This document shows positions 1-64,000 of a DNA stretch of 64,000 nucleotides, piece after piece. How positions within the stretch are numbered: the stretch's first letter is position 1; each line of letters starts with the position of its first letter. Location: assembly GCA_045535075.1 (NCBI GenBank), contig JAZSKX010000001.1, positions 32,001-96,000 of the forward strand, given 5' to 3'. The notes under the pieces are model-generated. The model was not told the DNA's origin, ran no database searches, and was given only the letters and a program-made list of their open reading frames with translations. Origin of the DNA: Candidatus Spyradenecus sp. (lineage in GTDB: Bacteria > Verrucomicrobiota > Verrucomicrobiia > Opitutales > UBA953). Both the position numbers and the translations under genes were made by a program.

Positions 1-78
1 TTAAGATGGACCGGATTTGCTTGGCGTTCCCGCGGCGAAGTTAATGCCCGTATGTTTTAAAACGGGCAATCTCCCTTG

Positions 79-738
79 CTAATCGCTTACGGCTTTCCCG
101 TAAATTTCAGCTTCGATGTAGTGATTTCCGCTATCGGATGTGTTCCCGCGAGAATAAAAACGAACATAGCGCCCGCACACGCCGGCAACGGGAATGATTT
201 TTCCCGCGTGCGTTTCGATATAGACTTTATCTTCTCCTTTCCCGAGCTTGGAGGAGTTGTCGAAATCGTTATTAAAAATTGTGTTTACGTTTTTTTTGAA
301 TTCGGGATCGTCCGAGATTTGAATAACGACATCGTGGTAAACGCGTTTTTGACGATGGTAATGCCAAAGCGCGATTGCAAAAATTTCTGCGGATTCTTCC
401 AAGTCGATTTGAATCCATTGGCGTCCCGGCGCGAGTTCGACTTCGTAGCCTTCGTCGCCGTCTTTGTCTCCGTCGGTCAGGTAAGCAAGTTCGCCGACAA
501 TCGGATTTTCGTCAGAGGCGGAAACCGGCTTGCCGAGAGCAATATTTTCGCAATTCTTCGGAATTTTAATCGGCGAATTTTGCGCGGGAGCGAGTTGTTC
601 TGCGGGAACGCGAATCGGTTGCGGCGTGCCGACCAGCGCGACCGGCGGCAATTCGATTTTCAGATCGACGAGTTCTTCTTCGCCGCAGAGTGTTCCCGCG
701 GAAAGTGCAAACAGGCTAAGGCAAGTAAAGATTTTCAT
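79..738 (-). CDS. Secreted discoidin/F5-8 type C (galactose-binding-like) domain protein
   Basis: Signal peptide MKIFTCLSLFALSAG at ATG 738. Motifs NIALGKPVSAS, LTDGD, QWIQIDL, GRYVRFY and EAEIYG are typical of F5/8 type C domains. Confidence 0.75.
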   Translation of the reverse strand: MKIFTCLSLFALSAGTLCGEEELVDLKIELPPVALVGTPQPIRVPAEQLAPAQNSPIKIPKNCENIALGKPVSASDENPIVGELAYLTDGDKDGDEGYEVELAPGRQWIQIDLEESAEIFAIALWHYHRQKRVYHDVVIQISDDPEFKKNVNTIFNNDFDNSSKLGKGEDKVYIETHAGKIIPVAGVCGRYVRFYSRGNTSDSGNHYIEAEIYGKAVSD

Positions 739-754
739 AGGTCTAATAATTGGA

Positions 755-1366
755 TTAAAGAGGATTTTTTGCTCCGGGAAGCAAATTGTAAATTGAAGTG
801 CCGATAATTTTTTCAAAATCCGATTTGATTTCAAAAAGTTTTTTCCACCGCGGCAACGAAGACGCGGGAACACCGTAGCGCAGGGCGACATCGACGATCC
901 GTGTTTCCAGGAAACAAAAACCGCTCGGCAATGCCAAGCCGTCGCAAAGTTGAACAAGCCGGTCGTAATCGTCGTATTCCGTTGTCTCCAAGAATGCTTT
1001 CAGGAAAGCAACATCGCTTGCGGGAATATCAAGTTTTCCGACTCCCATGGTAATTTCGGGAATCATAAACGCATGCGAGATGCAAACTTTCGCGGCTTGC
1101 GTCCAGCCGAAGTTCATGCAGTAGCGATAGCCGTCGAGCAGGTGCTTTTCCTGAAAAATGCCTTCTCGGCGGCCGATGTCGTGCATGAGCCCGAGGACAT
1201 ACGCCGTTTCCGCGCTTAAATGCGGAATTTTTTCGGCGATTTTTTCGCAGGCGAGAGCGCAAAAACGCGAATGGGAAACCCAAGCGCCCGGATTCATCGT
1301 TCCCGCAAGTTCCAGTTCGCGTTCGGCTCGTTCCCGCGTCGGAATATTTTGAAGGAACGAAGCCAT
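755..1366 (-). CDS. HD domain protein
   Basis: WVSHS...LGLMHDIGRR...H...H...LCD metal-binding pattern. Confidence 0.85.
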   Translation of the reverse strand: MASFLQNIPTRERAERELELAGTMNPGAWVSHSRFCALACEKIAEKIPHLSAETAYVLGLMHDIGRREGIFQEKHLLDGYRYCMNFGWTQAAKVCISHAFMIPEITMGVGKLDIPASDVAFLKAFLETTEYDDYDRLVQLCDGLALPSGFCFLETRIVDVALRYGVPASSLPRWKKLFEIKSDFEKIIGTSIYNLLPGAKNPL

Positions 1367-1401
1367 CGCAAGCCGGGAAATCAGGAACGTTCGCGGGAAC
1401 G

Positions 1402-1788
1402 TTAGAGACTCAAAATACGCGCTGCGGCAAGCGCGCAGTTCGACGGCTCAAGCACGGTAAGTACCGGCGTTTTTGAAGGCATTTGGAGCGTCGAGTTGAT
1501 GTTTACAAGAAAATCGAGCTTGTCCTTAAACGGCGGGCACGCGAGCACCGGCTTTTTGGCGTTGGCGGCAACGACACCGGAGAGCGCGTTGGAACGTCCC
1601 GCGATTGTGATGAAAAGCACTTTCGGCTCGTCGTCGTGCGCTTTGACGTAGTTGTAAACGCCGACCGGATCTTTGTGCGCGCTACGAACAAAATATTCAA
1701 ATTCAACGCCTTCCGCCTTCAAGCCTTCCGCGATTTTTTCCGCGTGCGGCATGTCGGATTCCGAACCCATCAAAATGTAAGCTTTCAT
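1402..1788 (-). CDS. purE: AIR carboxylase PurE, class II-like
   Basis: ILMGSESD, SAHK and AGRSNALSG...PVLACPP; directly downstream of purC. Confidence 0.9.
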   Translation of the reverse strand: MKAYILMGSESDMPHAEKIAEGLKAEGVEFEYFVRSAHKDPVGVYNYVKAHDDEPKVLFITIAGRSNALSGVVAANAKKPVLACPPFKDKLDFLVNINSTLQMPSKTPVLTVLEPSNCALAAARILSL

Positions 1789-1803
1789 GTAAAAATCCTT
1801 TCT

Positions 1804-2718
1804 TTACGCGGATGCGAGGAGTTTTTCGAGCGCGCCGAGATAAAGCTCGCGGGATTTTTCCACGATGTCCGCCGGAAGCGCGGGAGCGGGCGGCTGCTTG
1901 TTCCAGTCGAGGCTTTCCAGATAGTCGCGTACGAATTGTTTGTCGAACGACGGCTGCGATTTGCCCGGCGCGTAGCCGGCTTGCGGCCAGTAGCGGGAAG
2001 AATCCGGCGTCAAAACTTCGTCAATGAGGAACAAATTATTTTCATCGTCGAGCCCGAATTCGAATTTCGTGTCGGCGAGAATCAAGCCCGCGTGGTCGGC
2101 GACCTTAGTTCCGAGCGCGAAGAGCTCAAGCGTAGCATTTTTAACTTTTTCAAAAACCGCGTTCCCGAGAATTTCCGCGCACTGCGCTTCGGTAATCGGC
2201 TCGTCGTGCCCCTCGGCGGCTTTAGTCGAAGGCGTGAAAATCGCTTCGGGAAGCTTTTGGCTTTCGAGCATTCCCGCCGGGAGCGCGTGGTCGAGAATCG
2301 CCTGCGTTTTCTTGTATTCCTTCCAGCCGGAACCCGCGAGATAGCCGCGAACGACGGCTTCGATCGGAAGCGGTTTCAGCTTGCGCACAAGCATCGAGCG
2401 CGCGATGAGATGCGGGAAATCCTTCAGCAATTCCGCAATCGCTTTATCGTGCTCGGGAGCGAGGTGCGTCGGCATAATTTTCGCCGCCTGTTCAAACCAC
2501 CAAAGGCTGATTTGCGTGAGCAAAACGCCTTTGCCGGGAACGCCGTTCGGCATAATTGCGTCAAACGCGGAAATGCGGTCGGTCGCGACAATCAGAATCT
2601 TGTCGCCGAGATCAAAAATTTCGCGCACTTTTCCGGAGGCGATTTTTTTGAAGGGAAGACCTTCGACATTCATAAGCGCCTCGGTCGGCAGGCTGTTGCG
2701 GATTTCTGCGATGTTCAT
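1804..2718 (-). CDS. purC: SAICAR synthetase
   Basis: SGKVREIF, TDRISAFD, FTPSTKA, ADTKFEFG, DEVLTPDSSRYW, FDKQFVRD. Confidence 0.97.
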   Translation of the reverse strand: MNIAEIRNSLPTEALMNVEGLPFKKIASGKVREIFDLGDKILIVATDRISAFDAIMPNGVPGKGVLLTQISLWWFEQAAKIMPTHLAPEHDKAIAELLKDFPHLIARSMLVRKLKPLPIEAVVRGYLAGSGWKEYKKTQAILDHALPAGMLESQKLPEAIFTPSTKAAEGHDEPITEAQCAEILGNAVFEKVKNATLELFALGTKVADHAGLILADTKFEFGLDDENNLFLIDEVLTPDSSRYWPQAGYAPGKSQPSFDKQFVRDYLESLDWNKQPPAPALPADIVEKSRELYLGALEKLLASA

Positions 2719-2820
2719 AACTAAAGGAAAATTGAAGGATTATCATAACCTATTTTCCGCGCCCTGAAAGCGAAATTTTTCCGTTCCCGCGGGAAACGCG
2801 AAGTTCGTTTCCCCGGACAC

Positions 2821-2858
2821 AAAAATCCCGCTTAGATAACAATCTAAACGGGATTTTT
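2821..2858 (-). terminator. Intrinsic terminator after tRNA-His
   Basis: AAAAATCCCGCTTAGAT...ATCTAAACGGGATTTTT inverted repeat immediately 3' of the tRNA. Confidence 0.75.
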
Positions 2859-2861
2859 AAA

Positions 2862-2939
2862 TGGGGTGGAAAACGGGATTCGAACCCGCGACCCTCGGAA
2901 CCACAATCCGATGCTCTAACCGACTGAGCTACTTCCACC
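2862..2939 (-). tRNA. tRNA-His (GTG)
   Basis: Cloverleaf on the minus strand: G-1, acceptor GTGGAAG/TTTCCAC, anticodon arm TCGGA-TTGTGGT-TCCGA, GGTTCGAATCC T-arm, C73 and encoded CCA. Confidence 0.96.
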
Positions 2940-3002
2940 GTGAAATTGAGCGCCAATCAAATCAGGTTTACCGGAATTTGTCAAGCAGGAGTTCCCGCAG
3001 GA

Positions 3003-3953
3003 TTATTTCCCGATAAGCGATTCGCGGTAAAGCGTGCAAAGGTGCAAGCCTGCCATGCGCACGGCAACGCCGTTGGTTACTTGCTTTAAAATCACGGAAC
3101 GCGGACCGTCGGCGATTTCCGATTCGACTTCGACTCCGCGGTTAATCGGTCCCGGATGCATAATAATTGCTTCCGGCTTCATCCAAGCGAGCCGCTCTTC
3201 ATTGATGCCGAAGAGCGCCGTGTATTCTCCGAGCGACGGGAAATGCGTTGTCGTTTGGCGCTCGTGTTGGATACGAAGCAACATAACGGCATCGGCTTCG
3301 GAGAGTGCGGATTTTAAGTCGTGGGCGACGCGAACGCCCGGGTAATTGCCGAATTCCTGAGGAACGAGCGTAATCGGTCCGGCAAGGGTTACTTCGACGC
3401 CGAGCTTTGTGAGGCAATGAATATTGGATCGGGCGACACGAGAGAACAGAATGTCGCCGAGAATCGTAACTTTTTTTCCGCGCAAATCGCGTCCGAAGTG
3501 TTCCCGCAGAGTAAAGGCATCGAGCAGGGCTTGAGTCGGGTGCGCGTGTGCGCCGTCGCCGGCGTTGATGACGGGAATGTCCAGCACGTTTGCCAAGTAG
3601 GCGGCGGCACCGGCAGCCGAGTGTCGCATAATGACCATGTCAACGCCCATCGCGCGAATGTTGCGCGCAGTGTCGCGGAGCGTTTCTCCCTTGGTGCGGG
3701 AAGACGTGGATTCGCTGAGCGTGAGCAGGTCTGCGCCCAGATTGCGTGCCGCGACTTCAAATGCGGAGCGCGTGCGCGTGGAGGGTTCGAAGAAAAATGT
3801 GCCGACGGTATGGTTTTTCAGCGTGTCGAATTTTTTACGTGTCCCGAACGAGGCTTTAAAAATTTCGGCTTGGGCGAAAAGCGTTTCGAGTTCTTCGACG
3901 GAAACGGATTCGATGTCGATGAGGTCTTTGCGATTCCAGATGGCTTGGCTCAT
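3003..3953 (-). CDS. pyrB: Aspartate carbamoyltransferase catalytic subunit
   Basis: FFEPSTRT, KGETLRDT, INAGDG..HPTQALLD, LRIQHER, MHPGPINRGVE. Confidence 0.97.
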   Translation of the reverse strand: MSQAIWNRKDLIDIESVSVEELETLFAQAEIFKASFGTRKKFDTLKNHTVGTFFFEPSTRTRSAFEVAARNLGADLLTLSESTSSRTKGETLRDTARNIRAMGVDMVIMRHSAAGAAAYLANVLDIPVINAGDGAHAHPTQALLDAFTLREHFGRDLRGKKVTILGDILFSRVARSNIHCLTKLGVEVTLAGPITLVPQEFGNYPGVRVAHDLKSALSEADAVMLLRIQHERQTTTHFPSLGEYTALFGINEERLAWMKPEAIIMHPGPINRGVEVESEIADGPRSVILKQVTNGVAVRMAGLHLCTLYRESLIGK

Positions 3954-4103
3954 GAATGAAAGATTTGAACGTGTTTGTGTGAATGCGGGAACGCCCGTCT
4001 TCGGAGCAAGGATTTTTTCTTATGGCCGGGAACGCCGCAATAAAATTTTTAATGTGAAAAAAAGACGTTTGCCAAATCGGACGAAATTTGAGGTTTTGAA
4101 GCT

Positions 4104-4577
4104 ATGAAAAAAATTCTCTTTGTTTGCCTCGGAAATATTTGCCGTTCCCCGGCTGCGGACGGCATTTTTGCCGGATTGATTGAAGCCGCCGGATTGGCGG
4201 GAACGCTTGCTTGCGATTCTTGCGGCACCGGCGACTGGCACATCGGAGATTTGCCGGATTCGCGAATGCGAGCGGCGGGAACGCGGCGCGGTTACCGTTT
4301 TGCGCATCGTGCGCGCCAACTTTGCCGTGCCGACTACGGCGATTTCGATCTCATTATCGCGATGGATGCGCAAAATCGACGCGACATTCTTGAGCGTGCA
4401 CCGCAAGGATTTGATGCATCCAAGGTCGTGCTTTTCACGGATTTTTGCTCGGGAAAATTCGAAAAACTTTCCGGTGTTCCCGATCCGTATTGGAGCGATG
4501 ATGACGGGTTTGAGCACGTGCTTGATATTCTCGAAAACGGCTGTGCGAACCTCTTGGAGAAAATGAAAAATGCCTAA
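4104..4577 (+). CDS. Low molecular weight protein-tyrosine phosphatase
   Basis: VCLGNICRSP active-site loop and DPY motif. Confidence 0.95.
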   Translation: MKKILFVCLGNICRSPAADGIFAGLIEAAGLAGTLACDSCGTGDWHIGDLPDSRMRAAGTRRGYRFAHRARQLCRADYGDFDLIIAMDAQNRRDILERAPQGFDASKVVLFTDFCSGKFEKLSGVPDPYWSDDDGFEHVLDILENGCANLLEKMKNA

Positions 4578-5946
4578 TGCAATGAATCCGATGAATTGGG
4601 ATCGCCTGATTGCTCCCGCAAGATGGGACGAGTCCCGCCGACCGGGGACGCTTTTCGATGTGCGGGAACGCTCCGAAGGGGATTCCAGAAATCCGTTCGA
4701 ACGCGATTACGGGCGGATTTTGTATTCGTCGGCGTTTCGGCGTTTGCAGGATAAAACGCAGGTATTTCCGCTTGGGCGTAATGATTACGTGCGCACGCGA
4801 CTGACGCACAGCCTTGAAGTCGCTTACGTCGGACGCTCGCTTGGCGAAGCGCTCGGCAATCGTTTGGCGGAAAGTGTTTTTGCGGAAGCTCCGTTTGCGG
4901 CACGCCTCGGAGCTTATGTCGGCGCGGCGGTCGGGTCGGCTTGCTTGGCGCATGACATCGGGAATCCGCCGTTCGGTCATGCCGGGGAAAACGCGATAGA
5001 GGATGCTTTTAAAAAGCGCGGGCACGCCGTTGCGTTCGAGGGAAATGCGCAGGGATTTCGTCTTCTGACAAAAATCGGGGGCGATTCCATGGGCGGCTTC
5101 GGGTTGAAATTAACGGCGGGAACACTCGGCGCGTTTATGAAATATCCGTGTTCGGAAAGTTATCGCCGGGCGGTGAAAGGCAACACGGTCGTTCCCGTAA
5201 ATAAGCTTGAATCCAAGAAGTTCAGTTTTGCGGATACGGAGATTGAGGCGGCGCGATTTGTCGCCGAAGCCTGTGCCTTACCCGTGCGAGAAGACACGGG
5301 AACGCTACTTGCATTTGCGCGTCATCCCTTCGCATTTCTCGTCGAAGCGGCAGACGATTTGTGCTACCTGATTGCCGATTTGGAAGATGCGTTTAACAAC
5401 AAAATAATTTCCTACGACGAAGCGAAAAAATTCCTGAGTGCGTTTTGGGAAAAAGATGTGCAGGCGACGGAAATTAGCTTGCGCTTGGAAATGTCGGAAA
5501 ATCGGGAGTCTCTCCGAAGTGCGGTTAATTTCATGAGGGCGACGGCGATCGGAAAAGGCATTCGCGCCGCAAGCCGGGCGTTTGCCGAAAATGAATCCGC
5601 CATTCTCGCGGGAACGGCGGAGCAGGGGCTTTTTGAAATGTCTTCTCTGAAAAACGAAATCGGCGCATTACGAAAATTTTCCGTGAAGAAAATTTACAGC
5701 GCGCAATCCGTGGAGTCTGTGGAACTGATGGGATTTCAGGTGATGCAATCGCTGGCTGATTTTTTCCTGGACTGGGTTGAAAATCCCGGCAACGTCAAAG
5801 GGCAAAAAACCGCTTCCGTTTTCAAGCTGAAAGACGCGGGAACGGCGGAATCGCGTGTCCGTGAGGTTGTCGATTACATTTCCGGAATGACGGATTCGTT
5901 TGCGCTCAGCACTTACCGGAAAATCAACGGCATTGCCGATTTGTAA
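4570..5946 (+). CDS. dgt: dNTP triphosphohydrolase (dGTPase family)
   Basis: RDYGRILYSSAFRRLQDKTQVF, RTRLTHSLEV, AHDIGNPPFGHAGE, EAADDLCY, DYISGMTD. Confidence 0.93.
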   Translation: MPNAMNPMNWDRLIAPARWDESRRPGTLFDVRERSEGDSRNPFERDYGRILYSSAFRRLQDKTQVFPLGRNDYVRTRLTHSLEVAYVGRSLGEALGNRLAESVFAEAPFAARLGAYVGAAVGSACLAHDIGNPPFGHAGENAIEDAFKKRGHAVAFEGNAQGFRLLTKIGGDSMGGFGLKLTAGTLGAFMKYPCSESYRRAVKGNTVVPVNKLESKKFSFADTEIEAARFVAEACALPVREDTGTLLAFARHPFAFLVEAADDLCYLIADLEDAFNNKIISYDEAKKFLSAFWEKDVQATEISLRLEMSENRESLRSAVNFMRATAIGKGIRAASRAFAENESAILAGTAEQGLFEMSSLKNEIGALRKFSVKKIYSAQSVESVELMGFQVMQSLADFFLDWVENPGNVKGQKTASVFKLKDAGTAESRVREVVDYISGMTDSFALSTYRKINGIADL

Positions 5947-5968
5947 AAAAACTGCGGGAACGACGCTC

Positions 5969-7597
5969 TTATCGGCGCGTCGTTTCCGTGGTCAGGAAGA
6001 TTTTCTTTTCCGTGCCGGCGGGAACTTCGACGTCCCAGTAAATTAGCCCGGTTTTATTGTCGAGTACATAGCCCGGCGTGGTTGCGGGAACGTGCTCAAG
6101 CGGTTCTTTCAGAATTGAGATTTTGACATCGTCGATTTCGGAAACTTTGATTTGCGCACGCAGGCGGATTTTGCAGGGTTTATCCGTGAAATTTGCCAGG
6201 GTAAAAATATCGCCTTCGGCGGTGGAATTGCTTGCCGAGGAGAAAAATTTATTGGTTTCTCCCCGATAGGGAGTAATCGGCTCGACGGCGGCGGAAAGCC
6301 CGTCGATTGTTCCCGCGAAAAACGCGAATTCTTCGCCGACGGGCGTGTATTTCAGTGAAGACTCACCGATAAATCCGGAATTGCGGTAAATTCCGACTTT
6401 CCCCGCGAGAATCGGATATTCGGTGGCGTTTTTCGCAAGCGCGCGCAGGTAAACGCCGTTGCGCAATTGCGGAGCGGCTTCGTAGTTCAGCTCGATTTTT
6501 TCAAAACGCTTTTCCGTGATGGTGACTCCGTGCGCCTGATTGCCCGACAAAATATTTTGCGCGCTGCTAATTTCAAACGTAACAGAGGCTCCTTGCGTGC
6601 GAACGGAAGAGAAGTTCTCTGCGGGAACGCTTGTTGCGCCGCCGCGCCCCGGCTGTACGGCGGGTGATGCGGGTACGGCTTCCTGCGTAACGACAATTTC
6701 ACGTTGCTTGTCTTGTTGCGCTTTTCCCGTAAGTTCGATCGGGCGGATTTTCGGCGGGAGCGCACTGGTTTGCGGCTGTGCCGTCGAGAGCGTCAGTCGG
6801 ACATTTTCCCAGTTCTCTCCGGTGTTTTGATAAACCATGCCGTCGTAAGCGAAATTGAGTGTTCCCGCGCTCGCATCAAGATGCGTATCATAATGCGGAA
6901 CCCAATGCGCATTTCGAGTCGTGTAAGCGACGGGAATTTCCGCTTTCATTGCTTTTTCCGCCTTGACTGTTACGATCAGCGTAAGAGATTTCCGGGCGTT
7001 TCCCGCTCCGTAAAGCGTATTCAATTCTTCATTACGTTTTGAAATTTCGTTTGTTACTTTGCGCAACGCGTTTTCACATTCGTAGCTTTGCCGGGCATTT
7101 TCTTCGATATGCTTTTTCAGAAGAACCGCATCGTTTTCCCGCGAGGCGACGGAAGCGCCGTCAACCGGGCTTCCGGTGACGCTTCGTGAGAAATCTTGGA
7201 TTGCGTTGTCAACAAAGCGGCGTTGCGATTCCAGCGCTTTTTTTTGTTCTGCGAGGCGGCTTGATTCATCTTGCAGTTTTTCGAGCTCAGATTCCAGTTC
7301 GGCGATTTTTGCGTTATCAACGGATTGCGAGACATGGTGTTCCCAGCTGACGCCCAGAATCTCGACTCCTGCGGGGATTTCCGTTCCCGCGCGAATCGAA
7401 CGCAAGTCAATATTGTCGCGAATCCCGGGAAATTCGATTTCGTTTTTCCCGGCGGCGAGTGATGCCGTTCCCGCGCGCGTGATGACGGCGCGGTCTGTGA
7501 AAACGGAAACGGACTTTACGGAGTGCTCGACGGCTTCGGCAAAAAGCGTAAACGGAGCGATCGAGCAGGCGAGTAAAACAGCGGAAAATTTTTTCAT
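5969..7597 (-). CDS. Secreted DUF4140/DUF4139 (MuiA-like) protein
   Basis: Signal peptide, VSVFTDRAVITR, a coiled coil, and W.PHYD...YQNTGENWENVRLTLSTAQP. Confidence 0.85.
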   Translation of the reverse strand: MKKFSAVLLACSIAPFTLFAEAVEHSVKSVSVFTDRAVITRAGTASLAAGKNEIEFPGIRDNIDLRSIRAGTEIPAGVEILGVSWEHHVSQSVDNAKIAELESELEKLQDESSRLAEQKKALESQRRFVDNAIQDFSRSVTGSPVDGASVASRENDAVLLKKHIEENARQSYECENALRKVTNEISKRNEELNTLYGAGNARKSLTLIVTVKAEKAMKAEIPVAYTTRNAHWVPHYDTHLDASAGTLNFAYDGMVYQNTGENWENVRLTLSTAQPQTSALPPKIRPIELTGKAQQDKQREIVVTQEAVPASPAVQPGRGGATSVPAENFSSVRTQGASVTFEISSAQNILSGNQAHGVTITEKRFEKIELNYEAAPQLRNGVYLRALAKNATEYPILAGKVGIYRNSGFIGESSLKYTPVGEEFAFFAGTIDGLSAAVEPITPYRGETNKFFSSASNSTAEGDIFTLANFTDKPCKIRLRAQIKVSEIDDVKISILKEPLEHVPATTPGYVLDNKTGLIYWDVEVPAGTEKKIFLTTETTRR

Positions 7598-7617
7598 AAC
7601 AGAAAATATTTCGAGAG

Positions 7618-9534
7618 TTAACGGGAACGTTCTTCGAGAATGAAATTCATCGGATATTCAAGCGTGTAGCGGACATTTAGTTTGGTTTCCTGTGACGGAG
7701 CCAGGCTTTCGCTCCACTGCGCAATGCCGGTTTCTGCGTTGAATCTGGCGCTCGGAGAAAAGTTCGGTTCGGAAATTTCAATTTTGTCCGTCGAGCTTCG
7801 GGGAATCGCTTCGTCGCAAACAACGCGAATCGACTCCGGAGTCCGGTTACGGATGAGGATTTCCGTTGAAACGCGATTGCGTCGGGAATGCGTAAACGTC
7901 CCGACAGTGTCAATGTCGTTGAGCTTTTGCCGCTCGACGAGAATACGCGGGTCAACACCGAGCGGAATCAGGATTTTCCCGTCGCGTTGAGTGTAGGGCA
8001 AATCCATTTCGCCGATGAAATCCGCGCCGTAGAAAATATTGGCAGGACCGGCGAGAATGGGTCGGAAGCGTTTGTTTTCGACGGCGAGCATTTGGTACGC
8101 GTTTGTGTTAATTGCGGGAACGATTTGATAATAGAAATCGCCGGAAAATGTTTCCGAGGAAAGCAAATAGCGGTGCGGCGTTCCCGTGGACGGAATGTTT
8201 TCCGTTCGCGCAAGTTCGTAGCGAAAATCCAAGCCGCGTAAATTCTCGGAAGGATCGCGCAGGCGCGCATGCGGAATTTTATCGCCCGGCGTGCCGGAAT
8301 TTTTAGCGGTCTGACTAATTTCAAGAATTTCTCCTGCCGCAACTTTTTCCAAAACACCTTCCGAGTTCAGAAAAACGTAATTGCCGTCCGAGAAACGAAT
8401 GTTCTGAGCATTTTGAACCGTTCTGCCGTTTGCCAGTCTGACGCAATTTCCGACGGGAACGTTGCTGACAACGTAGCGCGCGCGGCGGGATGGTTCGAAA
8501 GTTCTCCTGTCGGCGACATCTTCTTCCGCCATGATACTTTCGATTTCTCCCGCGCTTCCGCCGTCGGACTTGAAGGATTTTGACGATGCGTAATTCCACC
8601 GGGACTGAAAACGTTCCGTCACCAAATGCTTTTTAAACTCGGGTAAATCCGAAGAAACGGTCGGGCGCGCCGTTGAGAGCGTCACGGGAACGTTCGCCCA
8701 ATCTTCTCCCGTTTGTTGAGCTACAACGCCGTAAGCGACAAGACGCGTTGTTTTATCCGACGAATCGACAATCATGTCGTAACTCGGGCGCCACGACGCC
8801 GAATTCACCATGTAATGAACATCGAGTTTTCCCGAAGCATTCGAGTTCGCGATAATTTTCAGTATTAACCGGGAACTTGCAGTTCGGTTGTATGCTTGTA
8901 ATTTCTTATTTTCGCTGAGCGCAATTTCCAAATTGAGCTGTTCCCGTTCCTGCTCTTTTTGTAACAATCGAATTCGGGAACGTGTTTTCTGCATTTCGTT
9001 TAAAATAAAATCGGAATCGCGTATGACGGCTTGTACGTCGATTACTTTGAGCTCGCCTTTATTGCGCGCGGGAGACGCGGTATTGTTTTTCAGGCGCTCG
9101 TAAAAATTTGTCAGTCGTGAAATTTGAGTGTTAACGGCGGCTATTTTGCTTCTGAGGCGGTTGATTTCTTCCTGCAGTTTTGCGGCGGCTTCGCCGTTCC
9201 CGTGCGCATGTGCGTAATGCAGTCTGGAACTCACGGAAACAATTCGGGCTTCGGGAATGGAGGTTTCGGCGGTAATGCTCGCGGGATTGATGCCTGCCGG
9301 AAACCCTTCAAGTATGATTTCCTGCTCGCCGGCTTTTAAATGAACTTCTGCCGTGCGCGTTATGCGTGCTCCCTGCGGGAAAACGATGACGGAGGCAATT
9401 CGTGTCGCAACGGCAGATTCCGCCGCGTTTTCTGCGACGGGAACGGGTGCCGCGGGAACGCTTTCTTGCGCGGAAAGAAAAGGAAGCAATGAAAAAAAGG
9501 CGAGTGCGGAGCCAAGGATAATTTTCGGAGTCAT
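7618..9534 (-). CDS. Secreted DUF4140/DUF4139 (MuiA-like) protein, tandem paralog
   Basis: Signal peptide, VIVFPQGARITR, a coiled coil, and SWRPSYD...QQTGEDWANVPVTLSTARP. Confidence 0.85.
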   Translation of the reverse strand: MTPKIILGSALAFFSLLPFLSAQESVPAAPVPVAENAAESAVATRIASVIVFPQGARITRTAEVHLKAGEQEIILEGFPAGINPASITAETSIPEARIVSVSSRLHYAHAHGNGEAAAKLQEEINRLRSKIAAVNTQISRLTNFYERLKNNTASPARNKGELKVIDVQAVIRDSDFILNEMQKTRSRIRLLQKEQEREQLNLEIALSENKKLQAYNRTASSRLILKIIANSNASGKLDVHYMVNSASWRPSYDMIVDSSDKTTRLVAYGVVAQQTGEDWANVPVTLSTARPTVSSDLPEFKKHLVTERFQSRWNYASSKSFKSDGGSAGEIESIMAEEDVADRRTFEPSRRARYVVSNVPVGNCVRLANGRTVQNAQNIRFSDGNYVFLNSEGVLEKVAAGEILEISQTAKNSGTPGDKIPHARLRDPSENLRGLDFRYELARTENIPSTGTPHRYLLSSETFSGDFYYQIVPAINTNAYQMLAVENKRFRPILAGPANIFYGADFIGEMDLPYTQRDGKILIPLGVDPRILVERQKLNDIDTVGTFTHSRRNRVSTEILIRNRTPESIRVVCDEAIPRSSTDKIEISEPNFSPSARFNAETGIAQWSESLAPSQETKLNVRYTLEYPMNFILEERSR

Positions 9535-9634
9535 AAGTCAAGGCAAGTTTAATAAAAACAAAGCGGCATTGTCAGCGACATTTGTCTGATTTCTAAGGCT
9601 TTCCGAAGACTTTTTAGACGCGAAATTCTCGGAT

Positions 9635-9674
9635 AAAAATCAAACGGGCGCCTCCTCTCGGAAACGCCCGCTTT
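9635..9674 (-). terminator. Probable terminator downstream of panC
   Basis: CGGGCG/CGCCCG stem followed by TTTGATTTTT on the minus strand. Confidence 0.5.
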
Positions 9675-9756
9675 CACACTAACTCTTTACTCTACTGACT
9701 CTCTGAACACTGATTAAGCGGCGTGTTTGCAGGTTTTTGTTTTTTATATTTCGACT

Positions 9757-10602
9757 CTAAAGCACGATATTGTCGATGAGGCGCGTACGCGATTCAGTCA
9801 TGCGGACGGCAACGGCGACAAGTGTGTTCCCGTATTCAATTTTTTCTACGGGAAGCATCGTCGAGTTATTTACGATTTCAATATATTCCGCGTCGAAAAT
9901 ATCATCTTTGGCGAGCGATTCCGTGAAGTAACGCGAGAGAACGGAAGCATCCTTTTCCACGGTTGCCTTTTCTGCGAGTTCCCGCAAAACCGCCTGAATT
10001 CGCGGCGCGGCGGCGCGTTCCCGCGCCGAAAGATATTGATTGCGGGAACTGAGCGCGAGACCGTCGGACTCGCGGACAATCGGACCGACGACGAGTTCCA
10101 CGGGAATGTGCAAGTCGCGAACCATGCGTTTGAGAACTGCGACTTGTTGTGCGTCTTTTTGCCCGAAAACCGCGACATTCGGCTGCGCCAAATTGAAAAG
10201 CAAATTGACAACCGTGCAAACTCCGCGGAAATGAATCGGGCGGGAACGTCCGCACAAGCCCTGCGAACAACTGTGTTCGTTGACAAACGTGCTCGCGTCC
10301 GAGAAGTAAATCGTTTCATTCGCGGGAGCGAAAACAATATCGACTCCGTGCGCTTCGCAGACCTGCTTGTCGGCTTCGAGCGTGCGCGGGTATTTGTCGT
10401 AGTCTTCATTCGGCCCGAATTGAGTCGGATTGACAAAGACGGAGACAATCAACACGTCCGCGAGCGGGCGCGCAATGTCCATCAGCGACGCGTGCCCGGC
10501 GTGAAGGTTGCCCATCGTCGGGACAAGCGCGATTTTTTTGCCTTGAGCACGCAACTCAAGTGCGAGTTTTTGAAGCGTTTTAGAGTCGTGGATGACAATC
10601 AT
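9757..10602 (-). CDS. panC: Pantoate-beta-alanine ligase
   Basis: VPTMGNLHAGH, VFVNPTQF, RPIHFRGV, FGQKDAQQ, GLALSSRN, RLIDN. Start placed at ATG 10602. Confidence 0.97.
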   Translation of the reverse strand: MIVIHDSKTLQKLALELRAQGKKIALVPTMGNLHAGHASLMDIARPLADVLIVSVFVNPTQFGPNEDYDKYPRTLEADKQVCEAHGVDIVFAPANETIYFSDASTFVNEHSCSQGLCGRSRPIHFRGVCTVVNLLFNLAQPNVAVFGQKDAQQVAVLKRMVRDLHIPVELVVGPIVRESDGLALSSRNQYLSARERAAAPRIQAVLRELAEKATVEKDASVLSRYFTESLAKDDIFDAEYIEIVNNSTMLPVEKIEYGNTLVAVAVRMTESRTRLIDNIVL

Positions 10603-10663
10603 TTTTCGGAAAATTTCCGAAGAGGATAATTCCCGATTTTTGTTCCCGCGAGGAAAAAAGGGT

Positions 10664-10678
10664 TTGACAATAATGTCA
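10664..10678 (+). promoter_or_regulatory. TTGACA -35 element overlapped by palindrome TGACA-ATAA-TGTCA (possible TetR operator)
   Basis: Perfect 5-4-5 inverted repeat in the divergent panC/TetR intergenic region. Confidence 0.4.
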
Positions 10679-10723
10679 GTCAATAATGTTATTCCCCGAA
10701 GTCCGACAAAAACGACAATTGTA

Positions 10724-11341
10724 ATGCGTAAGAGTAAAACAGAAATTAAAATCTTAACGGCGGCGAAAAAAGTCTTTATGGAAAAAGGCTTGGAAGCGAC
10801 GTCGATGGGCGACATTGCGGAAGAGGCGAAGATTTCCCGTCCGTCTTTGCATTATTATTTTCGTACGAAGGAAAATCTTTTTCTGGCGATTTATAAGGAC
10901 ATCCTCGAAGAATTTATGCCGGAGCTCGGCGAAATCGTGCGCGGGAAGGAATCGCCGGAAAACAAAGTGCGGCTTTTTGTTGGGCGCTACGTTGCGCTCT
11001 TGGCGGAAACGCCGCTTGTCCCGCAATTTGTTTTTCGTGAAATCTCCCGCGATCCTTCCACTATCGCCAACTTATTTTTTACGCTCGAAGGACAATACGG
11101 GAACATCGCTTATACGACTCAGCTCCTCGAAAATTTCGCGAAGAAAAAGAAAATTAAGAATTTTAACGCCTTTCAGTATTGCCTTTCCGTTTACGGACAA
11201 TGCGTGTTCCCGTTCTTAAGTTTACCGGTTTTAAAGGCGACCGTTTTCAAAAAAAATCCCGGATTCTATAACGATTTCGTCGAGCAGGTAAAAGAACACG
11301 TCACGCGAAGCGCACTCGCCGCTCTGGGAATTGATAAATAG
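10724..11341 (+). CDS. TetR/AcrR family regulator
   Basis: ILTAAKKVFMEKG...DIAEEAKISRPSLHYYFRTKENLF helix-turn-helix. Alternative start at 10673. Confidence 0.93.
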   Translation: MRKSKTEIKILTAAKKVFMEKGLEATSMGDIAEEAKISRPSLHYYFRTKENLFLAIYKDILEEFMPELGEIVRGKESPENKVRLFVGRYVALLAETPLVPQFVFREISRDPSTIANLFFTLEGQYGNIAYTTQLLENFAKKKKIKNFNAFQYCLSVYGQCVFPFLSLPVLKATVFKKNPGFYNDFVEQVKEHVTRSALAALGIDK

Positions 11342-11360
11342 AAACGGATTTTCCTATAGC

Positions 11361-11400
11361 AAAACGCGTTCCCGTGAAAACCACGGGAACGCGTTTTTTT
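11361..11400. terminator. Bidirectional terminator built from an inverted CGGGAAC pair
   Basis: AAAACGCGTTCCCGTG-AAAAC-CACGGGAACGCGTTTT between convergent genes. Confidence 0.85.
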
Positions 11401-11496
11401 AAGTCTTTTATAAAATCTCTTGCAAAGAACGCCGGAAATCAAAGAAGTTCGTTTTTTAGCCTTTACGAACTTTGCGCGCTCTGCGAGAAATTTTTC

Positions 11497-12303
11497 TTAG
11501 CGACGGCGGCGACGCGCGCCGACCAGCGCCAACGCACCCAAGCCCGCCAACAATCCGAAAGCCGACGGCTCAGGAATGACACCGACGATAAGCGAAACAG
11601 TGTCCGTACCGTTGGTATCGGAGTAGAAAAGACCATATTTTCCCGTTCCGATAGTTGATTTATCTCTGACGACCCCGATATTGTCGTAGCCTAGAGCGTC
11701 GAGGCTTTCAATATCCGTAAGAGACGGACTACGGTCGCCGTAGTTCCAAATGCCCCAATTAGACTTGCCGGTCAGGAGCGTGCGTTCATAGTTTTCTCCA
11801 CTTACGAGTGCATTCGTATCAATGTCGACGGAGATTGCGATTGAAGATGCGGACGCCCCGAAGTCTAGCTTGTCGCCAGTCGTAATTGAACCGGTCGTTC
11901 CGAAATTAAGCGTGTAGCTTGCGAGCGATCCGCTTGTTGATACTTGATTAAAATACACATCGTGATTGATTGTGACTGATCCGGTATTCTTAAAAATCAA
12001 ATTATAATCAGTATTTCCAATCGTTGTCAGAGCTTTATAAACACTTCCTTCGGAATTAGGGTTTGTGCTACTATCACGAGGAACTCCGGCGAAGGCTAAT
12101 GCGGTTGTCCCAGTTTCAGGATCTCCGGGACGAGTTCCCCACGTGCCATCAACCTTCGTATCTTCCAAATTGTAGAAATAGCCCCACTCCGAGTAAGCCA
12201 ACAAATCGTAATTCACGTTCCCAATATAGGTAAGATCGGTTGCTGCGTTTGCGAGAGCGCTTCCCGCGACAAGAAGCGCGGCGAGTGTAATGTGTTTTTT
12301 CAT
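11497..12303 (-). CDS. PEP-CTERM sorting domain surface protein
   Basis: Signal peptide and C-terminal IPEPSAFGLLAGLGALALVGARRRRR. Confidence 0.93.
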   Translation of the reverse strand: MKKHITLAALLVAGSALANAATDLTYIGNVNYDLLAYSEWGYFYNLEDTKVDGTWGTRPGDPETGTTALAFAGVPRDSSTNPNSEGSVYKALTTIGNTDYNLIFKNTGSVTINHDVYFNQVSTSGSLASYTLNFGTTGSITTGDKLDFGASASSIAISVDIDTNALVSGENYERTLLTGKSNWGIWNYGDRSPSLTDIESLDALGYDNIGVVRDKSTIGTGKYGLFYSDTNGTDTVSLIVGVIPEPSAFGLLAGLGALALVGARRRRR

Positions 12304-12336
12304 GATTTTAGTGATTAGATTACAAGTTTGAGATCC

Positions 12337-12366
12337 ATTTTACCCCCCCCCCTCAAAAGTTGTCAA
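12337..12366 (-). promoter_or_regulatory. Sigma70-type promoter with a G10 tract in the spacer
   Basis: Minus strand reads TTGACA-ACTTTTGAGGGGGGGGGG-TAAAAT (18-nt spacer), 33 nt upstream of the PEP-CTERM ATG. Confidence 0.8.
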
Positions 12367-12672
12367 TGATTGACTTCGGGCATATTGGGCGACGGCGGAG
12401 TGACGGGTCCCCGAAAACAACGTTCCCGCGAGAAAAATCACGGGAACGCCGACAAAGAAGCTTTGAAAATCCGAAAGCCGAAAGTGCTTTTACTTCTGCG
12501 GCTTTGAATTTTTCTCAAACTTTTTCTTCGCACAGCCGCAAGCACATCCGCACGCGGCGGAAGATTGCGAATCGCGCAGGTCGCGAATACGTTTGCGTAA
12601 ACGAAACGCCAGATACGTTCCCGCGCCGAGCACGAATATTGAAACTAAAATAAGGTCGAACATGACGTTGCG

Positions 12673-12790
12673 GTGGAAGAGGAGTGGAAAAGTGGAATAG
12701 TGGAAGAGTGGATTTTTTAGGATTCAATAATTTTACTTCCTCTAAAACTCTCGATTTAATCTATTCCACTCCTCTTCCACTATTCCACTA
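12673..12790. repeat. Inverted arrays of about 8-bp AGTGGAAN units
   Basis: GTGGAAGAGGAGTGGAA (12673-12689) is the exact reverse complement of 12764-12780, with extra tandem units on both arms. Abuts the feoB stop. Confidence 0.8.
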
Positions 12791-15130
12791 AAACAAACTT
12801 CCTATTTGGCAACAAAGCACTGCGCCGAGCCACGCGAGAAACGTCATTTGCGCCCAGGCGATTCCCGCCCATTTCCACGAAGATTCCCGCGCGATGACGA
12901 CGATTTCCGCCAAGCATTGTCCGCAAAGTGCGAAGAAAACCATAATGCCGATAATCACCGGAATCGTGAACACGGGCGAGCCGTCCGCGTGTGTTGTTTT
13001 TTCCATCGCCGCGTAAAGGTCTTCGGTTTCTTCGTCAACGTCGCCGCCGAGTTTATAGGTAATTCCGAGCGTCGAAACGATGAGCTCGCGTGCCGGGAAC
13101 GAGCCGAGTACGCCGACCGTAATGCGCCAGTCAAAACCGCAGGGCGCGAAAACCGGCTGGCAAAACTTGCCGAAACGCCCGATGTAGGAATCTTCCATCC
13201 ACGCGCCGTCGATGCGGTGTTCCAGTTCGCCGACAAGGGTTTCCTGCGCTTCGCTCGGCGCTTCTGCGCTTTCCGCCGCCGCGAGCATCTTTTCAAAATC
13301 CGCCGCGGGAACGTTCTGCGCCGCCGCCGCTTCGGCGACAAATTCCGCACGCGCCTGTTCCGCCGTTTCCTCGCTACGCGGGAAATACGTGAGGAACCAA
13401 ATTACGACCGACATCGCGAAAATAATCGTTCCCGCGCGCCGCGTGTACTCCCAGCCGCTTTGCCAAACGCGCAAGCCCACGTCGCGCAAGCGCGGCAACT
13501 GGTAGCGCGGCATTTCGAGGACAAACGGAGCCGCTTTCGATTTCAAAATAAATTTTGTGTAAACCCACGACACGGGAACGGCAACGAGCACGCCGACCAA
13601 ATACATACCGACAAACACCGCCGACGCGATACTTGCGGACGATTCCGCGTAGCTCGGATTCTGCGCAAGCACGCGTTGCAACACGCCGCACATCAGCACA
13701 TAAACCGGCATGCGCGCGCCGCAACTCATAAACGGCACGGCAAGAATCGTCGCCAAGCGCGTTTTCGGGTCTTCAATCGTGCGCGCGCCCATAATGCCGG
13801 GAATCCCGCACGCGTAGCCGGAAAGCATCGGCACGAAGCTCTTTCCGTTCAAGCCGCACCAACCGAAAAGTTTATCCATCAAAAACGCCGCCCGCGCCAT
13901 ATAGCCGGTCGATTCGAGCAACCCGAGGAAGAAAAACAAAATCAGAATTTGCGGCAGGAAAACCAGCACGCCGCCGACGCCCGCGATGATGCCGTCCACA
14001 ACAAGCGATTGGAACATCGGGCTGCCTTCAAGCTTCGCGCCGACACTTTCGCCGAGTGCGCCGAACCAGCCGTCGATCCAATCCATCGGGAACGCCGCCA
14101 GCGTGTAAATGCACCAGAAAACGCCCCACATCGCCGCGAAGAAGAACACGACGCCGAGCACGCGGTTGAGCAAAAGCTTGTCAAAGACGGACGTAAACGT
14201 CGTGCGCTCCTTTCCGTGGTGAAGCGTTCCCGCGAGAATTTCCTTAATAAACGCGTAGCGTTGAATCGCTTCCGTCGAATGCGGATTTTCGCCGGCTTCG
14301 CGGATACACGCGCGGGATTTTTTCAAAAGTTCGCCGATGTATTCAATGTCTTCGCCTTTGAGGCGATTTGCCACGAGCGAGGCAACGTCAAAAATAACGC
14401 GCTGAAGTTCCGCATCGCTCACGCGTTTGCTCACTTCCTCGGAAAGCCCGCCGCGCAAGGTTTCAAGCGCCTTGCGCGTTCCCGCGTTCCAAGAAACGGT
14501 TTTCATTTTGTTCCCGTTTTTCAAAACATCGGCAATCGCCTGCTTGAGCGCGTCGATGCCCTCGCCTTTGCGCGCGGAAACGGCAATCACCGGAATGCCG
14601 AGGCGTTCCCGCAACAAATCCGTGTTGACGGTGAGCCCGTCGCGGCGCGCCATGTCGATTTGGTTGAGCGCAAGCACCATCGGAATGCCGAGCTCGGCGA
14701 CCTGCGTCGCAAGAAACAAATTGCGTTGGAGATTGTTGACGTCAACGACGCAGACAATCGCGTCCGGTCGCGGTGTGCCTTTTTTCGCCAAGCGCCCGGA
14801 AAGCACGTCGATGACGACGCGCTCGTCCTTTGAAGTCGCCGCAAGCGAGTAAATACCGGGCAAATCCGTCAGCTCGATTTTTTCGCCGTGAAAAAGTTTG
14901 AGCGGTCCGGAATACTTGGTGACGGTTACGCCGGGATAATTGCCGACATGCTGACGCAAGCCGGTAAGCGAATTAAAAAGCGTCGTTTTCCCGGTATTGG
15001 CGTTCCCGACAAGGGCGACATTCGGCAATCCGCTCGGCTTCGCCGCGGGAACGGCTTCGGGAACGTCCGCATCTTCGCAGCAATGTTTTTTTCCGCAACA
15101 GCAGGAATTTTCCTCAGAATTTTTTTCCAT
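12788..15130 (-). CDS. feoB: Ferrous iron transporter FeoB
   Basis: GNANTGKT, VGNYPGVTV, DLPGIYSL GTPase motifs; GYMARAAFLMD, PFMSCGAR, FVLEMPRY. Confidence 0.97.
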   Translation of the reverse strand: MEKNSEENSCCCGKKHCCEDADVPEAVPAAKPSGLPNVALVGNANTGKTTLFNSLTGLRQHVGNYPGVTVTKYSGPLKLFHGEKIELTDLPGIYSLAATSKDERVVIDVLSGRLAKKGTPRPDAIVCVVDVNNLQRNLFLATQVAELGIPMVLALNQIDMARRDGLTVNTDLLRERLGIPVIAVSARKGEGIDALKQAIADVLKNGNKMKTVSWNAGTRKALETLRGGLSEEVSKRVSDAELQRVIFDVASLVANRLKGEDIEYIGELLKKSRACIREAGENPHSTEAIQRYAFIKEILAGTLHHGKERTTFTSVFDKLLLNRVLGVVFFFAAMWGVFWCIYTLAAFPMDWIDGWFGALGESVGAKLEGSPMFQSLVVDGIIAGVGGVLVFLPQILILFFFLGLLESTGYMARAAFLMDKLFGWCGLNGKSFVPMLSGYACGIPGIMGARTIEDPKTRLATILAVPFMSCGARMPVYVLMCGVLQRVLAQNPSYAESSASIASAVFVGMYLVGVLVAVPVSWVYTKFILKSKAAPFVLEMPRYQLPRLRDVGLRVWQSGWEYTRRAGTIIFAMSVVIWFLTYFPRSEETAEQARAEFVAEAAAAQNVPAADFEKMLAAAESAEAPSEAQETLVGELEHRIDGAWMEDSYIGRFGKFCQPVFAPCGFDWRITVGVLGSFPARELIVSTLGITYKLGGDVDEETEDLYAAMEKTTHADGSPVFTIPVIIGIMVFFALCGQCLAEIVVIARESSWKWAGIAWAQMTFLAWLGAVLCCQIGSLF

Positions 15131-15139
15131 ATTCTTAAT

Positions 15140-15324
15140 GCTTAGAGATTAAGGCTTAGAGCTTATAGGTAAGTGCTTTTAGTGAATAACGGATAGGGAA
15201 TAATTCCGTTCTAAGGTTTCTGCCTCCGGCAAAAACTTAAGGAGTGCATTATTCATTATTCATTATTCGTTATTCAATATTCATTAAGATGTTACCTCTA
15301 AGCCCTCAGCTCTCAGCTATCATC
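15140..15324. repeat. Heptamer-array inverted-repeat element (family copy 1) with a nested ATTATTC array
   Basis: Left arm GGCTTAGAGCTTATAGGTA, right arm TACCTCTAAGCCCTCAGCTCTCAGC. Inner GTGAATAAC...(ATTATTC)n. Lies between feoA and feoB. Confidence 0.75.
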
Positions 15325-15325
15325 T

Positions 15326-15556
15326 TTAATTTATTTTTTCGACCATGACGCGAGCGGCATCGGCGCGGCGAATCATCACTTTTTGAGAACAAAACGAAAT
15401 CGCAATCGGATCGCCCAGCGGCGCAACATGCGCGATGCGAACTTCTACGCCCGGCGTCAGCCCGAACGCCAAAAGACGCTGATAAACGGGATCGTCCGCG
15501 TCTAAATTTTGAACTTGGACACGCTGCCCGATTTTAGCTTCAGATAGAGGAATCAT
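15326..15556 (-). CDS. feoA: FeoA family protein
   Basis: RLLAFGLTPG...APLGDPIAI; directly upstream of feoB. Start ATG 15556. Confidence 0.93.
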   Translation of the reverse strand: MIPLSEAKIGQRVQVQNLDADDPVYQRLLAFGLTPGVEVRIAHVAPLGDPIAISFCSQKVMIRRADAARVMVEKIN

Positions 15557-15608
15557 GTGTTGAGAAAAACCGATTTCCTCACAATTTAAATTCAGAACGC
15601 ACATCTTT

Positions 15609-15627
15609 ACAAATGATTTTCATTTTC
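15609..15627 (-). promoter_or_regulatory. Fur box upstream of feoAB
   Basis: Minus strand GAAAATGAAAATCATTTGT matches GATAATGATAATCATTATC at 14/19. Confidence 0.7.
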
Positions 15628-15716
15628 AAAAACAAAATTCCGAAGCTCCGGGAACTACGGGAACGCGTATGGCAAACGGAGAAATTCCCCGACGTTCCCG
15701 GCACTTCAGAGGAAAA

Positions 15717-16544
15717 TCAGAAAATGTAACCGAATTGCCCGGCTACAATCACGTCGTCCGCAGAGGTAAACAGGCGCGGCGCGACGGTGAGCGTCAGCCA
15801 CCAGCTGTCCGCTTCATAGCAAACATTCGGCCCGGCGTAAAATTGGTCTTCGACAAAGCCGTTCCCGTCGTAAGCCAGCGTGTAAACGCCTTCGACGCCG
15901 ACGCGAAACCCGTCGCAAAGCGCATAAGACGCGCCGCCCGCCAGCGAATATTCCGTCGAATCAAACGTCGAATCCGTGCTCCCCGACGCGGGATCGCCTT
16001 TCACGGACGTGAACGCGACCGTCGGCGTGAACGCGAGTACCAAATCGTCGTTCAGGAAATTTTTTTGAAAAATCAAGCCGAGCTCAAACGTGATATCGCG
16101 CGCGCTGTTTTGGCTCGCGTCCGCAAACGCCCACGAAAAACCGCCGACGAGCGAAAGCCCGAACGGCGCGTTCTCGGCTTCCGGATCGAGAATCATATTT
16201 TTCAATCCGAAGGAAATGCCCGTGAAATTGAAATCGTTGACGCGGGATTCGCCGAGCTTACGCGCGTAGTGCCCGCTCACGTAATTGTGTCCGAAATCGA
16301 GCGACGCCGCGACTTCGAGCGTTTCCGTCGCACCGTAAGCAAACTCAAGCGCGGGAGCGGTGGAAACCGCCGTTCCGTGATTCGTCGCAATCGACGTTTC
16401 CCAATTGAGAGTTACTTCCAAATCTCCCAAACCCGCGGGAGCGGCATCGTCGGTAATCACAAAGATCCCGCCGAAAGCGTTAACTGCGGATAGAGAAGAG
16501 GCGGCGCAAAGCGCACCCAGTTTTAAGCGTTTGTTTTTTTTCAT
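15717..16544 (-). CDS. Putative iron-regulated outer-membrane beta-barrel protein (DUF6662-like)
   Basis: Signal peptide, amphipathic beta strands, C-terminal FGYIF. Co-oriented upstream of feoAB, with Fur boxes. Confidence 0.7.
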   Translation of the reverse strand: MKKNKRLKLGALCAASSLSAVNAFGGIFVITDDAAPAGLGDLEVTLNWETSIATNHGTAVSTAPALEFAYGATETLEVAASLDFGHNYVSGHYARKLGESRVNDFNFTGISFGLKNMILDPEAENAPFGLSLVGGFSWAFADASQNSARDITFELGLIFQKNFLNDDLVLAFTPTVAFTSVKGDPASGSTDSTFDSTEYSLAGGASYALCDGFRVGVEGVYTLAYDGNGFVEDQFYAGPNVCYEADSWWLTLTVAPRLFTSADDVIVAGQFGYIF

Positions 16545-16577
16545 TTTAGTGTTGTTGATTGACTGGAATTTGAAAAA

Positions 16578-16626
16578 GAAAATGAGATTCAATTTCATTT
16601 GTCAAATGAAAATAAGAATTATTCTC
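16578..16626. promoter_or_regulatory. Two Fur boxes
   Basis: GAAAATGAGATTCAATTTC (16578-16596) and GAAAATAAGAATTATTCTC (16608-16626), each 14/19 to the Fur consensus. Confidence 0.7.
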
Positions 16627-16723
16627 AAAAATAAAATTTGACTCACGCGGATGAAGCAGGGTTCATGATTTCCGGGTTTTGTCATTTTGCAAAATGGCGA
16701 AACCCGAAAGTGTTTTGTTCCCG

Positions 16724-16740
16724 TTGGCACGGATTTTGCA
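16724..16740 (+). promoter_or_regulatory. Sigma54 (-24/-12) promoter of htpG
   Basis: TTGGCACGGATTTTGCA fits TGGCAC-N5-TTGCA, with exact GG-N10-GC spacing. Confidence 0.8.
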
Positions 16741-16756
16741 TTTTGTGTCGGTAATT

Positions 16757-18610
16757 ATGAGTAATTCCACGACACACACATTTCAGGCGGAAGTGAAGCA
16801 AGTGCTCGATATCGTCGCGCACTCGATTTACAAGGATAAAGATATTTTTCTGCGAGAGCTCGTTTCTAACGCGAGCGATGCGCTCGAAAAGCTCCGCTAC
16901 ACGCAACTGACGGAGAAAGACGTTTTTGAACCGACGCGCGAGCTCGCCGTTGAAGTTTCCACCGACGAAGCTGCGGGAACGCTCACTATCGCCGATTCCG
17001 GCATCGGGATGACGCGCGAAGAACTCGTCGAAAACCTCGGCACGATTGCGCACTCGGGCACAAAAGCGTTTTTGGAAAAAGTCAAAGAAAGCGGCGGCGC
17101 GAACGAAAACCTCATCGGGCAATTCGGCGTCGGGTTTTTCTCCGTTTTCATGGTTGCCGATGAAGTGAAATTTTACACGCGCACCTGGCGAGCCGAAGGT
17201 GAATCGCTTTGCTGGACGAGCGACGGGAACGGAAGCTACACGATTGAGGACGCGGGCGAAGCGCTCCCGCGCGGCTCGAAGCTCGTCATCAAACTCAAAA
17301 GCGACTTCAAGGATTTTTCAAAAAAAGACAAAGTTAAGGAAGTTCTCGAACGCTACTCGAAATACATCGCGTTCCCGCTCAAGCTCGACGGCGAAAAGCT
17401 CAACACGATGCAGGCGCTCTGGCTGAAAAACAAAAGCGACGTTACCGAGCAGGAATACAAGGATTTTTACAAATTCCAATGCCACGCGTGGGACGAACCG
17501 CAGGACTGGATGCATTTCGCCGCCGACGCGCCGCTTGCGATCAATTCCATTCTGTTTTTCCCGACGCACAATCCGGAAGCGATGGGCTTCGGGCGCGCCG
17601 TGCCGGAGGTTTCGCTTTACTGCCGCAAAGTGCTTATTGATTCCGAGCCGAAAAATCTGTTTCCCGAATGGCTTCGCTTCATGAAAGGCGTGGTCGATTC
17701 CGCCGACATTCCGCTGAACATTTCCCGCGAAACGTTGCAGGATTCGACGATTATTCAAAAACTCAATCGCGTGCTCACCAAGCGCGTGATTAAGCGTCTC
17801 GAAGAACGCGCGAAGAAAAAACCGGAAAAATTTGCCAAGTTCTGGCGCGACTTCGGAAATTACCTGCGCGAAGGCATCGCAACGGATTTCGACAACCGCG
17901 AAGCGCTCGCGCCGCTCTTCCGCTGTGAATCCTCAATTCTTGACGCGGGAACGCTCACGAGCCTGCCCGAGTACGTCGAGCGCATGAAGGATTCGCAGAA
18001 GGAAATTTACTACCTCGTCGGAGCCAACCGCGAAGCCATCGAGTCCGGACCGTATCTCGAAGCCTTTAAGGCGCGCGGCATCGAAGTGCTTTTCCTTTAC
18101 GACGGCGCGGACGATTACGTCATGGGGCAGCTCGGAACGTTTAAGGAAAAATCCATCGTTTCCGCCGATTCCGCCGATATCGAACTCGGCGACGTGCCGC
18201 AAACGGGAACGGGCGAGCCGCTTCCCGAAGAAAAAATGAAAACGCTTTGTAGTTGGTTTGCGGATACACTCGGCAAAGAAAAAGTTGCCGAATGCGCCAC
18301 GGGAACGCGCCTCGTCGATTCTCCCGCCGTCGCGCTCAATCCGGATAAATTCATGACGGCAACCATGCGCCGCATGATGAAGCTCATGTCGAAAGACGCG
18401 GGAACGCCGGACAAGCCCGTCGCCGTCAAAATCGAACTCAACCCGCGCCACCCGCTCGTACACAAGCTCGATACGCTCCGCGACGCGAACCCGGAACTGG
18501 CAAAGCTCATTGCCGAGCAGGTGCTCGATAACACGCTCATCGCTGCCGGCTTGCTCGACAATCCGCGCGGCATGACGCAACGCATTTACGAGCTTCTCGG
18601 AAAACTCTAA
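16757..18610 (+). CDS. htpG: Molecular chaperone HtpG (Hsp90)
   Basis: FLRELVSNASDA, DSGIGM, LGTIAHSGT, IGQFGVGFFS, PLNISRETLQ. Confidence 0.97.
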   Translation: MSNSTTHTFQAEVKQVLDIVAHSIYKDKDIFLRELVSNASDALEKLRYTQLTEKDVFEPTRELAVEVSTDEAAGTLTIADSGIGMTREELVENLGTIAHSGTKAFLEKVKESGGANENLIGQFGVGFFSVFMVADEVKFYTRTWRAEGESLCWTSDGNGSYTIEDAGEALPRGSKLVIKLKSDFKDFSKKDKVKEVLERYSKYIAFPLKLDGEKLNTMQALWLKNKSDVTEQEYKDFYKFQCHAWDEPQDWMHFAADAPLAINSILFFPTHNPEAMGFGRAVPEVSLYCRKVLIDSEPKNLFPEWLRFMKGVVDSADIPLNISRETLQDSTIIQKLNRVLTKRVIKRLEERAKKKPEKFAKFWRDFGNYLREGIATDFDNREALAPLFRCESSILDAGTLTSLPEYVERMKDSQKEIYYLVGANREAIESGPYLEAFKARGIEVLFLYDGADDYVMGQLGTFKEKSIVSADSADIELGDVPQTGTGEPLPEEKMKTLCSWFADTLGKEKVAECATGTRLVDSPAVALNPDKFMTATMRRMMKLMSKDAGTPDKPVAVKIELNPRHPLVHKLDTLRDANPELAKLIAEQVLDNTLIAAGLLDNPRGMTQRIYELLGKL

Positions 18611-18626
18611 TTAGAGAGGAGAAGAG

Positions 18627-18675
18627 ACGAAATCGCGAATTAGCCCTGGTGTTAATTCGCGATTTCGTTTTTTTG
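18627..18675. terminator. Intrinsic terminator between convergent htpG and tcdA
   Basis: 16-bp stem ACGAAATCGCGAATTA/TAATTCGCGATTTCGT followed by a T tract. Confidence 0.85.
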
Positions 18676-18677
18676 TT

Positions 18678-19460
18678 TTAACGCGAAATCAGCGTTTCTA
18701 CGGCGAGTTGTGCAAGCGCGAGTCCGAATGCGCCCGTGACGAATGCCGCCGTTCCCGACCTCGGTTTACCTCCCGCCGGCGAAATCATCTGGGGAAAAGC
18801 GGTGCCGGCAAGTTCTTCCGGGGCGCGTGAGATTTCCCGCGAAAAAATAACGGGAACTCCCATCTTACGACCGGAATTTCCTTTCGGAAAACCGTAGCGG
18901 GAACGCAACTCCCGTCGGACAAATTTTAACAGCGCGTCGCCTTCGACGTCGGCAAGGTCGCCGCGCTCGACACGCGTTCCGTCGCGCTTTCCCGCGCAAC
19001 CGCCGGAGGAAACAATCGGCGTTCCCGCCGCAACGCACGCCGCAATAAGCGACGCCTTGTTCATCGCGCCGTCGATTGCATCGACGACAAGGTCAAAGCG
19101 CGTTTTGTTTTCTTCAAAAAACGTTCCCGCGTTTTCCTGCGTAATGAACATTTTGTGCACGGAAACTTTGCATTCGGGATTGACGGCGCGGACACGTTCG
19201 GCGAGAGCTTCCGCCTTGGGGCGTCCGTAATTGCCGCTGAGCGCGTGAAGCTGGCGATTTGTATTCGTCGCGCAAACATCGTCCATATCGACCAAGGTTA
19301 AATGAAGGATTCCGCTACGCGCGAGTGCCTCGCACGCCCAAGAGCCGACGCCGCCGAGTCCGATTAGGCAGACGCGGGAACGCACGATTCTTTCAAATGC
19401 GTCTGCGCCGTAAAGTCGCGCCATGCCGGCAAAACGCGCACAAAAATCTTCGCAAAACAT
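18678..19460 (-). CDS. tcdA: tRNA threonylcarbamoyladenosine dehydratase (ThiF/E1-like)
   Basis: IGLGGVGSWACEALARSG, TNTNRQLHA, VDAID, SSGG.AGK, FVTGAFG. Confidence 0.88.
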   Translation of the reverse strand: MFCEDFCARFAGMARLYGADAFERIVRSRVCLIGLGGVGSWACEALARSGILHLTLVDMDDVCATNTNRQLHALSGNYGRPKAEALAERVRAVNPECKVSVHKMFITQENAGTFFEENKTRFDLVVDAIDGAMNKASLIAACVAAGTPIVSSGGCAGKRDGTRVERGDLADVEGDALLKFVRRELRSRYGFPKGNSGRKMGVPVIFSREISRAPEELAGTAFPQMISPAGGKPRSGTAAFVTGAFGLALAQLAVETLISR

Positions 19461-19554
19461 GCGGGAAGTCTAAAGTTTAAGGACGCCGTCCAAAAGCAAT
19501 TTTTGGCGGCGTCCCTTGATTAATTTCGGCAATATCTGATTCTCGGCGCGGAAT

Positions 19555-21228
19555 TTACTGCTCCAGAATTTCGAGGATCTGCGGGAGCGATTTTTTGCCG
19601 AAGGCGATAATTTTGCCGTTTACGGCGATCGCGGGAACGCTCATGACGTTGTAGCGTTCGCGGATCGCGGGGAAGTGTGCGATGTCGAGGACATCGGTTG
19701 AAATTTCCGGATTTTCCAGCGCAATGCGTTGTGTCGCGACGACGACTTCCGGGCACTGCGTGCAGGAAAGCGAAACGAGCACTTCGATTTTGCGCGGTGC
19801 GAGCGCGCGGATGCGTTCCCGCGTGGCGTCGTCGAGCGCTTGTCCCGGACCGGCGGCGTTATAAAGAGCGATGATGAAGGAGTTGATTTCGTGTCCGCCG
19901 GGAACGCCGTGGAAACTTGCTCCGAGCGATTTTCCGTCGGCATCGCAAATCGTGACGCAAGGGCGAAGCGCAGTTGCGTTCGTTCCCGCGGGAATGCCGA
20001 AGCGTAATTCGATTTTATCGGAAAGTTCGGCGATTTCTTCGAGGAAGTTTTTCAGTTCGTCGGAAACGGCGTTGCTGTCGTCAAGTTCCGCCGCGAGGAC
20101 GATTTTATTTTCGAAGCGGGCGAAAACGCCTTGAAGTTGGGCGCGTGCGGCTTCGTCGAAGAATTTTCCGTCGTTGTCGGCGTTTTCGGAATCTTTTGCG
20201 GGAACGCTTTCCGTTGCAGGCGGTTTTTCGTGGGCGGCGGGCTTGCGGATTTCGCGGGAAGCACGCGTCGTGATGCCGGCAAGTTTGCGTGCGTCGGACA
20301 GATATTTTTCGAGCGCGGTGGCGGAAGTTGCGCCGTCGGCAACGGCGGTAACGACTTGGCGCAAACGTTTGCGGCGCAAATCGCCTGCGACGTAAACGCC
20401 GTCGATTCCGGTTTTCCCTTCTTCGTCACAAATCGCGAATCCGTCTTTGTCGATTCCGATTTTATCTTTGATTAAATCGCTTGCGGGAGCGTAGCCGACG
20501 AAGACGAAAACGCCGAAAGAGTCGCCGTCTTCCGCCTGAAATTCCTCCGTTTGCCCGGTTTTATTATTTTTCAAAATGGCACTTTCGGGTGCCGCGTTCC
20601 CGCGAATTTCCAAGAGTTCCGTGTTGAAACGTACTGAAATTTTCGGATTTGCCAAAACTTCCTCCGCAACGCTTTGCGCGCAGGAGAATTCGTCGCGACG
20701 CACGAGCATCGTAATTTTTTTTGCGTAGCGCGTGAGGAAAATCGCTTCTTCGCAGGCGGAAAATCCGCCGCCGATGACGAGCAATTCCTTCCCCGTAAAA
20801 AATTCTCCGTCGCAGGTTGCGCAATAGGCGACACCGCGCCCGCGGAATTCTGATTCCCCTTTGAATCCGACCGCGCGCGGACGCGCTCCCGCCGCGACGA
20901 CGATCCCGAGCGCACGAATGTCTCCGCGCGTTGTCTTGATGGTTTTGACCGTTCCCGTGAAATCGAGTTCCCGCGCTTCGGCCGTCAAAAATTCTGCTCC
21001 GAAATTTTCCGCCTGTTGCCGCATTGTTTCCGTGAGCGCTTTGCCGGAGGCGTGCAAAACGCCGGGGTAATTGACGACTTCGTCGGTGATGGTGATTTGC
21101 CCGCCGATGTTTTCGCGCTCGAGAACGAGCACGCTAAAACGCGCGCGGGAAAGGTAAATTGCGGCAGAGAGCCCGGCGGGACCGGCGCCGATAATGACGG
21201 CATCGTAGATGGAGTCGGAAAAATTCAT
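19555..21228 (-). CDS. ahpF: AhpF-like disulfide reductase (TrxR domain followed by C-terminal thioredoxin-like domains)
   Basis: IIGAGPAG, YCATCDG, FHGVPGGHEINSF, SLSCTQCPEVV; downstream of ahpC. Confidence 0.88.
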   Translation of the reverse strand: MNFSDSIYDAVIIGAGPAGLSAAIYLSRARFSVLVLERENIGGQITITDEVVNYPGVLHASGKALTETMRQQAENFGAEFLTAEARELDFTGTVKTIKTTRGDIRALGIVVAAGARPRAVGFKGESEFRGRGVAYCATCDGEFFTGKELLVIGGGFSACEEAIFLTRYAKKITMLVRRDEFSCAQSVAEEVLANPKISVRFNTELLEIRGNAAPESAILKNNKTGQTEEFQAEDGDSFGVFVFVGYAPASDLIKDKIGIDKDGFAICDEEGKTGIDGVYVAGDLRRKRLRQVVTAVADGATSATALEKYLSDARKLAGITTRASREIRKPAAHEKPPATESVPAKDSENADNDGKFFDEAARAQLQGVFARFENKIVLAAELDDSNAVSDELKNFLEEIAELSDKIELRFGIPAGTNATALRPCVTICDADGKSLGASFHGVPGGHEINSFIIALYNAAGPGQALDDATRERIRALAPRKIEVLVSLSCTQCPEVVVATQRIALENPEISTDVLDIAHFPAIRERYNVMSVPAIAVNGKIIAFGKKSLPQILEILEQ

Positions 21229-21256
21229 ATTTAGAAAAGGAAAGTGTTATTTTTTT

Positions 21257-21306
21257 AACGCGAAGAACGCAAAGAACTTTGTCGGTCCTTTGCGTTCTTT
21301 GCGTTT
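21257..21306. repeat. 9-mer tandem inverted-repeat element
   Basis: AACGCGAAGAACGCAAAG...CTTTGCGTTCTTTGCGTT between ahpC and ahpF. A degenerate relative lies at about 11421-11490. Confidence 0.6.
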
Positions 21307-21354
21307 TACAAAGAAGCGCATCGGAAATTCGGCGCTTCTTGTTCGGGTATTTAA

Positions 21355-21918
21355 TTACAAAGCGCCGACGAGGTCGAGGCTCGGCTTCAGCGTTTTGGCG
21401 CCGGGTTGCCATTTCGCCGGGCAAACTTCATCGCCGTGTTCGGCAACGAATTGCAACGCCTGCACGCGGCGGAAAAGTTCGTCCGCATTGCGTCCGATAT
21501 TGCCGGCAACGACTTCGTAGGAAACGATTTTGCCTTCCGGGTTGACGATGAAGGTTCCGCGTTCGGCGAGCCCAGCACTTTCAATCATCACGTCGAAATC
21601 GCGGGCGAGTGCGGCGGTCGGATCCGCGAGCATCGGATACTGGATTTTTTTGATGATTTTGGAAGCATCGTGCCACGCTTTGTGAACGAAGTGCGTGTCG
21701 CAGGAAACGGAGTAAATTTCGCAACCGATTTTCTTAAATTCTTCGTATTTGTTCGCGAGGTCTTCGAGCTCGGTCGGGCAGACGAAAGTGAAGTCCGCCG
21801 GATAGAAGAAAAACACGCTCCATTTGCCGAGAACGTCTTTCTTGGAGACGGGAACGAACTTGTTGTTCTGGTAGGATTGGACGGTGAAGTCCGCGATTTC
21901 TTTGTTAATCAATGACAT
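21355..21918 (-). CDS. ahpC: Alkyl hydroperoxide reductase subunit C
   Basis: FYPADFTFVCPTEL and EVCPAKW. Confidence 0.97.
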   Translation of the reverse strand: MSLINKEIADFTVQSYQNNKFVPVSKKDVLGKWSVFFFYPADFTFVCPTELEDLANKYEEFKKIGCEIYSVSCDTHFVHKAWHDASKIIKKIQYPMLADPTAALARDFDVMIESAGLAERGTFIVNPEGKIVSYEVVAGNIGRNADELFRRVQALQFVAEHGDEVCPAKWQPGAKTLKPSLDLVGAL

Positions 21919-22036
21919 GATTTTATTACTTTCTATTTATTTTATTGGTTTGGTTGGTGATTGATTGTCGGCAACTTTGGGATTGCCTCTGTTTTATGTC
22001 ATCTAATCTGCATAAAATTAAAAATTAAGTCAATAC

Positions 22037-22059
22037 ATTTTTGTAATAAATACAAAAAT
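22037..22059. promoter_or_regulatory. Palindrome upstream of ahpC (PerR-box-like)
   Basis: ATTTTTGTA-ATAAA-TACAAAAAT. The core TTGTAATAAATACAA resembles TTATAATNATTATAA. Adjacent to a minus-strand TTGACT. Confidence 0.45.
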
Positions 22060-22084
22060 ATTTTTAGGAAATTTATATTTCGAA

Positions 22085-22127
22085 TAAAAAAGCGTTCCCG
22101 TAGCGGAATTATTGCTGCGGGAACGCT
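22085..22127 (-). terminator. Terminator built from an inverted CGGGAAC pair
   Basis: AGCGTTCCCGTAGC...GCTGCGGGAACGCT with a minus-strand T tract, after the ABC gene. Confidence 0.85.
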
Positions 22128-22150
22128 GAACTTTTGAAAGCAGGAAAGGC

Positions 22151-23590
22151 TTATTCGCTACGCTTCAGATGGCGTTCGAGCTTGCCGAGCAGTGCGGAGA
22201 AAAGCATGACGATGCAAAGATAAATCGCGGCGACGGCGAGGAGCGGGAGAAAAGCCGTGTAGGTTTGGCTACGGATAATGTCGCCCGCTTTGGTTAAATC
22301 CTGAAGTGCAATGTAGCCGGCGACGCTGGTTTCTTTGAGAAGGACGACAAATTCGTTGCCGAGCGCGGGAAGGACGTTTTTGAAGGCTTGCGGAAGCACG
22401 ATATAAATCATCGTCTGCGGATAACTTAGCCCGAGACTGCGTCCGGCTTCGAATTGCCCTTTGTCGATTGACATAATGCCGCCGCGAATAATTTCTGCGA
22501 CATAAGCTCCGGAATTAATTCCGAACGCGACGATGGCGACAAGGACTTTGCTGACATCGACACTTCCGAAAATAACGAAATAAATGATGAGTAATTGAAC
22601 GACGACCGGCGTTCCGCGAATTACGGTAAGATAAATTTTGCAGATGAAATTCAGAAATTTGAGCGAACCGTTTTTGTCGTGCGTTGCGCGAATGACGGCA
22701 ACAAGAAAGCCGATGAACAAGCCGAGAATAACGGCAAAAAACGAAACTTCGATCGTTACCCAAAGCCCTTCGAGCAAGTAGCGCCAACGTTCGTTTTCGA
22801 TAAAATTTGTATAAAACGCGCTGCCGGTTTCTTCGCTGATTGCGGGAACGGCGTTGTCGGGCGTTCCCGCAGCCGTGTATTTCTTCAGAATCGCATCGAG
22901 GCGTCCGTCGGTTTTCATCGTATTGAGGACGGAATCAATTTGCGAGAGCAGGGCTTTATTTTCTTTTGAAACGGCAAAGGCGTAGCTTTCCGTTGTCAGG
23001 GAATCGCTCAGGATTTTAAGGGATTCTGGGTATTTGTTTTTAAAAACTTTCGCCGGTTGGTCATCTAAGATGAGGACTTCGATTTTTCCCGCGAGTAGCG
23101 CGGAAACACCGAGTGCTCCGTTTTGGAAACGCTCCGGCTCGCCGAGGTTTTGCGTGACGAACAGGTCGCCCGTCGTGCCGTGTTGGACGCCGATTCGTTT
23201 TCCGGGCAAATCGCTTTTTCCCGTGATTGTACTTGCGGCGGGAACGATGATAACTTGCTTGGCTTCGATGTAGGGAACAGAGAAATCCACTTGCCGGCGG
23301 CGTTCCTCCGTAACGGTGATTCCGGAAGCGGCGACATCGGCTTTTCCCGTGCTGACTGCAGTGATAACCGAGTCAAAACTCATATCCTGAATGACGAGTT
23401 GTCTTCCGATGGTATCGGCGACAATTTGCATGATTTCGGGATCGATTCCGACGACGCGCTTGCCGTCGCGAAATTCGTACGGCGGAAAAGTGGCTTCCGT
23501 TACCATAATCAGCTGCTTCTCGCGCTCGGAATCACAAGCACAAAAAAACAGAGAAAGCGAGAGGAAGATAAAGCGAACTAGAGTTTTCAT
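22151..23590 (-). CDS. Polar amino-acid ABC transporter, fused substrate-binding protein and permease
   Basis: TEATFPPYEF, GITVTEERR (SBP family 3); IRGTPVVVQL, SGAYVAEIIRGG, GQFEAGRSLG, LLKETS. Confidence 0.93.
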   Translation of the reverse strand: MKTLVRFIFLSLSLFFCACDSEREKQLIMVTEATFPPYEFRDGKRVVGIDPEIMQIVADTIGRQLVIQDMSFDSVITAVSTGKADVAASGITVTEERRRQVDFSVPYIEAKQVIIVPAASTITGKSDLPGKRIGVQHGTTGDLFVTQNLGEPERFQNGALGVSALLAGKIEVLILDDQPAKVFKNKYPESLKILSDSLTTESYAFAVSKENKALLSQIDSVLNTMKTDGRLDAILKKYTAAGTPDNAVPAISEETGSAFYTNFIENERWRYLLEGLWVTIEVSFFAVILGLFIGFLVAVIRATHDKNGSLKFLNFICKIYLTVIRGTPVVVQLLIIYFVIFGSVDVSKVLVAIVAFGINSGAYVAEIIRGGIMSIDKGQFEAGRSLGLSYPQTMIYIVLPQAFKNVLPALGNEFVVLLKETSVAGYIALQDLTKAGDIIRSQTYTAFLPLLAVAAIYLCIVMLFSALLGKLERHLKRSE

Positions 23591-23612
23591 TAAAATCGAA
23601 AATTCGGCGGCG

Positions 23613-23649
23613 AAAAAAAAGCGTTCCCGGAAACGTAACGCGGGAACGC
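23613..23649 (-). terminator. Terminator built from an inverted CGGGAAC pair
   Basis: A8-GCGTTCCCG...CGGGAACGC after the aldolase gene. Confidence 0.8.
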
Positions 23650-23669
23650 CCTTCAGAAAGCGGAAAAAA

Positions 23670-24851
23670 TTATTTTACCTGCTTCATAATCTCATCGGTG
23701 ATTTCTTTCACCAAGGCATCGACGTCTGCGGGAGCGGCTTCACCCTTGCATTCACAGGGTTTCGCAGGTGTGCTGAGCTTGCAAACCGCATTGCCTGCGA
23801 GAATTTCCCACGGGTCGGCATCACAGAGATTGGCAACTTTCAGCCCGAAACGATCGTCCGGGAGGTTCATTTGTTTTTTCAAATCCAAGATTTCCGCCAT
23901 GCCTTCGTTCGAAATCGCGGGACCGCGTTTCGGAAGCTGGTTGGCGAGGAGAATCGTGCGGCAGAGAGCATCGGCGATTTCCATTTTGTAATAAGCGTCT
24001 TCAACGCCCGTTCCCCAAGTAATAACACCGTGTGATGCCATCATGATTGCCTGGTGCGTCGGCGCAAGTTCGGCGCAGAATTTCGCGACATCCGGGCTTC
24101 CCGGCGTGGCGTATTTCGCAATCGGAATGCGACCGAGGAAAATCTCGGATTCCGTGAGCAAACAGGTCGGCGGCTCGACACCCGCAACCGCAAATGCCGT
24201 CGCATGAACCGGATGCGCGTGGATGACCGACATTGCCGTCGGGCAAACTTTCATAATCGCGATGTGCGTGTTGACCTCGCTGGTGCGTTTCCACGTTCCC
24301 GCGAGTTGCTTTCCGTTGGCATCGACCATGCCGATCATATCCGGCGTGAGGAAGCCTTTGCTGACTCCGGTCGGCGTGCAGAGATAGCGGTCGCCGTCGA
24401 CGCGTGCGGAAATATTTCCGCCGTTCCCGTCAACAAATTCGCGTAACCAAATGCGGCGCCCCATGTCGCACATCTGATATTTGAGGGCTTCGCATTCCGG
24501 GGAATTGAAGTAATCAACGTCTTCTTTTTTGTAGCCGGACTGGTCGGCGGGAGACGGGCAGAAATTGCGCGTAGACGGACCGCTTGCCGTCAGGCGTGCC
24601 AACTCGGGATCTCCTACGAAGCTCGAAGGCGCTCCGGGATTGGCGGCGGTCTTCGGCGCTGCGGGAACGGCATTTGTCGCGACGGGAGCGGTGCCTTTCA
24701 TCGCGGGATCGAAAACGAGGCGAACGCCGGCTTCGGTGAGAACATCGCGCGCAATCGGGGTCACGCGCATTTCGGGGCCGTGACGAAAAACTTTATTTCC
24801 GGTTTTTACAAAAGCTTCTGCTTCTTGTTGGTTAAAGAGTTTCATAATCAA
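23670..24851 (-). CDS. Class II aldolase/adducin family protein with microcompartment-type terminal extensions
   Basis: GNGGNISAR, TPTGVSKG, TSE...H, HAHP, HGVITWG. C-terminal DVDALVKEITDEIMKQVK amphipathic helix. Start at 24851 or ATG 24845. Confidence 0.88.
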   Translation of the reverse strand: MIMKLFNQQEAEAFVKTGNKVFRHGPEMRVTPIARDVLTEAGVRLVFDPAMKGTAPVATNAVPAAPKTAANPGAPSSFVGDPELARLTASGPSTRNFCPSPADQSGYKKEDVDYFNSPECEALKYQMCDMGRRIWLREFVDGNGGNISARVDGDRYLCTPTGVSKGFLTPDMIGMVDANGKQLAGTWKRTSEVNTHIAIMKVCPTAMSVIHAHPVHATAFAVAGVEPPTCLLTESEIFLGRIPIAKYATPGSPDVAKFCAELAPTHQAIMMASHGVITWGTGVEDAYYKMEIADALCRTILLANQLPKRGPAISNEGMAEILDLKKQMNLPDDRFGLKVANLCDADPWEILAGNAVCKLSTPAKPCECKGEAAPADVDALVKEITDEIMKQVK

Positions 24852-24947
24852 AAATGGGGAATGTTAGTGGCTGTATTCTGTGCGTTTGAGAGCGCCGGCG
24901 CAATTTAATTCTTCCGCTTCCGGGAATCAATTTTCGGTGTCCGCGCG

Positions 24948-27900
24948 TTATCTTGCATCGAAGTATTTGGCTTGCGGGGAGGCGAAATAAAGTCCGCAGG
25001 CGGAAGCGGGCGGTGTCATCATAAACGATTCCGTCAGGTTGACTTCGATATTTTCTTCGACTTTAAGCAGGTCGAAAAGGGCGCGTTTTTGCGCATGATC
25101 CGGGAAAACGGGATAGCCGATTGCCGGGCGAATGCCTTTGTACTTTTCTGCAAAAAGTTCGTCGGTCGAAAGTTGTTCGTTGACGGAATAGCCCCAGAGT
25201 TCCCGACGGACTTTCCGGTGCAACCATTCGGAAGCGGCTTCGGCGATACGGTCGGCAAGCGCGCAGAGAATCAGCGACGAGTAATCGTCTCCGGCGGCGG
25301 AAAAATCTTCGGCAATCTTCTTGATTTCCTCTCCGGCGGTAACGGCAAATCCGCCGATCCAGTCGGGCGTTCCCGCGGGAGCGATAAAATCCGCAAGCGC
25401 AAGATTGGGCGTTCCCGCGCGTTGTTTCGTGAGCTGACGTGCCGGCTCGAAAACGCACTCGCCGTTGTTGACGACAATTTTTTCATTTTGGGAAAATGCC
25501 GGAAAAATACCGACGACTCCCGATGCGAACCGGACTCCGCGGGCAGGAAGCTCTTCCCAGATTTTTCGGGCATCGGCAAGGAGCTTTTCTGCGTCGGGCG
25601 ACTTGGCGGCGTTCCCGCGCATCTCAAAAACACTCAAAAGCGCGCTCCATGCGATCAGCGGGAAAAGTTCTCCGAGCGGAATTTCGATTTTTTGAACTCC
25701 GAGCCACGCAGGTTTTACCGGCGGATTTTTTTCGAAATCAATCCTCAGGCGATTGGCACGTGCGTCCTCAAGTGAAATGCGTTCCCGAGGCGTTTTCTCT
25801 GCGTAGTCTTTTCGGATTTTTTCGTAATCGGCCTGAAGTTCCCGAAGAAAAATCGTTTGCGTCGCTTCCGAAAAATAGTCACCGCAGGCACGCGAAATGC
25901 GCGAGGCGTCCGTCGTGTGAATGACCGAACCGGACGGGTAGAGCGGAGCGATTTTGATTGCTGTGTGTTCCCGTGAGGTCGTAGCGCCGCCGACAAAGAG
26001 CGGAATCGTGAATCCTTCGCGTTGCATTTCCGCCGCAACATGCGCCATCTCATCAAGCGAAGGCGTAATTAAACCGCTTAAAACAATCGCGTCCGCTTCG
26101 CGTTCCCGTGCCGTATCCAAAATCTTTTTACACGGCGTCATGACCCCGAGATCAATAATTTCGTAGCCGTTGCACGCAAGGACAATGGAAACGATATTTT
26201 TACCGATGTCGTGGACATCGCCTTTGACGGTTGCGATGACAATGCGCTTGCGATTTGCCGTGCGGCTCGCATCCGAGGTTTCTTCCATAAACGGCGTCAG
26301 CACTTCAACTGCGAGTTTCATGACGCGGGCGGATTTAACGACTTGCGGGAGAAACATTTTGCCGTCGCCGAAAAGTTGCCCGACCGTTCCCATGCCGGCC
26401 ATGAGCGGACCTTCGATGACGGCGAGCGGCGAACCGAGTTTTTCAAAAGCTTCCAAGACATCTTCGCGGATGTTGTCCGTGACGCCGTGAATCAGCGCGT
26501 ATTCCAAGCGCTCGCATACATTGCCCTGACGCACGGAATGCGTGTCCGGCGCGGGAACATCATTCTTTTTTACATTATATTTTCCCGCGATTTCGATTAG
26601 GCGGTCTGTTGCATCGGCGCGGCGGTTTAAGACGACATCTTCGACGCGCTCCCGCAATTCCTCCGGAATTTGTTCGTAAACTCCGAGCATCCCGGCGTTG
26701 ACGATTCCCATGTCCAACCCGGCGCGAATCGCATGAAAGAGAAAAACGGCGTGAATGGCTTCGCGAACGGGATTGTTCCCGCGAAACGCAAAAGAAACAT
26801 TCGAAATGCCGCCGGATGTTCGTGCGCCGGGACAACGTTTTTTGATTTCGGAAATCGCGCGAATGAAATCAATGCCGAATGCCGCGTCGCTTTCAAGCCC
26901 CGTGCCGACGGTCAAAACGTTCGGATCAAAAATAATGTCGCTCGCGGGAACGCCGGCCTGTTCCGTCAGAAGTTTGTAAGCGCGTTCGCAGATTTCGACC
27001 TTGCGCTCAAAGTCTGTCGCTTGTCCGTTTTCGTCAAACGCCATGACAATGATCGCCGCGCCGTAGCGCCGGCAACGCTTCGCGCGTTCGAGGAATTTTT
27101 CTTCGCCTTCTTTGAGAGAAATCGAGTTGACGATGCACTTTCCTTGAGCGCAACGTAAGCCGGCTTCGATAACTTCCCACTTGGACGAGTCAATCATGAG
27201 CGGAATGCGGGCGATTTCCGGCTCAGAGGCGAGCAGGTTTAAAAATCGTGTCATGCAGGCTTCGCCGTCGAGCAGAGCCTCATCGAAATTTACGTCAATA
27301 ATGTTGGCGCCGTTTTCCGCTTGTTGGCGTGCGATTGCAAGTGCGCCGCTCCAATCGTCTGCGGCGATGAGTTTTTTAAATTTCGGAGAACCGGTAACAT
27401 TACTGCGTTCGCCGACCAAGACGAAATCGGAGCTCGCGTTGCGCGTCGTCGAGCCGTCGAGCGGCGGGAAGACGAAGTGTTCCGTTCCCGCGAGAGCAAG
27501 CGTTTCCGGAAGCGCGGGAACGGCGCGCGGCGGAAAGGATTCTGTCGATCGGCGAATGGCACGAATGTGTTCCGGCGTGGTACCGCAGCAACCGCCGACG
27601 ATATTGAGCAAACCTTCCTGCGAAAATTCACGCAAATACATCGCTGTTTCTTCCGCCGTTTCCGAAAAGCCCGACGGCGCGAGCGGGTTCGGCAAACCCG
27701 CGTTCGGGTGGCAACTGATTGCACAGTCGGCGATTCGAGCCAAAGTTTCGATGTAAGGACGCATCGCGGGAGCGCCCAACGCGCAGTTCATGCCGATTGA
27801 AATCGGACGAATATGCCGCACGCTTTCCCAAAATGCCTCGACGGTTTGCCCCGAAAGCAGGCGCCCCGCCTTGTCTGCGACCGTTCCCGAAATCATCACG

Positions 27901-28559
27901 GGAACGCGTTCGCCGCGCGACTCGAAGATTTCCTGCATCGCAAAAATGGCGGCTTTGACATTGAGCGCGTCCGTTGCCGTTTCATAAAGAAGAACATCCG
28001 CTCCGGCTTCAAGCACGGCGAGAATTTGCTCGTGGTATGCCGCGCGCATGGCTTCGAAGCTCACGGCGCGTGCCGCAGGATTGCTGATGTCCGGCGACAT
28101 TGAAAGCATTTTCCCCGTCGGGCCGATTGATGCTGCGACGAAGCAACGTTGCGCGCGTTCCGGGTGCTCGACTTCGAAAGCATCGCGTTCCCGAACGGCG
28201 ATTTCGGTTGCCGCGCGAGCCATTGCCGCGACGTGTTCCTCTAGGCCGTATTCGTGCTGGGAAATGCGCGTTGAATTAAACGTATTCGTGGAAATGATGT
28301 CCGCACCGGCATCCAAATACGCACGATGTATTTTGCCCAAAATATCCGGGCGGGTCAGCGAAAGCACATCGTTGTCGCCCTTTAGATCAATCGGATGATC
28401 GCGGAAAAGCTCGCCGCGAAAATCAGCTTCCGTGAGGTTTTCCCGCTGAAGCATCGTTCCCGTGGCGCCGTCCAAATAAACAATGCGGGAGCGCATCAGC
28501 TCAATTAAACTTTGTCCGCGGGAACTAATCGGAAGTGCATCAAAATTCATTCGTATCAT
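24948..28559 (-). CDS. metH: Cobalamin-dependent methionine synthase
   Basis: [61 protein letters not shown]. Confidence 0.97.
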
Positions 28560-28833
28560 TTAATAATGATTTTTTGATGTAGAAAATAAAAAATTACGGG
28601 GACGGAATTTCGAGGTTTGGTTTGGGGTTTGCCGGAAATTATACGAGAAAATTTTCGAGCTGATTTTAATTCGTATCTCAGAGAAGAAATGTGCCGGATT
28701 CTTGTAAAAATAGCTCGATTTTTGATTCTTTCTTGAAAACCGTTTTTTTTTTTGCATGATCGTACAATTTCAAAATTGGCGCGTTTTTGTCGCAAGGACG
28801 CGAAAGTTTTTTATTAACCTAATTCTGATAACA

Positions 28834-30039
28834 ATGAAAACGATTATGACTATTGCAACCGCATTGGTTGCGAATACAGCGTTTACTCTTGCCGCGGAAA
28901 CGCTTTGGTACGGTTCGTGGAATAGCACGGACTTCTATCTTTATAATTGCACGGCGACGACTCAAAGCGCGGATGGGCTTTGGCTTACGGTTGCCGGCGA
29001 TCATGTTATAGAGGACGGAGAAGAATTACTTTGGACCGGATCGTCTAATATCTTTCGCGTCGGTGTGCTTGAGGCTTCCTACAACAAAATTCAATTCAAA
29101 GATGAGGTACATCCCGAGTCTGCGGCGTTTGTCGATGCGTCGCTCCTTGTTCAAAAAGGGGGGATTCTTAAAGTCGGTAACGGCTTCCGTGTTGACGGGA
29201 ACGGATCTGTTACCGTCAAAGGCTCTGTCGAAGCCGGAATGAATTGTCCGAGTAACATTGCCGGACGCCAAATTAATGTTTATCAGGGAACACTTACTGT
29301 CGACGGAGGAACGTTTACGACTTATAACGGTTACGTCAATATCGGTTTGAATGCGGGTGGCGTCGGAAATTTAGTTGTAAAAAACGGAGGAAAATTTACA
29401 GATAAGGTAAAAGAAGGTTCTGACTCTATCGGCTGGTTTATTGTCGGTAGCGGCGGGAACGGGAATCTTACAATTGAGGAGGATTCGGTTGTTGATGTCG
29501 GCTCGTCGTATTTTTACGTCGGATACAATGGAGATGCCTCTGTTTCTGTTTCCGAATCCACACTTATTGCCGGCGGCATGGTCGTGTACGACGCGGGAAT
29601 TCTCGAAGTAAATAATGCGGGAGTATTAGAAGTGGATTCGTGGGCAGTTGTGGAATCCGGAGGCGATTTTTCCATGGATTCCGGAACAACGCTTCGTTTA
29701 CATGTTTCTGAATCAACCATCAATAGCGGGTATGTTGTTTTCGTCGCTGAGGGCGCTAATGTCTCCTTGGATAATGTAGCGGTAGAAATTATTCTTGAAG
29801 ACGGAGTTTCCATGGACTCGCTCCGGTCTGTTGAACTTATTTCCGGCTATGAGTCGCTTGAAGGGATTGCTTCGGCAACCCTTTATTCGGCTTCGAATCC
29901 AACCAGTATTCAACCCGTCAATCTTGCCGCCAGTAATGGCGGTATTGTCATCGCGATTCCGGAGCCTTCGATGTTTGGTTTGTTTGCGGCTCTGGGGGCT
30001 TTGGCGCTTGTCGGTGCGTGTCGCCGCAACCGCCGCTAA
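28834..30039 (+). CDS. PEP-CTERM surface protein with beta-helix/adhesin-like repeats
   Basis: Signal peptide at ATG 28834, Gly-rich G.G.L.V..GG repeats, tail IPEPSMFGLFAALGALALVGACRRNRR. Confidence 0.9.
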   Translation: MKTIMTIATALVANTAFTLAAETLWYGSWNSTDFYLYNCTATTQSADGLWLTVAGDHVIEDGEELLWTGSSNIFRVGVLEASYNKIQFKDEVHPESAAFVDASLLVQKGGILKVGNGFRVDGNGSVTVKGSVEAGMNCPSNIAGRQINVYQGTLTVDGGTFTTYNGYVNIGLNAGGVGNLVVKNGGKFTDKVKEGSDSIGWFIVGSGGNGNLTIEEDSVVDVGSSYFYVGYNGDASVSVSESTLIAGGMVVYDAGILEVNNAGVLEVDSWAVVESGGDFSMDSGTTLRLHVSESTINSGYVVFVAEGANVSLDNVAVEIILEDGVSMDSLRSVELISGYESLEGIASATLYSASNPTSIQPVNLAASNGGIVIAIPEPSMFGLFAALGALALVGACRRNRR

Positions 30040-30066
30040 TTTCAGTGAAGTTTAAGACTTCCCAAG

Positions 30067-30103
30067 AGCGTTCCCGCGATTTTTGACGCGGGAACGCTTT
30101 CTT
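30067..30103. terminator. Terminator built from an inverted CGGGAAC pair
   Basis: AGCGTTCCCGCG...CGCGGGAACGCT-TTCTTT between convergent genes. Confidence 0.85.
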
Positions 30104-30128
30104 TAACCTTTAATCTTTAATCTCCCCT

Positions 30129-31328
30129 CTAATCCGTCGGAAGCTCAATCACTTGCCACGGCAAGCCGCAGGTGTTGAGTTTTTCCATGAACGGATCCGG
30201 ATCGTTTTGTTCCATGTTCCAAACGCCGGGTTTGAGCCATTTGCCGTTTTGAAGCATCATTGCGCCGATCATCGCGGGAACGCCCGTTGTGTAGCTGATC
30301 GCCTGAGATTTGACTTCGCGGTAGCATTCCTGGTGGTCGCAAACGTTGTAAATAAACACTTTGCGTTTTTTGCCGTCCTTTGTTCCCGTGATTTCGCAAC
30401 CGATGCAGGTTTTGCCTTTCGTGCGCGGACCAAGCGAGGCGGGATCGGGCAGAATCGCTTTGAGGAATTGAATCGGAACAATTTTTTGTCCCTGAAATTC
30501 AATCGGGTCGATACGTGTCATGCCGACGTTTTGAAGCACGTTCAGGTGCGTCAGGTATTTGTCGGAAAATGTCATGAAAAAGCGGATACGCTTCAAGCCT
30601 TTGATGTTTTGGCAAAGCGATTCGAGCTCTTCGTGATACATCAGGTAGGCACTTTTTTCGCCGATGACGGGGAAATCGTATTCGCGGCGGATTTCGAGCG
30701 GTCCGGTTTCCTTCCATTCGCCTTCTTCCCAATAGCGTCCGCGCTGGGTGATTTCGCGAATGTTGATTTCCGGATTAAAGTTCGTGGCAAACGGGTAGCC
30801 GTGGTCGCCCGCGTTCGCGTCGAGAATATCGACGGTTTCGATTTCGTCGAAAAGGTGCTTTTGCGCGTAGGCGCAATAAACGTTCGTAACGCCCGGGTCG
30901 AAGCCGGAGCCGAGCAGGGCACAAAGCCCCGCTTTTTCAAAGCGTTCCCGGTAAGCCCATTGCCAGGAATATTCAAACTTCGCGTGATTCGGCGGTTCGT
31001 AGTTCGCGGTGTCAACGTAGTGCACGCCGGCATGCAAACACGCGTCCATGAGCGGCAAATCCTGATACGGGAGCGCAACGTTGATGAGCACTTGCGGCTT
31101 AAATTCCTTCAAAAGAGCGACAACTTCCTGCACGTTATCCGCATCGACTTTCGCTGTTTTAATCGTAACGCCGGTCGAATTTTTGACGTCCGTCGCAATC
31201 GCCTTGCATTTGTTTTCGTTGCGCGAGGCGAGCATGATTTCGCCGAACTCCGCCGCATTTTGAGCGACTTTGTGGGCGACGACGTTGCCGACTCCGCCCG
31301 CTCCGATGATAAGTGTTCTTTTTTCCAT
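30129..31328 (-). CDS. Saccharopine dehydrogenase family protein, probably carboxy(nor)spermidine dehydrogenase
   Basis: IIGAGGVG, NVALPYQD, DTANYE, GSGFDPG, ATNFNPEINIRE, YHEELESL, QAISYTTGVPA. Confidence 0.88.
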   Translation of the reverse strand: MEKRTLIIGAGGVGNVVAHKVAQNAAEFGEIMLASRNENKCKAIATDVKNSTGVTIKTAKVDADNVQEVVALLKEFKPQVLINVALPYQDLPLMDACLHAGVHYVDTANYEPPNHAKFEYSWQWAYRERFEKAGLCALLGSGFDPGVTNVYCAYAQKHLFDEIETVDILDANAGDHGYPFATNFNPEINIREITQRGRYWEEGEWKETGPLEIRREYDFPVIGEKSAYLMYHEELESLCQNIKGLKRIRFFMTFSDKYLTHLNVLQNVGMTRIDPIEFQGQKIVPIQFLKAILPDPASLGPRTKGKTCIGCEITGTKDGKKRKVFIYNVCDHQECYREVKSQAISYTTGVPAMIGAMMLQNGKWLKPGVWNMEQNDPDPFMEKLNTCGLPWQVIELPTD

Positions 31329-31532
31329 AAATGATTCGGTTAGATTTCTTTCGTTGATGCGATAAGCATAGCTGTTGTTCCCGTAAGAATTCAATTTTGT
31401 TTTATCGCAGAAGAAACTTGTCCGTGAAACGGACGTCGGCGAATCTGTTTACGAACGCGATGCGGATCAAAAAATCCGCATCAGATAAAAGCATCGGGTC
31501 GGAAATGTGCCGGCCGGTAAGCGGCAACTCGC

Positions 31533-33728
31533 TTACCAGTCCTTTTCGACTTGGCGCGTTTCGGCGTTGCGGATTTTTTGAATCGCTTTTCGGCGCTCGG
31601 CTTCTTCCTGTGCCATATCGCGCAGGACGGCTTCCGTGGCGGCTTGATCGAGTTCGCGATTTTCTTCAGCGCTTTCTTCCGCTTGTGCCTCGGCTTGATT
31701 TTCCGGTTCGCGGGAAAGATCGTCCTGTTTTTCGTTTTGTCCGTCGTTCCCGTCGTTTTGCTTTTCGGAGTTTTCGCCGTCGGCGTTTTGGTTTTCGGGT
31801 TGTTCCTGCTTTTCCCGGTCGCTTTGCTGATTTTTATCGGCTTCGGACTGAAGAATTTCGGCGGCTTTTTGCAAATGCTCTTCGGCTTTTTCGCCGTTCC
31901 CGCGTTTTTGTTCTTCCCGGGCTTTTTGAAGTTCTCGGCTCGCCTGTTGCGCGGCGTTTTTCAGCGCTTCATTGTTTAATTTTTCTGCCGATTGCTGCAT
32001 TTGTTCGGTTTGCTTTTGCGCCTGTTCCCGCGCTTGATCGGCGGCGTTTTGTTGCTTTTCCTGTTCGGATTTGTCGGCGTTTTCGTTTTTTTCTTGGTTG
32101 GATTGTTTCTGGTTTTGTGCGGCTTCCTGCGCTTTTTTCGCGGCTTCCTGCATTTGTTTTTTCAGCTCCTCAATTTGTTTTTTTAGGTCTTCGAGCTGCT
32201 TCATTTCGTTGAGCAGGATTTGCAGATTGCGCGTCGTTCCCGTAGCATCTTCGTTTTCATTCGCACAAAGAAAATCTCGGTAAAAGGCTCGCGCCTGTTC
32301 AAATTTATTCCCGGCGGAGTCGGCATTTTTCAACGCTTCGTCCAAATTTGTCTGCGCTGCGGCGGCGGTGCTTTCACTTCCGGCGCGTCCCTCTGCGTGG
32401 AATCCGGCCCCGAGATTTTGCGTGGCTGCGGCGCGCAATTCCGGAGAAAGTTGCGGGCGGGAGAGCGCGCTCTGATAAAGCTCGCGGGAACGCGTGATTT
32501 CGCCTTTTTCCTGGGCTTGAAGCCCGCGATTGTAAATCGTTTCGGCAGATTCCGGAGTTGCGGATTCATCTGCTGTGTCGCTCGCGCTTTCTTCTTGTGC
32601 CCGCGTCGGAAGCGTTCCCGCGAGTGCAATCAACAGCGTTGCCCACGCGAGCATTTTCGGCGCGCGAAGTAAAATACGAAATGCGTTGGCGCGCAATCCG
32701 TGCGTTTGCGAAATCGCTTCGCCGAGCAGGAGGTAAAGCGAAAAGGCAATGAGCGCGGGAACGAGAAACCATTCGCGGCGTTCGACGGGAACGGCGTGGA
32801 CATTTTCTTTTTGCGCTCCGGGAGTTAGTTTTTTTATCCACGCGGCAGCGAGCGTGTCGCCCATTTCCGTTGTCGTCGAGCGAATGTAAACGCCACCGGT
32901 TTTTGCGGCAAGTTCCGCAAGCGGCGTTTCCTCAAGACGTGTGTTGACGGTGTTGCCGTCGCGGTCTTTGAGGTAGCTTGTGCGCCCGCTTTCGTCGCGG
33001 AGCGGAATCGGTGCGGCGACGGCGGGATCGCCGACTCCGACAACAACGACCGGCAGCTTCGCCGCACGGAGCTTTTCCGCTTCACGGGCGAGCGAGCCGC
33101 TGAGTTCGCCGCCGTCGGAGATAAGAACAATCGCGCAGTGTCCGAGATTTTCCGCCGTTTCAAAAGCCGATGCGGCGGTCTTCAGCGCCGCTTCAAGATT
33201 GGTTCCGCCGACGGGAACGGTGCCGATTTGTTGGTCGTTTAAAATGGTTTTGAAGCTGACGCGGTCGAAGGTGAGCGGGCAGGCGTCAAAAGCTCTTCCC
33301 GCAAAGGAAACCAAGCCGAAGCGGTCGCCGGGCAGGCGTGCCGTGAGCTCGTCGGCAAAGCGCTTGGCGTGTTCCAGACGGTTAGGCTTAATATCTTCGC
33401 AAAGCATGGACTTGGAGAGATCGAGCGCGATAACGATGTCCCTTCCCGCGCCGGTGAAGGGGACAATTTTCTCTCCCCAGGTCGGGCGTGCCCAGGCGGC
33501 GACAAGGAGCAGGGCGCTTGCAAGCAAAAGCAAAAAGCGGATGCTACGTTTGCCGGGCGATACGCTTACGCCGACGGGAACGGCTTCGCTATCCGGGAAA
33601 TGTGCGGCACCGAGCAATTGCTTCAGTGCGTTGCGGCGACGGCGGGAAGCCCATGCGGCGAGGGCGAGTATCGCGGGAACAATCCAAAGCAGATGCCAAA
33701 AGCGTTCGGGATAAATGAAAAATTCCAT
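31533..33728 (-). CDS. BatB-like VWA protein fused to a BatC-like TPR and Gln-rich region
   Basis: DLSKSM MIDAS motif, GGTNL, ISDG; TPR-like IYNRG/NLG; Q/E-rich tail ending VEKDW. Confidence 0.85.
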   Translation of the reverse strand: MEFFIYPERFWHLLWIVPAILALAAWASRRRRNALKQLLGAAHFPDSEAVPVGVSVSPGKRSIRFLLLLASALLLVAAWARPTWGEKIVPFTGAGRDIVIALDLSKSMLCEDIKPNRLEHAKRFADELTARLPGDRFGLVSFAGRAFDACPLTFDRVSFKTILNDQQIGTVPVGGTNLEAALKTAASAFETAENLGHCAIVLISDGGELSGSLAREAEKLRAAKLPVVVVGVGDPAVAAPIPLRDESGRTSYLKDRDGNTVNTRLEETPLAELAAKTGGVYIRSTTTEMGDTLAAAWIKKLTPGAQKENVHAVPVERREWFLVPALIAFSLYLLLGEAISQTHGLRANAFRILLRAPKMLAWATLLIALAGTLPTRAQEESASDTADESATPESAETIYNRGLQAQEKGEITRSRELYQSALSRPQLSPELRAAATQNLGAGFHAEGRAGSESTAAAAQTNLDEALKNADSAGNKFEQARAFYRDFLCANENEDATGTTRNLQILLNEMKQLEDLKKQIEELKKQMQEAAKKAQEAAQNQKQSNQEKNENADKSEQEKQQNAADQAREQAQKQTEQMQQSAEKLNNEALKNAAQQASRELQKAREEQKRGNGEKAEEHLQKAAEILQSEADKNQQSDREKQEQPENQNADGENSEKQNDGNDGQNEKQDDLSREPENQAEAQAEESAEENRELDQAATEAVLRDMAQEEAERRKAIQKIRNAETRQVEKDW

Positions 33729-33752
33729 AGCGGGTTTGTCGTTAAAATCTGT

Positions 33753-34790
33753 TTACGGGAAACGAAGAAACACGGTTCGCGAAAGCGCGAAGCCAAGCAG
33801 GAGGAAGATAAGCGCGGCGCCGGCAAAGCTGTCTGCTTTTTCGTCGTAAAGCGCGATTTTCGGAAGTTCTTCGGGTGTTTTTTCGAGTTCGTCAATGGCG
33901 GCGAGTGCGGCGCGCATGGCTTCGCGATCGTCGGCGGCGTAATAGTGCCCGCCGGTTGTTTCGGCGATTTTTTTCAAAAGCGCTTCATCGAATCCGTTCG
34001 GATAGGAGACGAGCTGTTTGCCGAAAAAGCCGCGTTGCTCGACGTAGGAGCGGCGGCTTCCGATGCCGACGGTGTGAACGGTAAGTTTGTAATCGTGCGC
34101 GATTTTGGCTGCCTGTTCGGGAGTTACTTTGTTTTGAACGGTGTTTGAACCGTCCGTGAAAAGTACCATGACTTTGCGTTCTGCATCGGAATCTTTCGTA
34201 CGATCGACAACGGAAATAATCGGCGCGGCGAGTCCGGTTCCTTCTCCGATGCTGTGAAGCTCCAGCGAGGAAATTTGTTTGAGCAGCCATGCGTGATCGA
34301 GCGTCGGCGGGCAAACGGCGTAGGGCAGGTCGGCGAATGCGATGAGTCCGATTCGGTCGTTCGGGCGTTCCCGGATAAATCGTTCAATTTCTTCTTTGCA
34401 GACATCGAGGCGGCGGAGTGTTTCCCCGGCTTCGTGTGCGCGTCGGATTTCGGCGTCGCTGCGCAGATTTTTTGCGGGATCGAATGCAGCCATGGAGTCC
34501 GAAAGGTCGATGGCAATCATGATGTCGACGCCCTCGCTTTTTTGGCGGATTTCACCGGCGTCGAAGCGTGGTCCCGCGAGAGCGAAAATCATCAGTGTTC
34601 CCGCGATGGCGTAAAATACGGCGGGAACGATGCGTGCGATTGAAATGCGTTTAAGCTTTCCGTCGGGAAGGCGGGCGATTGAGGGAATTTGCAGTGCCGG
34701 CTCGCGTTTGGTGAGTTGGCGCAGAAGCAGTAGCGCCAAGGGAACGAGCAGGGCGAGCGCCCAAGGGAATTGAAGATGAAAATTTTCCAT
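33753..34790 (-). CDS. BatA-like VWA domain protein
   Basis: F..PWAL N-terminus, DLSDSM, DRIGLIAF, PPTLDH, FTDG, TTGGHYY. Confidence 0.9.
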   Translation of the reverse strand: MENFHLQFPWALALLVPLALLLLRQLTKREPALQIPSIARLPDGKLKRISIARIVPAVFYAIAGTLMIFALAGPRFDAGEIRQKSEGVDIMIAIDLSDSMAAFDPAKNLRSDAEIRRAHEAGETLRRLDVCKEEIERFIRERPNDRIGLIAFADLPYAVCPPTLDHAWLLKQISSLELHSIGEGTGLAAPIISVVDRTKDSDAERKVMVLFTDGSNTVQNKVTPEQAAKIAHDYKLTVHTVGIGSRRSYVEQRGFFGKQLVSYPNGFDEALLKKIAETTGGHYYAADDREAMRAALAAIDELEKTPEELPKIALYDEKADSFAGAALIFLLLGFALSRTVFLRFP

Positions 34791-34803
34791 GGCAGGGAAG
34801 CGA

Positions 34804-35793
34804 TTACTTTTTTTCGGCGGGATTTTCGGGCGCGGGAACGGTTTCGCGAATAAGCGATGATGCGCGATCGAGCGCCGTGTGCGCTTGGTCGGAGGTGGCG
34901 GCGAATCCGGCAAATTTTATCAAATCGGCAGCGCTCAGGAATTCCCGTAGAAATTGCTTGTGCTTGGCGGCGAGCGGGCTGTCCGCGCGTTCCATTAAAG
35001 CAAAAAACTCCGGCGAAGTCATCGCATCGGCTGAAAGCCCGAAGCGGCGGGAAAGGTAGCGGCGGACAATATCGGAAAGCCGCGTGACGACGGCGATGGC
35101 GCCTGCGCGTCCGGAATCAATTTCGTTTCTTAGCGCATCGAGTTCAATTTGTGCCAATTCCCAAGCCGGAAGTTCCGGGGCGATTTTTTGTTTTTTTCTT
35201 CGAACAAAAATCAAAACGGCAAGCGCAATCAGGGGAAGTGCAATTGCCGCGAGCCAGAGCCAAGAGTTTTTTTCGACAGGCGGATTTTCGTCGAGCGTTC
35301 CCGCGAGGTGCAGCTTTTCTCCGGGTTGCGTTTCGGGAAGGACAGCGAAAATCGGCGGCAGTTCCGGAGTGCGGGTTTGGAGGTTCCCGTCGGCATTTGC
35401 CGTAATGGAGATTTTTGCGTTTTCAAACGTTCCCGCCTTGAATGCGACGAGCGAAAGGCGAATCTCGCCGCGGCGATGCGTCCATGAAAACTCAAAATTC
35501 TGCTCCGTTTTTTCGCGGGTGGCGAGCCCGTCGGGAAGTGAAAATTCGATTTGGAACGGCGTCGCGAAGGAAAACGCACTGGTCGTTTCCAGGCGAACTT
35601 CGAAAGGCTTGCCCACGGGAACGCCTTGGGCGGAATCCGTTGCGGCGGCGGGAAGTTCGGGCTCTGAAACCGTGAACGTTTCCGCAAGGATTTCGCGGCG
35701 GGCAAAAAATCCGATGACGCCGCCTGCAATGAGCACTCCCGCAAGCAAAACGGCAATTACGATACCGAAAATTTTCAAAAATCGTTTTTTCAT
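34804..35793 (-). CDS. Bat-operon membrane protein (DUF4381-like)
   Basis: TM helix, then LSDIVRRYL...MTS.EF...ADLIKFA, typical of the gene preceding batA. Confidence 0.75.
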   Translation of the reverse strand: MKKRFLKIFGIVIAVLLAGVLIAGGVIGFFARREILAETFTVSEPELPAAATDSAQGVPVGKPFEVRLETTSAFSFATPFQIEFSLPDGLATREKTEQNFEFSWTHRRGEIRLSLVAFKAGTFENAKISITANADGNLQTRTPELPPIFAVLPETQPGEKLHLAGTLDENPPVEKNSWLWLAAIALPLIALAVLIFVRRKKQKIAPELPAWELAQIELDALRNEIDSGRAGAIAVVTRLSDIVRRYLSRRFGLSADAMTSPEFFALMERADSPLAAKHKQFLREFLSAADLIKFAGFAATSDQAHTALDRASSLIRETVPAPENPAEKK

Positions 35794-35866
35794 TCCAAAA
35801 AAAATGTCTGCACAGAGTTTTAAGGAAAAAGCGGCGTCAATACAGTGTTTTATTCAAATTTCTGAT

Positions 35867-35909
35867 ACAAAAAAGCGTTCCCGCGAAATTCACGGGAACG
35901 CTTTTTTGT
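35867..35909. terminator. Terminator built from an inverted CGGGAAC pair
   Basis: ACAAAAAAGCGTTCCCGCGAA-A-TTCACGGGAACGCTTTTTTGT. Confidence 0.88.
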
Positions 35910-35922
35910 TCGGAAAACGAGA

Positions 35923-37074
35923 TTAGAAACGAATACCGCCGCCGAACTGAATGACCGGATAAACGTACATGTCGTTCAGGAAGTCCGCAACCTTGTCAAC
36001 CGCGTCACGAACGTTCCCGTCGAACTGCTGAAGCGACGACATCGCGTCCGCGTCTCCGGCTTCCGGAGGAACGGAGCCCGGTTCGCCGTGCGTGGAAAGC
36101 CACTGGCCGTTGCGATAGAATCTCGGCTCTCCGCTTTCGGCGTAGTTGCCTTCGCCAAGGTAGGCAAGACCAAGGTCAATAGAGAAATAGAGCGTACGCT
36201 TTTGACCGCCGTCCGTAGACCAACCGATGCCGAGATACGGGCAGAACTCATTATCCCAATCTCCGGACATATTGTATTCCGAATAGACATCGTAGCGGGC
36301 TTGGGTCGGCATTCCGCCTACGGGTGTATAGTAGCCGTAAGAGGTTCCGTGGTATTTCGCGGATGCGCGGATGCGCGGATCCATTTTAATGATACCGGCG
36401 GTAACGCGGAACTGCGAGGCGCGCGGGTGCCAGTCAAAGAAAAGCCCCATGTTGTCGCGGTTTTTCCACTCAAGATCAATGTTTGTGTCGGAAAGTTCAA
36501 TCGTTGTGTCGAGTTCTCCCGTGGCGTAGTGCGCACGTACCTTGAAGTATTTGTTGAATTCGTAACCGACTTGGATCCCGATACCGAGCGTACCGACGTT
36601 CGGCGTGACGGTGAAGCCCCAGGCGTCGCCCCAACCCCAGTCAACGACATCGTTGCGGTTTTCGTAGGAGAGGAAAAGCTTGTGAGCTTCGCCGAGCATG
36701 TTTTCGACGCGCGCCGTCGCCTCGGGAGAGGCAATTGTTTCCGCCATCGGATCAATGAAATCGTCCCCGAAAACTTTGCTGATGGCATTGCGGCGATCCT
36801 GTTCCGTCGTAAAGGTTACCTTGATTGCTTCGGCGATGTCGCGGAATTGTTCGTCCGGCGGAAGGTCTTCAAGCCAGCCGGCATCAAGGTCGAGCTCGTC
36901 GATAATCGGATCGTCGTTCTCGATCGTTTTTTGCATTTGCTGGAGCGCCGCGATAGACATTTCCGTCTTCGGAGCCGGTTGGTTCTGCGCTTCCCCGGAA
37001 GTCGGAGTTGCCGCAAACGCCGGAATAATCGCAGCCGCCGCAAAGAATGCTGTCGGAAGGAGGAGGTTTTTCAT
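35923..37074 (-). CDS. Outer-membrane beta-barrel protein with an acidic N-terminal extension
   Basis: Signal peptide; VGTLGIG, FFDWHP, PYLGIGW, YPVIQFGGGIRF with terminal Phe. Confidence 0.75.
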   Translation of the reverse strand: MKNLLLPTAFFAAAAIIPAFAATPTSGEAQNQPAPKTEMSIAALQQMQKTIENDDPIIDELDLDAGWLEDLPPDEQFRDIAEAIKVTFTTEQDRRNAISKVFGDDFIDPMAETIASPEATARVENMLGEAHKLFLSYENRNDVVDWGWGDAWGFTVTPNVGTLGIGIQVGYEFNKYFKVRAHYATGELDTTIELSDTNIDLEWKNRDNMGLFFDWHPRASQFRVTAGIIKMDPRIRASAKYHGTSYGYYTPVGGMPTQARYDVYSEYNMSGDWDNEFCPYLGIGWSTDGGQKRTLYFSIDLGLAYLGEGNYAESGEPRFYRNGQWLSTHGEPGSVPPEAGDADAMSSLQQFDGNVRDAVDKVADFLNDMYVYPVIQFGGGIRF

Positions 37075-37313
37075 AGTCTCGTTGGTGTTTAGGTTGATAT
37101 TTAGGTTAATTAATCGAACATTTTGACAGAAATAGTTTGACTTGCAAGCTTAAAATGTTTGACAAGGGTGTCAATTTTCCGGCTTCGGTGCGGGAACGCC
37201 TTTTCTCGGAAATTTATAAGTGTTGTCGGAGTTTTGGAAAAGATTCTTTTGATGAAAACTATTCTTGCGCAATCCATGCAAAGTTAATAGGGTTTGTGTA
37301 ATTTATTAAGACT

Positions 37314-38108
37314 ATGAAAAAACTACTATTAATCGGAACCGTTCTATTAACCGCAAATTCTGCCGTAGCCAACGTCTACGACATTCTTACGTGGGGCTCT
37401 GGCTCAATCTCCGGCGGACAAAAATTGGAAGTTACAGGATTTACACAAGATCAAAATTGGAATGCGAAGAATACAAACGTAAATATTGCTTTTACGATTA
37501 ACGGAACTGCCGGGATAAATGACTCTTCTGCTTTACCTCTTAATAAATTTAATCCTGAAGCTTGGGTAAATTCAGAAGCATTGGAAGCGCTGAGTGCCTC
37601 TACAGGAAAAACAAAGAGTGATTTTAGCGGGCTGACGTCTGGAATTTATGTTGGCGGGAAACAAGGTTTGGCAACAGATGGAATTCGACTCACGTTTTCT
37701 GGTTTTGAGAAGGACAAGACATATAAGCTTTCTTTGCTTGTTAGTTCGCAAGATGGTCGATTAAACATTAGAACGCAAGGGGCTGGAGCTTCTACGAAGG
37801 GACTTGATGTTGTTTGTCAATACGGCGATATGACGGGGCAGAGTTGGGATTCTGTAAGTAATCAACTTTTGGGTGCTTCTGTGAAGTCAAATTCTCAAAC
37901 ACTTATTTCTTTTGATATTACGGCAACAAGTGGAAGTAATGCTCTTGTTTTGTTTTTTGACAATGTTACAACATCGTCCGGGGTTTCAGCTTCGGCGATT
38001 GATTTTATTGCGATTGGAGCGATTCCGGAGCCTTCAGCGTTTGGAATGTTAGCAGGTTTGGGCGCTCTTGCGTTTGTCGGGGCGCGCCGCCGCCGCAACC
38101 GCCGCTAA
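37314..38108 (+). CDS. PEP-CTERM sorting domain surface protein
   Basis: Signal peptide and tail IPEPSAFGMLAGLGALAFVGARRRRNRR; AT-rich body. Confidence 0.93.
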   Translation: MKKLLLIGTVLLTANSAVANVYDILTWGSGSISGGQKLEVTGFTQDQNWNAKNTNVNIAFTINGTAGINDSSALPLNKFNPEAWVNSEALEALSASTGKTKSDFSGLTSGIYVGGKQGLATDGIRLTFSGFEKDKTYKLSLLVSSQDGRLNIRTQGAGASTKGLDVVCQYGDMTGQSWDSVSNQLLGASVKSNSQTLISFDITATSGSNALVLFFDNVTTSSGVSASAIDFIAIGAIPEPSAFGMLAGLGALAFVGARRRRNRR

Positions 38109-38420
38109 TCGCGGCGGCAGATTGCGGAAATTTCCGACCGGATGATCGAATGTCTCGGTCGTATTGAATTTAACAAACTCCGATTAATTTAATTTTCTCG
38201 CTAACGCTCGACTTTGAGTAAGGCGCTATCCGAGCAGAAATTGATTTAATCGGAGTTTGTTTTTCTTCGGGAATTCTCGTTCCCGCGATTGGCTCTCCCG
38301 TAGAGTCAGCGAATTTCGCCAAGTAGGAATCTTTACGGCCGGATTTTGCGTCGTTCGTTTTTTTTGCGGCGGATAAAGAACACATATTTTTCTGTATATA
38401 CGATTCTCGTTTTTGTTTGG

Positions 38421-38448
38421 AAAGCTCCCGCATCTCAGCGGGAGCTTT
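38421..38448. terminator. Hairpin 3' of small peptide gene, copy 1
   Basis: AAAGCTCCCGC-ATCTCA-GCGGGAGCTTT. Confidence 0.65.
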
Positions 38449-38452
38449 TACC

Positions 38453-38515
38453 TTATTTTTTAATTGACTCCAAAAGTAGGAGAATCAAAATAAGAACCAC
38501 TATTATGGATTCCAT
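38453..38515 (-). CDS. 20-aa hydrophobic peptide MESIIVVLILILLLLESIKK, putative type I toxin (copy 1)
   Basis: GAAAGGA Shine-Dalgarno 8 nt upstream of the ATG. 17/20 identical to the copy at 48730, with mostly synonymous differences. Confidence 0.75.
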   Translation of the reverse strand: MESIIVVLILILLLLESIKK

Positions 38516-38532
38516 CACGGGATTCCTTTCTA

Positions 38533-38569
38533 AGCCGCGAGAGTTGCCGCTCTCGCGGTTCTTTGTTTT
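38533..38569 (+). terminator. Antisense-oriented terminator, putative 3' end of an antitoxin sRNA (copy 1)
   Basis: AGCCGCGAGAG-TTGCCG-CTCTCGCGGTT-CTTTGTTTT. The T tract is on the strand opposite the peptide. Confidence 0.6.
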
Positions 38570-38746
38570 AGCCCCGAGCCCGCTCTAACCAATCGCGCGG
38601 GCATTGCCGCGATCGGTTGTTGAAAAGTGTCCGAAAATCCCGGCAAAAAAGGCAAGCGTTTTTTCGGAAAACAAAAGAAAAACAACGCCCGCAAAGGCTT
38701 CAATCCTCTCGCATTGTTTCAGGTAAGGTGTTTTTATGAGGCACAT

Positions 38747-39436
38747 ATGGATAAAAAATCCGAGAATATCTGGTTGAGCCTTGCAGCGAACATTGCGATT
38801 CCGGCGTTGATTCTTTCAAAAGGCGGAGAATGGTTTCCGCAGATTTCGCCGGCATTGCGCCTGGTGATTGCGTTGGCGTTCCCGTGCGCGTATTTTTTTT
38901 ATGATTACATACGGCGCCGGGAAGCGAATTGGATTTCAATTTTAGGGTTTGCGGGAACGCTGTTGACCGGCGGCGTCGGCTTGATGCGTCTTTCGCCTTT
39001 TTGGGTTGCCGTAAAAGAAGCGCTGATTCCGGCGCTGATTGCGATTGCCTTGGTGTTTTCCCGAAAAATGGGAAACAAAATTTTGTTCAACGAAAAAATT
39101 TTTGACGTTCCCGCGATTCATTCGGCGTGTGCGTCTCGCGGCACGTCGGGAGATTTGGAGACGGCGTTGCGACGGTCGTCGTGGCTTTTGGTGGCGTCGT
39201 TTACGTTGAGTGCGGTGTTGAATTTTCTGCTTGCGCGTTGGATTGTTGTCAGCGATCCCGCAGAAAACCTTGAAGCTTTTAATGCGGAATTGGGAAAAAT
39301 GCTTTCGCTGTCGTGGCCGATTATTGTCGTTCCGTGCATGATTTTTATCACGGCGGCGCTTTGGGTGCTTTTGCGCGGGTTGAGTCGCGCGACCGGGCTT
39401 TCGGTCGAGCAGCTTCTACGGGAACGGAAATCGTAA
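38747..39436 (+). CDS. VC0807-family inner-membrane protein
   Basis: NIAIPALILSKG, LVIALAFP, NWISILG, LLTGGVGL, W.AVKEA.IP, SF.LSAVLNF.LA, FNAELGKM..LSWPII.VP. Confidence 0.75.
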   Translation: MDKKSENIWLSLAANIAIPALILSKGGEWFPQISPALRLVIALAFPCAYFFYDYIRRREANWISILGFAGTLLTGGVGLMRLSPFWVAVKEALIPALIAIALVFSRKMGNKILFNEKIFDVPAIHSACASRGTSGDLETALRRSSWLLVASFTLSAVLNFLLARWIVVSDPAENLEAFNAELGKMLSLSWPIIVVPCMIFITAALWVLLRGLSRATGLSVEQLLRERKS

Positions 39437-39488
39437 GGTCGGGAAAAATTGCGTCGACGCTCGGCGGCGGGCGCAATATCTTTCCTGC

Positions 39489-42200
39489 ATGAATTTTCTA
39501 AAAACTCTCGCGCTTGCTTTTACCTTGCTCGTTCCGTTTGCGGGAACGCTTTTTGCAGAAGATAAACATTTGAAGCTCGGAAAACCGGGCGTGCGCCAGA
39601 CTTTTGACTTTGACTGGCGTTTTGCGAAGTTCGGCGGCGACGAACATTGCTTGGAGCGCAACGATCCCGGCGCGGAAGCCGCCAAGCCCGGCTACTCCGA
39701 CTCGAAATGGCGCAAGCTCGACCTGCCGCACGATTGGGGCGTGGAAAGCCGATTCATGCCGAACAAACCGAACCAAACCGCCTCGCTCCCGTGGGACGCC
39801 GTCGGCTGGTATCGCAAGGAATTTTCCGTTCCCGCCGCCTCCAAGGGCAACCGCTTTTTCCTCGACTTTGACGGCGTGATGATGACGCCGCAGGTTTACG
39901 TCAACGGAGAACTCGCCGGCGAATGGAAATACGGCTACAACTCGTTCCGCGTCGATATTACGAAATTTTTAAAATACGGCGGGAAAAACGTTGTCGCCGT
40001 GCGCGCGGAAAACAAGCAGAACTCGACGCGCTGGTATCCGGGCGCGGGCATTTATCGCCACGTTTGGATTACGGAAGCGAATCCCGTGCACATCGCGCAT
40101 TGGGGCGTTTTCGTGACGGTGCCCGAAATCAAGGGAATCAAGAAAATCAACGAAAAGAAGCCGCCGAAGGAAATTAAGGCTTCGAGCGCGAAAATTAACG
40201 TCGCGACGACGGTCGCCAACACGGACGCCGCTCCCGTGAGCGTTGAAGTCGTCCAAGCCGTTTATCCGCTTGTCGGGAAAAAAGACAAACCTCTGGCGAC
40301 AAAAACCGTCGCGGCGACGGACGTTCCCGCCGGCAAGGAAAAAGTCATCGACGCGGAATTTTCGCTCAATTCTCCGAAACTCTGGGACGTGCTTTCGCCC
40401 TCGCTTTACGTTTTGCGCACGACGGTAAAAATCGTCGGAAGCGACGGGAACGCGAAAACGACCGACCGCAAAGACACGATCTTCGGCGTGCGCAAAGCCG
40501 AATGGAAGCCGGACGGTTTTTACCTGAACAACCGCCGTGTCCAAATCAAAGGCGTTTGCCAGCACCACGACCTGGGACCGCTCGGCGGCGCCGTTCATAA
40601 GCGAGCGATCGAGCGGCAGATTGAGATTTTAAAAAGCTTCGGCGTGAATTCAATTCGCACCTCGCACAATCCGCCCGCGCCGGAACTTCTCGAACTTTGC
40701 GACCGCATGGGCATTCTCGTCGACAACGAGCTCTTCGATTGCTGGAAACACCTTAAGGAAGGCAAGGCAAACGGCTACAATCTTTTCTGGAACGATTGGC
40801 GGGAACGCGACGTACGCAATTTCGTCATGCGCGACCGCAATCACGCCTGCGTCATCGCGTGGTCTGCCGGGAACGAAATCGCCGAGCAGGGCGCGAAAGA
40901 CGGGATCGCGATCGCAAAAGACCTTGTTTCGCTTTTCAAAAAATACGATACGACACGCCCCGTTACCGTCGGCTGCAACGATTTAAGCGCTTCGTGGAAC
41001 GGCTTCGGCAAGGAGTTTGACGTTTACGGCTTTAATTACAAACCGAACAATTACAAAGATTTCGCAAGCAAAAATCCGAAAACGCCCTTCGTCGCCTCCG
41101 AAACTTCGTCTTGCGTGAGCACGCGCGGATTTTACTCGTTCCCGGAAAACGACAAGGATTATGCGCCGTTTTGGAGACGCAATTTCTGCGACAATCTCGC
41201 GATTTGCCAAGTCAGCGACTACGGGCTTTACGCTCCGGGCTGGGCGTATGCGCCGGACGTGGAATTCGGTGCGCTTGAAGACGAGCCGCGTTGCGCCGGC
41301 GAATACGTTTGGACGGGCTTCGATTATCTCGGCGAGCCCACGCCGTGGAATCTCGGGCGCAAGCCGGAAAACGACTTCCGCGGCGCGTCCGAAGCCGAAA
41401 TCAAAAAACTCAAAGAGGAAATGGCAAAAATCCTCGCGCAAGGCACGCCTTCCCGCAGTTCGTATTTCGGAATCGTGGACCTCTGCGGCTTTTGGAAAGA
41501 CCGCACTTACCTTTATCAATCGCACTGGATGCCGGATGTGCCGATGGCGCACATTCTCCCGCATTGGAACTGGAAAGGTTCCCGCGAAGGAAAAATTACA
41601 CCCGTTTTTGTTTACACGAGCGGCGATTCCGCCGAGCTTTTCCTGAACGGAAAATCCCTCGGCAAGCGAAAGAAAAAAACAGGCGCCGGGCTCACCGGAA
41701 AAGACATGAACGGAGACATGCGGGAACGCTTCCGCCTGACGTGGACGGACGTAAAATACGAGCCGGGAACGCTCAAAGTCGTCGCCTACAAAAACGGAAA
41801 AAAATGGGCGGAAGACATTGTGGAAACCACCGATGAACCCGCAAAAATGAATGTTTCCGTTGACCGCCCGACAATTCTCGGCGACGGGCGCGACCTCGCC
41901 TACGTTACAATCGTCATCGAAGACAAAAAAGGACGCAAGGTGCCGACCGCCGACAACCGCCTGAAATTTTCCGTCAGCGGGAACGCCGAAATCGTCGGCG
42001 TGTGCAACGGCGACCCGACCGATCACGATTCGATGAAAGGCGACACGATCAAGGCGTTTTCCGGCATGGCGCAGGTGATTTTGCGTTCCAAGCGCGATTC
42101 CGCCGGCAAGGCAACGCTGAAAATTTCCGGCGCCAAACTGCCCGCTGCCACCGTCGACATCAAAATCGAAAAACCGACCGCGCGCCAGCTGCGCAACTAA
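39489..42200 (+). CDS. Glycoside hydrolase family 2 (beta-galactosidase-like)
   Basis: Signal peptide, LDLPHDW, RWYPGAGIYR, HHDLGPLG, IRTSHNPP, WSAGNE, WTGFDYLGEPTP. Confidence 0.95.
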   Translation: MNFLKTLALAFTLLVPFAGTLFAEDKHLKLGKPGVRQTFDFDWRFAKFGGDEHCLERNDPGAEAAKPGYSDSKWRKLDLPHDWGVESRFMPNKPNQTASLPWDAVGWYRKEFSVPAASKGNRFFLDFDGVMMTPQVYVNGELAGEWKYGYNSFRVDITKFLKYGGKNVVAVRAENKQNSTRWYPGAGIYRHVWITEANPVHIAHWGVFVTVPEIKGIKKINEKKPPKEIKASSAKINVATTVANTDAAPVSVEVVQAVYPLVGKKDKPLATKTVAATDVPAGKEKVIDAEFSLNSPKLWDVLSPSLYVLRTTVKIVGSDGNAKTTDRKDTIFGVRKAEWKPDGFYLNNRRVQIKGVCQHHDLGPLGGAVHKRAIERQIEILKSFGVNSIRTSHNPPAPELLELCDRMGILVDNELFDCWKHLKEGKANGYNLFWNDWRERDVRNFVMRDRNHACVIAWSAGNEIAEQGAKDGIAIAKDLVSLFKKYDTTRPVTVGCNDLSASWNGFGKEFDVYGFNYKPNNYKDFASKNPKTPFVASETSSCVSTRGFYSFPENDKDYAPFWRRNFCDNLAICQVSDYGLYAPGWAYAPDVEFGALEDEPRCAGEYVWTGFDYLGEPTPWNLGRKPENDFRGASEAEIKKLKEEMAKILAQGTPSRSSYFGIVDLCGFWKDRTYLYQSHWMPDVPMAHILPHWNWKGSREGKITPVFVYTSGDSAELFLNGKSLGKRKKKTGAGLTGKDMNGDMRERFRLTWTDVKYEPGTLKVVAYKNGKKWAEDIVETTDEPAKMNVSVDRPTILGDGRDLAYVTIVIEDKKGRKVPTADNRLKFSVSGNAEIVGVCNGDPTDHDSMKGDTIKAFSGMAQVILRSKRDSAGKATLKISGAKLPAATVDIKIEKPTARQLRN

Positions 42201-42218
42201 GCAACGCGCACCAAAGAC

Positions 42219-42259
42219 AAAAAAGCGTTCCCGTGTTTTTTTCACGGGAACGCTTTTTT
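42219..42259 (+). terminator. Terminator built from an inverted CGGGAAC pair
   Basis: AAAAAAGCGTTCCCGTG-T7-CACGGGAACGCTTTTTT. Confidence 0.88.
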
Positions 42260-42596
42260 ATTTTTTTGAGTTATCGGGCGTTGCGTTTACGGCGGAAAAC
42301 GAAGAGCGCGAGTGCGTCGATGCGGACTAAAGGCGCAGTTTTTTCGGGAAGAGTTCCGTATTTTATGCGATGGCTATAGTGTGTTTTGTTGTTGAGTCAA
42401 GAGTTGACACTGTCTGTTTTGAATCCGGATTTGTCGAAATTAAAACTCGTTCCCGTGATGAATCTGACTTTTCTTGCGGGAAAAACCGTGTTAATCGGTA
42501 TCGTATATGCGATTTCTGAAAAAATATCGTCTGCGAATTGCGGTGATGTTTGCTTTGTGCTTTATCGCACTTGCGGGAATGGATTATGCTTGTTCC

Positions 42597-43499
42597 ATGT
42601 CTGAATCAAAGCCGGTGCAGTTTTACAATCGTGAGAGCGGTGCGCTCGAAACCGAAGCCATTTTCGGGGAAAAGCCCTTGCGTTGGGTTTATGAAACGCA
42701 CTTGGGAAAGATTGCGCTTTGGGCGTTGATTCGGCGCGCGGCGTTTTCGGAATTTTACGGTTGGTGGATGAGCCGCCCCGCGAGCCGAGAAAAAGTCGTT
42801 CCGTTTTGCCGGGATTTTAAAATGAACACTTCGGAATTTGCCGAGCCGCCCGAAAGCTACGCGTCGTTCAACGATTTCTTTTCCCGCAAGCTGAAGCCGG
42901 GGGCGCGTCCGGTTGTCGCTGACGAAAACACGGCGACGCTTCCCGCCGACGGGCGCCATTTGGTGTTGCCGAAAATTTCTGCCGCGACACAGATTTACGC
43001 GAAAGGGCAGTGCTTTGATTTGGAAAAGTTTCTCGGAGATCCCGCGCTCGCCGCACGTTATGCAGACGGCGCGATGGTATGTTCCCGCCTGTGCCCGACG
43101 GATTATCACCGCTTCCATTTTCCTGTCGCGGGAACGCCGGCGCAGCCGCGCGTGATTAACGGCGCGCTTTATTCCGTCAACCCGATTGCCTTGGCGCGTC
43201 GCGTCGCCTATCTTTGGGAAAACAAGCGCGTTATCGTCGAAATTGATTCGCCGCGTTTCGGGAAGGTAACGCAAGTACTTGTCGGTGCGACGAATGTCGG
43301 AACGATTGTGCCGACTTATGTCGCGGGAACGCCGGCGGAAAAGGGCGACGAACTCGGCTATTTCCGTTTCGGCGGGTCGTTTATCGCGACGCTGTTTGAG
43401 CCGGGAAAAATCACACTTTCGGAAGACTTGGTGAAGCATTCCGAGGCGGGCTTTGAAACCTACGCGAAGACGGGAACGCCGTTGGGGCAGGGAAACTAG
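42597..43499 (+). CDS. psd: Phosphatidylserine decarboxylase
   Basis: SFNDFFSRKLKPGARP, RLCPTDYHRFHFP, VGATNVG, GYFRFGGS cleavage motif. A longer start at 42507 is possible. Confidence 0.92.
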   Translation: MSESKPVQFYNRESGALETEAIFGEKPLRWVYETHLGKIALWALIRRAAFSEFYGWWMSRPASREKVVPFCRDFKMNTSEFAEPPESYASFNDFFSRKLKPGARPVVADENTATLPADGRHLVLPKISAATQIYAKGQCFDLEKFLGDPALAARYADGAMVCSRLCPTDYHRFHFPVAGTPAQPRVINGALYSVNPIALARRVAYLWENKRVIVEIDSPRFGKVTQVLVGATNVGTIVPTYVAGTPAEKGDELGYFRFGGSFIATLFEPGKITLSEDLVKHSEAGFETYAKTGTPLGQGN

Positions 43500-43557
43500 C
43501 CGACATCGTTTAATTTGATTGTAAAACAACGGCGGAAAGCGGAAACTCATTCTCAAC

Positions 43558-44697
43558 ATGTCCGGAGCTTTTCAAGTTATCGCGCGGCGCTGGCGCCCGC
43601 AGCAGTTCGACGAAATCGTCGGTCAGGAACACATCGTTCGCACGCTGAAAAATGCGATTGAAACCGGACGCATCGGGCACGCGTATCTTTTCGTCGGTCC
43701 GCGCGGAACCGGAAAGACGACGACGGCGCGTATTTTTGCCAAGGCTCTGAATTGTACGAACGGGCCGAGCGTCGCTCCCGGCGCCGACGATCCGATTTGT
43801 AAGGCGATTGTGGACGGCTCGTGCATGGATGTTATTGAAATCGACGCGGCAACGAATCGTTCGATCGAAGACGCCAAGCAAATTCGGGAAGAATGTTATT
43901 TCGCTCCCGCGCAATGCCGCTACAAAATCTATATCATCGACGAAGTTCACCAGCTTTCAAAAGATGCGTTTAACGCTTTATTAAAAGTCATCGAAGAGCC
44001 GCCGCCGCACGTAAAATTCATTTTTGCAACAACGGAAGCCGACAAGGTTTTGGAAACGATCACTTCGCGTTGCCAGCGCTTTGAATTTCAGCCGATTCCC
44101 GAAGCGAAAATCGCCGGCAGGTTGCGCCAAATCACGGAAGCGGACGGAGTCGAAGCCGGAGAGGAAGCCTTGCGTGCCATCGCACGTTTGGCAAACGGCG
44201 GAATGCGCGATTCTCAGTCGATTCTTGACCAGGTAATTTCGTTTTGCGGAAAAAAAATCAGCGAAAAAGACGTGCTCGATATTTACGGCTTGGCTTCCAA
44301 AGAGCAAATTGACGGGCTTGCCGCCGCTCTCGCCGCCGCCGATTATGCGAGCGTCGTAAAATTTGCCGACACGTTTGTCGAAGAAGGTCGCGATCTTTTG
44401 CGCGTGCTCAAACACACGCAGGCGCGCGTTCGCGAAGCGCTTTTGGATTCGATTCGGGAAGGCGGCATTTCTTCGATGCTCGGAACGGCGATGCGTACGG
44501 AACAGCTTTTGCGAATGCTGGACACGCTTCAGGCGGGTGAAGGCGGCGTACGTTTGGGGCTTTCCGAACGTGCCAATTTTGAAGTTTGTCTGCTCAAAGC
44601 CGTCGAACAAAGTCGAACGCGAGCCATTGATGCGTTGATTAAAGATATCGCCGGACTCGCCGCGGGAATGCCCGCCGACGAAGCAAAAAAAAAATAA
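43558..44697 (+). CDS. dnaX: DNA polymerase III gamma/tau, N-terminal (gamma-length) frame
   Basis: [46 protein letters not shown]. Stops immediately after an A10 run. Confidence 0.96.
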
Positions 44698-45139
44698 GCT
44701 GAGCCCGATCGCCGAAAAATTCCGTTGCGCGAATTTGGCGTTTAAGGAAGCGCGCAAAAGCGACGCACAACGTTTTTCGTCTTCCCGCGAAACACTTGCC
44801 GAACTTACGGAGAAGCGCCGCAATGCGCCGGCACGCGAAGTTTTCTCCGATGCTGATGCGCCGCTCCCGCAGTATGATCCGTCTGATGAAGCCGGATTTG
44901 AGCCTGATGCTTCGGAGTGTTTTGATGAGGCGGAATCGAATTCTGGCATGGCGAGCATGCCTCTTCACGAAGCAATCGAACGCGTTCCCGCAATGATTCG
45001 CAATTTCGTTCGTGAACGCTTTCATGCTGAATTTTCCCGTGTTCGGGCTTCCCGAAACATGTTTTCCTATCGCGATTTCGGCGGAGAAAACAACGCCGAA
45101 GAGGCGGAAGAGCCTTCGGACGATTCCGACGATGTTTAA
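44684..45139 (+). CDS. dnaX: Probable DnaX tau C-terminal part in the +1 frame, reached by slippage at A10
   Basis: The frame is open from the A run (NKLSPIAEK...) to 45139. Acidic linker and tau-like ending [18 protein letters not shown]; no ATG start near the junction. Confidence 0.65.
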
Positions 45140-45157
45140 CCCCAAAAAATCTCTACG

Positions 45158-45637
45158 ATGAAAAACTTCGGTTCGCCTCTGAAAATCGGTGTCATTTCCG
45201 ACACGCACGGCTTGTTGCGTCCGGCTGTGTTTGATGTTTTTCGTGACGTTGATCACATTCTTCACGCCGGAGATATTTGTTCCGATGCAATTCTGCGGGA
45301 ACTCAAAACGATTGCGCCCGTTGCCGCCGTCCGAGGAAATTCCGATTATACCCCGCAATGCCGGACGCTCCCGCTGTTTGACATCGTTAAAATCGGTCCG
45401 GCGGAAATCTTTTTGCACCACGGGCACATGGAAGATTTTGATTTTATGCCTGCGGGAACGAACATTGTTGTTTCCGGGCATACGCACTTGCCGCGTGTCG
45501 AACTTTTCGGCGGAATTTTGCGCGTTAATCCCGGGAGTGCGGGACCGCGTCGCCCGAGTGCTCCCGTGAGCGTTGCGATTGTTACGATTTATAATCGCGC
45601 GCGTTCCGCCGAAATCATCGAGCTTCCCGCAGATTGA
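45158..45637 (+). CDS. YfcE/MJ0936-family metallophosphoesterase
   Basis: ISDTH, HAGD, VRGNSD, HGH, GHTH, NPGS. Confidence 0.93.
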   Translation: MKNFGSPLKIGVISDTHGLLRPAVFDVFRDVDHILHAGDICSDAILRELKTIAPVAAVRGNSDYTPQCRTLPLFDIVKIGPAEIFLHHGHMEDFDFMPAGTNIVVSGHTHLPRVELFGGILRVNPGSAGPRRPSAPVSVAIVTIYNRARSAEIIELPAD

Positions 45638-45676
45638 GAACTTGCCGTTTTAACGGGAAACACTATCTTCTTTTCT

Positions 45677-46852
45677 ATGAAACACTCTCGCTTGCTTCCT
45701 TGGTTTTTCTCTGCCTTGACGGCGTTGTGCGTTCCCGCGCTTGCGGGGTGCGCGGCAGAAAGCTTGCCTGTGTCGGACGTTGCGCCCGGCGTGGAAATTT
45801 CCGTCAAAAAATTGCCGCCGCTTGTCGTTGAAGGAACGAATCCCGCGCAGGGTGTTGCGGGCTCATTTGTGCGGATTAGCGGAACTCCTTATGTTGCCGG
45901 CGGTGCGCTTTTCCCGGAAAAAGGTCCCGCGGACGGAGGAAAGAAAAAGTTTTACGACACGGTTTGGAAGCTGGACTTCGAGAAAAACGCGTGGGTTGTT
46001 TGCGGCGAAAAACTTCCCGTTCCCGCCGCTTACGGTGTTTCGCGCGGGCGGATGTGGCTCGGCGGCGAAAATGCTGACGGCAAGCTTGATTCGCAGTGGG
46101 ATTTTTCCGGCGCGACGGAAGAAAAAATTCGCGCGTGGAAAAAAATGCCCGTGGCACTCGACAACGCGGCAGGCGCGGCGATGTTTGTCGGCGGCGGCAA
46201 CGCGAACGGCGTTCCCGCGAACAAGGCTTTTGAGTATTGGATTAATTCTTTTCCGGGGAAAAAGTGCGAATGGAAAGCGCTTCCGGATTTCCCGGGAACA
46301 CCGCGTGTTCAGCCCGTTGCCGGGCTTTTGCAAACGCCGCGAGGGAACGCGTTTGTGCTCGTCGGCGGATTTTATTTTGACAAGGAAACGAAGAAGGCGA
46401 CTGTCGATCGCGCGGGCGTGATTTATTACCCGCGTGAGAAAAAATGGGAAATGCTTCCGCCGCTTCCGGAGGAAATTTCTGAAGCCGGGCTTGTCGGCTC
46501 CTGTTCCGTTGCGGACAATCGCGGCGGAATGCTGATTTTCGGCGGCGTGAACGCGAAGATTTTTAGGGAAGCACTTGAGACCCCTGCGCCGGATTACCTG
46601 CGCCACGATCCCGCGTGGTATAAATTTAACGCGGATGTTTTGCGCCTTTCTTTTGATAAGAACGGGAACGCGAAATGGGAAAAGCTCGCGACCGTTCCCG
46701 CGACTGCGCGTGCCGGGGCTTCCGCAGTCTCTCCGATTTCAATCAAAGCCGATCGCGAAAAAATTTATTTCATTTGCGGCGAACTCAAACCCGGCTTCCG
46801 CTCCCCGGATTGTTGTTTGATTGAAATAAAGCTTAAAGAAGACCAGCGGTGA
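45677..46852 (+). CDS. Cyclically permuted mutarotase (NanM-like kelch) lipoprotein
   Basis: LAGC lipobox, GVAG, VAGGALFP...GGKK, FGGVN, YLRHDPAWYKFN, GELKPGFRSP. Confidence 0.8.
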   Translation: MKHSRLLPWFFSALTALCVPALAGCAAESLPVSDVAPGVEISVKKLPPLVVEGTNPAQGVAGSFVRISGTPYVAGGALFPEKGPADGGKKKFYDTVWKLDFEKNAWVVCGEKLPVPAAYGVSRGRMWLGGENADGKLDSQWDFSGATEEKIRAWKKMPVALDNAAGAAMFVGGGNANGVPANKAFEYWINSFPGKKCEWKALPDFPGTPRVQPVAGLLQTPRGNAFVLVGGFYFDKETKKATVDRAGVIYYPREKKWEMLPPLPEEISEAGLVGSCSVADNRGGMLIFGGVNAKIFREALETPAPDYLRHDPAWYKFNADVLRLSFDKNGNAKWEKLATVPATARAGASAVSPISIKADREKIYFICGELKPGFRSPDCCLIEIKLKEDQR

Positions 46853-46946
46853 TGGATGAGAGCTTAGAGGTAATTGCTAAAAGGGACTTTCAGAAACCTT
46901 TTTTGCCGCAGGAAAATGCATCTACCTCTCATCTCTAAGCTATCAC
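46850..46946. repeat. Heptamer-array inverted-repeat element (family copy 2)
   Basis: GATGAGAGCTTAGAGGTA...TACCTCTCATCTCTAAGCTATCAC. Confidence 0.75.
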
Positions 46947-46982
46947 TTTTCTCCTCCCTTAATCTTTCCCCTTTTTAAAACT

Positions 46983-48494
46983 ATGGATATCGTAAACTAC
47001 ATTAAAGGACTTGAGGATCCGGCGACGGGAACGTCTCCGACCTTCGACGCATTGGTCATTGTGCTGATGCTCGTCGTTATCGCGATTGTCGCGATTCAGG
47101 CGTGGCGCAAAGGCGTGCGCAACGTTGCAAACCTCGCCGACGCGAGCACCGCGCCGGGGAAATGGGCATGGATTGCCGTCGGCTTGCTCTGGATCGTCGT
47201 GATGCTCAATTATTTCGACCGCCAGTTGCTTTCGGTCGTGCGCGCGCCGATTGTTGAAGATATTCCGATGACGGATGCGCAGTTCGGCTTAATCACTTCG
47301 GCGTTTCTCGTTATTTACGCGGTGCTTAGCCCCGTCGGCGGTTTCCTCGCAGACCGCTATTCCCGCCGCTTGGTCATTCTTTGCTCGCTCGTCGTTTGGT
47401 CCACGGTAACGTGGTGGACGGGGCATGCGGAAGATTACACGACGCTCTTCATTGCGCGTGCCGCGATGGGCGTTTCCGAAGCATTTTACATTCCTGCCGC
47501 ACTCGCGCTTATTACCGACTATCACCGCGGGAGCACGCGCTCGCTCGCAACCGGGATTCACATGAGCGGGATTTACGCCGGGATGGCGCTCGCAGGCTAC
47601 GGCGCAACAATGTCCGACGCTATCGGCTGGCGTATGACTTTTGCCGTCTTCGGTCTCATCGGCGTGCTTTACGGATTTGTTCTTATCGTTTTCCTGCGCG
47701 ATCCGAGCAAGGCTCCCGCAGACAACGCGCGTGAGCAACTTCGTGACGGCGTTCCCGCCGCTACGGAAGAAAAAGCCGTTCCCGTCGCCGATTTTGAAAA
47801 AATGTCCGGTGCGCAGGTTTTCAAAAGCCTGCTCAGCTCCCGCCCGATGTGGATTTTGCTGACCGTCGTCGCCTTCGCAGGCGCAGGCAACTGGTTCCTG
47901 CTCACGTGGTATCCGACGCTTTTGACCGACACCTTTAAGGTAATCCAAGACGTTTCCGTTCCGCTTGCCGACGCGAAGGGCATGGGCGACGTTATCAGCC
48001 TCACGACGGGTGAAGCCGGACCGGCGGCAACGCTTTGGAGTTCTATCGCAAAATACATTGCCGTCATCGTCGCCGCGATTATCGCCGACCGTTGGGTGCA
48101 GAAAAATCTCAAGGCGCGCGCGCTCGTTCCCGGGATTTCGTTCGTGCTCGCGGGACCGTGCGTCATTCTCGCCGTCGTGCTCGCGGGAATGTTCGGCGGT
48201 GTCGCTTGGCTTTTCTATACGATGCTTGCGCTCGTTGCGACACAGGGAATTGCGCAGGGCTCGCTCGACGCGACGCTCATGCCCGTCATGCGCTCGCATA
48301 TCGACGAACGCTACTCCGCGACCGGCTACGGTTTGCTGAATCTGACCTCGGCGGGCGTCGGCGCGCTGATTTCCTTCTTCGGCGGCTGGTTCAAAGACCA
48401 GGGCGTGCCGCTGACCACGACGCTTGCCGTCGCCGGCGGCTTGATGTTCATCTGCGGTATTCTCTTCTTCGCGCTCCCGAAACCGCAGAAGTAA
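46983..48494 (+). CDS. MFS transporter, possibly for sialic acid or another sugar acid
   Basis: LNYFDRQ, GGFLADRYSRR, MGVSEAFYIPA; adjacent to the NanM-like gene. Confidence 0.88.
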   Translation: MDIVNYIKGLEDPATGTSPTFDALVIVLMLVVIAIVAIQAWRKGVRNVANLADASTAPGKWAWIAVGLLWIVVMLNYFDRQLLSVVRAPIVEDIPMTDAQFGLITSAFLVIYAVLSPVGGFLADRYSRRLVILCSLVVWSTVTWWTGHAEDYTTLFIARAAMGVSEAFYIPAALALITDYHRGSTRSLATGIHMSGIYAGMALAGYGATMSDAIGWRMTFAVFGLIGVLYGFVLIVFLRDPSKAPADNAREQLRDGVPAATEEKAVPVADFEKMSGAQVFKSLLSSRPMWILLTVVAFAGAGNWFLLTWYPTLLTDTFKVIQDVSVPLADAKGMGDVISLTTGEAGPAATLWSSIAKYIAVIVAAIIADRWVQKNLKARALVPGISFVLAGPCVILAVVLAGMFGGVAWLFYTMLALVATQGIAQGSLDATLMPVMRSHIDERYSATGYGLLNLTSAGVGALISFFGGWFKDQGVPLTTTLAVAGGLMFICGILFFALPKPQK

Positions 48495-48522
48495 GGAGAA
48501 CGAGATTAAAGAAACTCGGAAG

Positions 48523-48561
48523 AAGCGTTCCCGTGATGCATTTCGCGGGAACGCTTTTTTT
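48523..48561 (+). terminator. Terminator built from an inverted CGGGAAC pair
   Basis: AAGCGTTCCCGTGA...TCGCGGGAACGCTTTTTTT. Confidence 0.88.
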
Positions 48562-48671
48562 AGGGTGAGGAATAAAACTTTTCTTTAATAAAAATAGATA
48601 TTAATGTGGTAGCCTTTATTGCTCGCGATTACGTCCGCGCGGGCAAGTGAAACAGACACACGGACCAAAAC

Positions 48672-48706
48672 AAAAAAGAAACCGTGAGAGTGGCGACTCT
48701 CACGGT
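48672..48706 (-). terminator. Antisense-oriented terminator, putative 3' end of an antitoxin sRNA (copy 2)
   Basis: AAAAAAGAA-ACCGTGAGAG-TGGCGA-CTCTCACGGT, with a compensatory pair change relative to copy 1. Confidence 0.6.
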
Positions 48707-48729
48707 CTTATTTGGAAAGGAGCTTCCAA

Positions 48730-48792
48730 ATGGAATCATTAATCCTGGTTCTCATTTTGATTCTACTTATTTTGGAGTCAATAAAGAAATGA
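48730..48792 (+). CDS. 20-aa hydrophobic peptide MESLILVLILILLILESIKK, putative type I toxin (copy 2)
   Basis: GAAAGGAG Shine-Dalgarno; paralog of 38453-38515. Confidence 0.75.
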   Translation: MESLILVLILILLILESIKK

Positions 48793-48797
48793 GGTAA

Positions 48798-48832
48798 AAA
48801 GCCCTCGCCGTTTTTCTTCGGCGGGGGCTTTC
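48798..48832. terminator. Hairpin 3' of small peptide gene, copy 2
   Basis: AAAGCCCTCGCCG-TTTTTCTT-CGGCGGGGGCTTT. Confidence 0.65.
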
Positions 48833-48990
48833 CCAAAACGGATTTGTATGTTTGTGTTTGCTTTCGTGATTTTAAAATGTGTGGCGTTGCGATTCCCGTG
48901 AAATAAGCCCGTTGCGTCGGCGTGAAATTATTTGCATATTTGGAGATACGTTCTGAGGCTTTAAAACTCTGTTTTCGGCGAATTTAAACC

Positions 48991-50199
48991 ATGAACTTTG
49001 TATCCAAAATTTACTGTCGTGCTTTCCAGACGGCGTTTCGCTTGGCTCTGCCCGTTTTGCCGTATCGGGAGCCGCAAATCGTCAATTCCTGTGCCGGGCT
49101 CAAAAGCGTTTTCGAAAAAGAATACGTGAAATCGGTGCTCGTCGTTACGGACAAGGGTATTGTGGCAAACGGTTTGCTGGCGCCGCTCGAAAAAGTTCTG
49201 TCGGAAAGCGGCGTAAAATTTACCGTTTACGCGGGAACGCAACCGAACCCGACGGTTGAAAATGTGGAAACGGCGCTTGAGTTGTATCGCGGGAACGCCT
49301 GCGATTGCCTGATCGCCGTCGGCGGCGGGTCTTCCATGGACTGCGCGAAAGCCGTCGGCGCGCGCGTCGCTTATCCGAAGAAAACTATCGGGCAAATGAA
49401 AGGCGTTTTGCGTATCCTGCGCCGTTTGCCGACGCTGATCGTAGTGCCGACAACGGCGGGAACGGGGAGCGAAGTTACGCTCGCTGCGATTATTACCGAT
49501 AGCGAAAAACAGCACAAATACGCGTTGATGAGCTTTCCGCTCATTCCGCATTACGCCGTGTTGGACGCTTCGCTGACGTATTCTTTGCCGCCGCATCTGA
49601 CTGCGACAACCGGCATGGACGCACTCACGCACGCAGTCGAAGCCTACATCGGGCGTTCCACTACAAAGGAAACCCGCCGCCTCGCGCTCGATGCCGTGAA
49701 ACTGGTTTTTAACAACATTGAGCTTGCCTGCGGGAACGGCAAAAATCATGCCGCAAGGGAAAATATGCTTCACGCCGCCTACAGAGCGGGCGTGGCTTTT
49801 TCAAAATCCTACGTCGGCTACATTCACGCGGTCGCGCATTCTCTGGGCGGGCAATACGGCACACCTCACGGACTCGCGAACGCCGTTATTATGCCTTACG
49901 TTTTGGAAGCGTACGGAAAATCCGTATATAAAAAACTACATACACTCGGCGTCGTCGCCGGCGTGTGCGACGGGAACGACACCGACAAGATCGGTGCCGA
50001 AAAATTTATCGCGGCAATCAAAGCATTAAACAAAAAAATCGGGATCCCCGCCAAGCTCGCGGGAATTCGCCGGGAAGACATTCCCGTCATGGCGAAACAC
50101 GCCGCGAAGGAGGCGAACCCGCTTTATCCCGTTCCGAAACTGATGACGCAAAACGAACTTGCCGAATTTTACGCGCAGTGCGCAGATTGGAGTAATTAA
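48991..50199 (+). CDS. Iron-containing alcohol dehydrogenase
   Basis: VGGGSSMDCAK, PTTAGTGSE, GMDALTHAVEAY, HAVAH, HGLANA. Confidence 0.95.
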   Translation: MNFVSKIYCRAFQTAFRLALPVLPYREPQIVNSCAGLKSVFEKEYVKSVLVVTDKGIVANGLLAPLEKVLSESGVKFTVYAGTQPNPTVENVETALELYRGNACDCLIAVGGGSSMDCAKAVGARVAYPKKTIGQMKGVLRILRRLPTLIVVPTTAGTGSEVTLAAIITDSEKQHKYALMSFPLIPHYAVLDASLTYSLPPHLTATTGMDALTHAVEAYIGRSTTKETRRLALDAVKLVFNNIELACGNGKNHAARENMLHAAYRAGVAFSKSYVGYIHAVAHSLGGQYGTPHGLANAVIMPYVLEAYGKSVYKKLHTLGVVAGVCDGNDTDKIGAEKFIAAIKALNKKIGIPAKLAGIRREDIPVMAKHAAKEANPLYPVPKLMTQNELAEFYAQCADWSN

Positions 50200-50200
50200 A

Positions 50201-51583
50201 ATGACTGAAGAACAAATCCGTAGTTTACTTGAAAAACAGCGAAACTTTTTCAAAAGCGGGACAAGCGTTCCCGTGGCGTTTCGCATAGAGCAGCTCAAAA
50301 AACTCTACGCCGCCGTAAAAAAATACGAAGCCGAAATTTGCGCCGCGCTGACTGCCGACCTCGGGAAAAGCGCTTACGAAGGCTTCATGTGTGAAGTCGG
50401 CTTAGTGCTTTCCGAAATTTCGTATATGCTCCGGCATGTTAAACGCTTCGCGAAAAAAACGCCGGTGCGCACGCCGCTCGCGCAGTTTGCTTCCCGTAGC
50501 TTCAAGCAGCCTGTGCCTTACGGGAACGTGCTGATTATGAGTCCGTGGAATTACCCGTTTCTTCTGACGTTGGGACCGCTCGTCGATGCAATCGCCGCCG
50601 GGAACACTGCGATTGTAAAGCCCGGCGCCTATTCTGCGGCAACGTGCAGAATCATCGAAAAACTCGTCACGGAAACGTTTCCGCCCGAATACGTTGCCGT
50701 TGTTACCGGCGGTAGAGCCGAAAACGCCGCACTCCTTGAGCAGAAATTCGATTTTGTTTTCTTCACGGGAAGCCAAGCCGTCGGCAAAGAAGTTTTGCGT
50801 CGCACTGCGGAGCATTTGACTCCCGCTGTTTTGGAGCTCGGAGGGAAAAGCCCCTGCATTGTTGACGCGACGGCAAATATCAAACTCGCGGCAAAACGCA
50901 TCGTTTTCGGCAAATATCTCAACTGCGGGCAAACCTGCGTCGCGCCCGACTACATTCTTTGCGAGCGTTCCGTGAAAGACGCGTTCGTCTCGGCGGTTGT
51001 CGAGGAAATCAAAACGCAATACGGCGAAAACCCGCTTGAGAACAAAGATTACGGCAAAATCATCAATCGCAGGCACTTCGACAGGCTCGTCGGCTTAATC
51101 GACAAAGAAAAAGTCATCGCCGGCGGGAACGCCGATCCCGCAACTTGCCGCATTGCGCCGACGGTGATGGACAACGTGACGGAAGCCGACGCCGTCATGG
51201 GCGAAGAAATTTTCGGCCCGATTATGCCCGTGTTGAGCTTTGAGAATTTCGACGCGCTTGTCGACGGGCTGAAAAACAAGGACAAGCCGCTCGCGCTGTA
51301 TATTTTTTCAAACGACAAAAAGCGCATCGATCGCGTGTTGACGGAGCTGAGCTACGGCGGCGGTTGCATCAACGACGTCGTCATTCATCTCGCGACGAGC
51401 GAAATGGGCTTCGGCGGTGTCGGCGAAAGCGGCATGGGCGCTTATCACGGAAAAACCGGCTTTGATGCGTTTACGCACTACAAATCCGTCGTGGATAAAA
51501 AAACGTGGCTCGACCTGCCGATGCGCTATCAGCCTTACAAAAGCAAGCTCTACGAAAAGCTTTTGCATTTTTTCCTGAAATAA
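50201..51583 (+). CDS. Aldehyde dehydrogenase (ALDH3-like)
   Basis: PWNYP, FTGS, LELGGKSP, NCGQTCVAPDY, EEIFGP. Confidence 0.95.
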   Translation: MTEEQIRSLLEKQRNFFKSGTSVPVAFRIEQLKKLYAAVKKYEAEICAALTADLGKSAYEGFMCEVGLVLSEISYMLRHVKRFAKKTPVRTPLAQFASRSFKQPVPYGNVLIMSPWNYPFLLTLGPLVDAIAAGNTAIVKPGAYSAATCRIIEKLVTETFPPEYVAVVTGGRAENAALLEQKFDFVFFTGSQAVGKEVLRRTAEHLTPAVLELGGKSPCIVDATANIKLAAKRIVFGKYLNCGQTCVAPDYILCERSVKDAFVSAVVEEIKTQYGENPLENKDYGKIINRRHFDRLVGLIDKEKVIAGGNADPATCRIAPTVMDNVTEADAVMGEEIFGPIMPVLSFENFDALVDGLKNKDKPLALYIFSNDKKRIDRVLTELSYGGGCINDVVIHLATSEMGFGGVGESGMGAYHGKTGFDAFTHYKSVVDKKTWLDLPMRYQPYKSKLYEKLLHFFLK

Positions 51584-51670
51584 CTTCCGCGCCTTGGAAG
51601 AACAGGCGTCCCGCCTGTCGGCAACAGGCACGATTTTTTTGAAAAACATCGTGCCCGGTCGCTCCGCGTC

Positions 51671-51694
51671 CGTTCCCGTGCGGGAACGTTTTTT
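51671..51694 (+). terminator. Short hairpin from an inverted CGGGAAC pair
   Basis: CGTTCCCG-TG-CGGGAACG-TTTTTT downstream of the ALDH gene. Confidence 0.65.
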
Positions 51695-51818
51695 AGAAAG
51701 TCAAGCTTTGTAATATAAATATTTTTTTAAGATAGAGTTCTTGATTCTTGCGGGGAAAGAGAGTGTCTTTATATCTGAAGCCGGAGGGCAATTCCTTCGG
51801 TTTCGGATTTATTTCAGC

Positions 51819-53045
51819 ATGAAAACAGACGTTTCACGAAACCGTTTTTTCCCGTTCCTACGCCGAGTCGGATGTGTTGCCGTCTTGTCGGGTATGGCGT
51901 TTTTTCTTTCGGATTCTGCTTTTGCAAGTCCGCAAGATGATTTTTGCGAACTTCAATTACGAGTGAAAAGGAAAGGTGCGGATCCGGCGGAAATGCGGCG
52001 ATTTGCGGATTGCCTTATGAACGGAATCGGAACGGAAAAGAATCCGAATCGCGCGATGACATGGTACGGGAACGCGGCTGATTTCGGCGATGCGGGAGCG
52101 CTTGAGGCGTTGCGGAAGCTTTCCCGTTCCCGCATCAAAGTTCCTTTGCCTAAGCCGCTCGTTCCGCCCGAAAAGAAGTTCTCAAAGGAAGAGGAACGGC
52201 GCGCGACAATTAAGTTGCTGAAGCATTTGCTCGAGACTCATAAAAAACATATGTTACGCGGCGACATTTTTACGAAGAGACGCTATGTTCGTCCTTCGAT
52301 TCCGCTCGTCCAGGAGTGCTTGCGTGCCGGCGCTAATCCGCATTTGTTCATTCCGCGTGAGGAATTGGATGGAGGCGGAACGGCGACGGAGGAAGTATTT
52401 TCGTTCGTTTTGACCTATTGCGATTTTGAGCTGCTGAAATTGCTTGTTGCTAATGGGGCTGATTGTAATTTGCGCTGGAGAAAATATCTTGAACGTGCCG
52501 TGCGCGAGTTGAACACCAATTACAAGTTCATGGAAGCCGATAAAAGGTCCAAGGAAAAACCCAAGACGGCAGAGGAGGCGAAGCTCGAACGCGCATCACA
52601 AAAACGCCACCAGGAGACTTATCAGATGGCATATAGGCGTCTTGAGAATATGCTCAAGCTTGGCGCGAATCCGCTGTTGCTTGACGGAAGCGGGAAAACG
52701 ACGATGGGAAAAGCGTGGAGCCCGCCAGCAGTTCGATTGTTGATGAAGTATGGTGGAGATATTAATCAGCCCAACAATCCCGATGATAATTGTTCCGGCG
52801 ATTCCGGGTGGGGCGATCCGGGGCGGTCGAGTCCGATTTTTGATGCTATTCTTTACAACGAATATTACGGCGTGAAGGCGATGATTGATGCGGGAGCGGA
52901 TCTTCATTTTGTGAACGCCGACGGGAAGACTCCTCTAGATGTTGCAGAGGAAAATGCCCGCGAGCGTTCCGGTAATTTTAAAATTATCGCAGATGAGATT
53001 GTAAAACTCATTAAAGCGACACAGGGGAGAAGAGGGCGCTCTTAG
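51819..53045 (+). CDS. Exported Sel1-repeat plus ankyrin-repeat protein
   Basis: Signal-like N-terminus, NGIGTEKNPNRAMTWY (Sel1), LLVANGAD, LLMKYGGDIN, AGAD...DGKTPLD (ankyrin). Confidence 0.75.
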   Translation: MKTDVSRNRFFPFLRRVGCVAVLSGMAFFLSDSAFASPQDDFCELQLRVKRKGADPAEMRRFADCLMNGIGTEKNPNRAMTWYGNAADFGDAGALEALRKLSRSRIKVPLPKPLVPPEKKFSKEEERRATIKLLKHLLETHKKHMLRGDIFTKRRYVRPSIPLVQECLRAGANPHLFIPREELDGGGTATEEVFSFVLTYCDFELLKLLVANGADCNLRWRKYLERAVRELNTNYKFMEADKRSKEKPKTAEEAKLERASQKRHQETYQMAYRRLENMLKLGANPLLLDGSGKTTMGKAWSPPAVRLLMKYGGDINQPNNPDDNCSGDSGWGDPGRSSPIFDAILYNEYYGVKAMIDAGADLHFVNADGKTPLDVAEENARERSGNFKIIADEIVKLIKATQGRRGRS

Positions 53046-53084
53046 TAATTTTGTTCGAGAGATCGAACAGCTGACAAAACCCAC

Positions 53085-53165
53085 AAAGCGCCGCAGTCGT
53101 CGGATTGCGGCGCTTCTCTTGTGCTCAAAAAAAGAGAACGGAGTAAATCTCGCTCTCTTTTTTTC
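53085..53165. terminator. Two hairpins between convergent genes
   Basis: AAGCGCCGCAGTC/GATTGCGGCGCTT and AAAAAAGAGA...TCTCTTTTTT. Confidence 0.65.
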
Positions 53166-53173
53166 TTTTCGGG

Positions 53174-54790
53174 CTATTCTTCGACTTCGTCTTCGTCGTA
53201 AGCCGCAGATTGCTCTGCCATGACTTCGCAGGACGTCGGAATTAAATCATCCAAAGGCGGTTGTTCGAAGGGTTCGTCTTCCTCTGTAGGCGTGTCTTCC
53301 GTTTTCGCGGGAACGGCTTCCGGAGTTTTTTCCGTTGCCGGTGCAACTTTTTCGCCTTCGGGAACGGATTGTTCGGTCCAACCGCCTCCGAGGGCTTTGT
53401 AGAGCGAAATCATCGAAGCGATCTTCGCAAAGCGCGTTTGAACAAGCGTTTGCTCGGCAGCGAACAAATCGTTTTGCGCAAGCAGAACGTCCGTGTAGCT
53501 AAGCACGCCTTCGCCGCCGCGATAATTCGCGGAAGTCAGCTTGTAGCGGCGCAGTTGCGCGTTGAGCGCGGCTTCGCTTGCAGCGATGCGCTTGTCGATG
53601 GATTCCTGCACGACGAGTTCGTCCGCCACTTCGCGGAACGCCGTCTGGATTGCTTTTTCGTAGTTGGCGATTTCAATTTCTTTTTGAAGTTCGGCAACAT
53701 CGAGTTGCGCCTCGAGACGACCGTTAAAGTAATCGAAAATCGGCACGTTCACGCTCGGCACAAAGCTCCACGTGCGCGCGTCACCCGTGAATAAGTCGTC
53801 GAGCTCGACGGAGGCGACACCGCCCGTTGCCGTGAGCGAAATGCTCGGGAAGAACGCGGCGCGGGCAGCACCGATGTTGGCGTTGGCGGCGCGGAGCATG
53901 CGTTCGGCGGCGAGAACGTCCGGACGCAAAACGAGCGCGAACGACGGGATGCCTGCATCGAGCGGCTTGAGCAGATTTGCGGAAGCAATCGGAAGCGCGG
54001 GAACGCCGTCGAGTTTCGGGAGTGCGGTTCCGCCGACGAGGAGCGCGAGCGCGTTTTTCGCCTGTTTCTGCGTTTCGCGGAGTTGTTCCGTTGCAGAAAC
54101 CATCGCTTGGTATTGAGCTTCGGCGGAGGCGAGATCGATTTCGGTAATCACGCCTTTTTCGAAGCGGTCTTTCATAATGTTATACCAAACCTGCGTCGTA
54201 ACGAGGGATTTTTGCGAAAGCGAAAGGCGTTCGTTCGCGAGCTGGAGCGTGTAGTATTGAAGCGCGATTCCGGCGACGAGCGAGAGGCGCACGGCGCGTT
54301 CGTTTTCGGCGGCGGCGAGCCAGGTTTCAAAAACCTGATCCGTCATCGAGCGCACGCGTCCCCAAAGATCGACTTCGTAGGAAGCGGCGACGCCGAGTTG
54401 CCAGGTGTTGGACGTTACCGCCTTCCCGTAGGGCGAAAGATATTCATTCGTGCGGGAACGCGTGAACGAGCCGTTCCCGCCGACATTCGGAAGCAGTTCC
54501 GCCCACTGAATATCGTAGCGTGCGCGCACCTGTTCGACATTCAGAATGGCGACGCGCAAATCGCGATTGTTTTCGAGCCCGGTTTTGATGAGGGCTTTGA
54601 GGCGTTCGTCGGCGAAGAATTCCGACCAGCCGAGACGCGTGACGGCGGTTTCATCCGCAGTCGTTGCCGCGATCCCCGCGTAAGTATCGGCGACAATATT
54701 GTTCACGTCAGGACGCTCGTAATCGGGCGCCATTGTCGTGCACGCCGTTGCCACGACAAGAAACGGAAGAACGGAAAGATATTTGAACAT
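53174..54790 (-). CDS. RND efflux outer-membrane lipoprotein (OprM/NodT family)
   Basis: Lipobox ATAC, NNRDLR, RPDVLAAE, ANANIGAARAAFFPSISL, LYKALGGGW. Confidence 0.95.
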   Translation of the reverse strand: MFKYLSVLPFLVVATACTTMAPDYERPDVNNIVADTYAGIAATTADETAVTRLGWSEFFADERLKALIKTGLENNRDLRVAILNVEQVRARYDIQWAELLPNVGGNGSFTRSRTNEYLSPYGKAVTSNTWQLGVAASYEVDLWGRVRSMTDQVFETWLAAAENERAVRLSLVAGIALQYYTLQLANERLSLSQKSLVTTQVWYNIMKDRFEKGVITEIDLASAEAQYQAMVSATEQLRETQKQAKNALALLVGGTALPKLDGVPALPIASANLLKPLDAGIPSFALVLRPDVLAAERMLRAANANIGAARAAFFPSISLTATGGVASVELDDLFTGDARTWSFVPSVNVPIFDYFNGRLEAQLDVAELQKEIEIANYEKAIQTAFREVADELVVQESIDKRIAASEAALNAQLRRYKLTSANYRGGEGVLSYTDVLLAQNDLFAAEQTLVQTRFAKIASMISLYKALGGGWTEQSVPEGEKVAPATEKTPEAVPAKTEDTPTEEDEPFEQPPLDDLIPTSCEVMAEQSAAYDEDEVEE

Positions 54791-54809
54791 GATTTTTTCT
54801 TTTTTAAAG

Positions 54810-54928
54810 GATGGTTGAGAGCTTAAAGCTTAGAGCTTAGAGGTATTACCGGAAAAAGATTTTCAAAAAACTTTTCCCACTTGCGGGAACGCAATGACCT
54901 CTCATCTCTAAGCCCTCATCTCTCATCT
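54810..54928. repeat. Heptamer-array inverted-repeat element (family copy 3)
   Basis: GAGAGCTTAAAGCTTAGAGCTTAGAGGTA...ACCTCTCATCTCTAAGCCCTCATCTCTCATC. Confidence 0.75.
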
Positions 54929-54932
54929 TTCA

Positions 54933-57900
54933 TTAGTGCTTAACGACTGCGTTCGGTTTGCGTTCGGCGACGCGGAATACTTTACGGATGATGACGTAGA
55001 AGCACGGAATCAGGAAGACGCCGAGAATCGTGGAAGCCAACATCCCGCCGATAACGCCAACGCCGATTGAGTTCTGCGCGGCGGACGATGCACCCGAAGC
55101 GCGCGCCAGCGGCAACACGCCGAGAATGAACGCGAACGAAGTCATCAGAATCGGGCGCAGGCGGAGCTGAACCGCTTCCAAGGTCGCGTCATAAAGATTG
55201 CGTCCCTGTTCCTGCAAGTCTTTCGCAAATTCGATGATGAGAATCGCGTTTTTCGCGGAAAGCCCGATGATGACGAGGAAGCCGACCTTGAAGTAGACGT
55301 CATTGTAAAGCCCGCCGAGCATCGTTGCGCAAACAGATCCGAAAACGCCGACGGGAACGATGAGCAACACCGCGAACGGAATCGACCAGCTTTCATACAA
55401 CGCCGCCAAGCAGAGGAAGACGATGATGAGCGAGAGCGCATAAAGCGCGGGAGCCTGGCTGCCGGAAGTGCGTTCTTCGAGCGATTGCCCCGTCCACTCG
55501 CCGCCGACGCCGTTGATCCCGACGCTCGGCAGGTGCTTCAGAACGATTTCGTCGAATTCGTTCATCGCTTCCCCGGAAGAACGTCCCGGCTTCGGCTGAC
55601 CGACGATGTTGAGCGACGGGAAGCCGTTGTAACGCGTTAGCGCGGGAGCGCCCACAATCCATTCAAAGGAAACGATTTCCGAAAGCGGCATCATTTCTCC
55701 GGAATTTGTGCGGACAAACATTTTGGCAAGTTGTTCCGGCGACGATCGGTCTTGAGCGTCGAGCTGAACCATTACGCGCTGGACGCGGGAACCCTGCACA
55801 AAGTTGTTCACGTAAGAGGAACCGAAAGCGACCTGAATCGTGCTGTAAAGCGAGCTGATGTTAATGCCGTGCGCCTGCGCCTTTTCGAGGTCCACGTTCA
55901 TTTTGAGCATCGGACCGTCGTTCAAGCCTTGGAGGCGCACCCCCGTCATTGCCGTGTCCGGCGCGTTGGCTTTTTTGAAGACTTCGTTCATCGCGTTCAC
56001 GAGTGCTTCGTGCCCGATCCCGCCGCGGTCCTGCATTTGATATTCAAAGCCGGTGGCGTTCCCGAGTTCGGAAATCGCCGGCAAGTTGAACGAAAGCACC
56101 ATGCCTTCCGGATGTCCGGCAAAATGCCCGGAAATACGCGCCGCAATCGCTTCGGCTGAATGTTCTTCGCCTTTGCGCTCGCTCCAATCCTTGAGCTTAA
56201 GAAACGCAAGTCCGACGTTTTGCCCGCGGCCGTTGAACGAAAAACCTTGGACGGCGAACATCGCATCGACTTCCGGTTGCGCAAGCGCGTAGTTTTCAAA
56301 TTCTTCAATAACCTTGAGCGTGCGTTCCTGCGAGGCCGTCTGCGGGAGCTGGATAAGCGCCATAATGTTTCCTTGGTCTTCGTCCGGCAAGAACGCGGTC
56401 GGCAGGCGCAAGTAGAGCCAACCGAAGCCGACTCCGATGGCGACGAAAGAAACGATCCCGATGATGCTGTGCTTAATCATGCGGGCGACGATGCCTTTGT
56501 AGCCTTTCGTCATGCGGTCAAAATTGCGGTTGAACCAACCGGCGATCCCGCGATGCTTGCCCGATTCGTTGTGCTTGAGCATTGTCGCGCAAAGTGCCGG
56601 AGTCAGCGTCAGCGCGAGGAAGAGCGAAAACACCATCGAGGAAATGAGCGTGAGCGAGAACTGGCGGTAAATAACGCCGACAGAACCCGAGAAGAACGCC
56701 ATCGGAATAAACACCGCCGTCAAAACGAGCGTAATCCCGACGAGTGCTCCGGAAATCTGATCCATCGCCTTGCGCGTCGCTTCGCGCGGCGGCAAACCTT
56801 CTTCGGTCATGATACGCTCGACGTTTTCGATGACGACAATCGCGTCGTCAACGAGAATACCGATGGCGAGCACCATCGCAAACATCGTCAAGATGTTGAT
56901 GGAATAGCCCATCGCGAAAAGCGCCGCGCAGGTTCCGAGCAACGCAATCGGCACGACGATGGTCGGAATAAACGTCGCGCGGAAGTTTTGCAGGAAGACG
57001 AGCATGACGATGAAGACGAGCACGATCGCTTCCACGAGCGTTTTAATAACTTCGTGAATCGAAATGCGAACAAAGAGCGTCGTATCATACGGGAACGCGT
57101 AGTTCAGCCCTTCCGGGAAGTATTTCGAAAGTTCTTCGATTTTCGCTTTAACGGCGTTGGCGACTTCGAGCGCGTTCGCTCCGGTCGCGAGCTTGCAACC
57201 CAAGCCCACACACATTTTCCCGTTGTAGTGGGATTCGAACATGTAACTTTGCTCGGCGAGTTCGATGCGGGCGACGTCGCGCAGATAAACGCGGGAACCG
57301 TCTTCGAGCGTGCGCAGGAAGATCGCGCCGAATTCGTCCGGCGTTTCGAGCGTTCCCGGACCCTGAATCGTGATGCCGAGCTGCGCGCCGGGCACGGCGG
57401 GCGAGCCGTTGACTTCGCCGACGGGAACCTGAATGTTTTGCGCTTGGAGTGCGGCGACGACGTCCGTCGAAGTCAAGCCGTAGGAGTTGAGCTTGTTGGC
57501 GTCGAGCCAAATGCGCATCGCGTTTTCCGCGCCGAAAAAGTCCACCTGCCCGATCCCGTTCACGCGCTGAACCTGGTCGAGAACGTTGGAGGCGATGTAG
57601 TTCCCGATTTCCGCTTTCGGAATCGTGCCGTCTTCGGAATAAAACGCGGCGACGAGGAACATGTTGCGAGCCGCCTTTTTGACGGTAACGCCCGTGCGTT
57701 GAACTTCGGACGGGAGCTGCGGCGTGGCGAGCGAAACTTTGTTCTGAACTTGAACCTGCGCCGTATCGTCGTCCGTTCCCGGGTTGAAGTAAACCGTGAT
57801 TTCCGCGTTCCCGGTCGAGTCCGACGAAGACGTCATGTAGAGCAAATTGTCGATCCCGTTAAGCTGTTGCTCGATAACGGCGGTAACGGTTTTCTGCGTT

Positions 57901-58067
57901 GTTTCCGCAGACGCTCCCGCGTAGGAAGCCTGCACGGAAATGGACGGCGGCGCAATGGTCGGGTATTGCGCAATCGGCAGGAACTTAATCGCGATGATAC
58001 CGAACAGGATGATCATCAGCGAAAGCACCCACGCAAAAACCGGGCGGTCGATGAAGAATTTTGCCAT
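54933..58067 (-). CDS. RND efflux permease (AcrB/MexB family)
   Basis: FFIDRPVFAW, LPIAQYP, GILVDDAIVVIENVER, LAALYESW, AKNAILI, RLRPILMTS. Confidence 0.97.
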   Translation of the reverse strand: MAKFFIDRPVFAWVLSLMIILFGIIAIKFLPIAQYPTIAPPSISVQASYAGASAETTQKTVTAVIEQQLNGIDNLLYMTSSSDSTGNAEITVYFNPGTDDDTAQVQVQNKVSLATPQLPSEVQRTGVTVKKAARNMFLVAAFYSEDGTIPKAEIGNYIASNVLDQVQRVNGIGQVDFFGAENAMRIWLDANKLNSYGLTSTDVVAALQAQNIQVPVGEVNGSPAVPGAQLGITIQGPGTLETPDEFGAIFLRTLEDGSRVYLRDVARIELAEQSYMFESHYNGKMCVGLGCKLATGANALEVANAVKAKIEELSKYFPEGLNYAFPYDTTLFVRISIHEVIKTLVEAIVLVFIVMLVFLQNFRATFIPTIVVPIALLGTCAALFAMGYSINILTMFAMVLAIGILVDDAIVVIENVERIMTEEGLPPREATRKAMDQISGALVGITLVLTAVFIPMAFFSGSVGVIYRQFSLTLISSMVFSLFLALTLTPALCATMLKHNESGKHRGIAGWFNRNFDRMTKGYKGIVARMIKHSIIGIVSFVAIGVGFGWLYLRLPTAFLPDEDQGNIMALIQLPQTASQERTLKVIEEFENYALAQPEVDAMFAVQGFSFNGRGQNVGLAFLKLKDWSERKGEEHSAEAIAARISGHFAGHPEGMVLSFNLPAISELGNATGFEYQMQDRGGIGHEALVNAMNEVFKKANAPDTAMTGVRLQGLNDGPMLKMNVDLEKAQAHGINISSLYSTIQVAFGSSYVNNFVQGSRVQRVMVQLDAQDRSSPEQLAKMFVRTNSGEMMPLSEIVSFEWIVGAPALTRYNGFPSLNIVGQPKPGRSSGEAMNEFDEIVLKHLPSVGINGVGGEWTGQSLEERTSGSQAPALYALSLIIVFLCLAALYESWSIPFAVLLIVPVGVFGSVCATMLGGLYNDVYFKVGFLVIIGLSAKNAILIIEFAKDLQEQGRNLYDATLEAVQLRLRPILMTSFAFILGVLPLARASGASSAAQNSIGVGVIGGMLASTILGVFLIPCFYVIIRKVFRVAERKPNAVVKH

Positions 58068-58112
58068 GTAAATTCCTTGTTTCTTTTAAATTTTTGTGGA
58101 GGAAAATTTTCT

Positions 58113-58147
58113 GCGGGAACGTAATGTTTTTTCAGATACGTTCCCGC
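58113..58147. repeat. Intra-operon hairpin from an inverted CGGGAAC pair (opposite orientation to the terminators)
   Basis: GCGGGAACGTA...TACGTTCCCGC with no flanking T tract. Confidence 0.7.
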
Positions 58148-58156
58148 GAGCACTCT

Positions 58157-59380
58157 TTATTGTTGCGGTTCCGCCGGTTCTGCGGCTGCGGGGGCTTCGG
58201 CATTTGCTTTCGGCGGAACGATTTTCACGCCGGCTTTACCGCTTTGCGCAAGCGCCATGCCGATGGAAATCAAGCCTTCCGTGGCGATGCGGTCTCCGGG
58301 TTTCAAGCCGTCCTTGATCGTCCAGAAATTACCTTCCATTTTCCCGATTTGAATCGGGCGCGGGCGCACCATGTCGTTTTCGTCGATGGTGAAAATCGTT
58401 GCCTTGCCGGCGGTCCCGAGAGAAACGGCTTTTTGCGGAACGAGAATCGCCTGTTTGTCCACGCCTTCTTCGAGCACGGCGCGGGCGAACATTCCCGGAA
58501 GCAAAAGATTGTCCGGATTCGGGAACTCCGCACGGAGCGTATACATGCCTGTGGATTTATCGACGGAAACTTCGGAGAATTTGAGCTTTCCGGCGTGTTC
58601 GTAAACCGAACCGTCGTCGAAAACAAGCTTTACGGGAACGGTTTCCTCGTCGATTTTTTGCACCGTTCCCGCGGCGATTGCCTTTCGGAGTTCGAGAAGC
58701 GCGGTCGCCGACTGCGTAAAGTCAAAATTAATCGGATCCATTTGTTGGATGACCGCCATTTTCGTAAGCGCATTTCCGGAAACCATGCCGCCTTCCGTTA
58801 CAAGAGCCGCGCCGATAATGCCGGAAATCGGCGCCGTAACCGTCGCGTAGCCGAGATTGATTTCCGCAGACTTCAACTGAGCTTCCGCCGCCAAGAGAGC
58901 TGCTTTTGCCGTGTCGACGGCAATCATCGCATCGTCGTAATTCTGACGGCTCACACCGCCGGTTTTGATGAGCTCGGAAAAGCGGTTAAACGTGATTTGC
59001 GCGCCGTTTAAATTGGCTTTGGCGACTTCGACCTGCGCGGCGGCGGCATCGCGTGCTGCCTGCAACGGTGCGGGATCGATTTGGAAAAGCACCTGATCTT
59101 TTTCGACTTTCGCGCCTTCTTCAAATTTACGTTCGAGCAAAATTCCCGTCACGCGCGCGGAAACGTCCGCAAGGCGCACGGCATCGACGCGTCCCGGAAG
59201 CTCGCGAACGATTTTAAGCTCTTCGTATTTCACCGTTTCGACGGCAGCGGCGATTTCCGCCGGGCCTTTCGGCGCTTGTTCTGCGGCTTTCTTTTCATCG
59301 CAGCCCGTGAACGCGAGCGTTCCCGCGAAAGCCGCAAACGCGGTCAGAAAGAAGGTTTTCTTCATTTTATTTTGCTTCAT
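58157..59380 (-). CDS. RND efflux periplasmic adaptor (AcrA/MexA family)
   Basis: Lipobox FTGC, LPGRV, ARVTGI, LFQIDP, APISGIIG, FPNPD..LLPGMF. Start at 59380 or 59365. Confidence 0.95.
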   Translation of the reverse strand: MKQNKMKKTFFLTAFAAFAGTLAFTGCDEKKAAEQAPKGPAEIAAAVETVKYEELKIVRELPGRVDAVRLADVSARVTGILLERKFEEGAKVEKDQVLFQIDPAPLQAARDAAAAQVEVAKANLNGAQITFNRFSELIKTGGVSRQNYDDAMIAVDTAKAALLAAEAQLKSAEINLGYATVTAPISGIIGAALVTEGGMVSGNALTKMAVIQQMDPINFDFTQSATALLELRKAIAAGTVQKIDEETVPVKLVFDDGSVYEHAGKLKFSEVSVDKSTGMYTLRAEFPNPDNLLLPGMFARAVLEEGVDKQAILVPQKAVSLGTAGKATIFTIDENDMVRPRPIQIGKMEGNFWTIKDGLKPGDRIATEGLISIGMALAQSGKAGVKIVPPKANAEAPAAAEPAEPQQ

Positions 59381-59414
59381 AAATTTAAGTTTGTCCTGTT
59401 TTTCGTTAAAAGAT

Positions 59415-60062
59415 TTATGCTTTCTGAGAAAGCGTCGGAGGAGCGCTAAACATTTCCAGCACCATTGCCATAAACATTTCAAAAAAGTCTTCCCGCTTAA
59501 TATCTTTCGGGTAAGCACCTTTTTTAAACGGAGCGATCGCCGTCCACCCCGCAAGCATGGTGTGTACGCTTTCGATCCGGAAATTGAGCTCTACGGCGGA
59601 AAGTTTCGGGAATGTTTTTTGAAATTCGCTTATGAAGCGTTCCCGTATTCCTTGCGTTGCTTTTTCAATCGCTTGAAAAACACGCATTTCGAGTTCGCTG
59701 CGGCGCACTAAAAGCATTGTGAAAAGCTGGTGTACCGTTTCGGAAACGCATTCGGCACGCGGCAAGATCATTGCTTCCAGCAGGCGTCGTGGTGCAATCG
59801 AGAGCGTTCCCGCGTCCTGTCGCGCTTTTTCCAAAAGGATTAGTTGTTTGTCCATCAGCGGTTTGACGTAGCGCTCGAACACGGCAAACAACAGTGCTTC
59901 CTTGTCTTTAAAATAGTAGTAGGCAACGGAAAGATTTACCTTCGCCCGGGCTGTAATCGCCCGCATAGAGGCCCCGTCCACACCGCGCGTCGCAAAAATT
60001 TGTTCGGCGGCATCGAGGATGCGTTCCCGTGTTTGGGGCTCTGATTTCTCTTTTGTCGGCAT
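59415..60062 (-). CDS. TetR/AcrR family regulator of the efflux operon
   Basis: TRERILDAAEQIFA..G...SMRAITARAKVNL...YYYF..KEAL. Start ATG 60062. Confidence 0.92.
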   Translation of the reverse strand: MPTKEKSEPQTRERILDAAEQIFATRGVDGASMRAITARAKVNLSVAYYYFKDKEALLFAVFERYVKPLMDKQLILLEKARQDAGTLSIAPRRLLEAMILPRAECVSETVHQLFTMLLVRRSELEMRVFQAIEKATQGIRERFISEFQKTFPKLSAVELNFRIESVHTMLAGWTAIAPFKKGAYPKDIKREDFFEMFMAMVLEMFSAPPTLSQKA

Positions 60063-60065
60063 TAT

Positions 60066-60081
60066 TTGAACGAACGTTCTA
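60066..60081. promoter_or_regulatory. Possible TetR operator GAAC-N4-GTTC
   Basis: TTGAACGAACGTTCTA immediately upstream of the TetR start codon. Confidence 0.35.
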
Positions 60082-60139
60082 GTGTTTTTTGCTTTTCCGG
60101 TCAATTGAGAATTGTGTCGTTTGTAAATTCCTCGAAAAA

Positions 60140-61156
60140 CTACCAAATTGTTTTGGCTGCCGGAGTTTCCAAAGCGCTTTGAACGTTTTCGTCCAGTAGC
60201 GAGAAAAAGTCCAAGCCGGTTTTCTCTTCGATGCTGTCGATGTTTGTCAGATAGAGCTTCGGATTGTTTTCCGGGTTGTCTTCGTGAGGAACGATGAATG
60301 CCAGGGTACGCAATGCGCCCGAATGTTCCTCGCGATCCGTCACGATGAGAAAAAATGCATCGGGAACTGCGGGAAGAGTGCCGCGGCGTGACGTTCCCGC
60401 GAGGCGCTTGAGCGGCACTTCCGTGTAAACCGGACCGCAAAGCACCCAAATGTCGCCGAAATTGCGTGTGTAGCGCTTAATCAGTCGCTGTTCGAGCGCT
60501 TTCCAGATTCCCGCATTTAATCCGTGTTTTTGCGGGACGATATTGGACATCAGAAAAGTTTCCTTCTGTGCCGACTCGCCGTAGCAGAGCGCGATTGCGT
60601 GATTCGGTGCCATGTGTCCGCGATCGTATCCGGAGCGCACATAGGCTTCCGTCGTCACGCGCGCGCGCGTTCTGTAATCGGTTTCAAAGTTTTCCGGGCG
60701 TTCGGGGGCTTCCGCTTTTTGAGGAGGAAAAATCTTGTAGGCGCACCATGCCGGATTGCCGCGCGATTCATCGTAGCCGACGAGGTAACCGTCATTTTCC
60801 AGGAGCGTCAGTCGCTGTTCGGCAATCGGCGTTCCCGCAAGTGTCAGCTCGGTGGTTTCAAGTGCCGTTCCCGGCTCAATTGCGTTGCCGTAAACAAACG
60901 GTAAATACAACGCCAGTTCGTCGAGCCAAAAAACCGCTTCGTCCGGAAGCAGTGAACTTTCTCGCGCAAAATCAATAACAAACGCCGTTCCGCGCTCAAT
61001 TCGTTCCCGTGTTTGTGCGTCGCCGAAATAATGGGCCAGCTTTGTGCCGGCAACGAGTGCGACAATGACAAATAATGAAATGAGCAAATGGCTCGGGCGC
61101 AGTTTGCGGGAGCGTCGACGAGGTGTTTTTTGTGATTTGCGGGAACGTTTTGCCAT
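60140..61156 (-). CDS. Membrane-anchored DNA/RNA non-specific endonuclease
   Basis: Basic N-terminus plus a TM helix; SGYDRGHMAP, TFLMSNIVPQ, LNAGIW..LE, IEEKTGLDFF. Confidence 0.93.
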   Translation of the reverse strand: MAKRSRKSQKTPRRRSRKLRPSHLLISLFVIVALVAGTKLAHYFGDAQTRERIERGTAFVIDFARESSLLPDEAVFWLDELALYLPFVYGNAIEPGTALETTELTLAGTPIAEQRLTLLENDGYLVGYDESRGNPAWCAYKIFPPQKAEAPERPENFETDYRTRARVTTEAYVRSGYDRGHMAPNHAIALCYGESAQKETFLMSNIVPQKHGLNAGIWKALEQRLIKRYTRNFGDIWVLCGPVYTEVPLKRLAGTSRRGTLPAVPDAFFLIVTDREEHSGALRTLAFIVPHEDNPENNPKLYLTNIDSIEEKTGLDFFSLLDENVQSALETPAAKTIW

Positions 61157-61202
61157 AGAGAGAGAAAAGCGAAGGATGCGGTTTTTGGCGATTCCGAAAA
61201 AC

Positions 61203-61235
61203 AAAAAGCGGAATCCGTTGGGATTCCGCTTTTTT
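61203..61235 (-). terminator. Terminator after the tRNA pair
   Basis: AAAAAGCGGAATCC-GTTG-GGATTCCGCTTTTT. Confidence 0.85.
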
Positions 61236-61240
61236 GCGAC

Positions 61241-61314
61241 TGGTGCGGCTAACCAGATTCGAACTGGTGTCACCACTTTGGAAGAGTGGGGTCCTACCAC
61301 TGAACGATAGCCGC
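61241..61314 (-). tRNA. tRNA-Gly (TCC)
   Basis: GCGGCTA acceptor, anticodon arm CCACT-CTTCCAA-AGTGG, GTTCGAATC T-loop, CCA end. Confidence 0.96.
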
Positions 61315-61322
61315 AATAAAAA

Positions 61323-61399
61323 TGGTGGGAGTAGCAGAAGTCGAATCTGCGACCTTTTGCGTGTCATGCAAACGCTCTAACCAACTGAGCTATACCCCC
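61323..61399 (-). tRNA. tRNA-Val (GAC)
   Basis: GGGGGTA/TACTCCC acceptor, anticodon arm TTTGC-ATGACAC-GCAAA, TTCGA T-loop, CCA end. Confidence 0.95.
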
Positions 61400-61908
61400 A
61401 AAAGGTGAAAGAGTCCCTAGCATCTCTTATTTTTTTTGTTTTGGCAAGAACTTTTTTCAAAAAATGTAAATTTCGTACTCTTCGGCCGTGCTATTGCAAA
61501 TCGTGCCGCTTTAAATCTTTGCTTTGACATGAAAAACGAAACACTAATCGCGTGAGAGAAAAAAGCATCACGAATTGTGCGAATTTATTTTTTAGCTTCC
61601 TGTTGCTTGATTTAAGGATTCTTCCCGAAACTTGCTTTTTGAGAAAGGCGAGGGAAGGGAAGTTGAGTGCTCAGAGCTGCTTGCTTGAGCGAAAGGGCTT
61701 TTGAATTTTTTTCGGACATCTCTTTCATTTTTTTTACCGAAAATTCTATTTGCGGAGTTTCTCTCACGTTTTAGTCCTTCATTGGAGGCGGCTTGATGCG
61801 TTGATGTAAAATAGCGGTTCTCGTGTCTGCTTCAAAAAATTGCTTTACATAAAGTCTAGGAAAATCAATAATTCACGCTTCTATTTTAAATCATAACCAT
61901 CGAAACAA

Positions 61909-62007
61909 ATGGGCAATCTCAAGAAAAAACGTCGTCTGAAGATGAACAAACATAAACGCCGGAAACGCTCTAAGGCCAACCGCCACAAGAAACGTCTCTG
62001 GGGTTAG
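61909..62007 (+). CDS. Small basic protein, bS22/AURKAIP1-COX24-like ribosomal protein
   Basis: [32 protein letters not shown] (32 aa, below the ORF-track cutoff) fits the MG..KKRR.KM.KHK.RK pattern. Confidence 0.85.
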
Positions 62008-62132
62008 GCCGATTGAATCGGCATTGTCGCTTTTCCCGGACGCCGTCCGCCTTGCGAGGTGTTCCGGGAAAAGTGCTTTCCTCCCAAAAGTTCATCCGCC
62101 CACGCGTTGTCGTGGGATTTTTATTTTAATAT

Positions 62133-62771
62133 ATGACGGTGCTCGAAAAGGTTGCTCGTCTGTTTTCGGCTCGGAAAAATACCGAGGCGGTCGTGGTGCT
62201 TTCCCCGACGGGAAGTGTTCGCGGAGAAACAAAAATTGTTTGTGAGCTCTTCGAGAAAGGCTTGCAAGTGTATCACTTGCGCAAGCCCCGTTGGTCGATT
62301 GATCGTGTTCAGTCCTGGATAAAGTCGATTCCTAAGGTTTATCGTTCCCGCATTGTTCTTCATCAATTTCCGGAGCTGGTGGAGAAGTTCGCTTTGGGCG
62401 GATTTCATATTCATGCCGACGATTCTGTGCCGAGTTGCGTTCCCGTCGAAAAGCTCAGTGCTCGGTGTCAGCATTTTTCGGATTTGAAAAAGTGCGGGAA
62501 CAAGTTCCGTTGTCTGATGCTCGGACCGGTTTTCCCGAAAAAAGATCGCGACATTACCGTTCCCGCGAGGACAGAGCAGGAGTATGCTGCGATTGTCGCG
62601 TATTATCGCCAAAACGGCGGTGCGTGCAAAATTTTTGCCTTTGGCGGGGTCGAAGCCGATAATGTGAGGCGTTGTAAAAAAATGGGTTTCGACGGAGTTG
62701 CGGTTGTCGGTGCGATTTGGGAAAGCGCAGACGAAGTCGCCGCCTTTAAGAAGCTTTGCAGAAAATGGTAA
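62133..62771 (+). CDS. Thiamine phosphate synthase/TenI family protein
   Basis: YHLRKP, RIVLH, GGFH, CQHFSDL, LGPVF, FAFGGV, GFDGVAVVGAIW. Confidence 0.8.
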   Translation: MTVLEKVARLFSARKNTEAVVVLSPTGSVRGETKIVCELFEKGLQVYHLRKPRWSIDRVQSWIKSIPKVYRSRIVLHQFPELVEKFALGGFHIHADDSVPSCVPVEKLSARCQHFSDLKKCGNKFRCLMLGPVFPKKDRDITVPARTEQEYAAIVAYYRQNGGACKIFAFGGVEADNVRRCKKMGFDGVAVVGAIWESADEVAAFKKLCRKW

Positions 62772-63850
62772 GTTCGTCGGAAGCATTCCCGGAAATTAAG
62801 CCGAAGGCTCTTGTTATTGCGAGGCCGGACGATTTTGCTTCTGCCGTGCTTGCTTCCGCCGTGCTCAGGCCTGCGCGCGAAGCGCTCCCGCAAACACGCA
62901 TTTTTTTGCTGATTCATGCGAAATATGCCCCGCTTTACGTTGAACATCCGGCGCTTGACGGGATTTTCACCGTTTCTGATGATTCGACACCGGAGGAGCT
63001 TGCGGCGCATTTCAAGAAACAAAAAATTGATGCCGTTGTGCATCTTGCATTTTCGCAAAAGGTCGCCGACGCTGCTAAGCTTGCGGGCGTGGCGTTTAGC
63101 GTAGCGGAAGAGGGCGAGCACGACGGGAGCGTTAGCTTGGAGATTTTGCGCCCGAAAACTCGTCGCGGCGGAAAGCATCCGGCGTTTCGCAATTTTGATA
63201 TTTTGCGTCCGTTCGGGATTGTCGTTCCCGAGCATCCTGAAATTGAGCTTTCCGTTCACCGAGACGCACATAAGGAAATTTTCGGTGAAATCGGGAAGCA
63301 ATACGGGCTTGCGGATCAAAGCGATTATGCGGTTTTCAGCCTTGATCAAAATCGTTGCGGGCATCAAATCAATGCGTCTGTTTTTTCGAAAACCGCTGAA
63401 TGGCTTACGCGTTTTGCAAAGATTCCGATTCTTGTTCTCGGGGATCCGGTCCATTCCGAAAATTTTCTTCGGTTTAGCCGGAATTCTCACGGTGCGCACG
63501 TCATCGATTTGCGCGGGAAGACAAGCCCTGCCGAAGATGCCTGGCTTATTGACAATGCTCGGATTTGTTTTTCCGGCGAGAATGCGTACGCGTATCTTGC
63601 CGTTGCCATGGAATGTCCGCTGATTGCGCTTTTTATCGATTTTTCCGGAGACCGTTGGTTCCCGCTCGGGCATCTTGCCACTAATATTTTTACGGGAGCG
63701 CACCGTTTGCCTTTCGAGCCGGCGTTTCTTTACAATTATCGGGCTTCGCGTTCTTTTAAAATCGAGAAAATCGCGTCTGCGCTTCGTTTTTCCCTCGCGC
63801 TCAGCAACGAGGATGTAAGAGAAACGAGAATTAAAAGTAGCGAGCTTTAA
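62765..63850 (+). CDS. Glycosyltransferase family 9 (heptosyltransferase-like)
   Basis: LVIARPDDFASAVLA, HPALD, IDLRGKTS, YLAVAMECPLIALF, RWFPLG. Confidence 0.82.
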   Translation: MVSSSEAFPEIKPKALVIARPDDFASAVLASAVLRPAREALPQTRIFLLIHAKYAPLYVEHPALDGIFTVSDDSTPEELAAHFKKQKIDAVVHLAFSQKVADAAKLAGVAFSVAEEGEHDGSVSLEILRPKTRRGGKHPAFRNFDILRPFGIVVPEHPEIELSVHRDAHKEIFGEIGKQYGLADQSDYAVFSLDQNRCGHQINASVFSKTAEWLTRFAKIPILVLGDPVHSENFLRFSRNSHGAHVIDLRGKTSPAEDAWLIDNARICFSGENAYAYLAVAMECPLIALFIDFSGDRWFPLGHLATNIFTGAHRLPFEPAFLYNYRASRSFKIEKIASALRFSLALSNEDVRETRIKSSEL

Positions 63851-63860
63851 TTCCGCATAC

Positions 63861-63892
63861 TAAAAACTCCCGCTTTCGTGCGGGAGTTTTTA
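63861..63892. terminator. Bidirectional terminator
   Basis: TAAAAACTCCCGC-TTTCGT-GCGGGAGTTTTTA. Confidence 0.85.
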
Positions 63893-63932
63893 TTTGTGCC
63901 GTTCCCGTGAAAGCGAAACGGTATTTACTGTT

Positions 63933-64000
63933 TTATTTTCGCCGACGGCGGATAGCGACGAGCGCCAAAATTCCCGTTCCCGCGATAAATCCGAACGCTG
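63933..64000 (-). CDS. 3' end of a probable fourth PEP-CTERM protein (truncated by the window edge)
   Basis: Minus strand reads AFGFIAGTGILALVAIRRRRK-stop, matching the other PEP-CTERM tails. Confidence 0.75.
   Translation of the reverse strand, partial: AFGFIAGTGILALVAIRRRRK

Follow-up and report, generated by a model that had tools for sequence, protein, structure and literature searches.

The word RCGGGAACG, with the strict core CGGGAAC, recurs about every 300-400 bases in one animal-gut Verrucomicrobiota genus, and its properties on balance favor the view that it is a genus-specific tag of the DNA-uptake-sequence type, a functional analogue of the DUS of Neisseriaceae and the USS of Pasteurellaceae. 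The parts of the literature that were consulted describe the same hallmarks for DUS and USS, and recognize such words only in these two families.

In the window (the whole analyzed stretch of 64,000 nucleotides, positions 1..64000), CGGGAAC/GTTCCCG was found in 244 exact copies, 121 on the plus and 123 on the minus strand, with 206 copies within ORF calls and 38 between them. In 100 dinucleotide-preserving shuffles of the window the core occurred 14.4 +/- 3.9 times (maximum 27), and none of the shuffles reached 244. Successive 8-kb blocks contained 33, 39, 30, 31, 28, 28, 24 and 31 copies, and the recurrence therefore continues to the end of the window. The first-pass annotation had counted about 45 copies by hand in the first 10 kb, and had described a non-palindromic word, about equally frequent on both strands and recurring throughout. 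The exact count for the first 10 kb was also 45, and the block counts and strand ratios bear out the rest of this description. Many copies are longer than the core: 196 of the 244 extend to CGGGAACG, 111 to GCGGGAACG and 57 to ACGGGAACG.

The whole genome (1,949,087 bp in 18 contigs) contains 6,528 core copies (3,169 plus, 3,359 minus), which corresponds to one per 299 bp, or 3.35 per kb, and to 2.3% of the 1.95-Mb chromosome. Expected numbers were 265 under an order 0 model and 1,324 under an order-3 Markov model. Longer forms also exceeded the order 0 expectation, with 5,159 copies of the 8-mer form against 69 expected, and 3,244 and 1,266 copies of the two versions of RCGGGAACG against about 18 expected per 9-mer. 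The consensus can be written as y-C-R-CGGGAAC-G-c, with seven strict core positions and partial preferences for R at -1 (G.62, A.24) and for G at +8 (.79). The flanks show no conservation beyond +/-3 of the core. The 10-mer is present in 1,614 copies, and variants with a single mismatch at a core position drop to 0-192.

Coding sequence holds 88% of the genomic copies, and all six frames are occupied. The word is thus read as various recurrent peptides (AGT/TGT, VPA/VPV, RER, RSR, xGN and xFP), as the first-pass annotation had already noticed for several frames. Some frames dominate (AGT/TGT with 1,686 copies, VPA/VPV with 1,412), as might be expected if codon usage, a favored peptide or base composition had generated the word. 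However, the 5,736 copies in genes compare with only 965 +/- 34 when synonymous codons were reshuffled and the protein was kept, and with 391 +/- 18 when codons were permuted and codon content was kept. The enrichment, which the annotation had proposed to check against such nulls, therefore persists. Moreover, the word is denser in intergenic DNA (4.73 per kb) than in coding DNA (3.22 per kb), loci of the genus ranging from 52% to 68% G+C carry it in identical form, and sister genera possess the same genes without enrichment of the word. An artefact of composition or codon usage is thus refuted by the codon-preserving nulls, and we assign it a negligible probability.

The distribution of the word among relatives is sharply bounded. 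GCGGGAACG was present in 340-5,581 copies in each of the 19 genomes sampled from the genus, which belongs to Candidatus Spyradosoma-like Opitutia, with a 16-fold range of word density. In 102 genomes from 4 other genera of the family, it was found 9-176 times, at or near the level of the reversed-word control, and in 12 other families of the order 0-196 times. Within the genome, the density falls to 0.8-0.9 copies per kb in two Mu-like prophages, compared to 3.35 genome-wide, and low-GC restriction-modification islands appear as motif-free gaps. Among IMG/VR sequences, 25 contigs hold the hairpin pattern described below, and none of the 25 is saturated with the word.

Comparison of orthologues suggests how the copies originate. 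The metH gene (24948..28559, minus strand, 1,203 aa) contains 18 copies of the word, its orthologues in G004 and G001 contain 9 and 4, and those in four other genera 1, 0, 2 and 1. The positions of the copies can be aligned, and point substitutions, both synonymous and non-synonymous, account for the differences between orthologues. In htpG (16679..18610, plus strand), which has 8 copies, two copy positions are common to 17 of the 19 genus genomes, and three more to 14-16 of them. The 7-mers of the motif were identical in 65% of 17 other species, versus 40% for all 7-mers of this one gene (permutation P = 0.007). Copies of the word therefore arise through point substitution, sometimes with a change of amino acid, and many positions are conserved in the genus.

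Close pairs of the word in the genome are preferentially arranged as GTTCCCG-loop-CGGGAAC (243, versus 87 in the other arrangement). At intergenic sites with a perfect-stem hairpin followed by T4, which are predicted terminators, the word forms the stem in 159 of 332 cases (48%), and here the preference for this arrangement is 155 to 4. The pairing in terminators that the first-pass annotation had listed as characteristic of the DUS and USS is thus found at the predicted sites of this genome. In the window, a GTTCCCG-N9-CGGGAAC pair downstream of the PanC region (11368..11390) is preceded on the left by A-rich sequence and followed on the right by a run of T, resembling a bidirectional intrinsic terminator. 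A GTTCCCG-N12-CGGGAAC pair 3' of feoB (12422..12447) lies inside a short ORF call, but is probably intergenic. Further intergenic pairs are aaaaaaGCGTTCCCG-N17-CGGGAACGC (22094..22124), aaaaaaaaGCGTTCCCG-N11-CGGGAACGC (23623..23647), GCGTTCCCG-N12-CGGGAACGCttt between two convergent genes (30070..30095), aaaaaaGCGTTCCCG-N11-CGGGAACGCtttttt after a GH2 gene (42227..42251) and GCGTTCCCG-N12-CGGGAACGCttttttt after an MFS transporter gene (48527..48552). The pair aaaaaaGCGTTCCCG-N9-CGGGAACGCtttttt (35877..35899) is terminator-like as well, and the ORF call that overlaps it probably overruns.

The word-built share of these hairpin sites and the strong preference for one pair arrangement would also fit a by-product of terminator hairpins, or a REP/MITE-like mobile repeat that spread by copying and left the genic copies as debris. 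However, 88% of the copies are single and within genes, conservation ends +/-3 bases from the core, copy positions are kept across the genus, and the orthologue alignments indicate point substitution at alignable codons rather than insertion. A dispersed repeat of the REP/MITE type was rejected on the same grounds, as there is no longer conserved unit. The missing flanks, the genic copies and the origin by point substitution already largely refute this explanation, and we consider it very improbable.

A word maintained by methylation or repair, as the first-pass annotation had suggested as its alternative, would require a genus-wide methyltransferase or mismatch-correcting enzyme acting on the word, which would become enriched through skewed repair or through selection for modifiable sites, or, in a variant, phosphorothioation at GAAC/GTTC. 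The genome does encode an MmeI-family type IIG enzyme, three HsdM and one C5 methyltransferase, with two further methyltransferases in prophages, and the MmeI family reads asymmetric sites of 6-8 bases. Yet the MmeI-like gene was present in only 10 of the 19 genus genomes and was not found in the high-density genomes G007, G016, G003, G006, G008, G009 and G012; the MmeI-like enzyme was the one methyltransferase profiled genus-wide. The chromosomal methyltransferases lie in or beside low-GC, motif-poor islands of the kind typical for strain-specific acquisitions. As a rule, genomes avoid restriction targets instead of enriching them 20-fold. As to the variant, the core does contain GAAC/GTTC, which is the Dnd phosphorothioation site; DndC (TIGR03183), the dnd gene that was searched for, had no match at E<=0.01 in the genome. 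The cyanobacterial HIP1 (GCGATCGC) is described, in the portion of the literature consulted, as an 8-base word of very high density that is located inside genes and is lineage-wide. HIP1 differs in being palindromic and the target of dedicated methyltransferases, whereas the present word lacks this symmetry, and the search for a methyltransferase common to the genus was negative (with the MmeI-like enzyme profiled across the 19 genomes). Because of the asymmetry of the word and the patchy occurrence of the MmeI-like candidate, the alternative is weak, and we regard it as improbable, if slightly less so than an origin from terminators or mobile repeats.

The machinery expected for an uptake tag is present in part. 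The genome encodes ComEC, DprA, ComM, a secretin and PilC, as well as two PilB/MshE-like ATPases and a third T2SSE ATPase. Seven ORFs are N_methyl pilin-like, and a single operon holds four of these. Of the competence genes that the first-pass annotation had proposed to look for, ComEC, DprA and pilin-like genes were thus found. ComEA was not, since HHH_3 and TIGR00426 matched only an 805-aa Tex-like ORF in the genome, and neither was a receptor of the ComP_DUS type (PF16732), which had no match at E<=1 in the genome. The six pilin-like proteins that were analyzed are all acidic (pI 4.4-5.9), and there is therefore no obvious DNA-binding pilin. Low-density species of the genus also keep ComEC, the secretin and the pilin operon. 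Competence genes thus do not separate high- from low-density species, and nothing found explains the 16-fold density range. In the search controls, ComEC, DprA and ComM also turned up commonly in bacteria that have no known capacity for transformation. The portion of the literature consulted contained no account of natural transformation in Verrucomicrobiota, or of uptake sequences there.

Like the Neisseriaceae DUS, which is read by the minor pilin ComP, the word is short and non-palindromic, occurs in thousands of copies on both strands and in genes as well as spacers, forms predicted inverted-pair terminators, is common to related species, takes up about 2% of the chromosome, and is accompanied by type IV pilus parts together with ComEC, DprA and ComM. 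It differs from the DUS in phylum and in sequence, and in having 7 core bases plus 2 partial ones instead of 10-12. No ComP_DUS domain and no ComEA were found, and neither of the low-density species inspected, G014 (87 kb) and G001 (119 kb), showed a dialect. The share of coding copies, 88%, is a further difference, as is the density, which is about 3-4 times higher than that of the DUS. Given this coding share and a density several times that reported for DUS/USS, the system cannot be taken as a plain duplicate of the established ones. With the Pasteurellaceae USS the word shares a core of about 9 bases and a use in terminators, which are predicted ones in this genome. In both, point mutation has placed copies in genes in more than one reading frame, and the encoded peptides are affected. 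H. influenzae has comNOPQ, and the genome studied here also has a four-gene minor-pilin operon. Unlike the USS, the word lacks AT-rich flanking segments, the pilin-like proteins are acidic, and word and lineage are unrelated. According to the parts of the literature consulted, the receptor of the Pasteurellaceae USS is predicted to be the minor pilin ComN, and up to 22-37% of terminators carry DUS/USS, which account for up to about 2% of the chromosome.

Alternatively, the word could be read by another genome-wide system, as an orientation-independent Chi-like recombination or repair signal (of the AddAB/RecBCD type), a self-marker for defence or a nucleoid-protein site, and be kept by selection on that function and not by uptake bias. 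The genome contains a 1,107-aa PDDEXK helicase-nuclease-like (RecB/AddA-like) ORF, RecD2 adjoins the pilus genes, recombination in the genus is heavy, and an uptake receptor was searched for and none was found. Furthermore, positional conservation fits selection as well as drive, and prophage scarcity fits any self-marker. The Chi and KOPS/AIMS words are likewise short, asymmetric and over-represented, and are read by DNA-tracking enzymes. However, known Chi and KOPS words show strong co-orientation with replication and are spaced several kb apart. Since origin and terminus were unmapped, we used the sign of the GC skew as a proxy for the replichore. In the 20-kb bins with |GC skew|>0.05, among 86 bins in total, the orientation of the word was 1,795:1,445 (about 55:45), a weak tracking of skew to about the same degree as gene strand. 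The strong polarity that the first-pass annotation had named as evidence against an uptake sequence is thus absent. To our knowledge, no Chi or KOPS word comes close to a density of one copy per 300 bp, and we know of no such orientation-free system. Nor are known nucleoid-protein sites strict 7-mers placed in each of the six frames even where this changes amino acids. Another tracking system is thus rather unlikely, although it remains the most serious competitor of an uptake tag.

For an uptake tag, we infer biased uptake, a receptor for the word, and transformation as the route of exchange. Some part of the type IV pilus or competence apparatus, exposed at the surface or located in the periplasm, would preferentially bind dsDNA carrying the word. 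The bound DNA would be drawn through the secretin, and one strand would enter via ComEC, to be loaded onto RecA by DprA and integrated with ComM assisting. More frequent uptake and recombination of tagged fragments would let point mutations that yield the word spread and would lead to the replacement of those that destroy it (molecular drive), and in this proposal the word would therefore accumulate wherever protein function tolerates it. Inverted pairs might then have been co-opted as intrinsic terminators. The sequence-specific transformation system suggested in the first-pass annotation is partly supported: it is consistent with the null models, weak polarity, terminators, genus restriction, prophage scarcity, point substitution and most competence genes; the missing ComEA and ComP_DUS-type receptor, the acidic pilins and the lack of a link between competence genes and density speak against it.

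A comparison of G000 and G016 points to exchange between species. Identity was bimodal, with 36% of the aligned bases at 96-100% and 57% at 65-80%, and single-copy core genes occur in both classes. The high-identity class forms 41 patches with a median length of 1.7 kb, and of its 82 ends, 66% fall no more than 30 bp from a start or stop codon. Over about a fifth of its length, one genome is near-identical to another species, and the two genomic arrangements were each found again in contigs from independent public metagenome runs. In the window, the feoB block (12414..16489) is 97% identical to G016, with flanks of no or much lower similarity to G016. The htpG patch (16724..18616), 99% identical, is exactly the htpG coding sequence, and its flanks are unrelated. 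A patch with AhpF-like and AhpC genes (19554..21943) is 98% identical, and the adjoining ThiF-family gene just 75%; a saccharopine dehydrogenase-family gene (30064..31331) forms another patch of 98% identity. These comparisons show recent gene-sized allelic exchange between species, for which transformation may be the route. Motif density was 4.0 per kb in patches versus 3.1-3.3 elsewhere. The share of patch ends lying within 15 bp of the word was 18%, and 8-10% of gene boundaries and random positions did so. The word thus does not fix where patches end, and the patches are evidence of recombination but not of its route.

Taken jointly, the data allow the more tentative reading, possible but short of probable, that uptake-sequence systems arose independently in Verrucomicrobiota, with a receptor unrelated to ComP and a tag that holds together a genus-wide gene pool in which whole coding sequences are swapped. 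If this is true, uptake-sequence systems would not be a proteobacterial curiosity. Non-syntenic species with backbones that are 65-80% identical would exchange whole coding sequences, with replacement tracts that reach the very ends of homology at start and stop codons.

The strict seven-base word CGGGAAC/GTTCCCG had been counted by hand at about 45 copies in the first 10 kb, and a recount returned exactly 45. The recurrence to the end of the window and the near-equal use of both strands were likewise borne out: the window holds 244 copies (121 plus, 123 minus) vs 14.4 ± 3.9 in dinucleotide-preserving shuffles, none of 100 coming near 244. The window corresponds to G000:C11:32001-96000, and the complete genome (G000; 1,949,087 bp in 18 contigs, 52% G+C) contains 6,528 copies, one per 299 bp or 2.3% of its bases, and the word is its most frequent 7-mer. 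The lists of 8-, 9- and 10-mers are topped by CGGGAACG (5,159), GCGGGAACG (3,244) and GCGGGAACGC (1,614), respectively. The logo of all copies reads y-C-R-CGGGAAC-G-c, with G (62%) or A (24%) at position -1, G (79%) at +8, weak preferences at -3, -2 and +9, and no signal beyond. Changing one base of GCGGGAACGC lowers the count from 1,614 to 0-192 copies when that base is one of the seven in the core; only the outer positions tolerate variants. The word is short, sharply bounded and not part of a longer repeat. We do not claim regular spacing: distances in G000 are near-exponential (CV 1.09) with a moderate excess at 100-400 bp, and the surplus of gaps above 2 kb (28 observed, 7 expected) is due to islands.

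The genes of the window are ordinary housekeeping genes (ATCase, PanC, FeoB, HtpG, MetH, AcrB and others). Using our own greedy, and hence approximate, ORF calls (1,590 ORFs, 91% of the genome), we counted 5,736 copies inside genes of G000. Over 20 shuffles each, reshuffling synonymous codons within each gene while keeping the protein gave 965 ± 34 copies, and permuting codons within each gene gave 391 ± 18. Whole-genome Markov expectations were 265 (order-0) and 1,324 (order-3), vs the observed 6,528. All six frames are occupied, the sense-strand frames with 713, 1,686 and 994 copies and the antisense frames with 1,412, 469 and 454, so that the word encodes peptides as different as RER, A/TGT, xGN, VPA/V, RSR and xFP. 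Density is higher in intergenic (4.73 per kb) than in coding DNA (3.22 per kb). The codon nulls, the six frames and the intergenic density exclude a codon or peptide explanation, in agreement with the earlier statement that this is not a protein motif. A compositional artefact as the origin of the word has next to no probability.

Polarity along the replichores, the mark of Chi- or KOPS-like elements, was assessed against GC skew over 86 bins of 20 kb. Word orientation shows a weak correlation with skew (r = 0.44) and an equal one with gene-strand bias (r = 0.46), and in bins with an absolute skew above 0.05 the orientations split 1,795:1,445. Whereas Chi and KOPS are strongly polar, this 55:45 bias is weak.

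Close pairs of the word (8-40 bp apart) are found 243 times in the arrangement GTTCCCG-loop-CGGGAAC, including 143 intergenic cases, vs 87 times in the opposite arrangement. The typical pair, aaaaaGCGTTCCCG-N6-13-CGGGAACGCttttt, would form a hairpin with the shape of a bidirectional intrinsic terminator, and we treat these pairs as predicted terminators. Pairing in terminators, named in the first-pass annotation as a trait of the Neisseria DUS and Pasteurellaceae USS, proved extensive at this predicted level: of the 332 intergenic sites in G000 where T4 follows a perfect GC-rich stem of 6 bp or more, 159 (48%) carried the word in both arms, and eight terminator-like hairpins built from it lie within the window. 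For comparison, the excerpted text of the TerminatorNet study gives shares of terminators with an uptake signal sequence (USS) or DNA uptake sequence (DUS) of up to 22% in Pasteurellaceae and 37% in Neisseriaceae, the only families it names in this context (PMC13020248). These hairpins would fit a word that derives from terminators or from some other repeat. With most copies lying singly within coding sequence and no repeat extending beyond the core, such a derivation is very improbable.

The 9-mer GCGGGAACG was present in all 19 sampled genomes of the genus, with 340 to 5,581 copies. In 102 genomes from four other genera of the family it occurs 9-176 times, equal or close to what the reversed word gives, and the range for 12 further families of the order is 0-196. 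No saturating word of their own was seen in 6.6-kb loci of the four sister genera, samples too small to exclude one. Relatives of ComEC at 51-54% identity were in records of Candidatus Spyradosoma sp. (NCBI taxonomy: Opitutia, Verrucomicrobiota), and two 5.7-kb ComEC loci of that taxon contain 22 and 25 copies. Orthologous loci within the genus range from 52% to 67-68% G+C (L041 of genome G004 and L017 and L018 of Ca. Spyradosoma, compared with G000); the word is identical in loci at both ends of this range.

Density varies about 16-fold inside the genus, with GCGGGAACG at about 360 per Mb in G001, G002 and G013, 179 in G014, and 1,660-3,280 in the others. A scan covering 87 kb in G014 and 119 kb in G001 revealed no variant dialect, only the same word at lower density. 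The copies of G001 do not cluster in the segments most similar to G000, as imports would: their density is uniform (0.8-1.3 per kb). In a single-gene htpG tree the low-density species fall inside high-density clades; because genes are exchanged in the genus, this tree cannot settle whether low density is secondary.

We examined how individual copies arise in two genes. metH carries 18 copies in G000, 9 in G004 and 4 in G001, whereas the metH genes of the four sister genera have 1, 0, 2 and 1. The codon alignment places the copies at alignable positions, where one or a few substitutions separate them from non-copies, both synonymous (SGT as TCGGGCACA vs TCGGGAACG) and non-synonymous (MGT to TGT, RGA to RGN, EGT to AGT, REM to RER, DAT to VPA). 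In htpG, aligned for 19 species, two copies are common to 17, three more to 14-16, and others are lineage-specific; at these sites the low-density species differ from the word by 1-3 changes, most of them synonymous. The motif 7-mers of G000 htpG were identical in 65% of 17 other species vs 40% for all 7-mers (P = 0.007 for this one gene). These substitutions, together with the conservation, indicate that the word is written and maintained at the DNA level; judging from the two alignments, it is kept there over and above protein constraint.

The metH protein (gene at window 24948-28559) had matches in G001, G004 and the four sister genera and none in G003, G007, G009 and G014; some members of the genus may have B12-dependent methionine synthase and others not. 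Ahead of the conserved start, the htpG match has a single in-frame TGA in G013 (L053) and likewise in G002 (L056); the match there probably runs through non-coding DNA that precedes the gene.

Among regions poor in the motif, the two largest (G000:C16:185000-220000, with 27 copies over 35 kb, and C8:20000-35000, with 14 over 15 kb; L045-L047) are Mu-like transposable prophages, whose genes encode Gam, proteins like MuA and MuB, a terminase, a portal protein and DNA methyltransferases. A hairpin-pattern scan of IMG/VR, a collection from which phages of this genus are possibly absent, found no word-saturated phage and 25 contigs with one hairpin each. Many other word-free gaps are low-GC islands with restriction-modification genes. 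An MmeI-family type IIG enzyme, three Type I HsdM proteins and one C5 methyltransferase (jointly G000:C2:15779-18766, C9:66157-67770, C10:5047-6636, C12:72737-74275 and C12:44670-46520) are encoded in or next to such low-GC, motif-free islands. A word driven by DNA modification would have candidate enzymes here. Of the 19 genus genomes, 10 have the MmeI-like gene (35-80% identity), and since it is missing from several high-density species, this patchy enzyme is ruled out as the reader. Phosphorothioation by Dnd was rejected as the driver, DndC having been sought in G000 and not found. We regard a modification-driven origin as highly doubtful.

Most of the competence machinery was found in G000. 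The contig of the window carries ComEC, a 570-aa ORF some 26.5 kb upstream of the window, and the genome also encodes DprA, ComM/YifB, a 992-aa secretin and, next to RecD2, pilus genes for two PilB/MshE-like ATPases, a third T2SSE ATPase and PilC. Seven N_methyl pilin-like ORFs were identified, and a single operon flanked by RuvX and a pseudouridine synthase contains four of these. Six pilin-like proteins were analysed, and all are acidic (pI 4.4-5.9). Of the genes named beforehand as ones to look for, ComEC and DprA were found. ComEA and a ComP_DUS domain were not: no ComEA scored over the cut-off, and HHH_3 and TIGR00426 matched only an 805-aa Tex-like ORF in G000. Across the genus, ComEC occurs in 19 of 19 genomes, the secretin in 18 and homologues of the pilin operon in 19. 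As low-density species retain all three, loss of these genes does not explain low density.

The four-gene minor-pilin operon (G000:C1:259100-262400; L048:2100-5397, minus strand) is 78-79% identical to and syntenic with that of the low-density G001, G002 and G013. In G016 and G007, whose htpG and feoB are 96-99% identical to those of G000, it is about 65% identical and located elsewhere in the genome. The long secretin (~990 aa, 18 of 19 genomes) is the sole type in G000; a second gene (~790 aa) is present in seven genomes (G001, G002, G004, G012, G013, G014 and G018). The window also encodes a 386-aa DNA/RNA non-specific endonuclease (Endonuclease_NS; 60140-61300, minus strand). Secreted or periplasmic nucleases of this kind can join in or limit DNA uptake elsewhere.

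The genomes point to intense, gene-sized exchange between species. Around htpG (L050-L068, 19 genus genomes) almost every species has different neighbouring genes, even where identity reaches 95-99% (G007, G016), and similarity starts and ends at the coding sequence. We compared 400 kb of G016 (L111-L130) with the whole of G000. Altogether 58% aligned, and identity was bimodal: 36% of aligned bases were 96-100% identical, in 41 patches of 357-6,562 bp (median 1.7 kb), 57% were 65-80% identical, and almost none fell between 85% and 96%. Identity of G001 and G014 to G000 was unimodal. Single-copy core genes fall into both classes, with SecA (78%), LepA (80.5%), ClpB (80%), Mfd (75%), RNase R (71%) and Dxs (70%) in the low and AtpD (98.2%), CarB (98.9%), ProS (98.0%) and HrpB (98.9%) in the high class. 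A start or stop codon is no more than 30 bp away from 66% of the 82 patch ends, vs 8% of random positions; junctions are right at the ATG or just past the stop, and the DNA beyond is unrelated. Of 10 pairs of patches adjacent in G016, just 2 are adjacent in G000 as well.

Four patches lie in the window (12414-16489, 16724-18616, 19554-21943 and 30064-31331). Among public animal-gut or faecal metagenome runs from different studies, X1 contains one 43,958-bp contig spanning window 12001-22000 at ~98%; in X6 and X12 the first three patches lie within three different contigs of ~10-28 kb, uncovered parts of the 10-kb stretch not being counted as absence. As both arrangements occur in independent contigs, the mosaic is not an assembly artefact. 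The gap between feoB and the gene after it contains an AT-rich heptamer-like simple repeat (ATTCATT/ATTATTC units; window 15248-15288), on which numerous unrelated short contigs from the public runs stack to give spikes in depth.

The patches would be recent allelic replacements, made as short pieces of imported DNA recombined homologously across divergent species that lack synteny, the tracts apparently running to the limits of homology. Frequent transformation would produce such patches and is a candidate route. The patches are slightly richer in the word (4.0 per kb vs 3.1-3.3 elsewhere). Their ends are not tied to it, the excess of ends within 15 bp of a word being weak (18% vs 8-10%).

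DUS and USS, as described in excerpts of a recent preprint, are 9-10 bases long, occur in hundreds to thousands of copies covering at most ~2% of the chromosome, form inverted repeats in terminators, and are read by ComP or, as predicted, ComN (10.1101/2025.10.24.684340). Every sequence-level hallmark of DUS and USS that we tested was found here. We lean towards reading the word as an uptake-sequence-type tag. Of the uptake system first suggested, the sequence hallmarks and most competence genes stood, and ComEA and a receptor candidate were not found. These two gaps leave room for another genome-wide reader, acting in recombination, repair, defence or the nucleoid; set beside the hallmarks and the competence genes, we consider such a reader possible and rather unlikely.

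According to the parts of both sources drawn on here, sequence-specific DNA uptake is recognised in two proteobacterial families only (PMC13020248; 10.1101/2025.10.24.684340). We found no literature using such words in this sense, none at title and abstract level linking uptake sequences with Verrucomicrobia, and no titles or abstracts reporting natural transformation in Verrucomicrobiota. An uptake tag in this genus would differ from DUS and USS in phylum, in word, in lacking ComP, in having the highest density so far and in being mostly coding. It would be a third, independent case, making the tagging of self-DNA a recurrent solution, and because ComP is absent a new receptor would await discovery. 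With its 16-fold natural range, it would also be the densest known example for testing models of molecular drive and selection. The coding-sequence-bounded patches of 97-99% identity bear on species boundaries and core-genome phylogenies of the group. If the reading is correct, it would suggest natural transformability in these gut Verrucomicrobiota, which are uncultured or hardly cultured, and tagged DNA would then make them genetically tractable.

Follow-up and report, generated by a model that had tools for sequence, protein, structure and literature searches.

What kind of gene is formed by a frame of only 20 codons that lies among RNA hairpins and occurs more than once in the same genome? 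In Candidatus Spyradenecus sp., the window, i.e., the whole 64,000-nucleotide stretch of DNA that we analyzed, carries two such open reading frames (ORFs) in paralogous modules of about 200 nt, over which their homology extends. The order of elements is the same in both: hairpin 1, an A-rich linker, hairpin 2, a Shine-Dalgarno (SD) sequence, the 20-codon ORF, and a GC-rich 3′ hairpin. The original prediction took the first copy for an unannotated module similar to type I toxin-antitoxin systems, with two hairpins, a GAAAGGA SD, an ORF at 38515-38453, and a GC-rich hairpin, all of which were recovered by reading of the sequence. The paralogous module that it placed at 48620-48840 also exists and is located on the plus strand.

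Copy 1 is encoded on the minus strand. Its hairpin 1 (38588..38617), in the 5′ untranslated region (UTR) of the mRNA, was delineated with RNAalifold and has a 10-bp stem and a 10-nt loop. Hairpin 2 (38535..38558), as identified by folds and covariation, is in its sense 5′ UTR form the mirror image of a putative antisense terminator described below. The SD sequence GAAAGGA (38524..38530), found by sequence reading, lies 8 nt 5′ of the ATG of the ORF MESIIVVLILILLLLESIKK (38453..38515; 20 codons and TAA), which was defined by sequence reading and dN/dS. A GC-rich 3′ hairpin with the tail UUCC (38421..38448) was found by sequence reading, and the terminator scan lists its plus-strand form. This hairpin probably marks the end of the mRNA, and it is possibly bidirectional because a T-tract follows it on the plus strand. 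Copy 2, on the plus strand, consists of hairpin 1 (48619..48646; sequence reading, RNAalifold, and covariation), the sense image of hairpin 2 (48682..48705; sequence reading, terminator scan, and folds), the SD sequence GGAAAGGAG (48714..48722; sequence reading), the ORF MESLILVLILILLILESIKK followed by TGA (48730..48792; sequence reading and dN/dS), and a 3′ hairpin with a U·G wobble on the sense strand and the tail UUCCC (48800..48829; sequence reading and folds). A third, more divergent copy, MINTNQLILILILIFLILVSR, lies elsewhere in this genome, on a contig other than that of the window (G000 contig 12, 56262-56434, minus strand).

A covariance model of the module identified 20 modules within a single genus of gut Opitutales (Verrucomicrobiota), 10 of whose 19 genomes contain them: three copies are in the source genome, and one to four copies are in each of 9 of the 18 other species. 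They occupy about 11 different genomic sites with unlike neighbors; one tandem pair was found, and two of the 20 modules are decayed. None of 118 genomes from the other four genera of the family contains the module, and no credible match outside the genus was present among 151 genomes sampled from the order; in all, about 260 genomes of the family and order beyond the genus gave no credible covariance-model match. These figures are based on 61 + 137 + 151 GTDB species genomes, sets that partly overlap. One match outside the genus, at the order level (G054; E = 0.0068, 47 nt), was rejected as spurious, as it comprises neither a small hydrophobic ORF nor hairpins. A weak, doubtful match with a 19-aa ORF, MELITEIPMVLIRFYIVNT (L043 in G014), was excluded from all counts. 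No plasmid or phage matches to the module were found. Its distribution is patchy, multicopy, and genus restricted, like that of a selfish element. The search of this genome and its relatives suggested in the original prediction thus revealed a multicopy, lineage-restricted module at variable sites.

Across the modules, the predicted peptides are 20 to 21 aa long and contain 65 to 80% I/L/V/F/M, with a polar N terminus, a core of 12 to 15 hydrophobic Ile/Leu/Val residues, and a basic C terminus. For a membrane span, this core is short. Conservation beyond the I/L/V run extends to E2, E16, S17, and KK. The peptides fall into three subfamilies whose sequences differ and whose design is the same. 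An intact frame of 20 to 21 codons is present in 18 of the 20 modules, with start codon, SD sequence, and stop codon kept and with all three stop codons interchanging; an SD-like AAGG/GGAG motif precedes the frame in every one of these 18.

Selection on the peptide had been proposed from a comparison of the two window copies, and the counts given then proved exact codon by codon: there are seven synonymous differences (codons 3, 5, 8, 12, 13, 18, and 19), three conservative replacements (I4L, V6L, and L14I), and different stop codons (TAA and TGA). The ESIKK-type ORF occurs in 11 distinct nucleotide versions; among them, 9, 3, and 14 of 20 sites vary at codon positions 1, 2, and 3, respectively, and the 55 pairwise comparisons yield a mean dN of 0.080 and a mean dS of 0.769, i.e., a ratio of 0.10. 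By this comparative measure the peptide is under purifying selection. Homologues with frameshifts and nonconservative changes had been named in the original prediction as evidence to the contrary; an intact frame in 18 of 20 modules and the low dN/dS ratio are what was found. A genome-wide scan for ORFs with an ATG, 15 to 40 codons, at least 65% ILVFM, and an SD sequence returned four matches, versus five in the reversed-genome control, and such an ORF is therefore unremarkable by itself. Three of the four matches do not lie in long ORFs, and these are precisely the three homologous modules. To judge from conservation, dN/dS, and covariation over the 20 modules, the feature is far beyond what chance would produce.

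The covariation concerns both 5′ hairpins, in which 14 of 16 pairs have changes on both sides. In an alignment of 19 distinct rows, 95.2% of the cells are paired, versus 74.4% in shuffled alignments, with none of 500 shuffles reaching 95.2%; in a control with slid pairing partners, the proportion was 35 to 44%. Compensatory changes affect 9 of the 10 pairs of hairpin 1 and 5 of the 6 modeled pairs of hairpin 2. Hairpin 1 contains 24 G·U cells on the sense strand and is more stable on that strand in 11 of 17 modules. The 3′ hairpin also folds more stably on the sense strand (14 of 17 modules), where it is not followed by a proper U-tract in most modules.

Strong sense promoters, TTGACA-16-TATGAT/TATACT, end 10 nt before hairpin 1 in four modules of the family (L025, L040, L041, and L044). 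No sense promoter exceeded the scan thresholds in either window copy. A weak candidate read by eye in copy 1, TTGCCT-18-GACACT (38626..38655, minus strand; 7/12 to consensus), lies below these thresholds, about 8 to 10 nt 5′ of hairpin 1, a position that matches that of the four strong promoters. The sense mRNA is thus predicted to measure about 205 to 215 nt, its conserved block being about 200 nt, with ends that are predictions and with weak promoters in the window copies. In partition-function folds of 14 predicted full-length mRNAs, neither the SD sequence nor the AUG was consistently masked, and the mean unpaired probability of the SD region ranged from 0.22 to 0.65. Because the folds gave no such consistent sequestration, we do not claim an inert primary transcript. 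The minimum-energy folds of subfamily 2 (L022, L023, and L024) pair the 3′ tail with the start region. RNAalifold also proposed a long-range helix between GGGCU in the linker and the 3′ side of the terminator, which we discarded since covariation in it is slight and it would compete with the terminator, and a small UUGA...UCAA helix in the mRNA that lacks covariation.

Beside hairpin 2, the original prediction had noted a T-tract on the antisense strand, as for a terminator, and the terminator scan indeed lists hairpin 2 on that strand in both copies, with a U-tract after it. In 15 distinct sequences, the antisense fold contains 18 G·U pairs versus 1 in the sense fold, and several sense versions of the hairpin have an internal C·A mismatch, which becomes a G·U pair in the antisense version. 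The antisense fold is the more stable one in 16 of 17 modules. By these strand-specific differences, hairpin 2 is optimized for the antisense strand.

A promoter that could generate an RNA ending at this terminator is found inside the ORF. The consensus scan reported one promoter-like site only in the region 38150-38800 and one only in the region 48450-49050, both TTGACT-16-CAAAAT and both on the strand opposite to the ORF (38464..38491, plus strand, within codons 9 to 17 of copy 1; 48754..48781, minus strand, in copy 2). Since shuffled regions contain a mean of 0.8 promoter-like sites, so that one per region is at the shuffle level, the case for this promoter rests on its conservation among sequences that are related and not independent. 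All 18 intact modules have it, in all three peptide subfamilies, with TTGACT, TTGACA, or TTGAAA, a 16-nt spacer, and CAAAAT, CAGAAT, CAACAT, or CAGCAT. Only 5 of 19 third-codon positions are invariant (codons 2, 9, 10, 16, and 17), and they include all 4 of the synonymous sites inside the promoter hexamers (hypergeometric P = 0.0013). The fixed codons are rare in this genome: across 25 long ORFs from the window, TCA accounts for 5% of the codons for Ser and GAG for 20% of those for Glu. Part of this conservation may possibly have another cause, the UUGA...UCAA helix in the mRNA. The most divergent subfamily, from G014, has a weak −10 element (CAACAT or CAGCAT) and a weak antisense U-tract.

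From these signals, an antisense RNA of about 73 nt is predicted for copy 1 (38498..38570, plus strand) by the terminator scan and folding, its 5′ end being placed about 7 nt past the −10 element. The 5′ part of this candidate antitoxin is complementary to codons 1 to 6, the start codon, and the SD sequence, and it is followed by the terminator hairpin (38533-38560) and a U-tract. The counterpart in copy 2 would be about 79 nt long (48669..48747, minus strand; 5′ end likewise inferred) and would end at the terminator 48708-48679 plus CTTTTTTGTT. The evidence, comparative throughout, suggests a cis-antisense RNA.

On balance, and with some reserve, we regard each module as a type I toxin-antitoxin-like gene pair that is complete in itself, specifies two RNAs, and represents a new family. 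The sense RNA would begin a few bases before hairpin 1 and end at the GC-rich 3′ hairpin, and the 20- to 21-codon peptide that it encodes would insert into the cytoplasmic membrane. A sigma-70-type promoter in codons 9 to 17 of the ORF would drive an opposite-strand RNA of about 73 to 79 nt, perfectly complementary to codons 1 to 6, the start codon, the SD sequence, and hairpin 2, that would stop at the complement of hairpin 2 and its U-tract. By pairing with the mRNA, this RNA would prevent ribosomes from binding and/or generate a substrate for RNase III, so that synthesis of the peptide, which would harm the cell, would be limited to times at which the antisense RNA is scarce.

The module has no counterpart in the collections that we searched, in line with the earlier suggestion of an undescribed family. 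No Pfam type I toxin family matched the peptide, and NCBIfam and PADLOC returned nothing; a Pfam match to PsbT (E of about 0.5) is at chance level. Rfam gave nothing above gathering thresholds at the locus and nothing related at E values up to 10, its subthreshold matches to rteR, Phe_leader, and GibS being at chance level. A literature search found no relevant work joining type I toxin-antitoxin systems with Verrucomicrobia. In the definition given by T1TAdb, such systems comprise an mRNA of 150 to 400 nt, a protein of 20 to 60 aa that is usually hydrophobic and membrane directed and that is toxic when made without the antitoxin, and an antisense RNA of 60 to 200 nt that pairs with the toxin mRNA and keeps it from being translated. 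The predicted sizes (mRNA of about 205 to 215 nt, peptide of 20 to 21 aa, and antisense RNA of 73 to 79 nt) are within these ranges, and the peptides are small and hydrophobic as is characteristic of the class. Lineage-specific, often multicopy chromosomal occurrence is described as typical of type I systems (PMC5367252); the module shows it too, as a typical rather than a defining feature.

The original prediction likened the module to Ibs/Sib of Enterobacteriaceae. The resemblance in predicted mode of action holds, as both combine a hydrophobic peptide of about 19 to 20 aa with a cis-encoded antisense RNA (predicted here), intergenic repeats, and a narrow lineage. Membership in that family does not, as there is no sequence relationship and the module belongs to Verrucomicrobiota. 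Sib RNAs overlap the whole ibs ORF, whereas the antisense RNA predicted for the module is limited to the 5′ third of the ORF, the SD sequence, and a portion of the 5′ UTR and would be transcribed from a promoter within the ORF. Table 1 of PMC5367252 gives "repeats in sequence data" as the way in which Ibs was found, and it lists membrane damage, regulation in cis, and a range of one phylum. Overall, the earlier interpretation is partly supported.

Other known systems resemble the module in the target of the antisense RNA. In AapA1/IsoA1 of Helicobacter pylori and hok/sok of plasmid R1, the antisense RNA acts on the 5′ untranslated or translation initiation region of a small membrane toxin mRNA with a highly structured leader, and the AapA1 and hok toxins have about 30 to 50 aa. 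The module likewise has a structured leader and a predicted antisense RNA that would be directed at the 5′ UTR and initiation region; it has no homology to these systems. Their primary transcripts are translationally inert through long-range 5′-3′ pairing and need 3′ processing, whereas the folds of the module showed no consistent SD sequestration. Regulation of AapA1 is described as acting through folding of the toxin mRNA (PMC6733600). The module also resembles par (Fst/RNA II) in that hairpin 2 is present in both predicted RNAs, by analogy only, as there is neither homology nor a Pfam match to such toxins. In par, from the Enterococcus plasmid pAD1, a terminator stem-loop is complementary in both RNAs and provides loops for first contact. 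The par RNAs converge and have a 3′ terminator in common, whereas the hairpin common to both predicted RNAs of the module would be the terminator of the antisense RNA and is located in the mRNA 5′ UTR. MsoT1/MsoA1 of Microcystis aeruginosa was discovered de novo as a candidate type I system, and the same report places known type I systems in Proteobacteria, Firmicutes, and Tenericutes only (PMC12390103). The module resembles it as a candidate outside those three phyla; it belongs to another phylum and an unrelated locus, and MsoT1/MsoA1 has growth inhibition data in Escherichia coli where the evidence here is comparative. It has been suggested that the narrow phylum range may be a detection artifact (PMC12390103, PMC5367252).

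The firm findings stop at a translated, conserved membrane-type peptide and a structured 5′ UTR, and they would also suit an ordinary small membrane protein gene, e.g., for a nontoxic modulator of a membrane complex, in which cis-antisense tuning would be optional and toxin-antitoxin logic absent. The short hydrophobic core is in keeping with this possibility, and in a cyanobacterial screen, expression of four of six predicted type I toxins left growth unaffected (PMC12390103). Against it, no partner gene is conserved at the roughly 11 unrelated sites with their different neighbors; the module is patchy (9 of 18 sister species, one to four copies, a tandem pair, and two decayed copies), and it is absent upstream of the iron-containing alcohol dehydrogenase (Fe-ADH) gene in five of the seven closest loci checked. 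For these reasons, the pattern of a housekeeping accessory subunit is not seen here. Moreover, any reading has to account for the antisense-strand signals for a promoter and a terminator. We consider this alternative possible and clearly less probable than a type I-like gene pair.

The genes next to the modules bear on whether the ORF might instead be an attenuator leader peptide that senses the supply of Ile, Leu, or Val, with the 3′ hairpin as the attenuator terminator of a downstream operon. An ORF made up of 65 to 80% Ile/Leu/Val/Met with a hairpin directly 3′ would suit this role, and a co-oriented Fe-ADH gene begins 196 nt downstream of copy 2; the Phe_leader match, at 20.9 bits versus a gathering score of 55 (E = 0.44), is at chance level. 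However, of 12 loci examined, at least 4 (L025, L028, which is copy 1, L040, and L042) have a convergent gene as their next downstream neighbor, and the orientation of these genes already contradicts attenuation. In addition, the downstream genes vary by site and are not amino acid biosynthesis genes, the folds offered no alternative antiterminator pairing, and the residues conserved outside the I/L/V run are those given above. We regard attenuation as very improbable. Equally improbable is a noncoding small RNA with a fortuitous 20-codon frame, or an antisense strand that functions alone: RNA structure is strongly conserved and similar ORFs do arise by chance, but the dN/dS ratio, the variation mostly at third positions, the frame, start, SD, and interchanging stop codons kept in 18 of 20 modules, and the peptide design common to three divergent subfamilies all argue for a coding function.

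There is about an even chance that the modules constitute the first type I toxin-antitoxin family of Verrucomicrobiota, and of the PVC superphylum, with no homology to a described toxin or antitoxin RNA. The antitoxin promoter would then lie in the toxin codons, forcing the rare GAG-TCA and ATT-TTG codon pairs, and the antitoxin terminator would be the 5′ UTR hairpin of the toxin mRNA. One block of 200 nt would therefore combine requirements of coding, promoter, and structure imposed by both strands. A well-supported module would also be a compact test case for overlapping constraints, with a promoter in a 20-codon gene and a hairpin used by both strands, and the tests for strand-specific G·U pairs and for constraint at synonymous sites could be reused to find such modules without RNA data. 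Even with a nontoxic peptide, the module would be a conserved small membrane protein gene that is new and unannotated and has a structured leader. If well supported, the type I reading would extend this class to the PVC group by way of uncultured gut Opitutales.

Copy 1 of the module, on the minus strand, comprises from 5′ to 3′ a 10-bp hairpin (hairpin 1, 38617-38588), an A-rich linker, a 9-bp, GC-rich hairpin (hairpin 2, 38558-38535), the SD sequence GAAAGGA (38530-38524), an ORF coding for MESIIVVLILILLLLESIKK (ATG at 38515, TAA ending at 38453), and a GC-rich 3′ hairpin (38448-38421). It is flanked on both sides by plus-strand genes, to which it is antisense; one codes for a PEP-CTERM-anchored protein that weakly matches CBM_4_9 (37314-38108) and the other for a protein of 229 residues without Pfam family (38747-39436), which is followed by a GH2 glycosidase gene (39489-42200). 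The second module reported in the original prediction does exist, on the plus strand, with an ORF at 48730-48792 that codes for MESLILVLILILLILESIKK and stops at TGA. The two copies can be aligned over approximately 200 nt, from hairpin 1 to slightly beyond the 3′ hairpin, and the earlier tally of the differences between their ORFs, i.e., seven synonymous changes, three I/L/V replacements and a stop codon swap, was exact. The module as first observed is confirmed, and extended.

BLASTN of the window's assembly (1.95 Mb, 18 contigs) returned copies 1 and 2 and no others. Searching the genome and its relatives, as had been proposed, with a covariance model built on 14 homologues revealed homologues in sister species and a third, more divergent copy in the same genome, coding for MINTNQLILILILIFLILVSR (locus L042, contig 12, 56262-56434, minus strand, outside the window). 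The latter belongs to a second peptide subfamily and has its own antisense TTGAAA-16-CAGAAT and hairpin 2 terminator. Of the 137 family genomes searched with the model, 10 had a match, including that of the window, all from one genus; 9 of the 18 other species of the genus had matches, versus none of the 118 genomes of the four other genera. The sole match outside the genus among 151 genomes sampled from the order was 47 nt long (E = 0.0068) and was rejected, as it contained neither a small ORF nor the hairpins. No match to the module was found in plasmid and phage collections.

The total is 20 modules, 18 of which have an intact ORF belonging to one of three peptide subfamilies: the ESIKK-type (...LILILLLLESIKK), a second one (...LILILI(F)LILVSR), and a divergent one in genome G014 (MTSVILVLMLLLLLIESIKK and MITLIVVLMLLLLLILSIRK). 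Of the two decayed modules, L038 (genome G016) has lost both start and stop codons, its orthologue L027 at the same site being intact, and the ORF of L045 (G014) is shifted out of frame by 1 nt. L045 forms a tandem duplicate with L039 on contig 174 of G014 (20103-20255 and 19565-19715, respectively, ~540 bp apart). A weak match in the same genome (L043, contig 33, 15355-15531, E = 2e-4), left out of every count, consists of an A-run, a hairpin and a 19-codon ORF, MELITEIPMVLIRFYIVNT, and could be either a highly diverged relative or a match by chance.

Comparison of the flanks placed the modules at ~11 different genomic sites. Two modules of genome G011, like copies 1 and 2 of the window, form pairs in opposite orientations 3 to 10 kb apart. 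The module precedes the Fe-containing alcohol dehydrogenase (Fe-ADH) gene in only two of the seven closest loci checked, and where it is missing, homology with the window picks up again only downstream of it. Named MAGs with a 97 to 99% identical Fe-ADH place the organism with uncultured gut Opitutales (Verrucomicrobiota) of the ruminant hindgut, in the vicinity of Ca. Spyradenecus and Ca. Spyradosoma. A few Opitutales MAGs aside, the best matches of this gene (48991-50199, plus strand) were overwhelmingly in Clostridia/Eubacteriales gut MAGs, at 64 to 80% amino acid identity, which is suggestive of genetic exchange of this lineage with gut Firmicutes.

The original prediction also claimed selection on the peptide, and the ORF variation bears this out. 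In the 11 different nucleotide versions of the ESIKK-type ORF, 9, 3, and 14 of 20 sites vary at codon positions 1, 2, and 3, respectively, and the Nei-Gojobori dN/dS ratio is 0.10 (55 pairs). All three stop codons are in use, and the SD is retained. This pattern is a coding signature, and the peptide is highly likely to be made. A whole-genome ORF scan using features only gave four matches, versus five in the reversed-genome control, showing that the features are unremarkable alone; what stands out is the conservation of the ORF. The three matches outside long ORFs were exactly the three modules of this genome. Both window ORFs (38453-38515 and 48730-48792) are AT-rich against a GC background of 52.5%, and abound in codons that the long genes of the window hardly ever use (ATA, 2% of Ile codons; CTA and TTA, 1% and 4% of Leu codons, respectively; TCA, 5% of Ser codons). 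This could reflect constraint from the promoter, a low level of expression, or a foreign source.

The two 5′ hairpins covary, 14 of 16 modelled pairs being changed on both sides. In an alignment fitted to the structure of the model, and therefore biased in favour of pairing, 95.2% of the cells were paired, versus 74.4% in shuffles (0 of 500 as high) and 35 to 44% when the partners were slid; RNAalifold recovered the same two helices from a plain MAFFT alignment. The strand on which a hairpin folds can be distinguished because a G·U pair turns into an A·C mismatch on the complement. On the sense strand, hairpin 1 shows 24 G·U cells. Among 17 distinct modules, the sense strand was more stable in 11 for hairpin 1 and in 14 for the 3′ hairpin, and the antisense strand in 16 for hairpin 2. 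Across 15 distinct versions of hairpin 2, G·U pairs number 18 in the antisense fold versus 1 in the sense fold, and in several lineages an internal C·A mismatch of the sense fold corresponds to a G·U pair in the antisense fold. Wilcoxon P values for the stability comparison overstate the evidence since the sequences are related; the direction of the effect is consistent across subfamilies. A U-rich tract (e.g., TTCTTTGTTTT or TTTCTTTTTTGTTTT) follows hairpin 2 on the antisense strand; as judged by reading, it is strong in 16 of 18 intact modules, the exceptions being those of G014, where it is weak. A scan found the proposed antisense terminator to be terminator-like in both window copies. The 6-nt loop of hairpin 2 in copy 2 (48691-48696) reads TGGCGA, and TCGCCA in its orthologues L029 (G016) and L036 (G007), whose flanks are 99% and about 95% identical to the window. 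With the stem unchanged and the loop exactly inverted, this looks like hairpin-mediated loop inversion.

A consensus scan identified a candidate antisense promoter, TTGACT-16-CAAAAT, inside the ORF of copy 1 (38464-38491, plus strand) and copy 2 (48781-48754, minus strand). Located on the strand opposite the ORF, it is the sole sigma-70-like site found in each scanned region, a match that means little alone because shuffles also give about one per region (0.8); the further evidence comes from comparison of the modules. All 18 intact modules have a -35 hexamer of TTGACT, TTGACA or TTGAAA, a 16-nt spacer, and a -10 hexamer of CAAAAT, CAGAAT, CAACAT or CAGCAT, and the hexamers, read by eye in L027 and L034, are kept although the peptide there reads L-E-S-I, L-V-S-R or L-L-S-I. 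In the ESIKK group, 5 of 19 third-codon positions are invariant (codons 2, 9, 10, 16, and 17), including all four inside the hexamers (hypergeometric P = 0.0013). The fixed codons are non-preferred (TCA, 5% of Ser; GAG, 20% of Glu; TTG, 17% of Leu in 25 long window ORFs), and the remaining Ser and Ile codons vary freely. A UUGA...UCAA helix in the mRNA is a possible reason for part of this conservation, but it has just 4 to 5 bp and no covariation, and it leaves codon 9 unexplained, as well as codon 16 where the inner pairs are lost. Returning to the antisense promoter, transcription assumed to start ~7 nt after the -10 hexamer would yield RNAs of ~73 nt for copy 1 (38498-38570, plus strand) and ~79 nt for copy 2 (48747-48669, minus strand). 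Their weakly structured 5′ half would be complementary to codons 1 to 6, the AUG and the SD, and their 3′ part would form the terminator hairpin followed by a U-tail. We have fairly high confidence that such a cis-antisense RNA exists and terminates at hairpin 2, as judged from sequence.

For the sense transcript, four modules have a near-consensus promoter (TTGACA-16-TATGAT; TTGA(T/C)A-16-TATACT; TTGACT-17-CATTAT) ending exactly 10 nt before hairpin 1, which predicts an mRNA start at the foot of that hairpin. This position is weak in copy 1 (TTGCCT-18-GACACT, by eye) and in copy 2 (TGTGGT where the orthologue L036 has TATAAT); in the window copies the antisense promoter would thus be stronger than the sense one. 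In most modules, the sense tail of the 3′ hairpin is only of the UUUCC type and a T-tract is found on the other strand, so that this hairpin may be bidirectional. Folds of 14 predicted full-length mRNAs revealed no consistent pattern of SD masking. In minimum-energy folds of three subfamily 2 modules of G007 and G011 (L022, L023, and L024), the 3′ tail downstream of the terminator is base-paired to the start codon region, through sequences that differ between L022/L024 and L023; this may represent a 5′-3′ lock as in some type I toxin mRNAs.

The predicted sizes agree with the type I definition stated by T1TAdb, i.e., an mRNA of 150 to 400 nt, a toxic protein of 20 to 60 residues and an antisense RNA of 60 to 200 nt. 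Closest in design is Ibs/Sib, which shares with the module a very short hydrophobic peptide, a cis-antisense RNA (here predicted), intergenic repeats and restriction to one phylum (PMC5367252, Table 1). In contrast with Ibs/Sib, the predicted antisense RNA does not span the whole ORF but covers the translation initiation region and the 5′ UTR, and the module has no sequence membership in Pfam, NCBIfam, PADLOC or Rfam: the peptide fell in no family of the first three, Ibs/Sib included, and Rfam gave nothing over gathering scores at either window locus and nothing related up to E 10. That the family is new relative to these four collections, T1TAdb being compared by its definition alone, is best supported. 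Before a cyanobacterial candidate, type I systems were known from Proteobacteria, Firmicutes and Tenericutes only, as stated in PMC12390103, and literature searches, judged by title and abstract, yielded no description of one in Verrucomicrobia or PVC taxa.

The serious alternative is that the ORF codes for a harmless small membrane protein, given that four of six predicted type I toxins were harmless on expression in the cyanobacterial screen, as reported in PMC12390103. Against it speak the lack of a partner gene, a patchy distribution in multiple copies, the duplication in tandem and the decay seen in two copies. Gene orientation contradicts an Ile/Leu leader peptide attenuator, since the gene that follows is convergent in at least 4 of 12 loci, copy 1 among them; the neighbouring genes also vary between sites. 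That the module is purely a non-coding RNA is contradicted by the ORF's coding signature. We regard it as about even that the peptide and the antisense RNA would behave as a toxin and its antitoxin. The best-supported reading of the sequences is that the modules represent a new type I toxin-antitoxin-like family confined to one genus of gut Opitutales.
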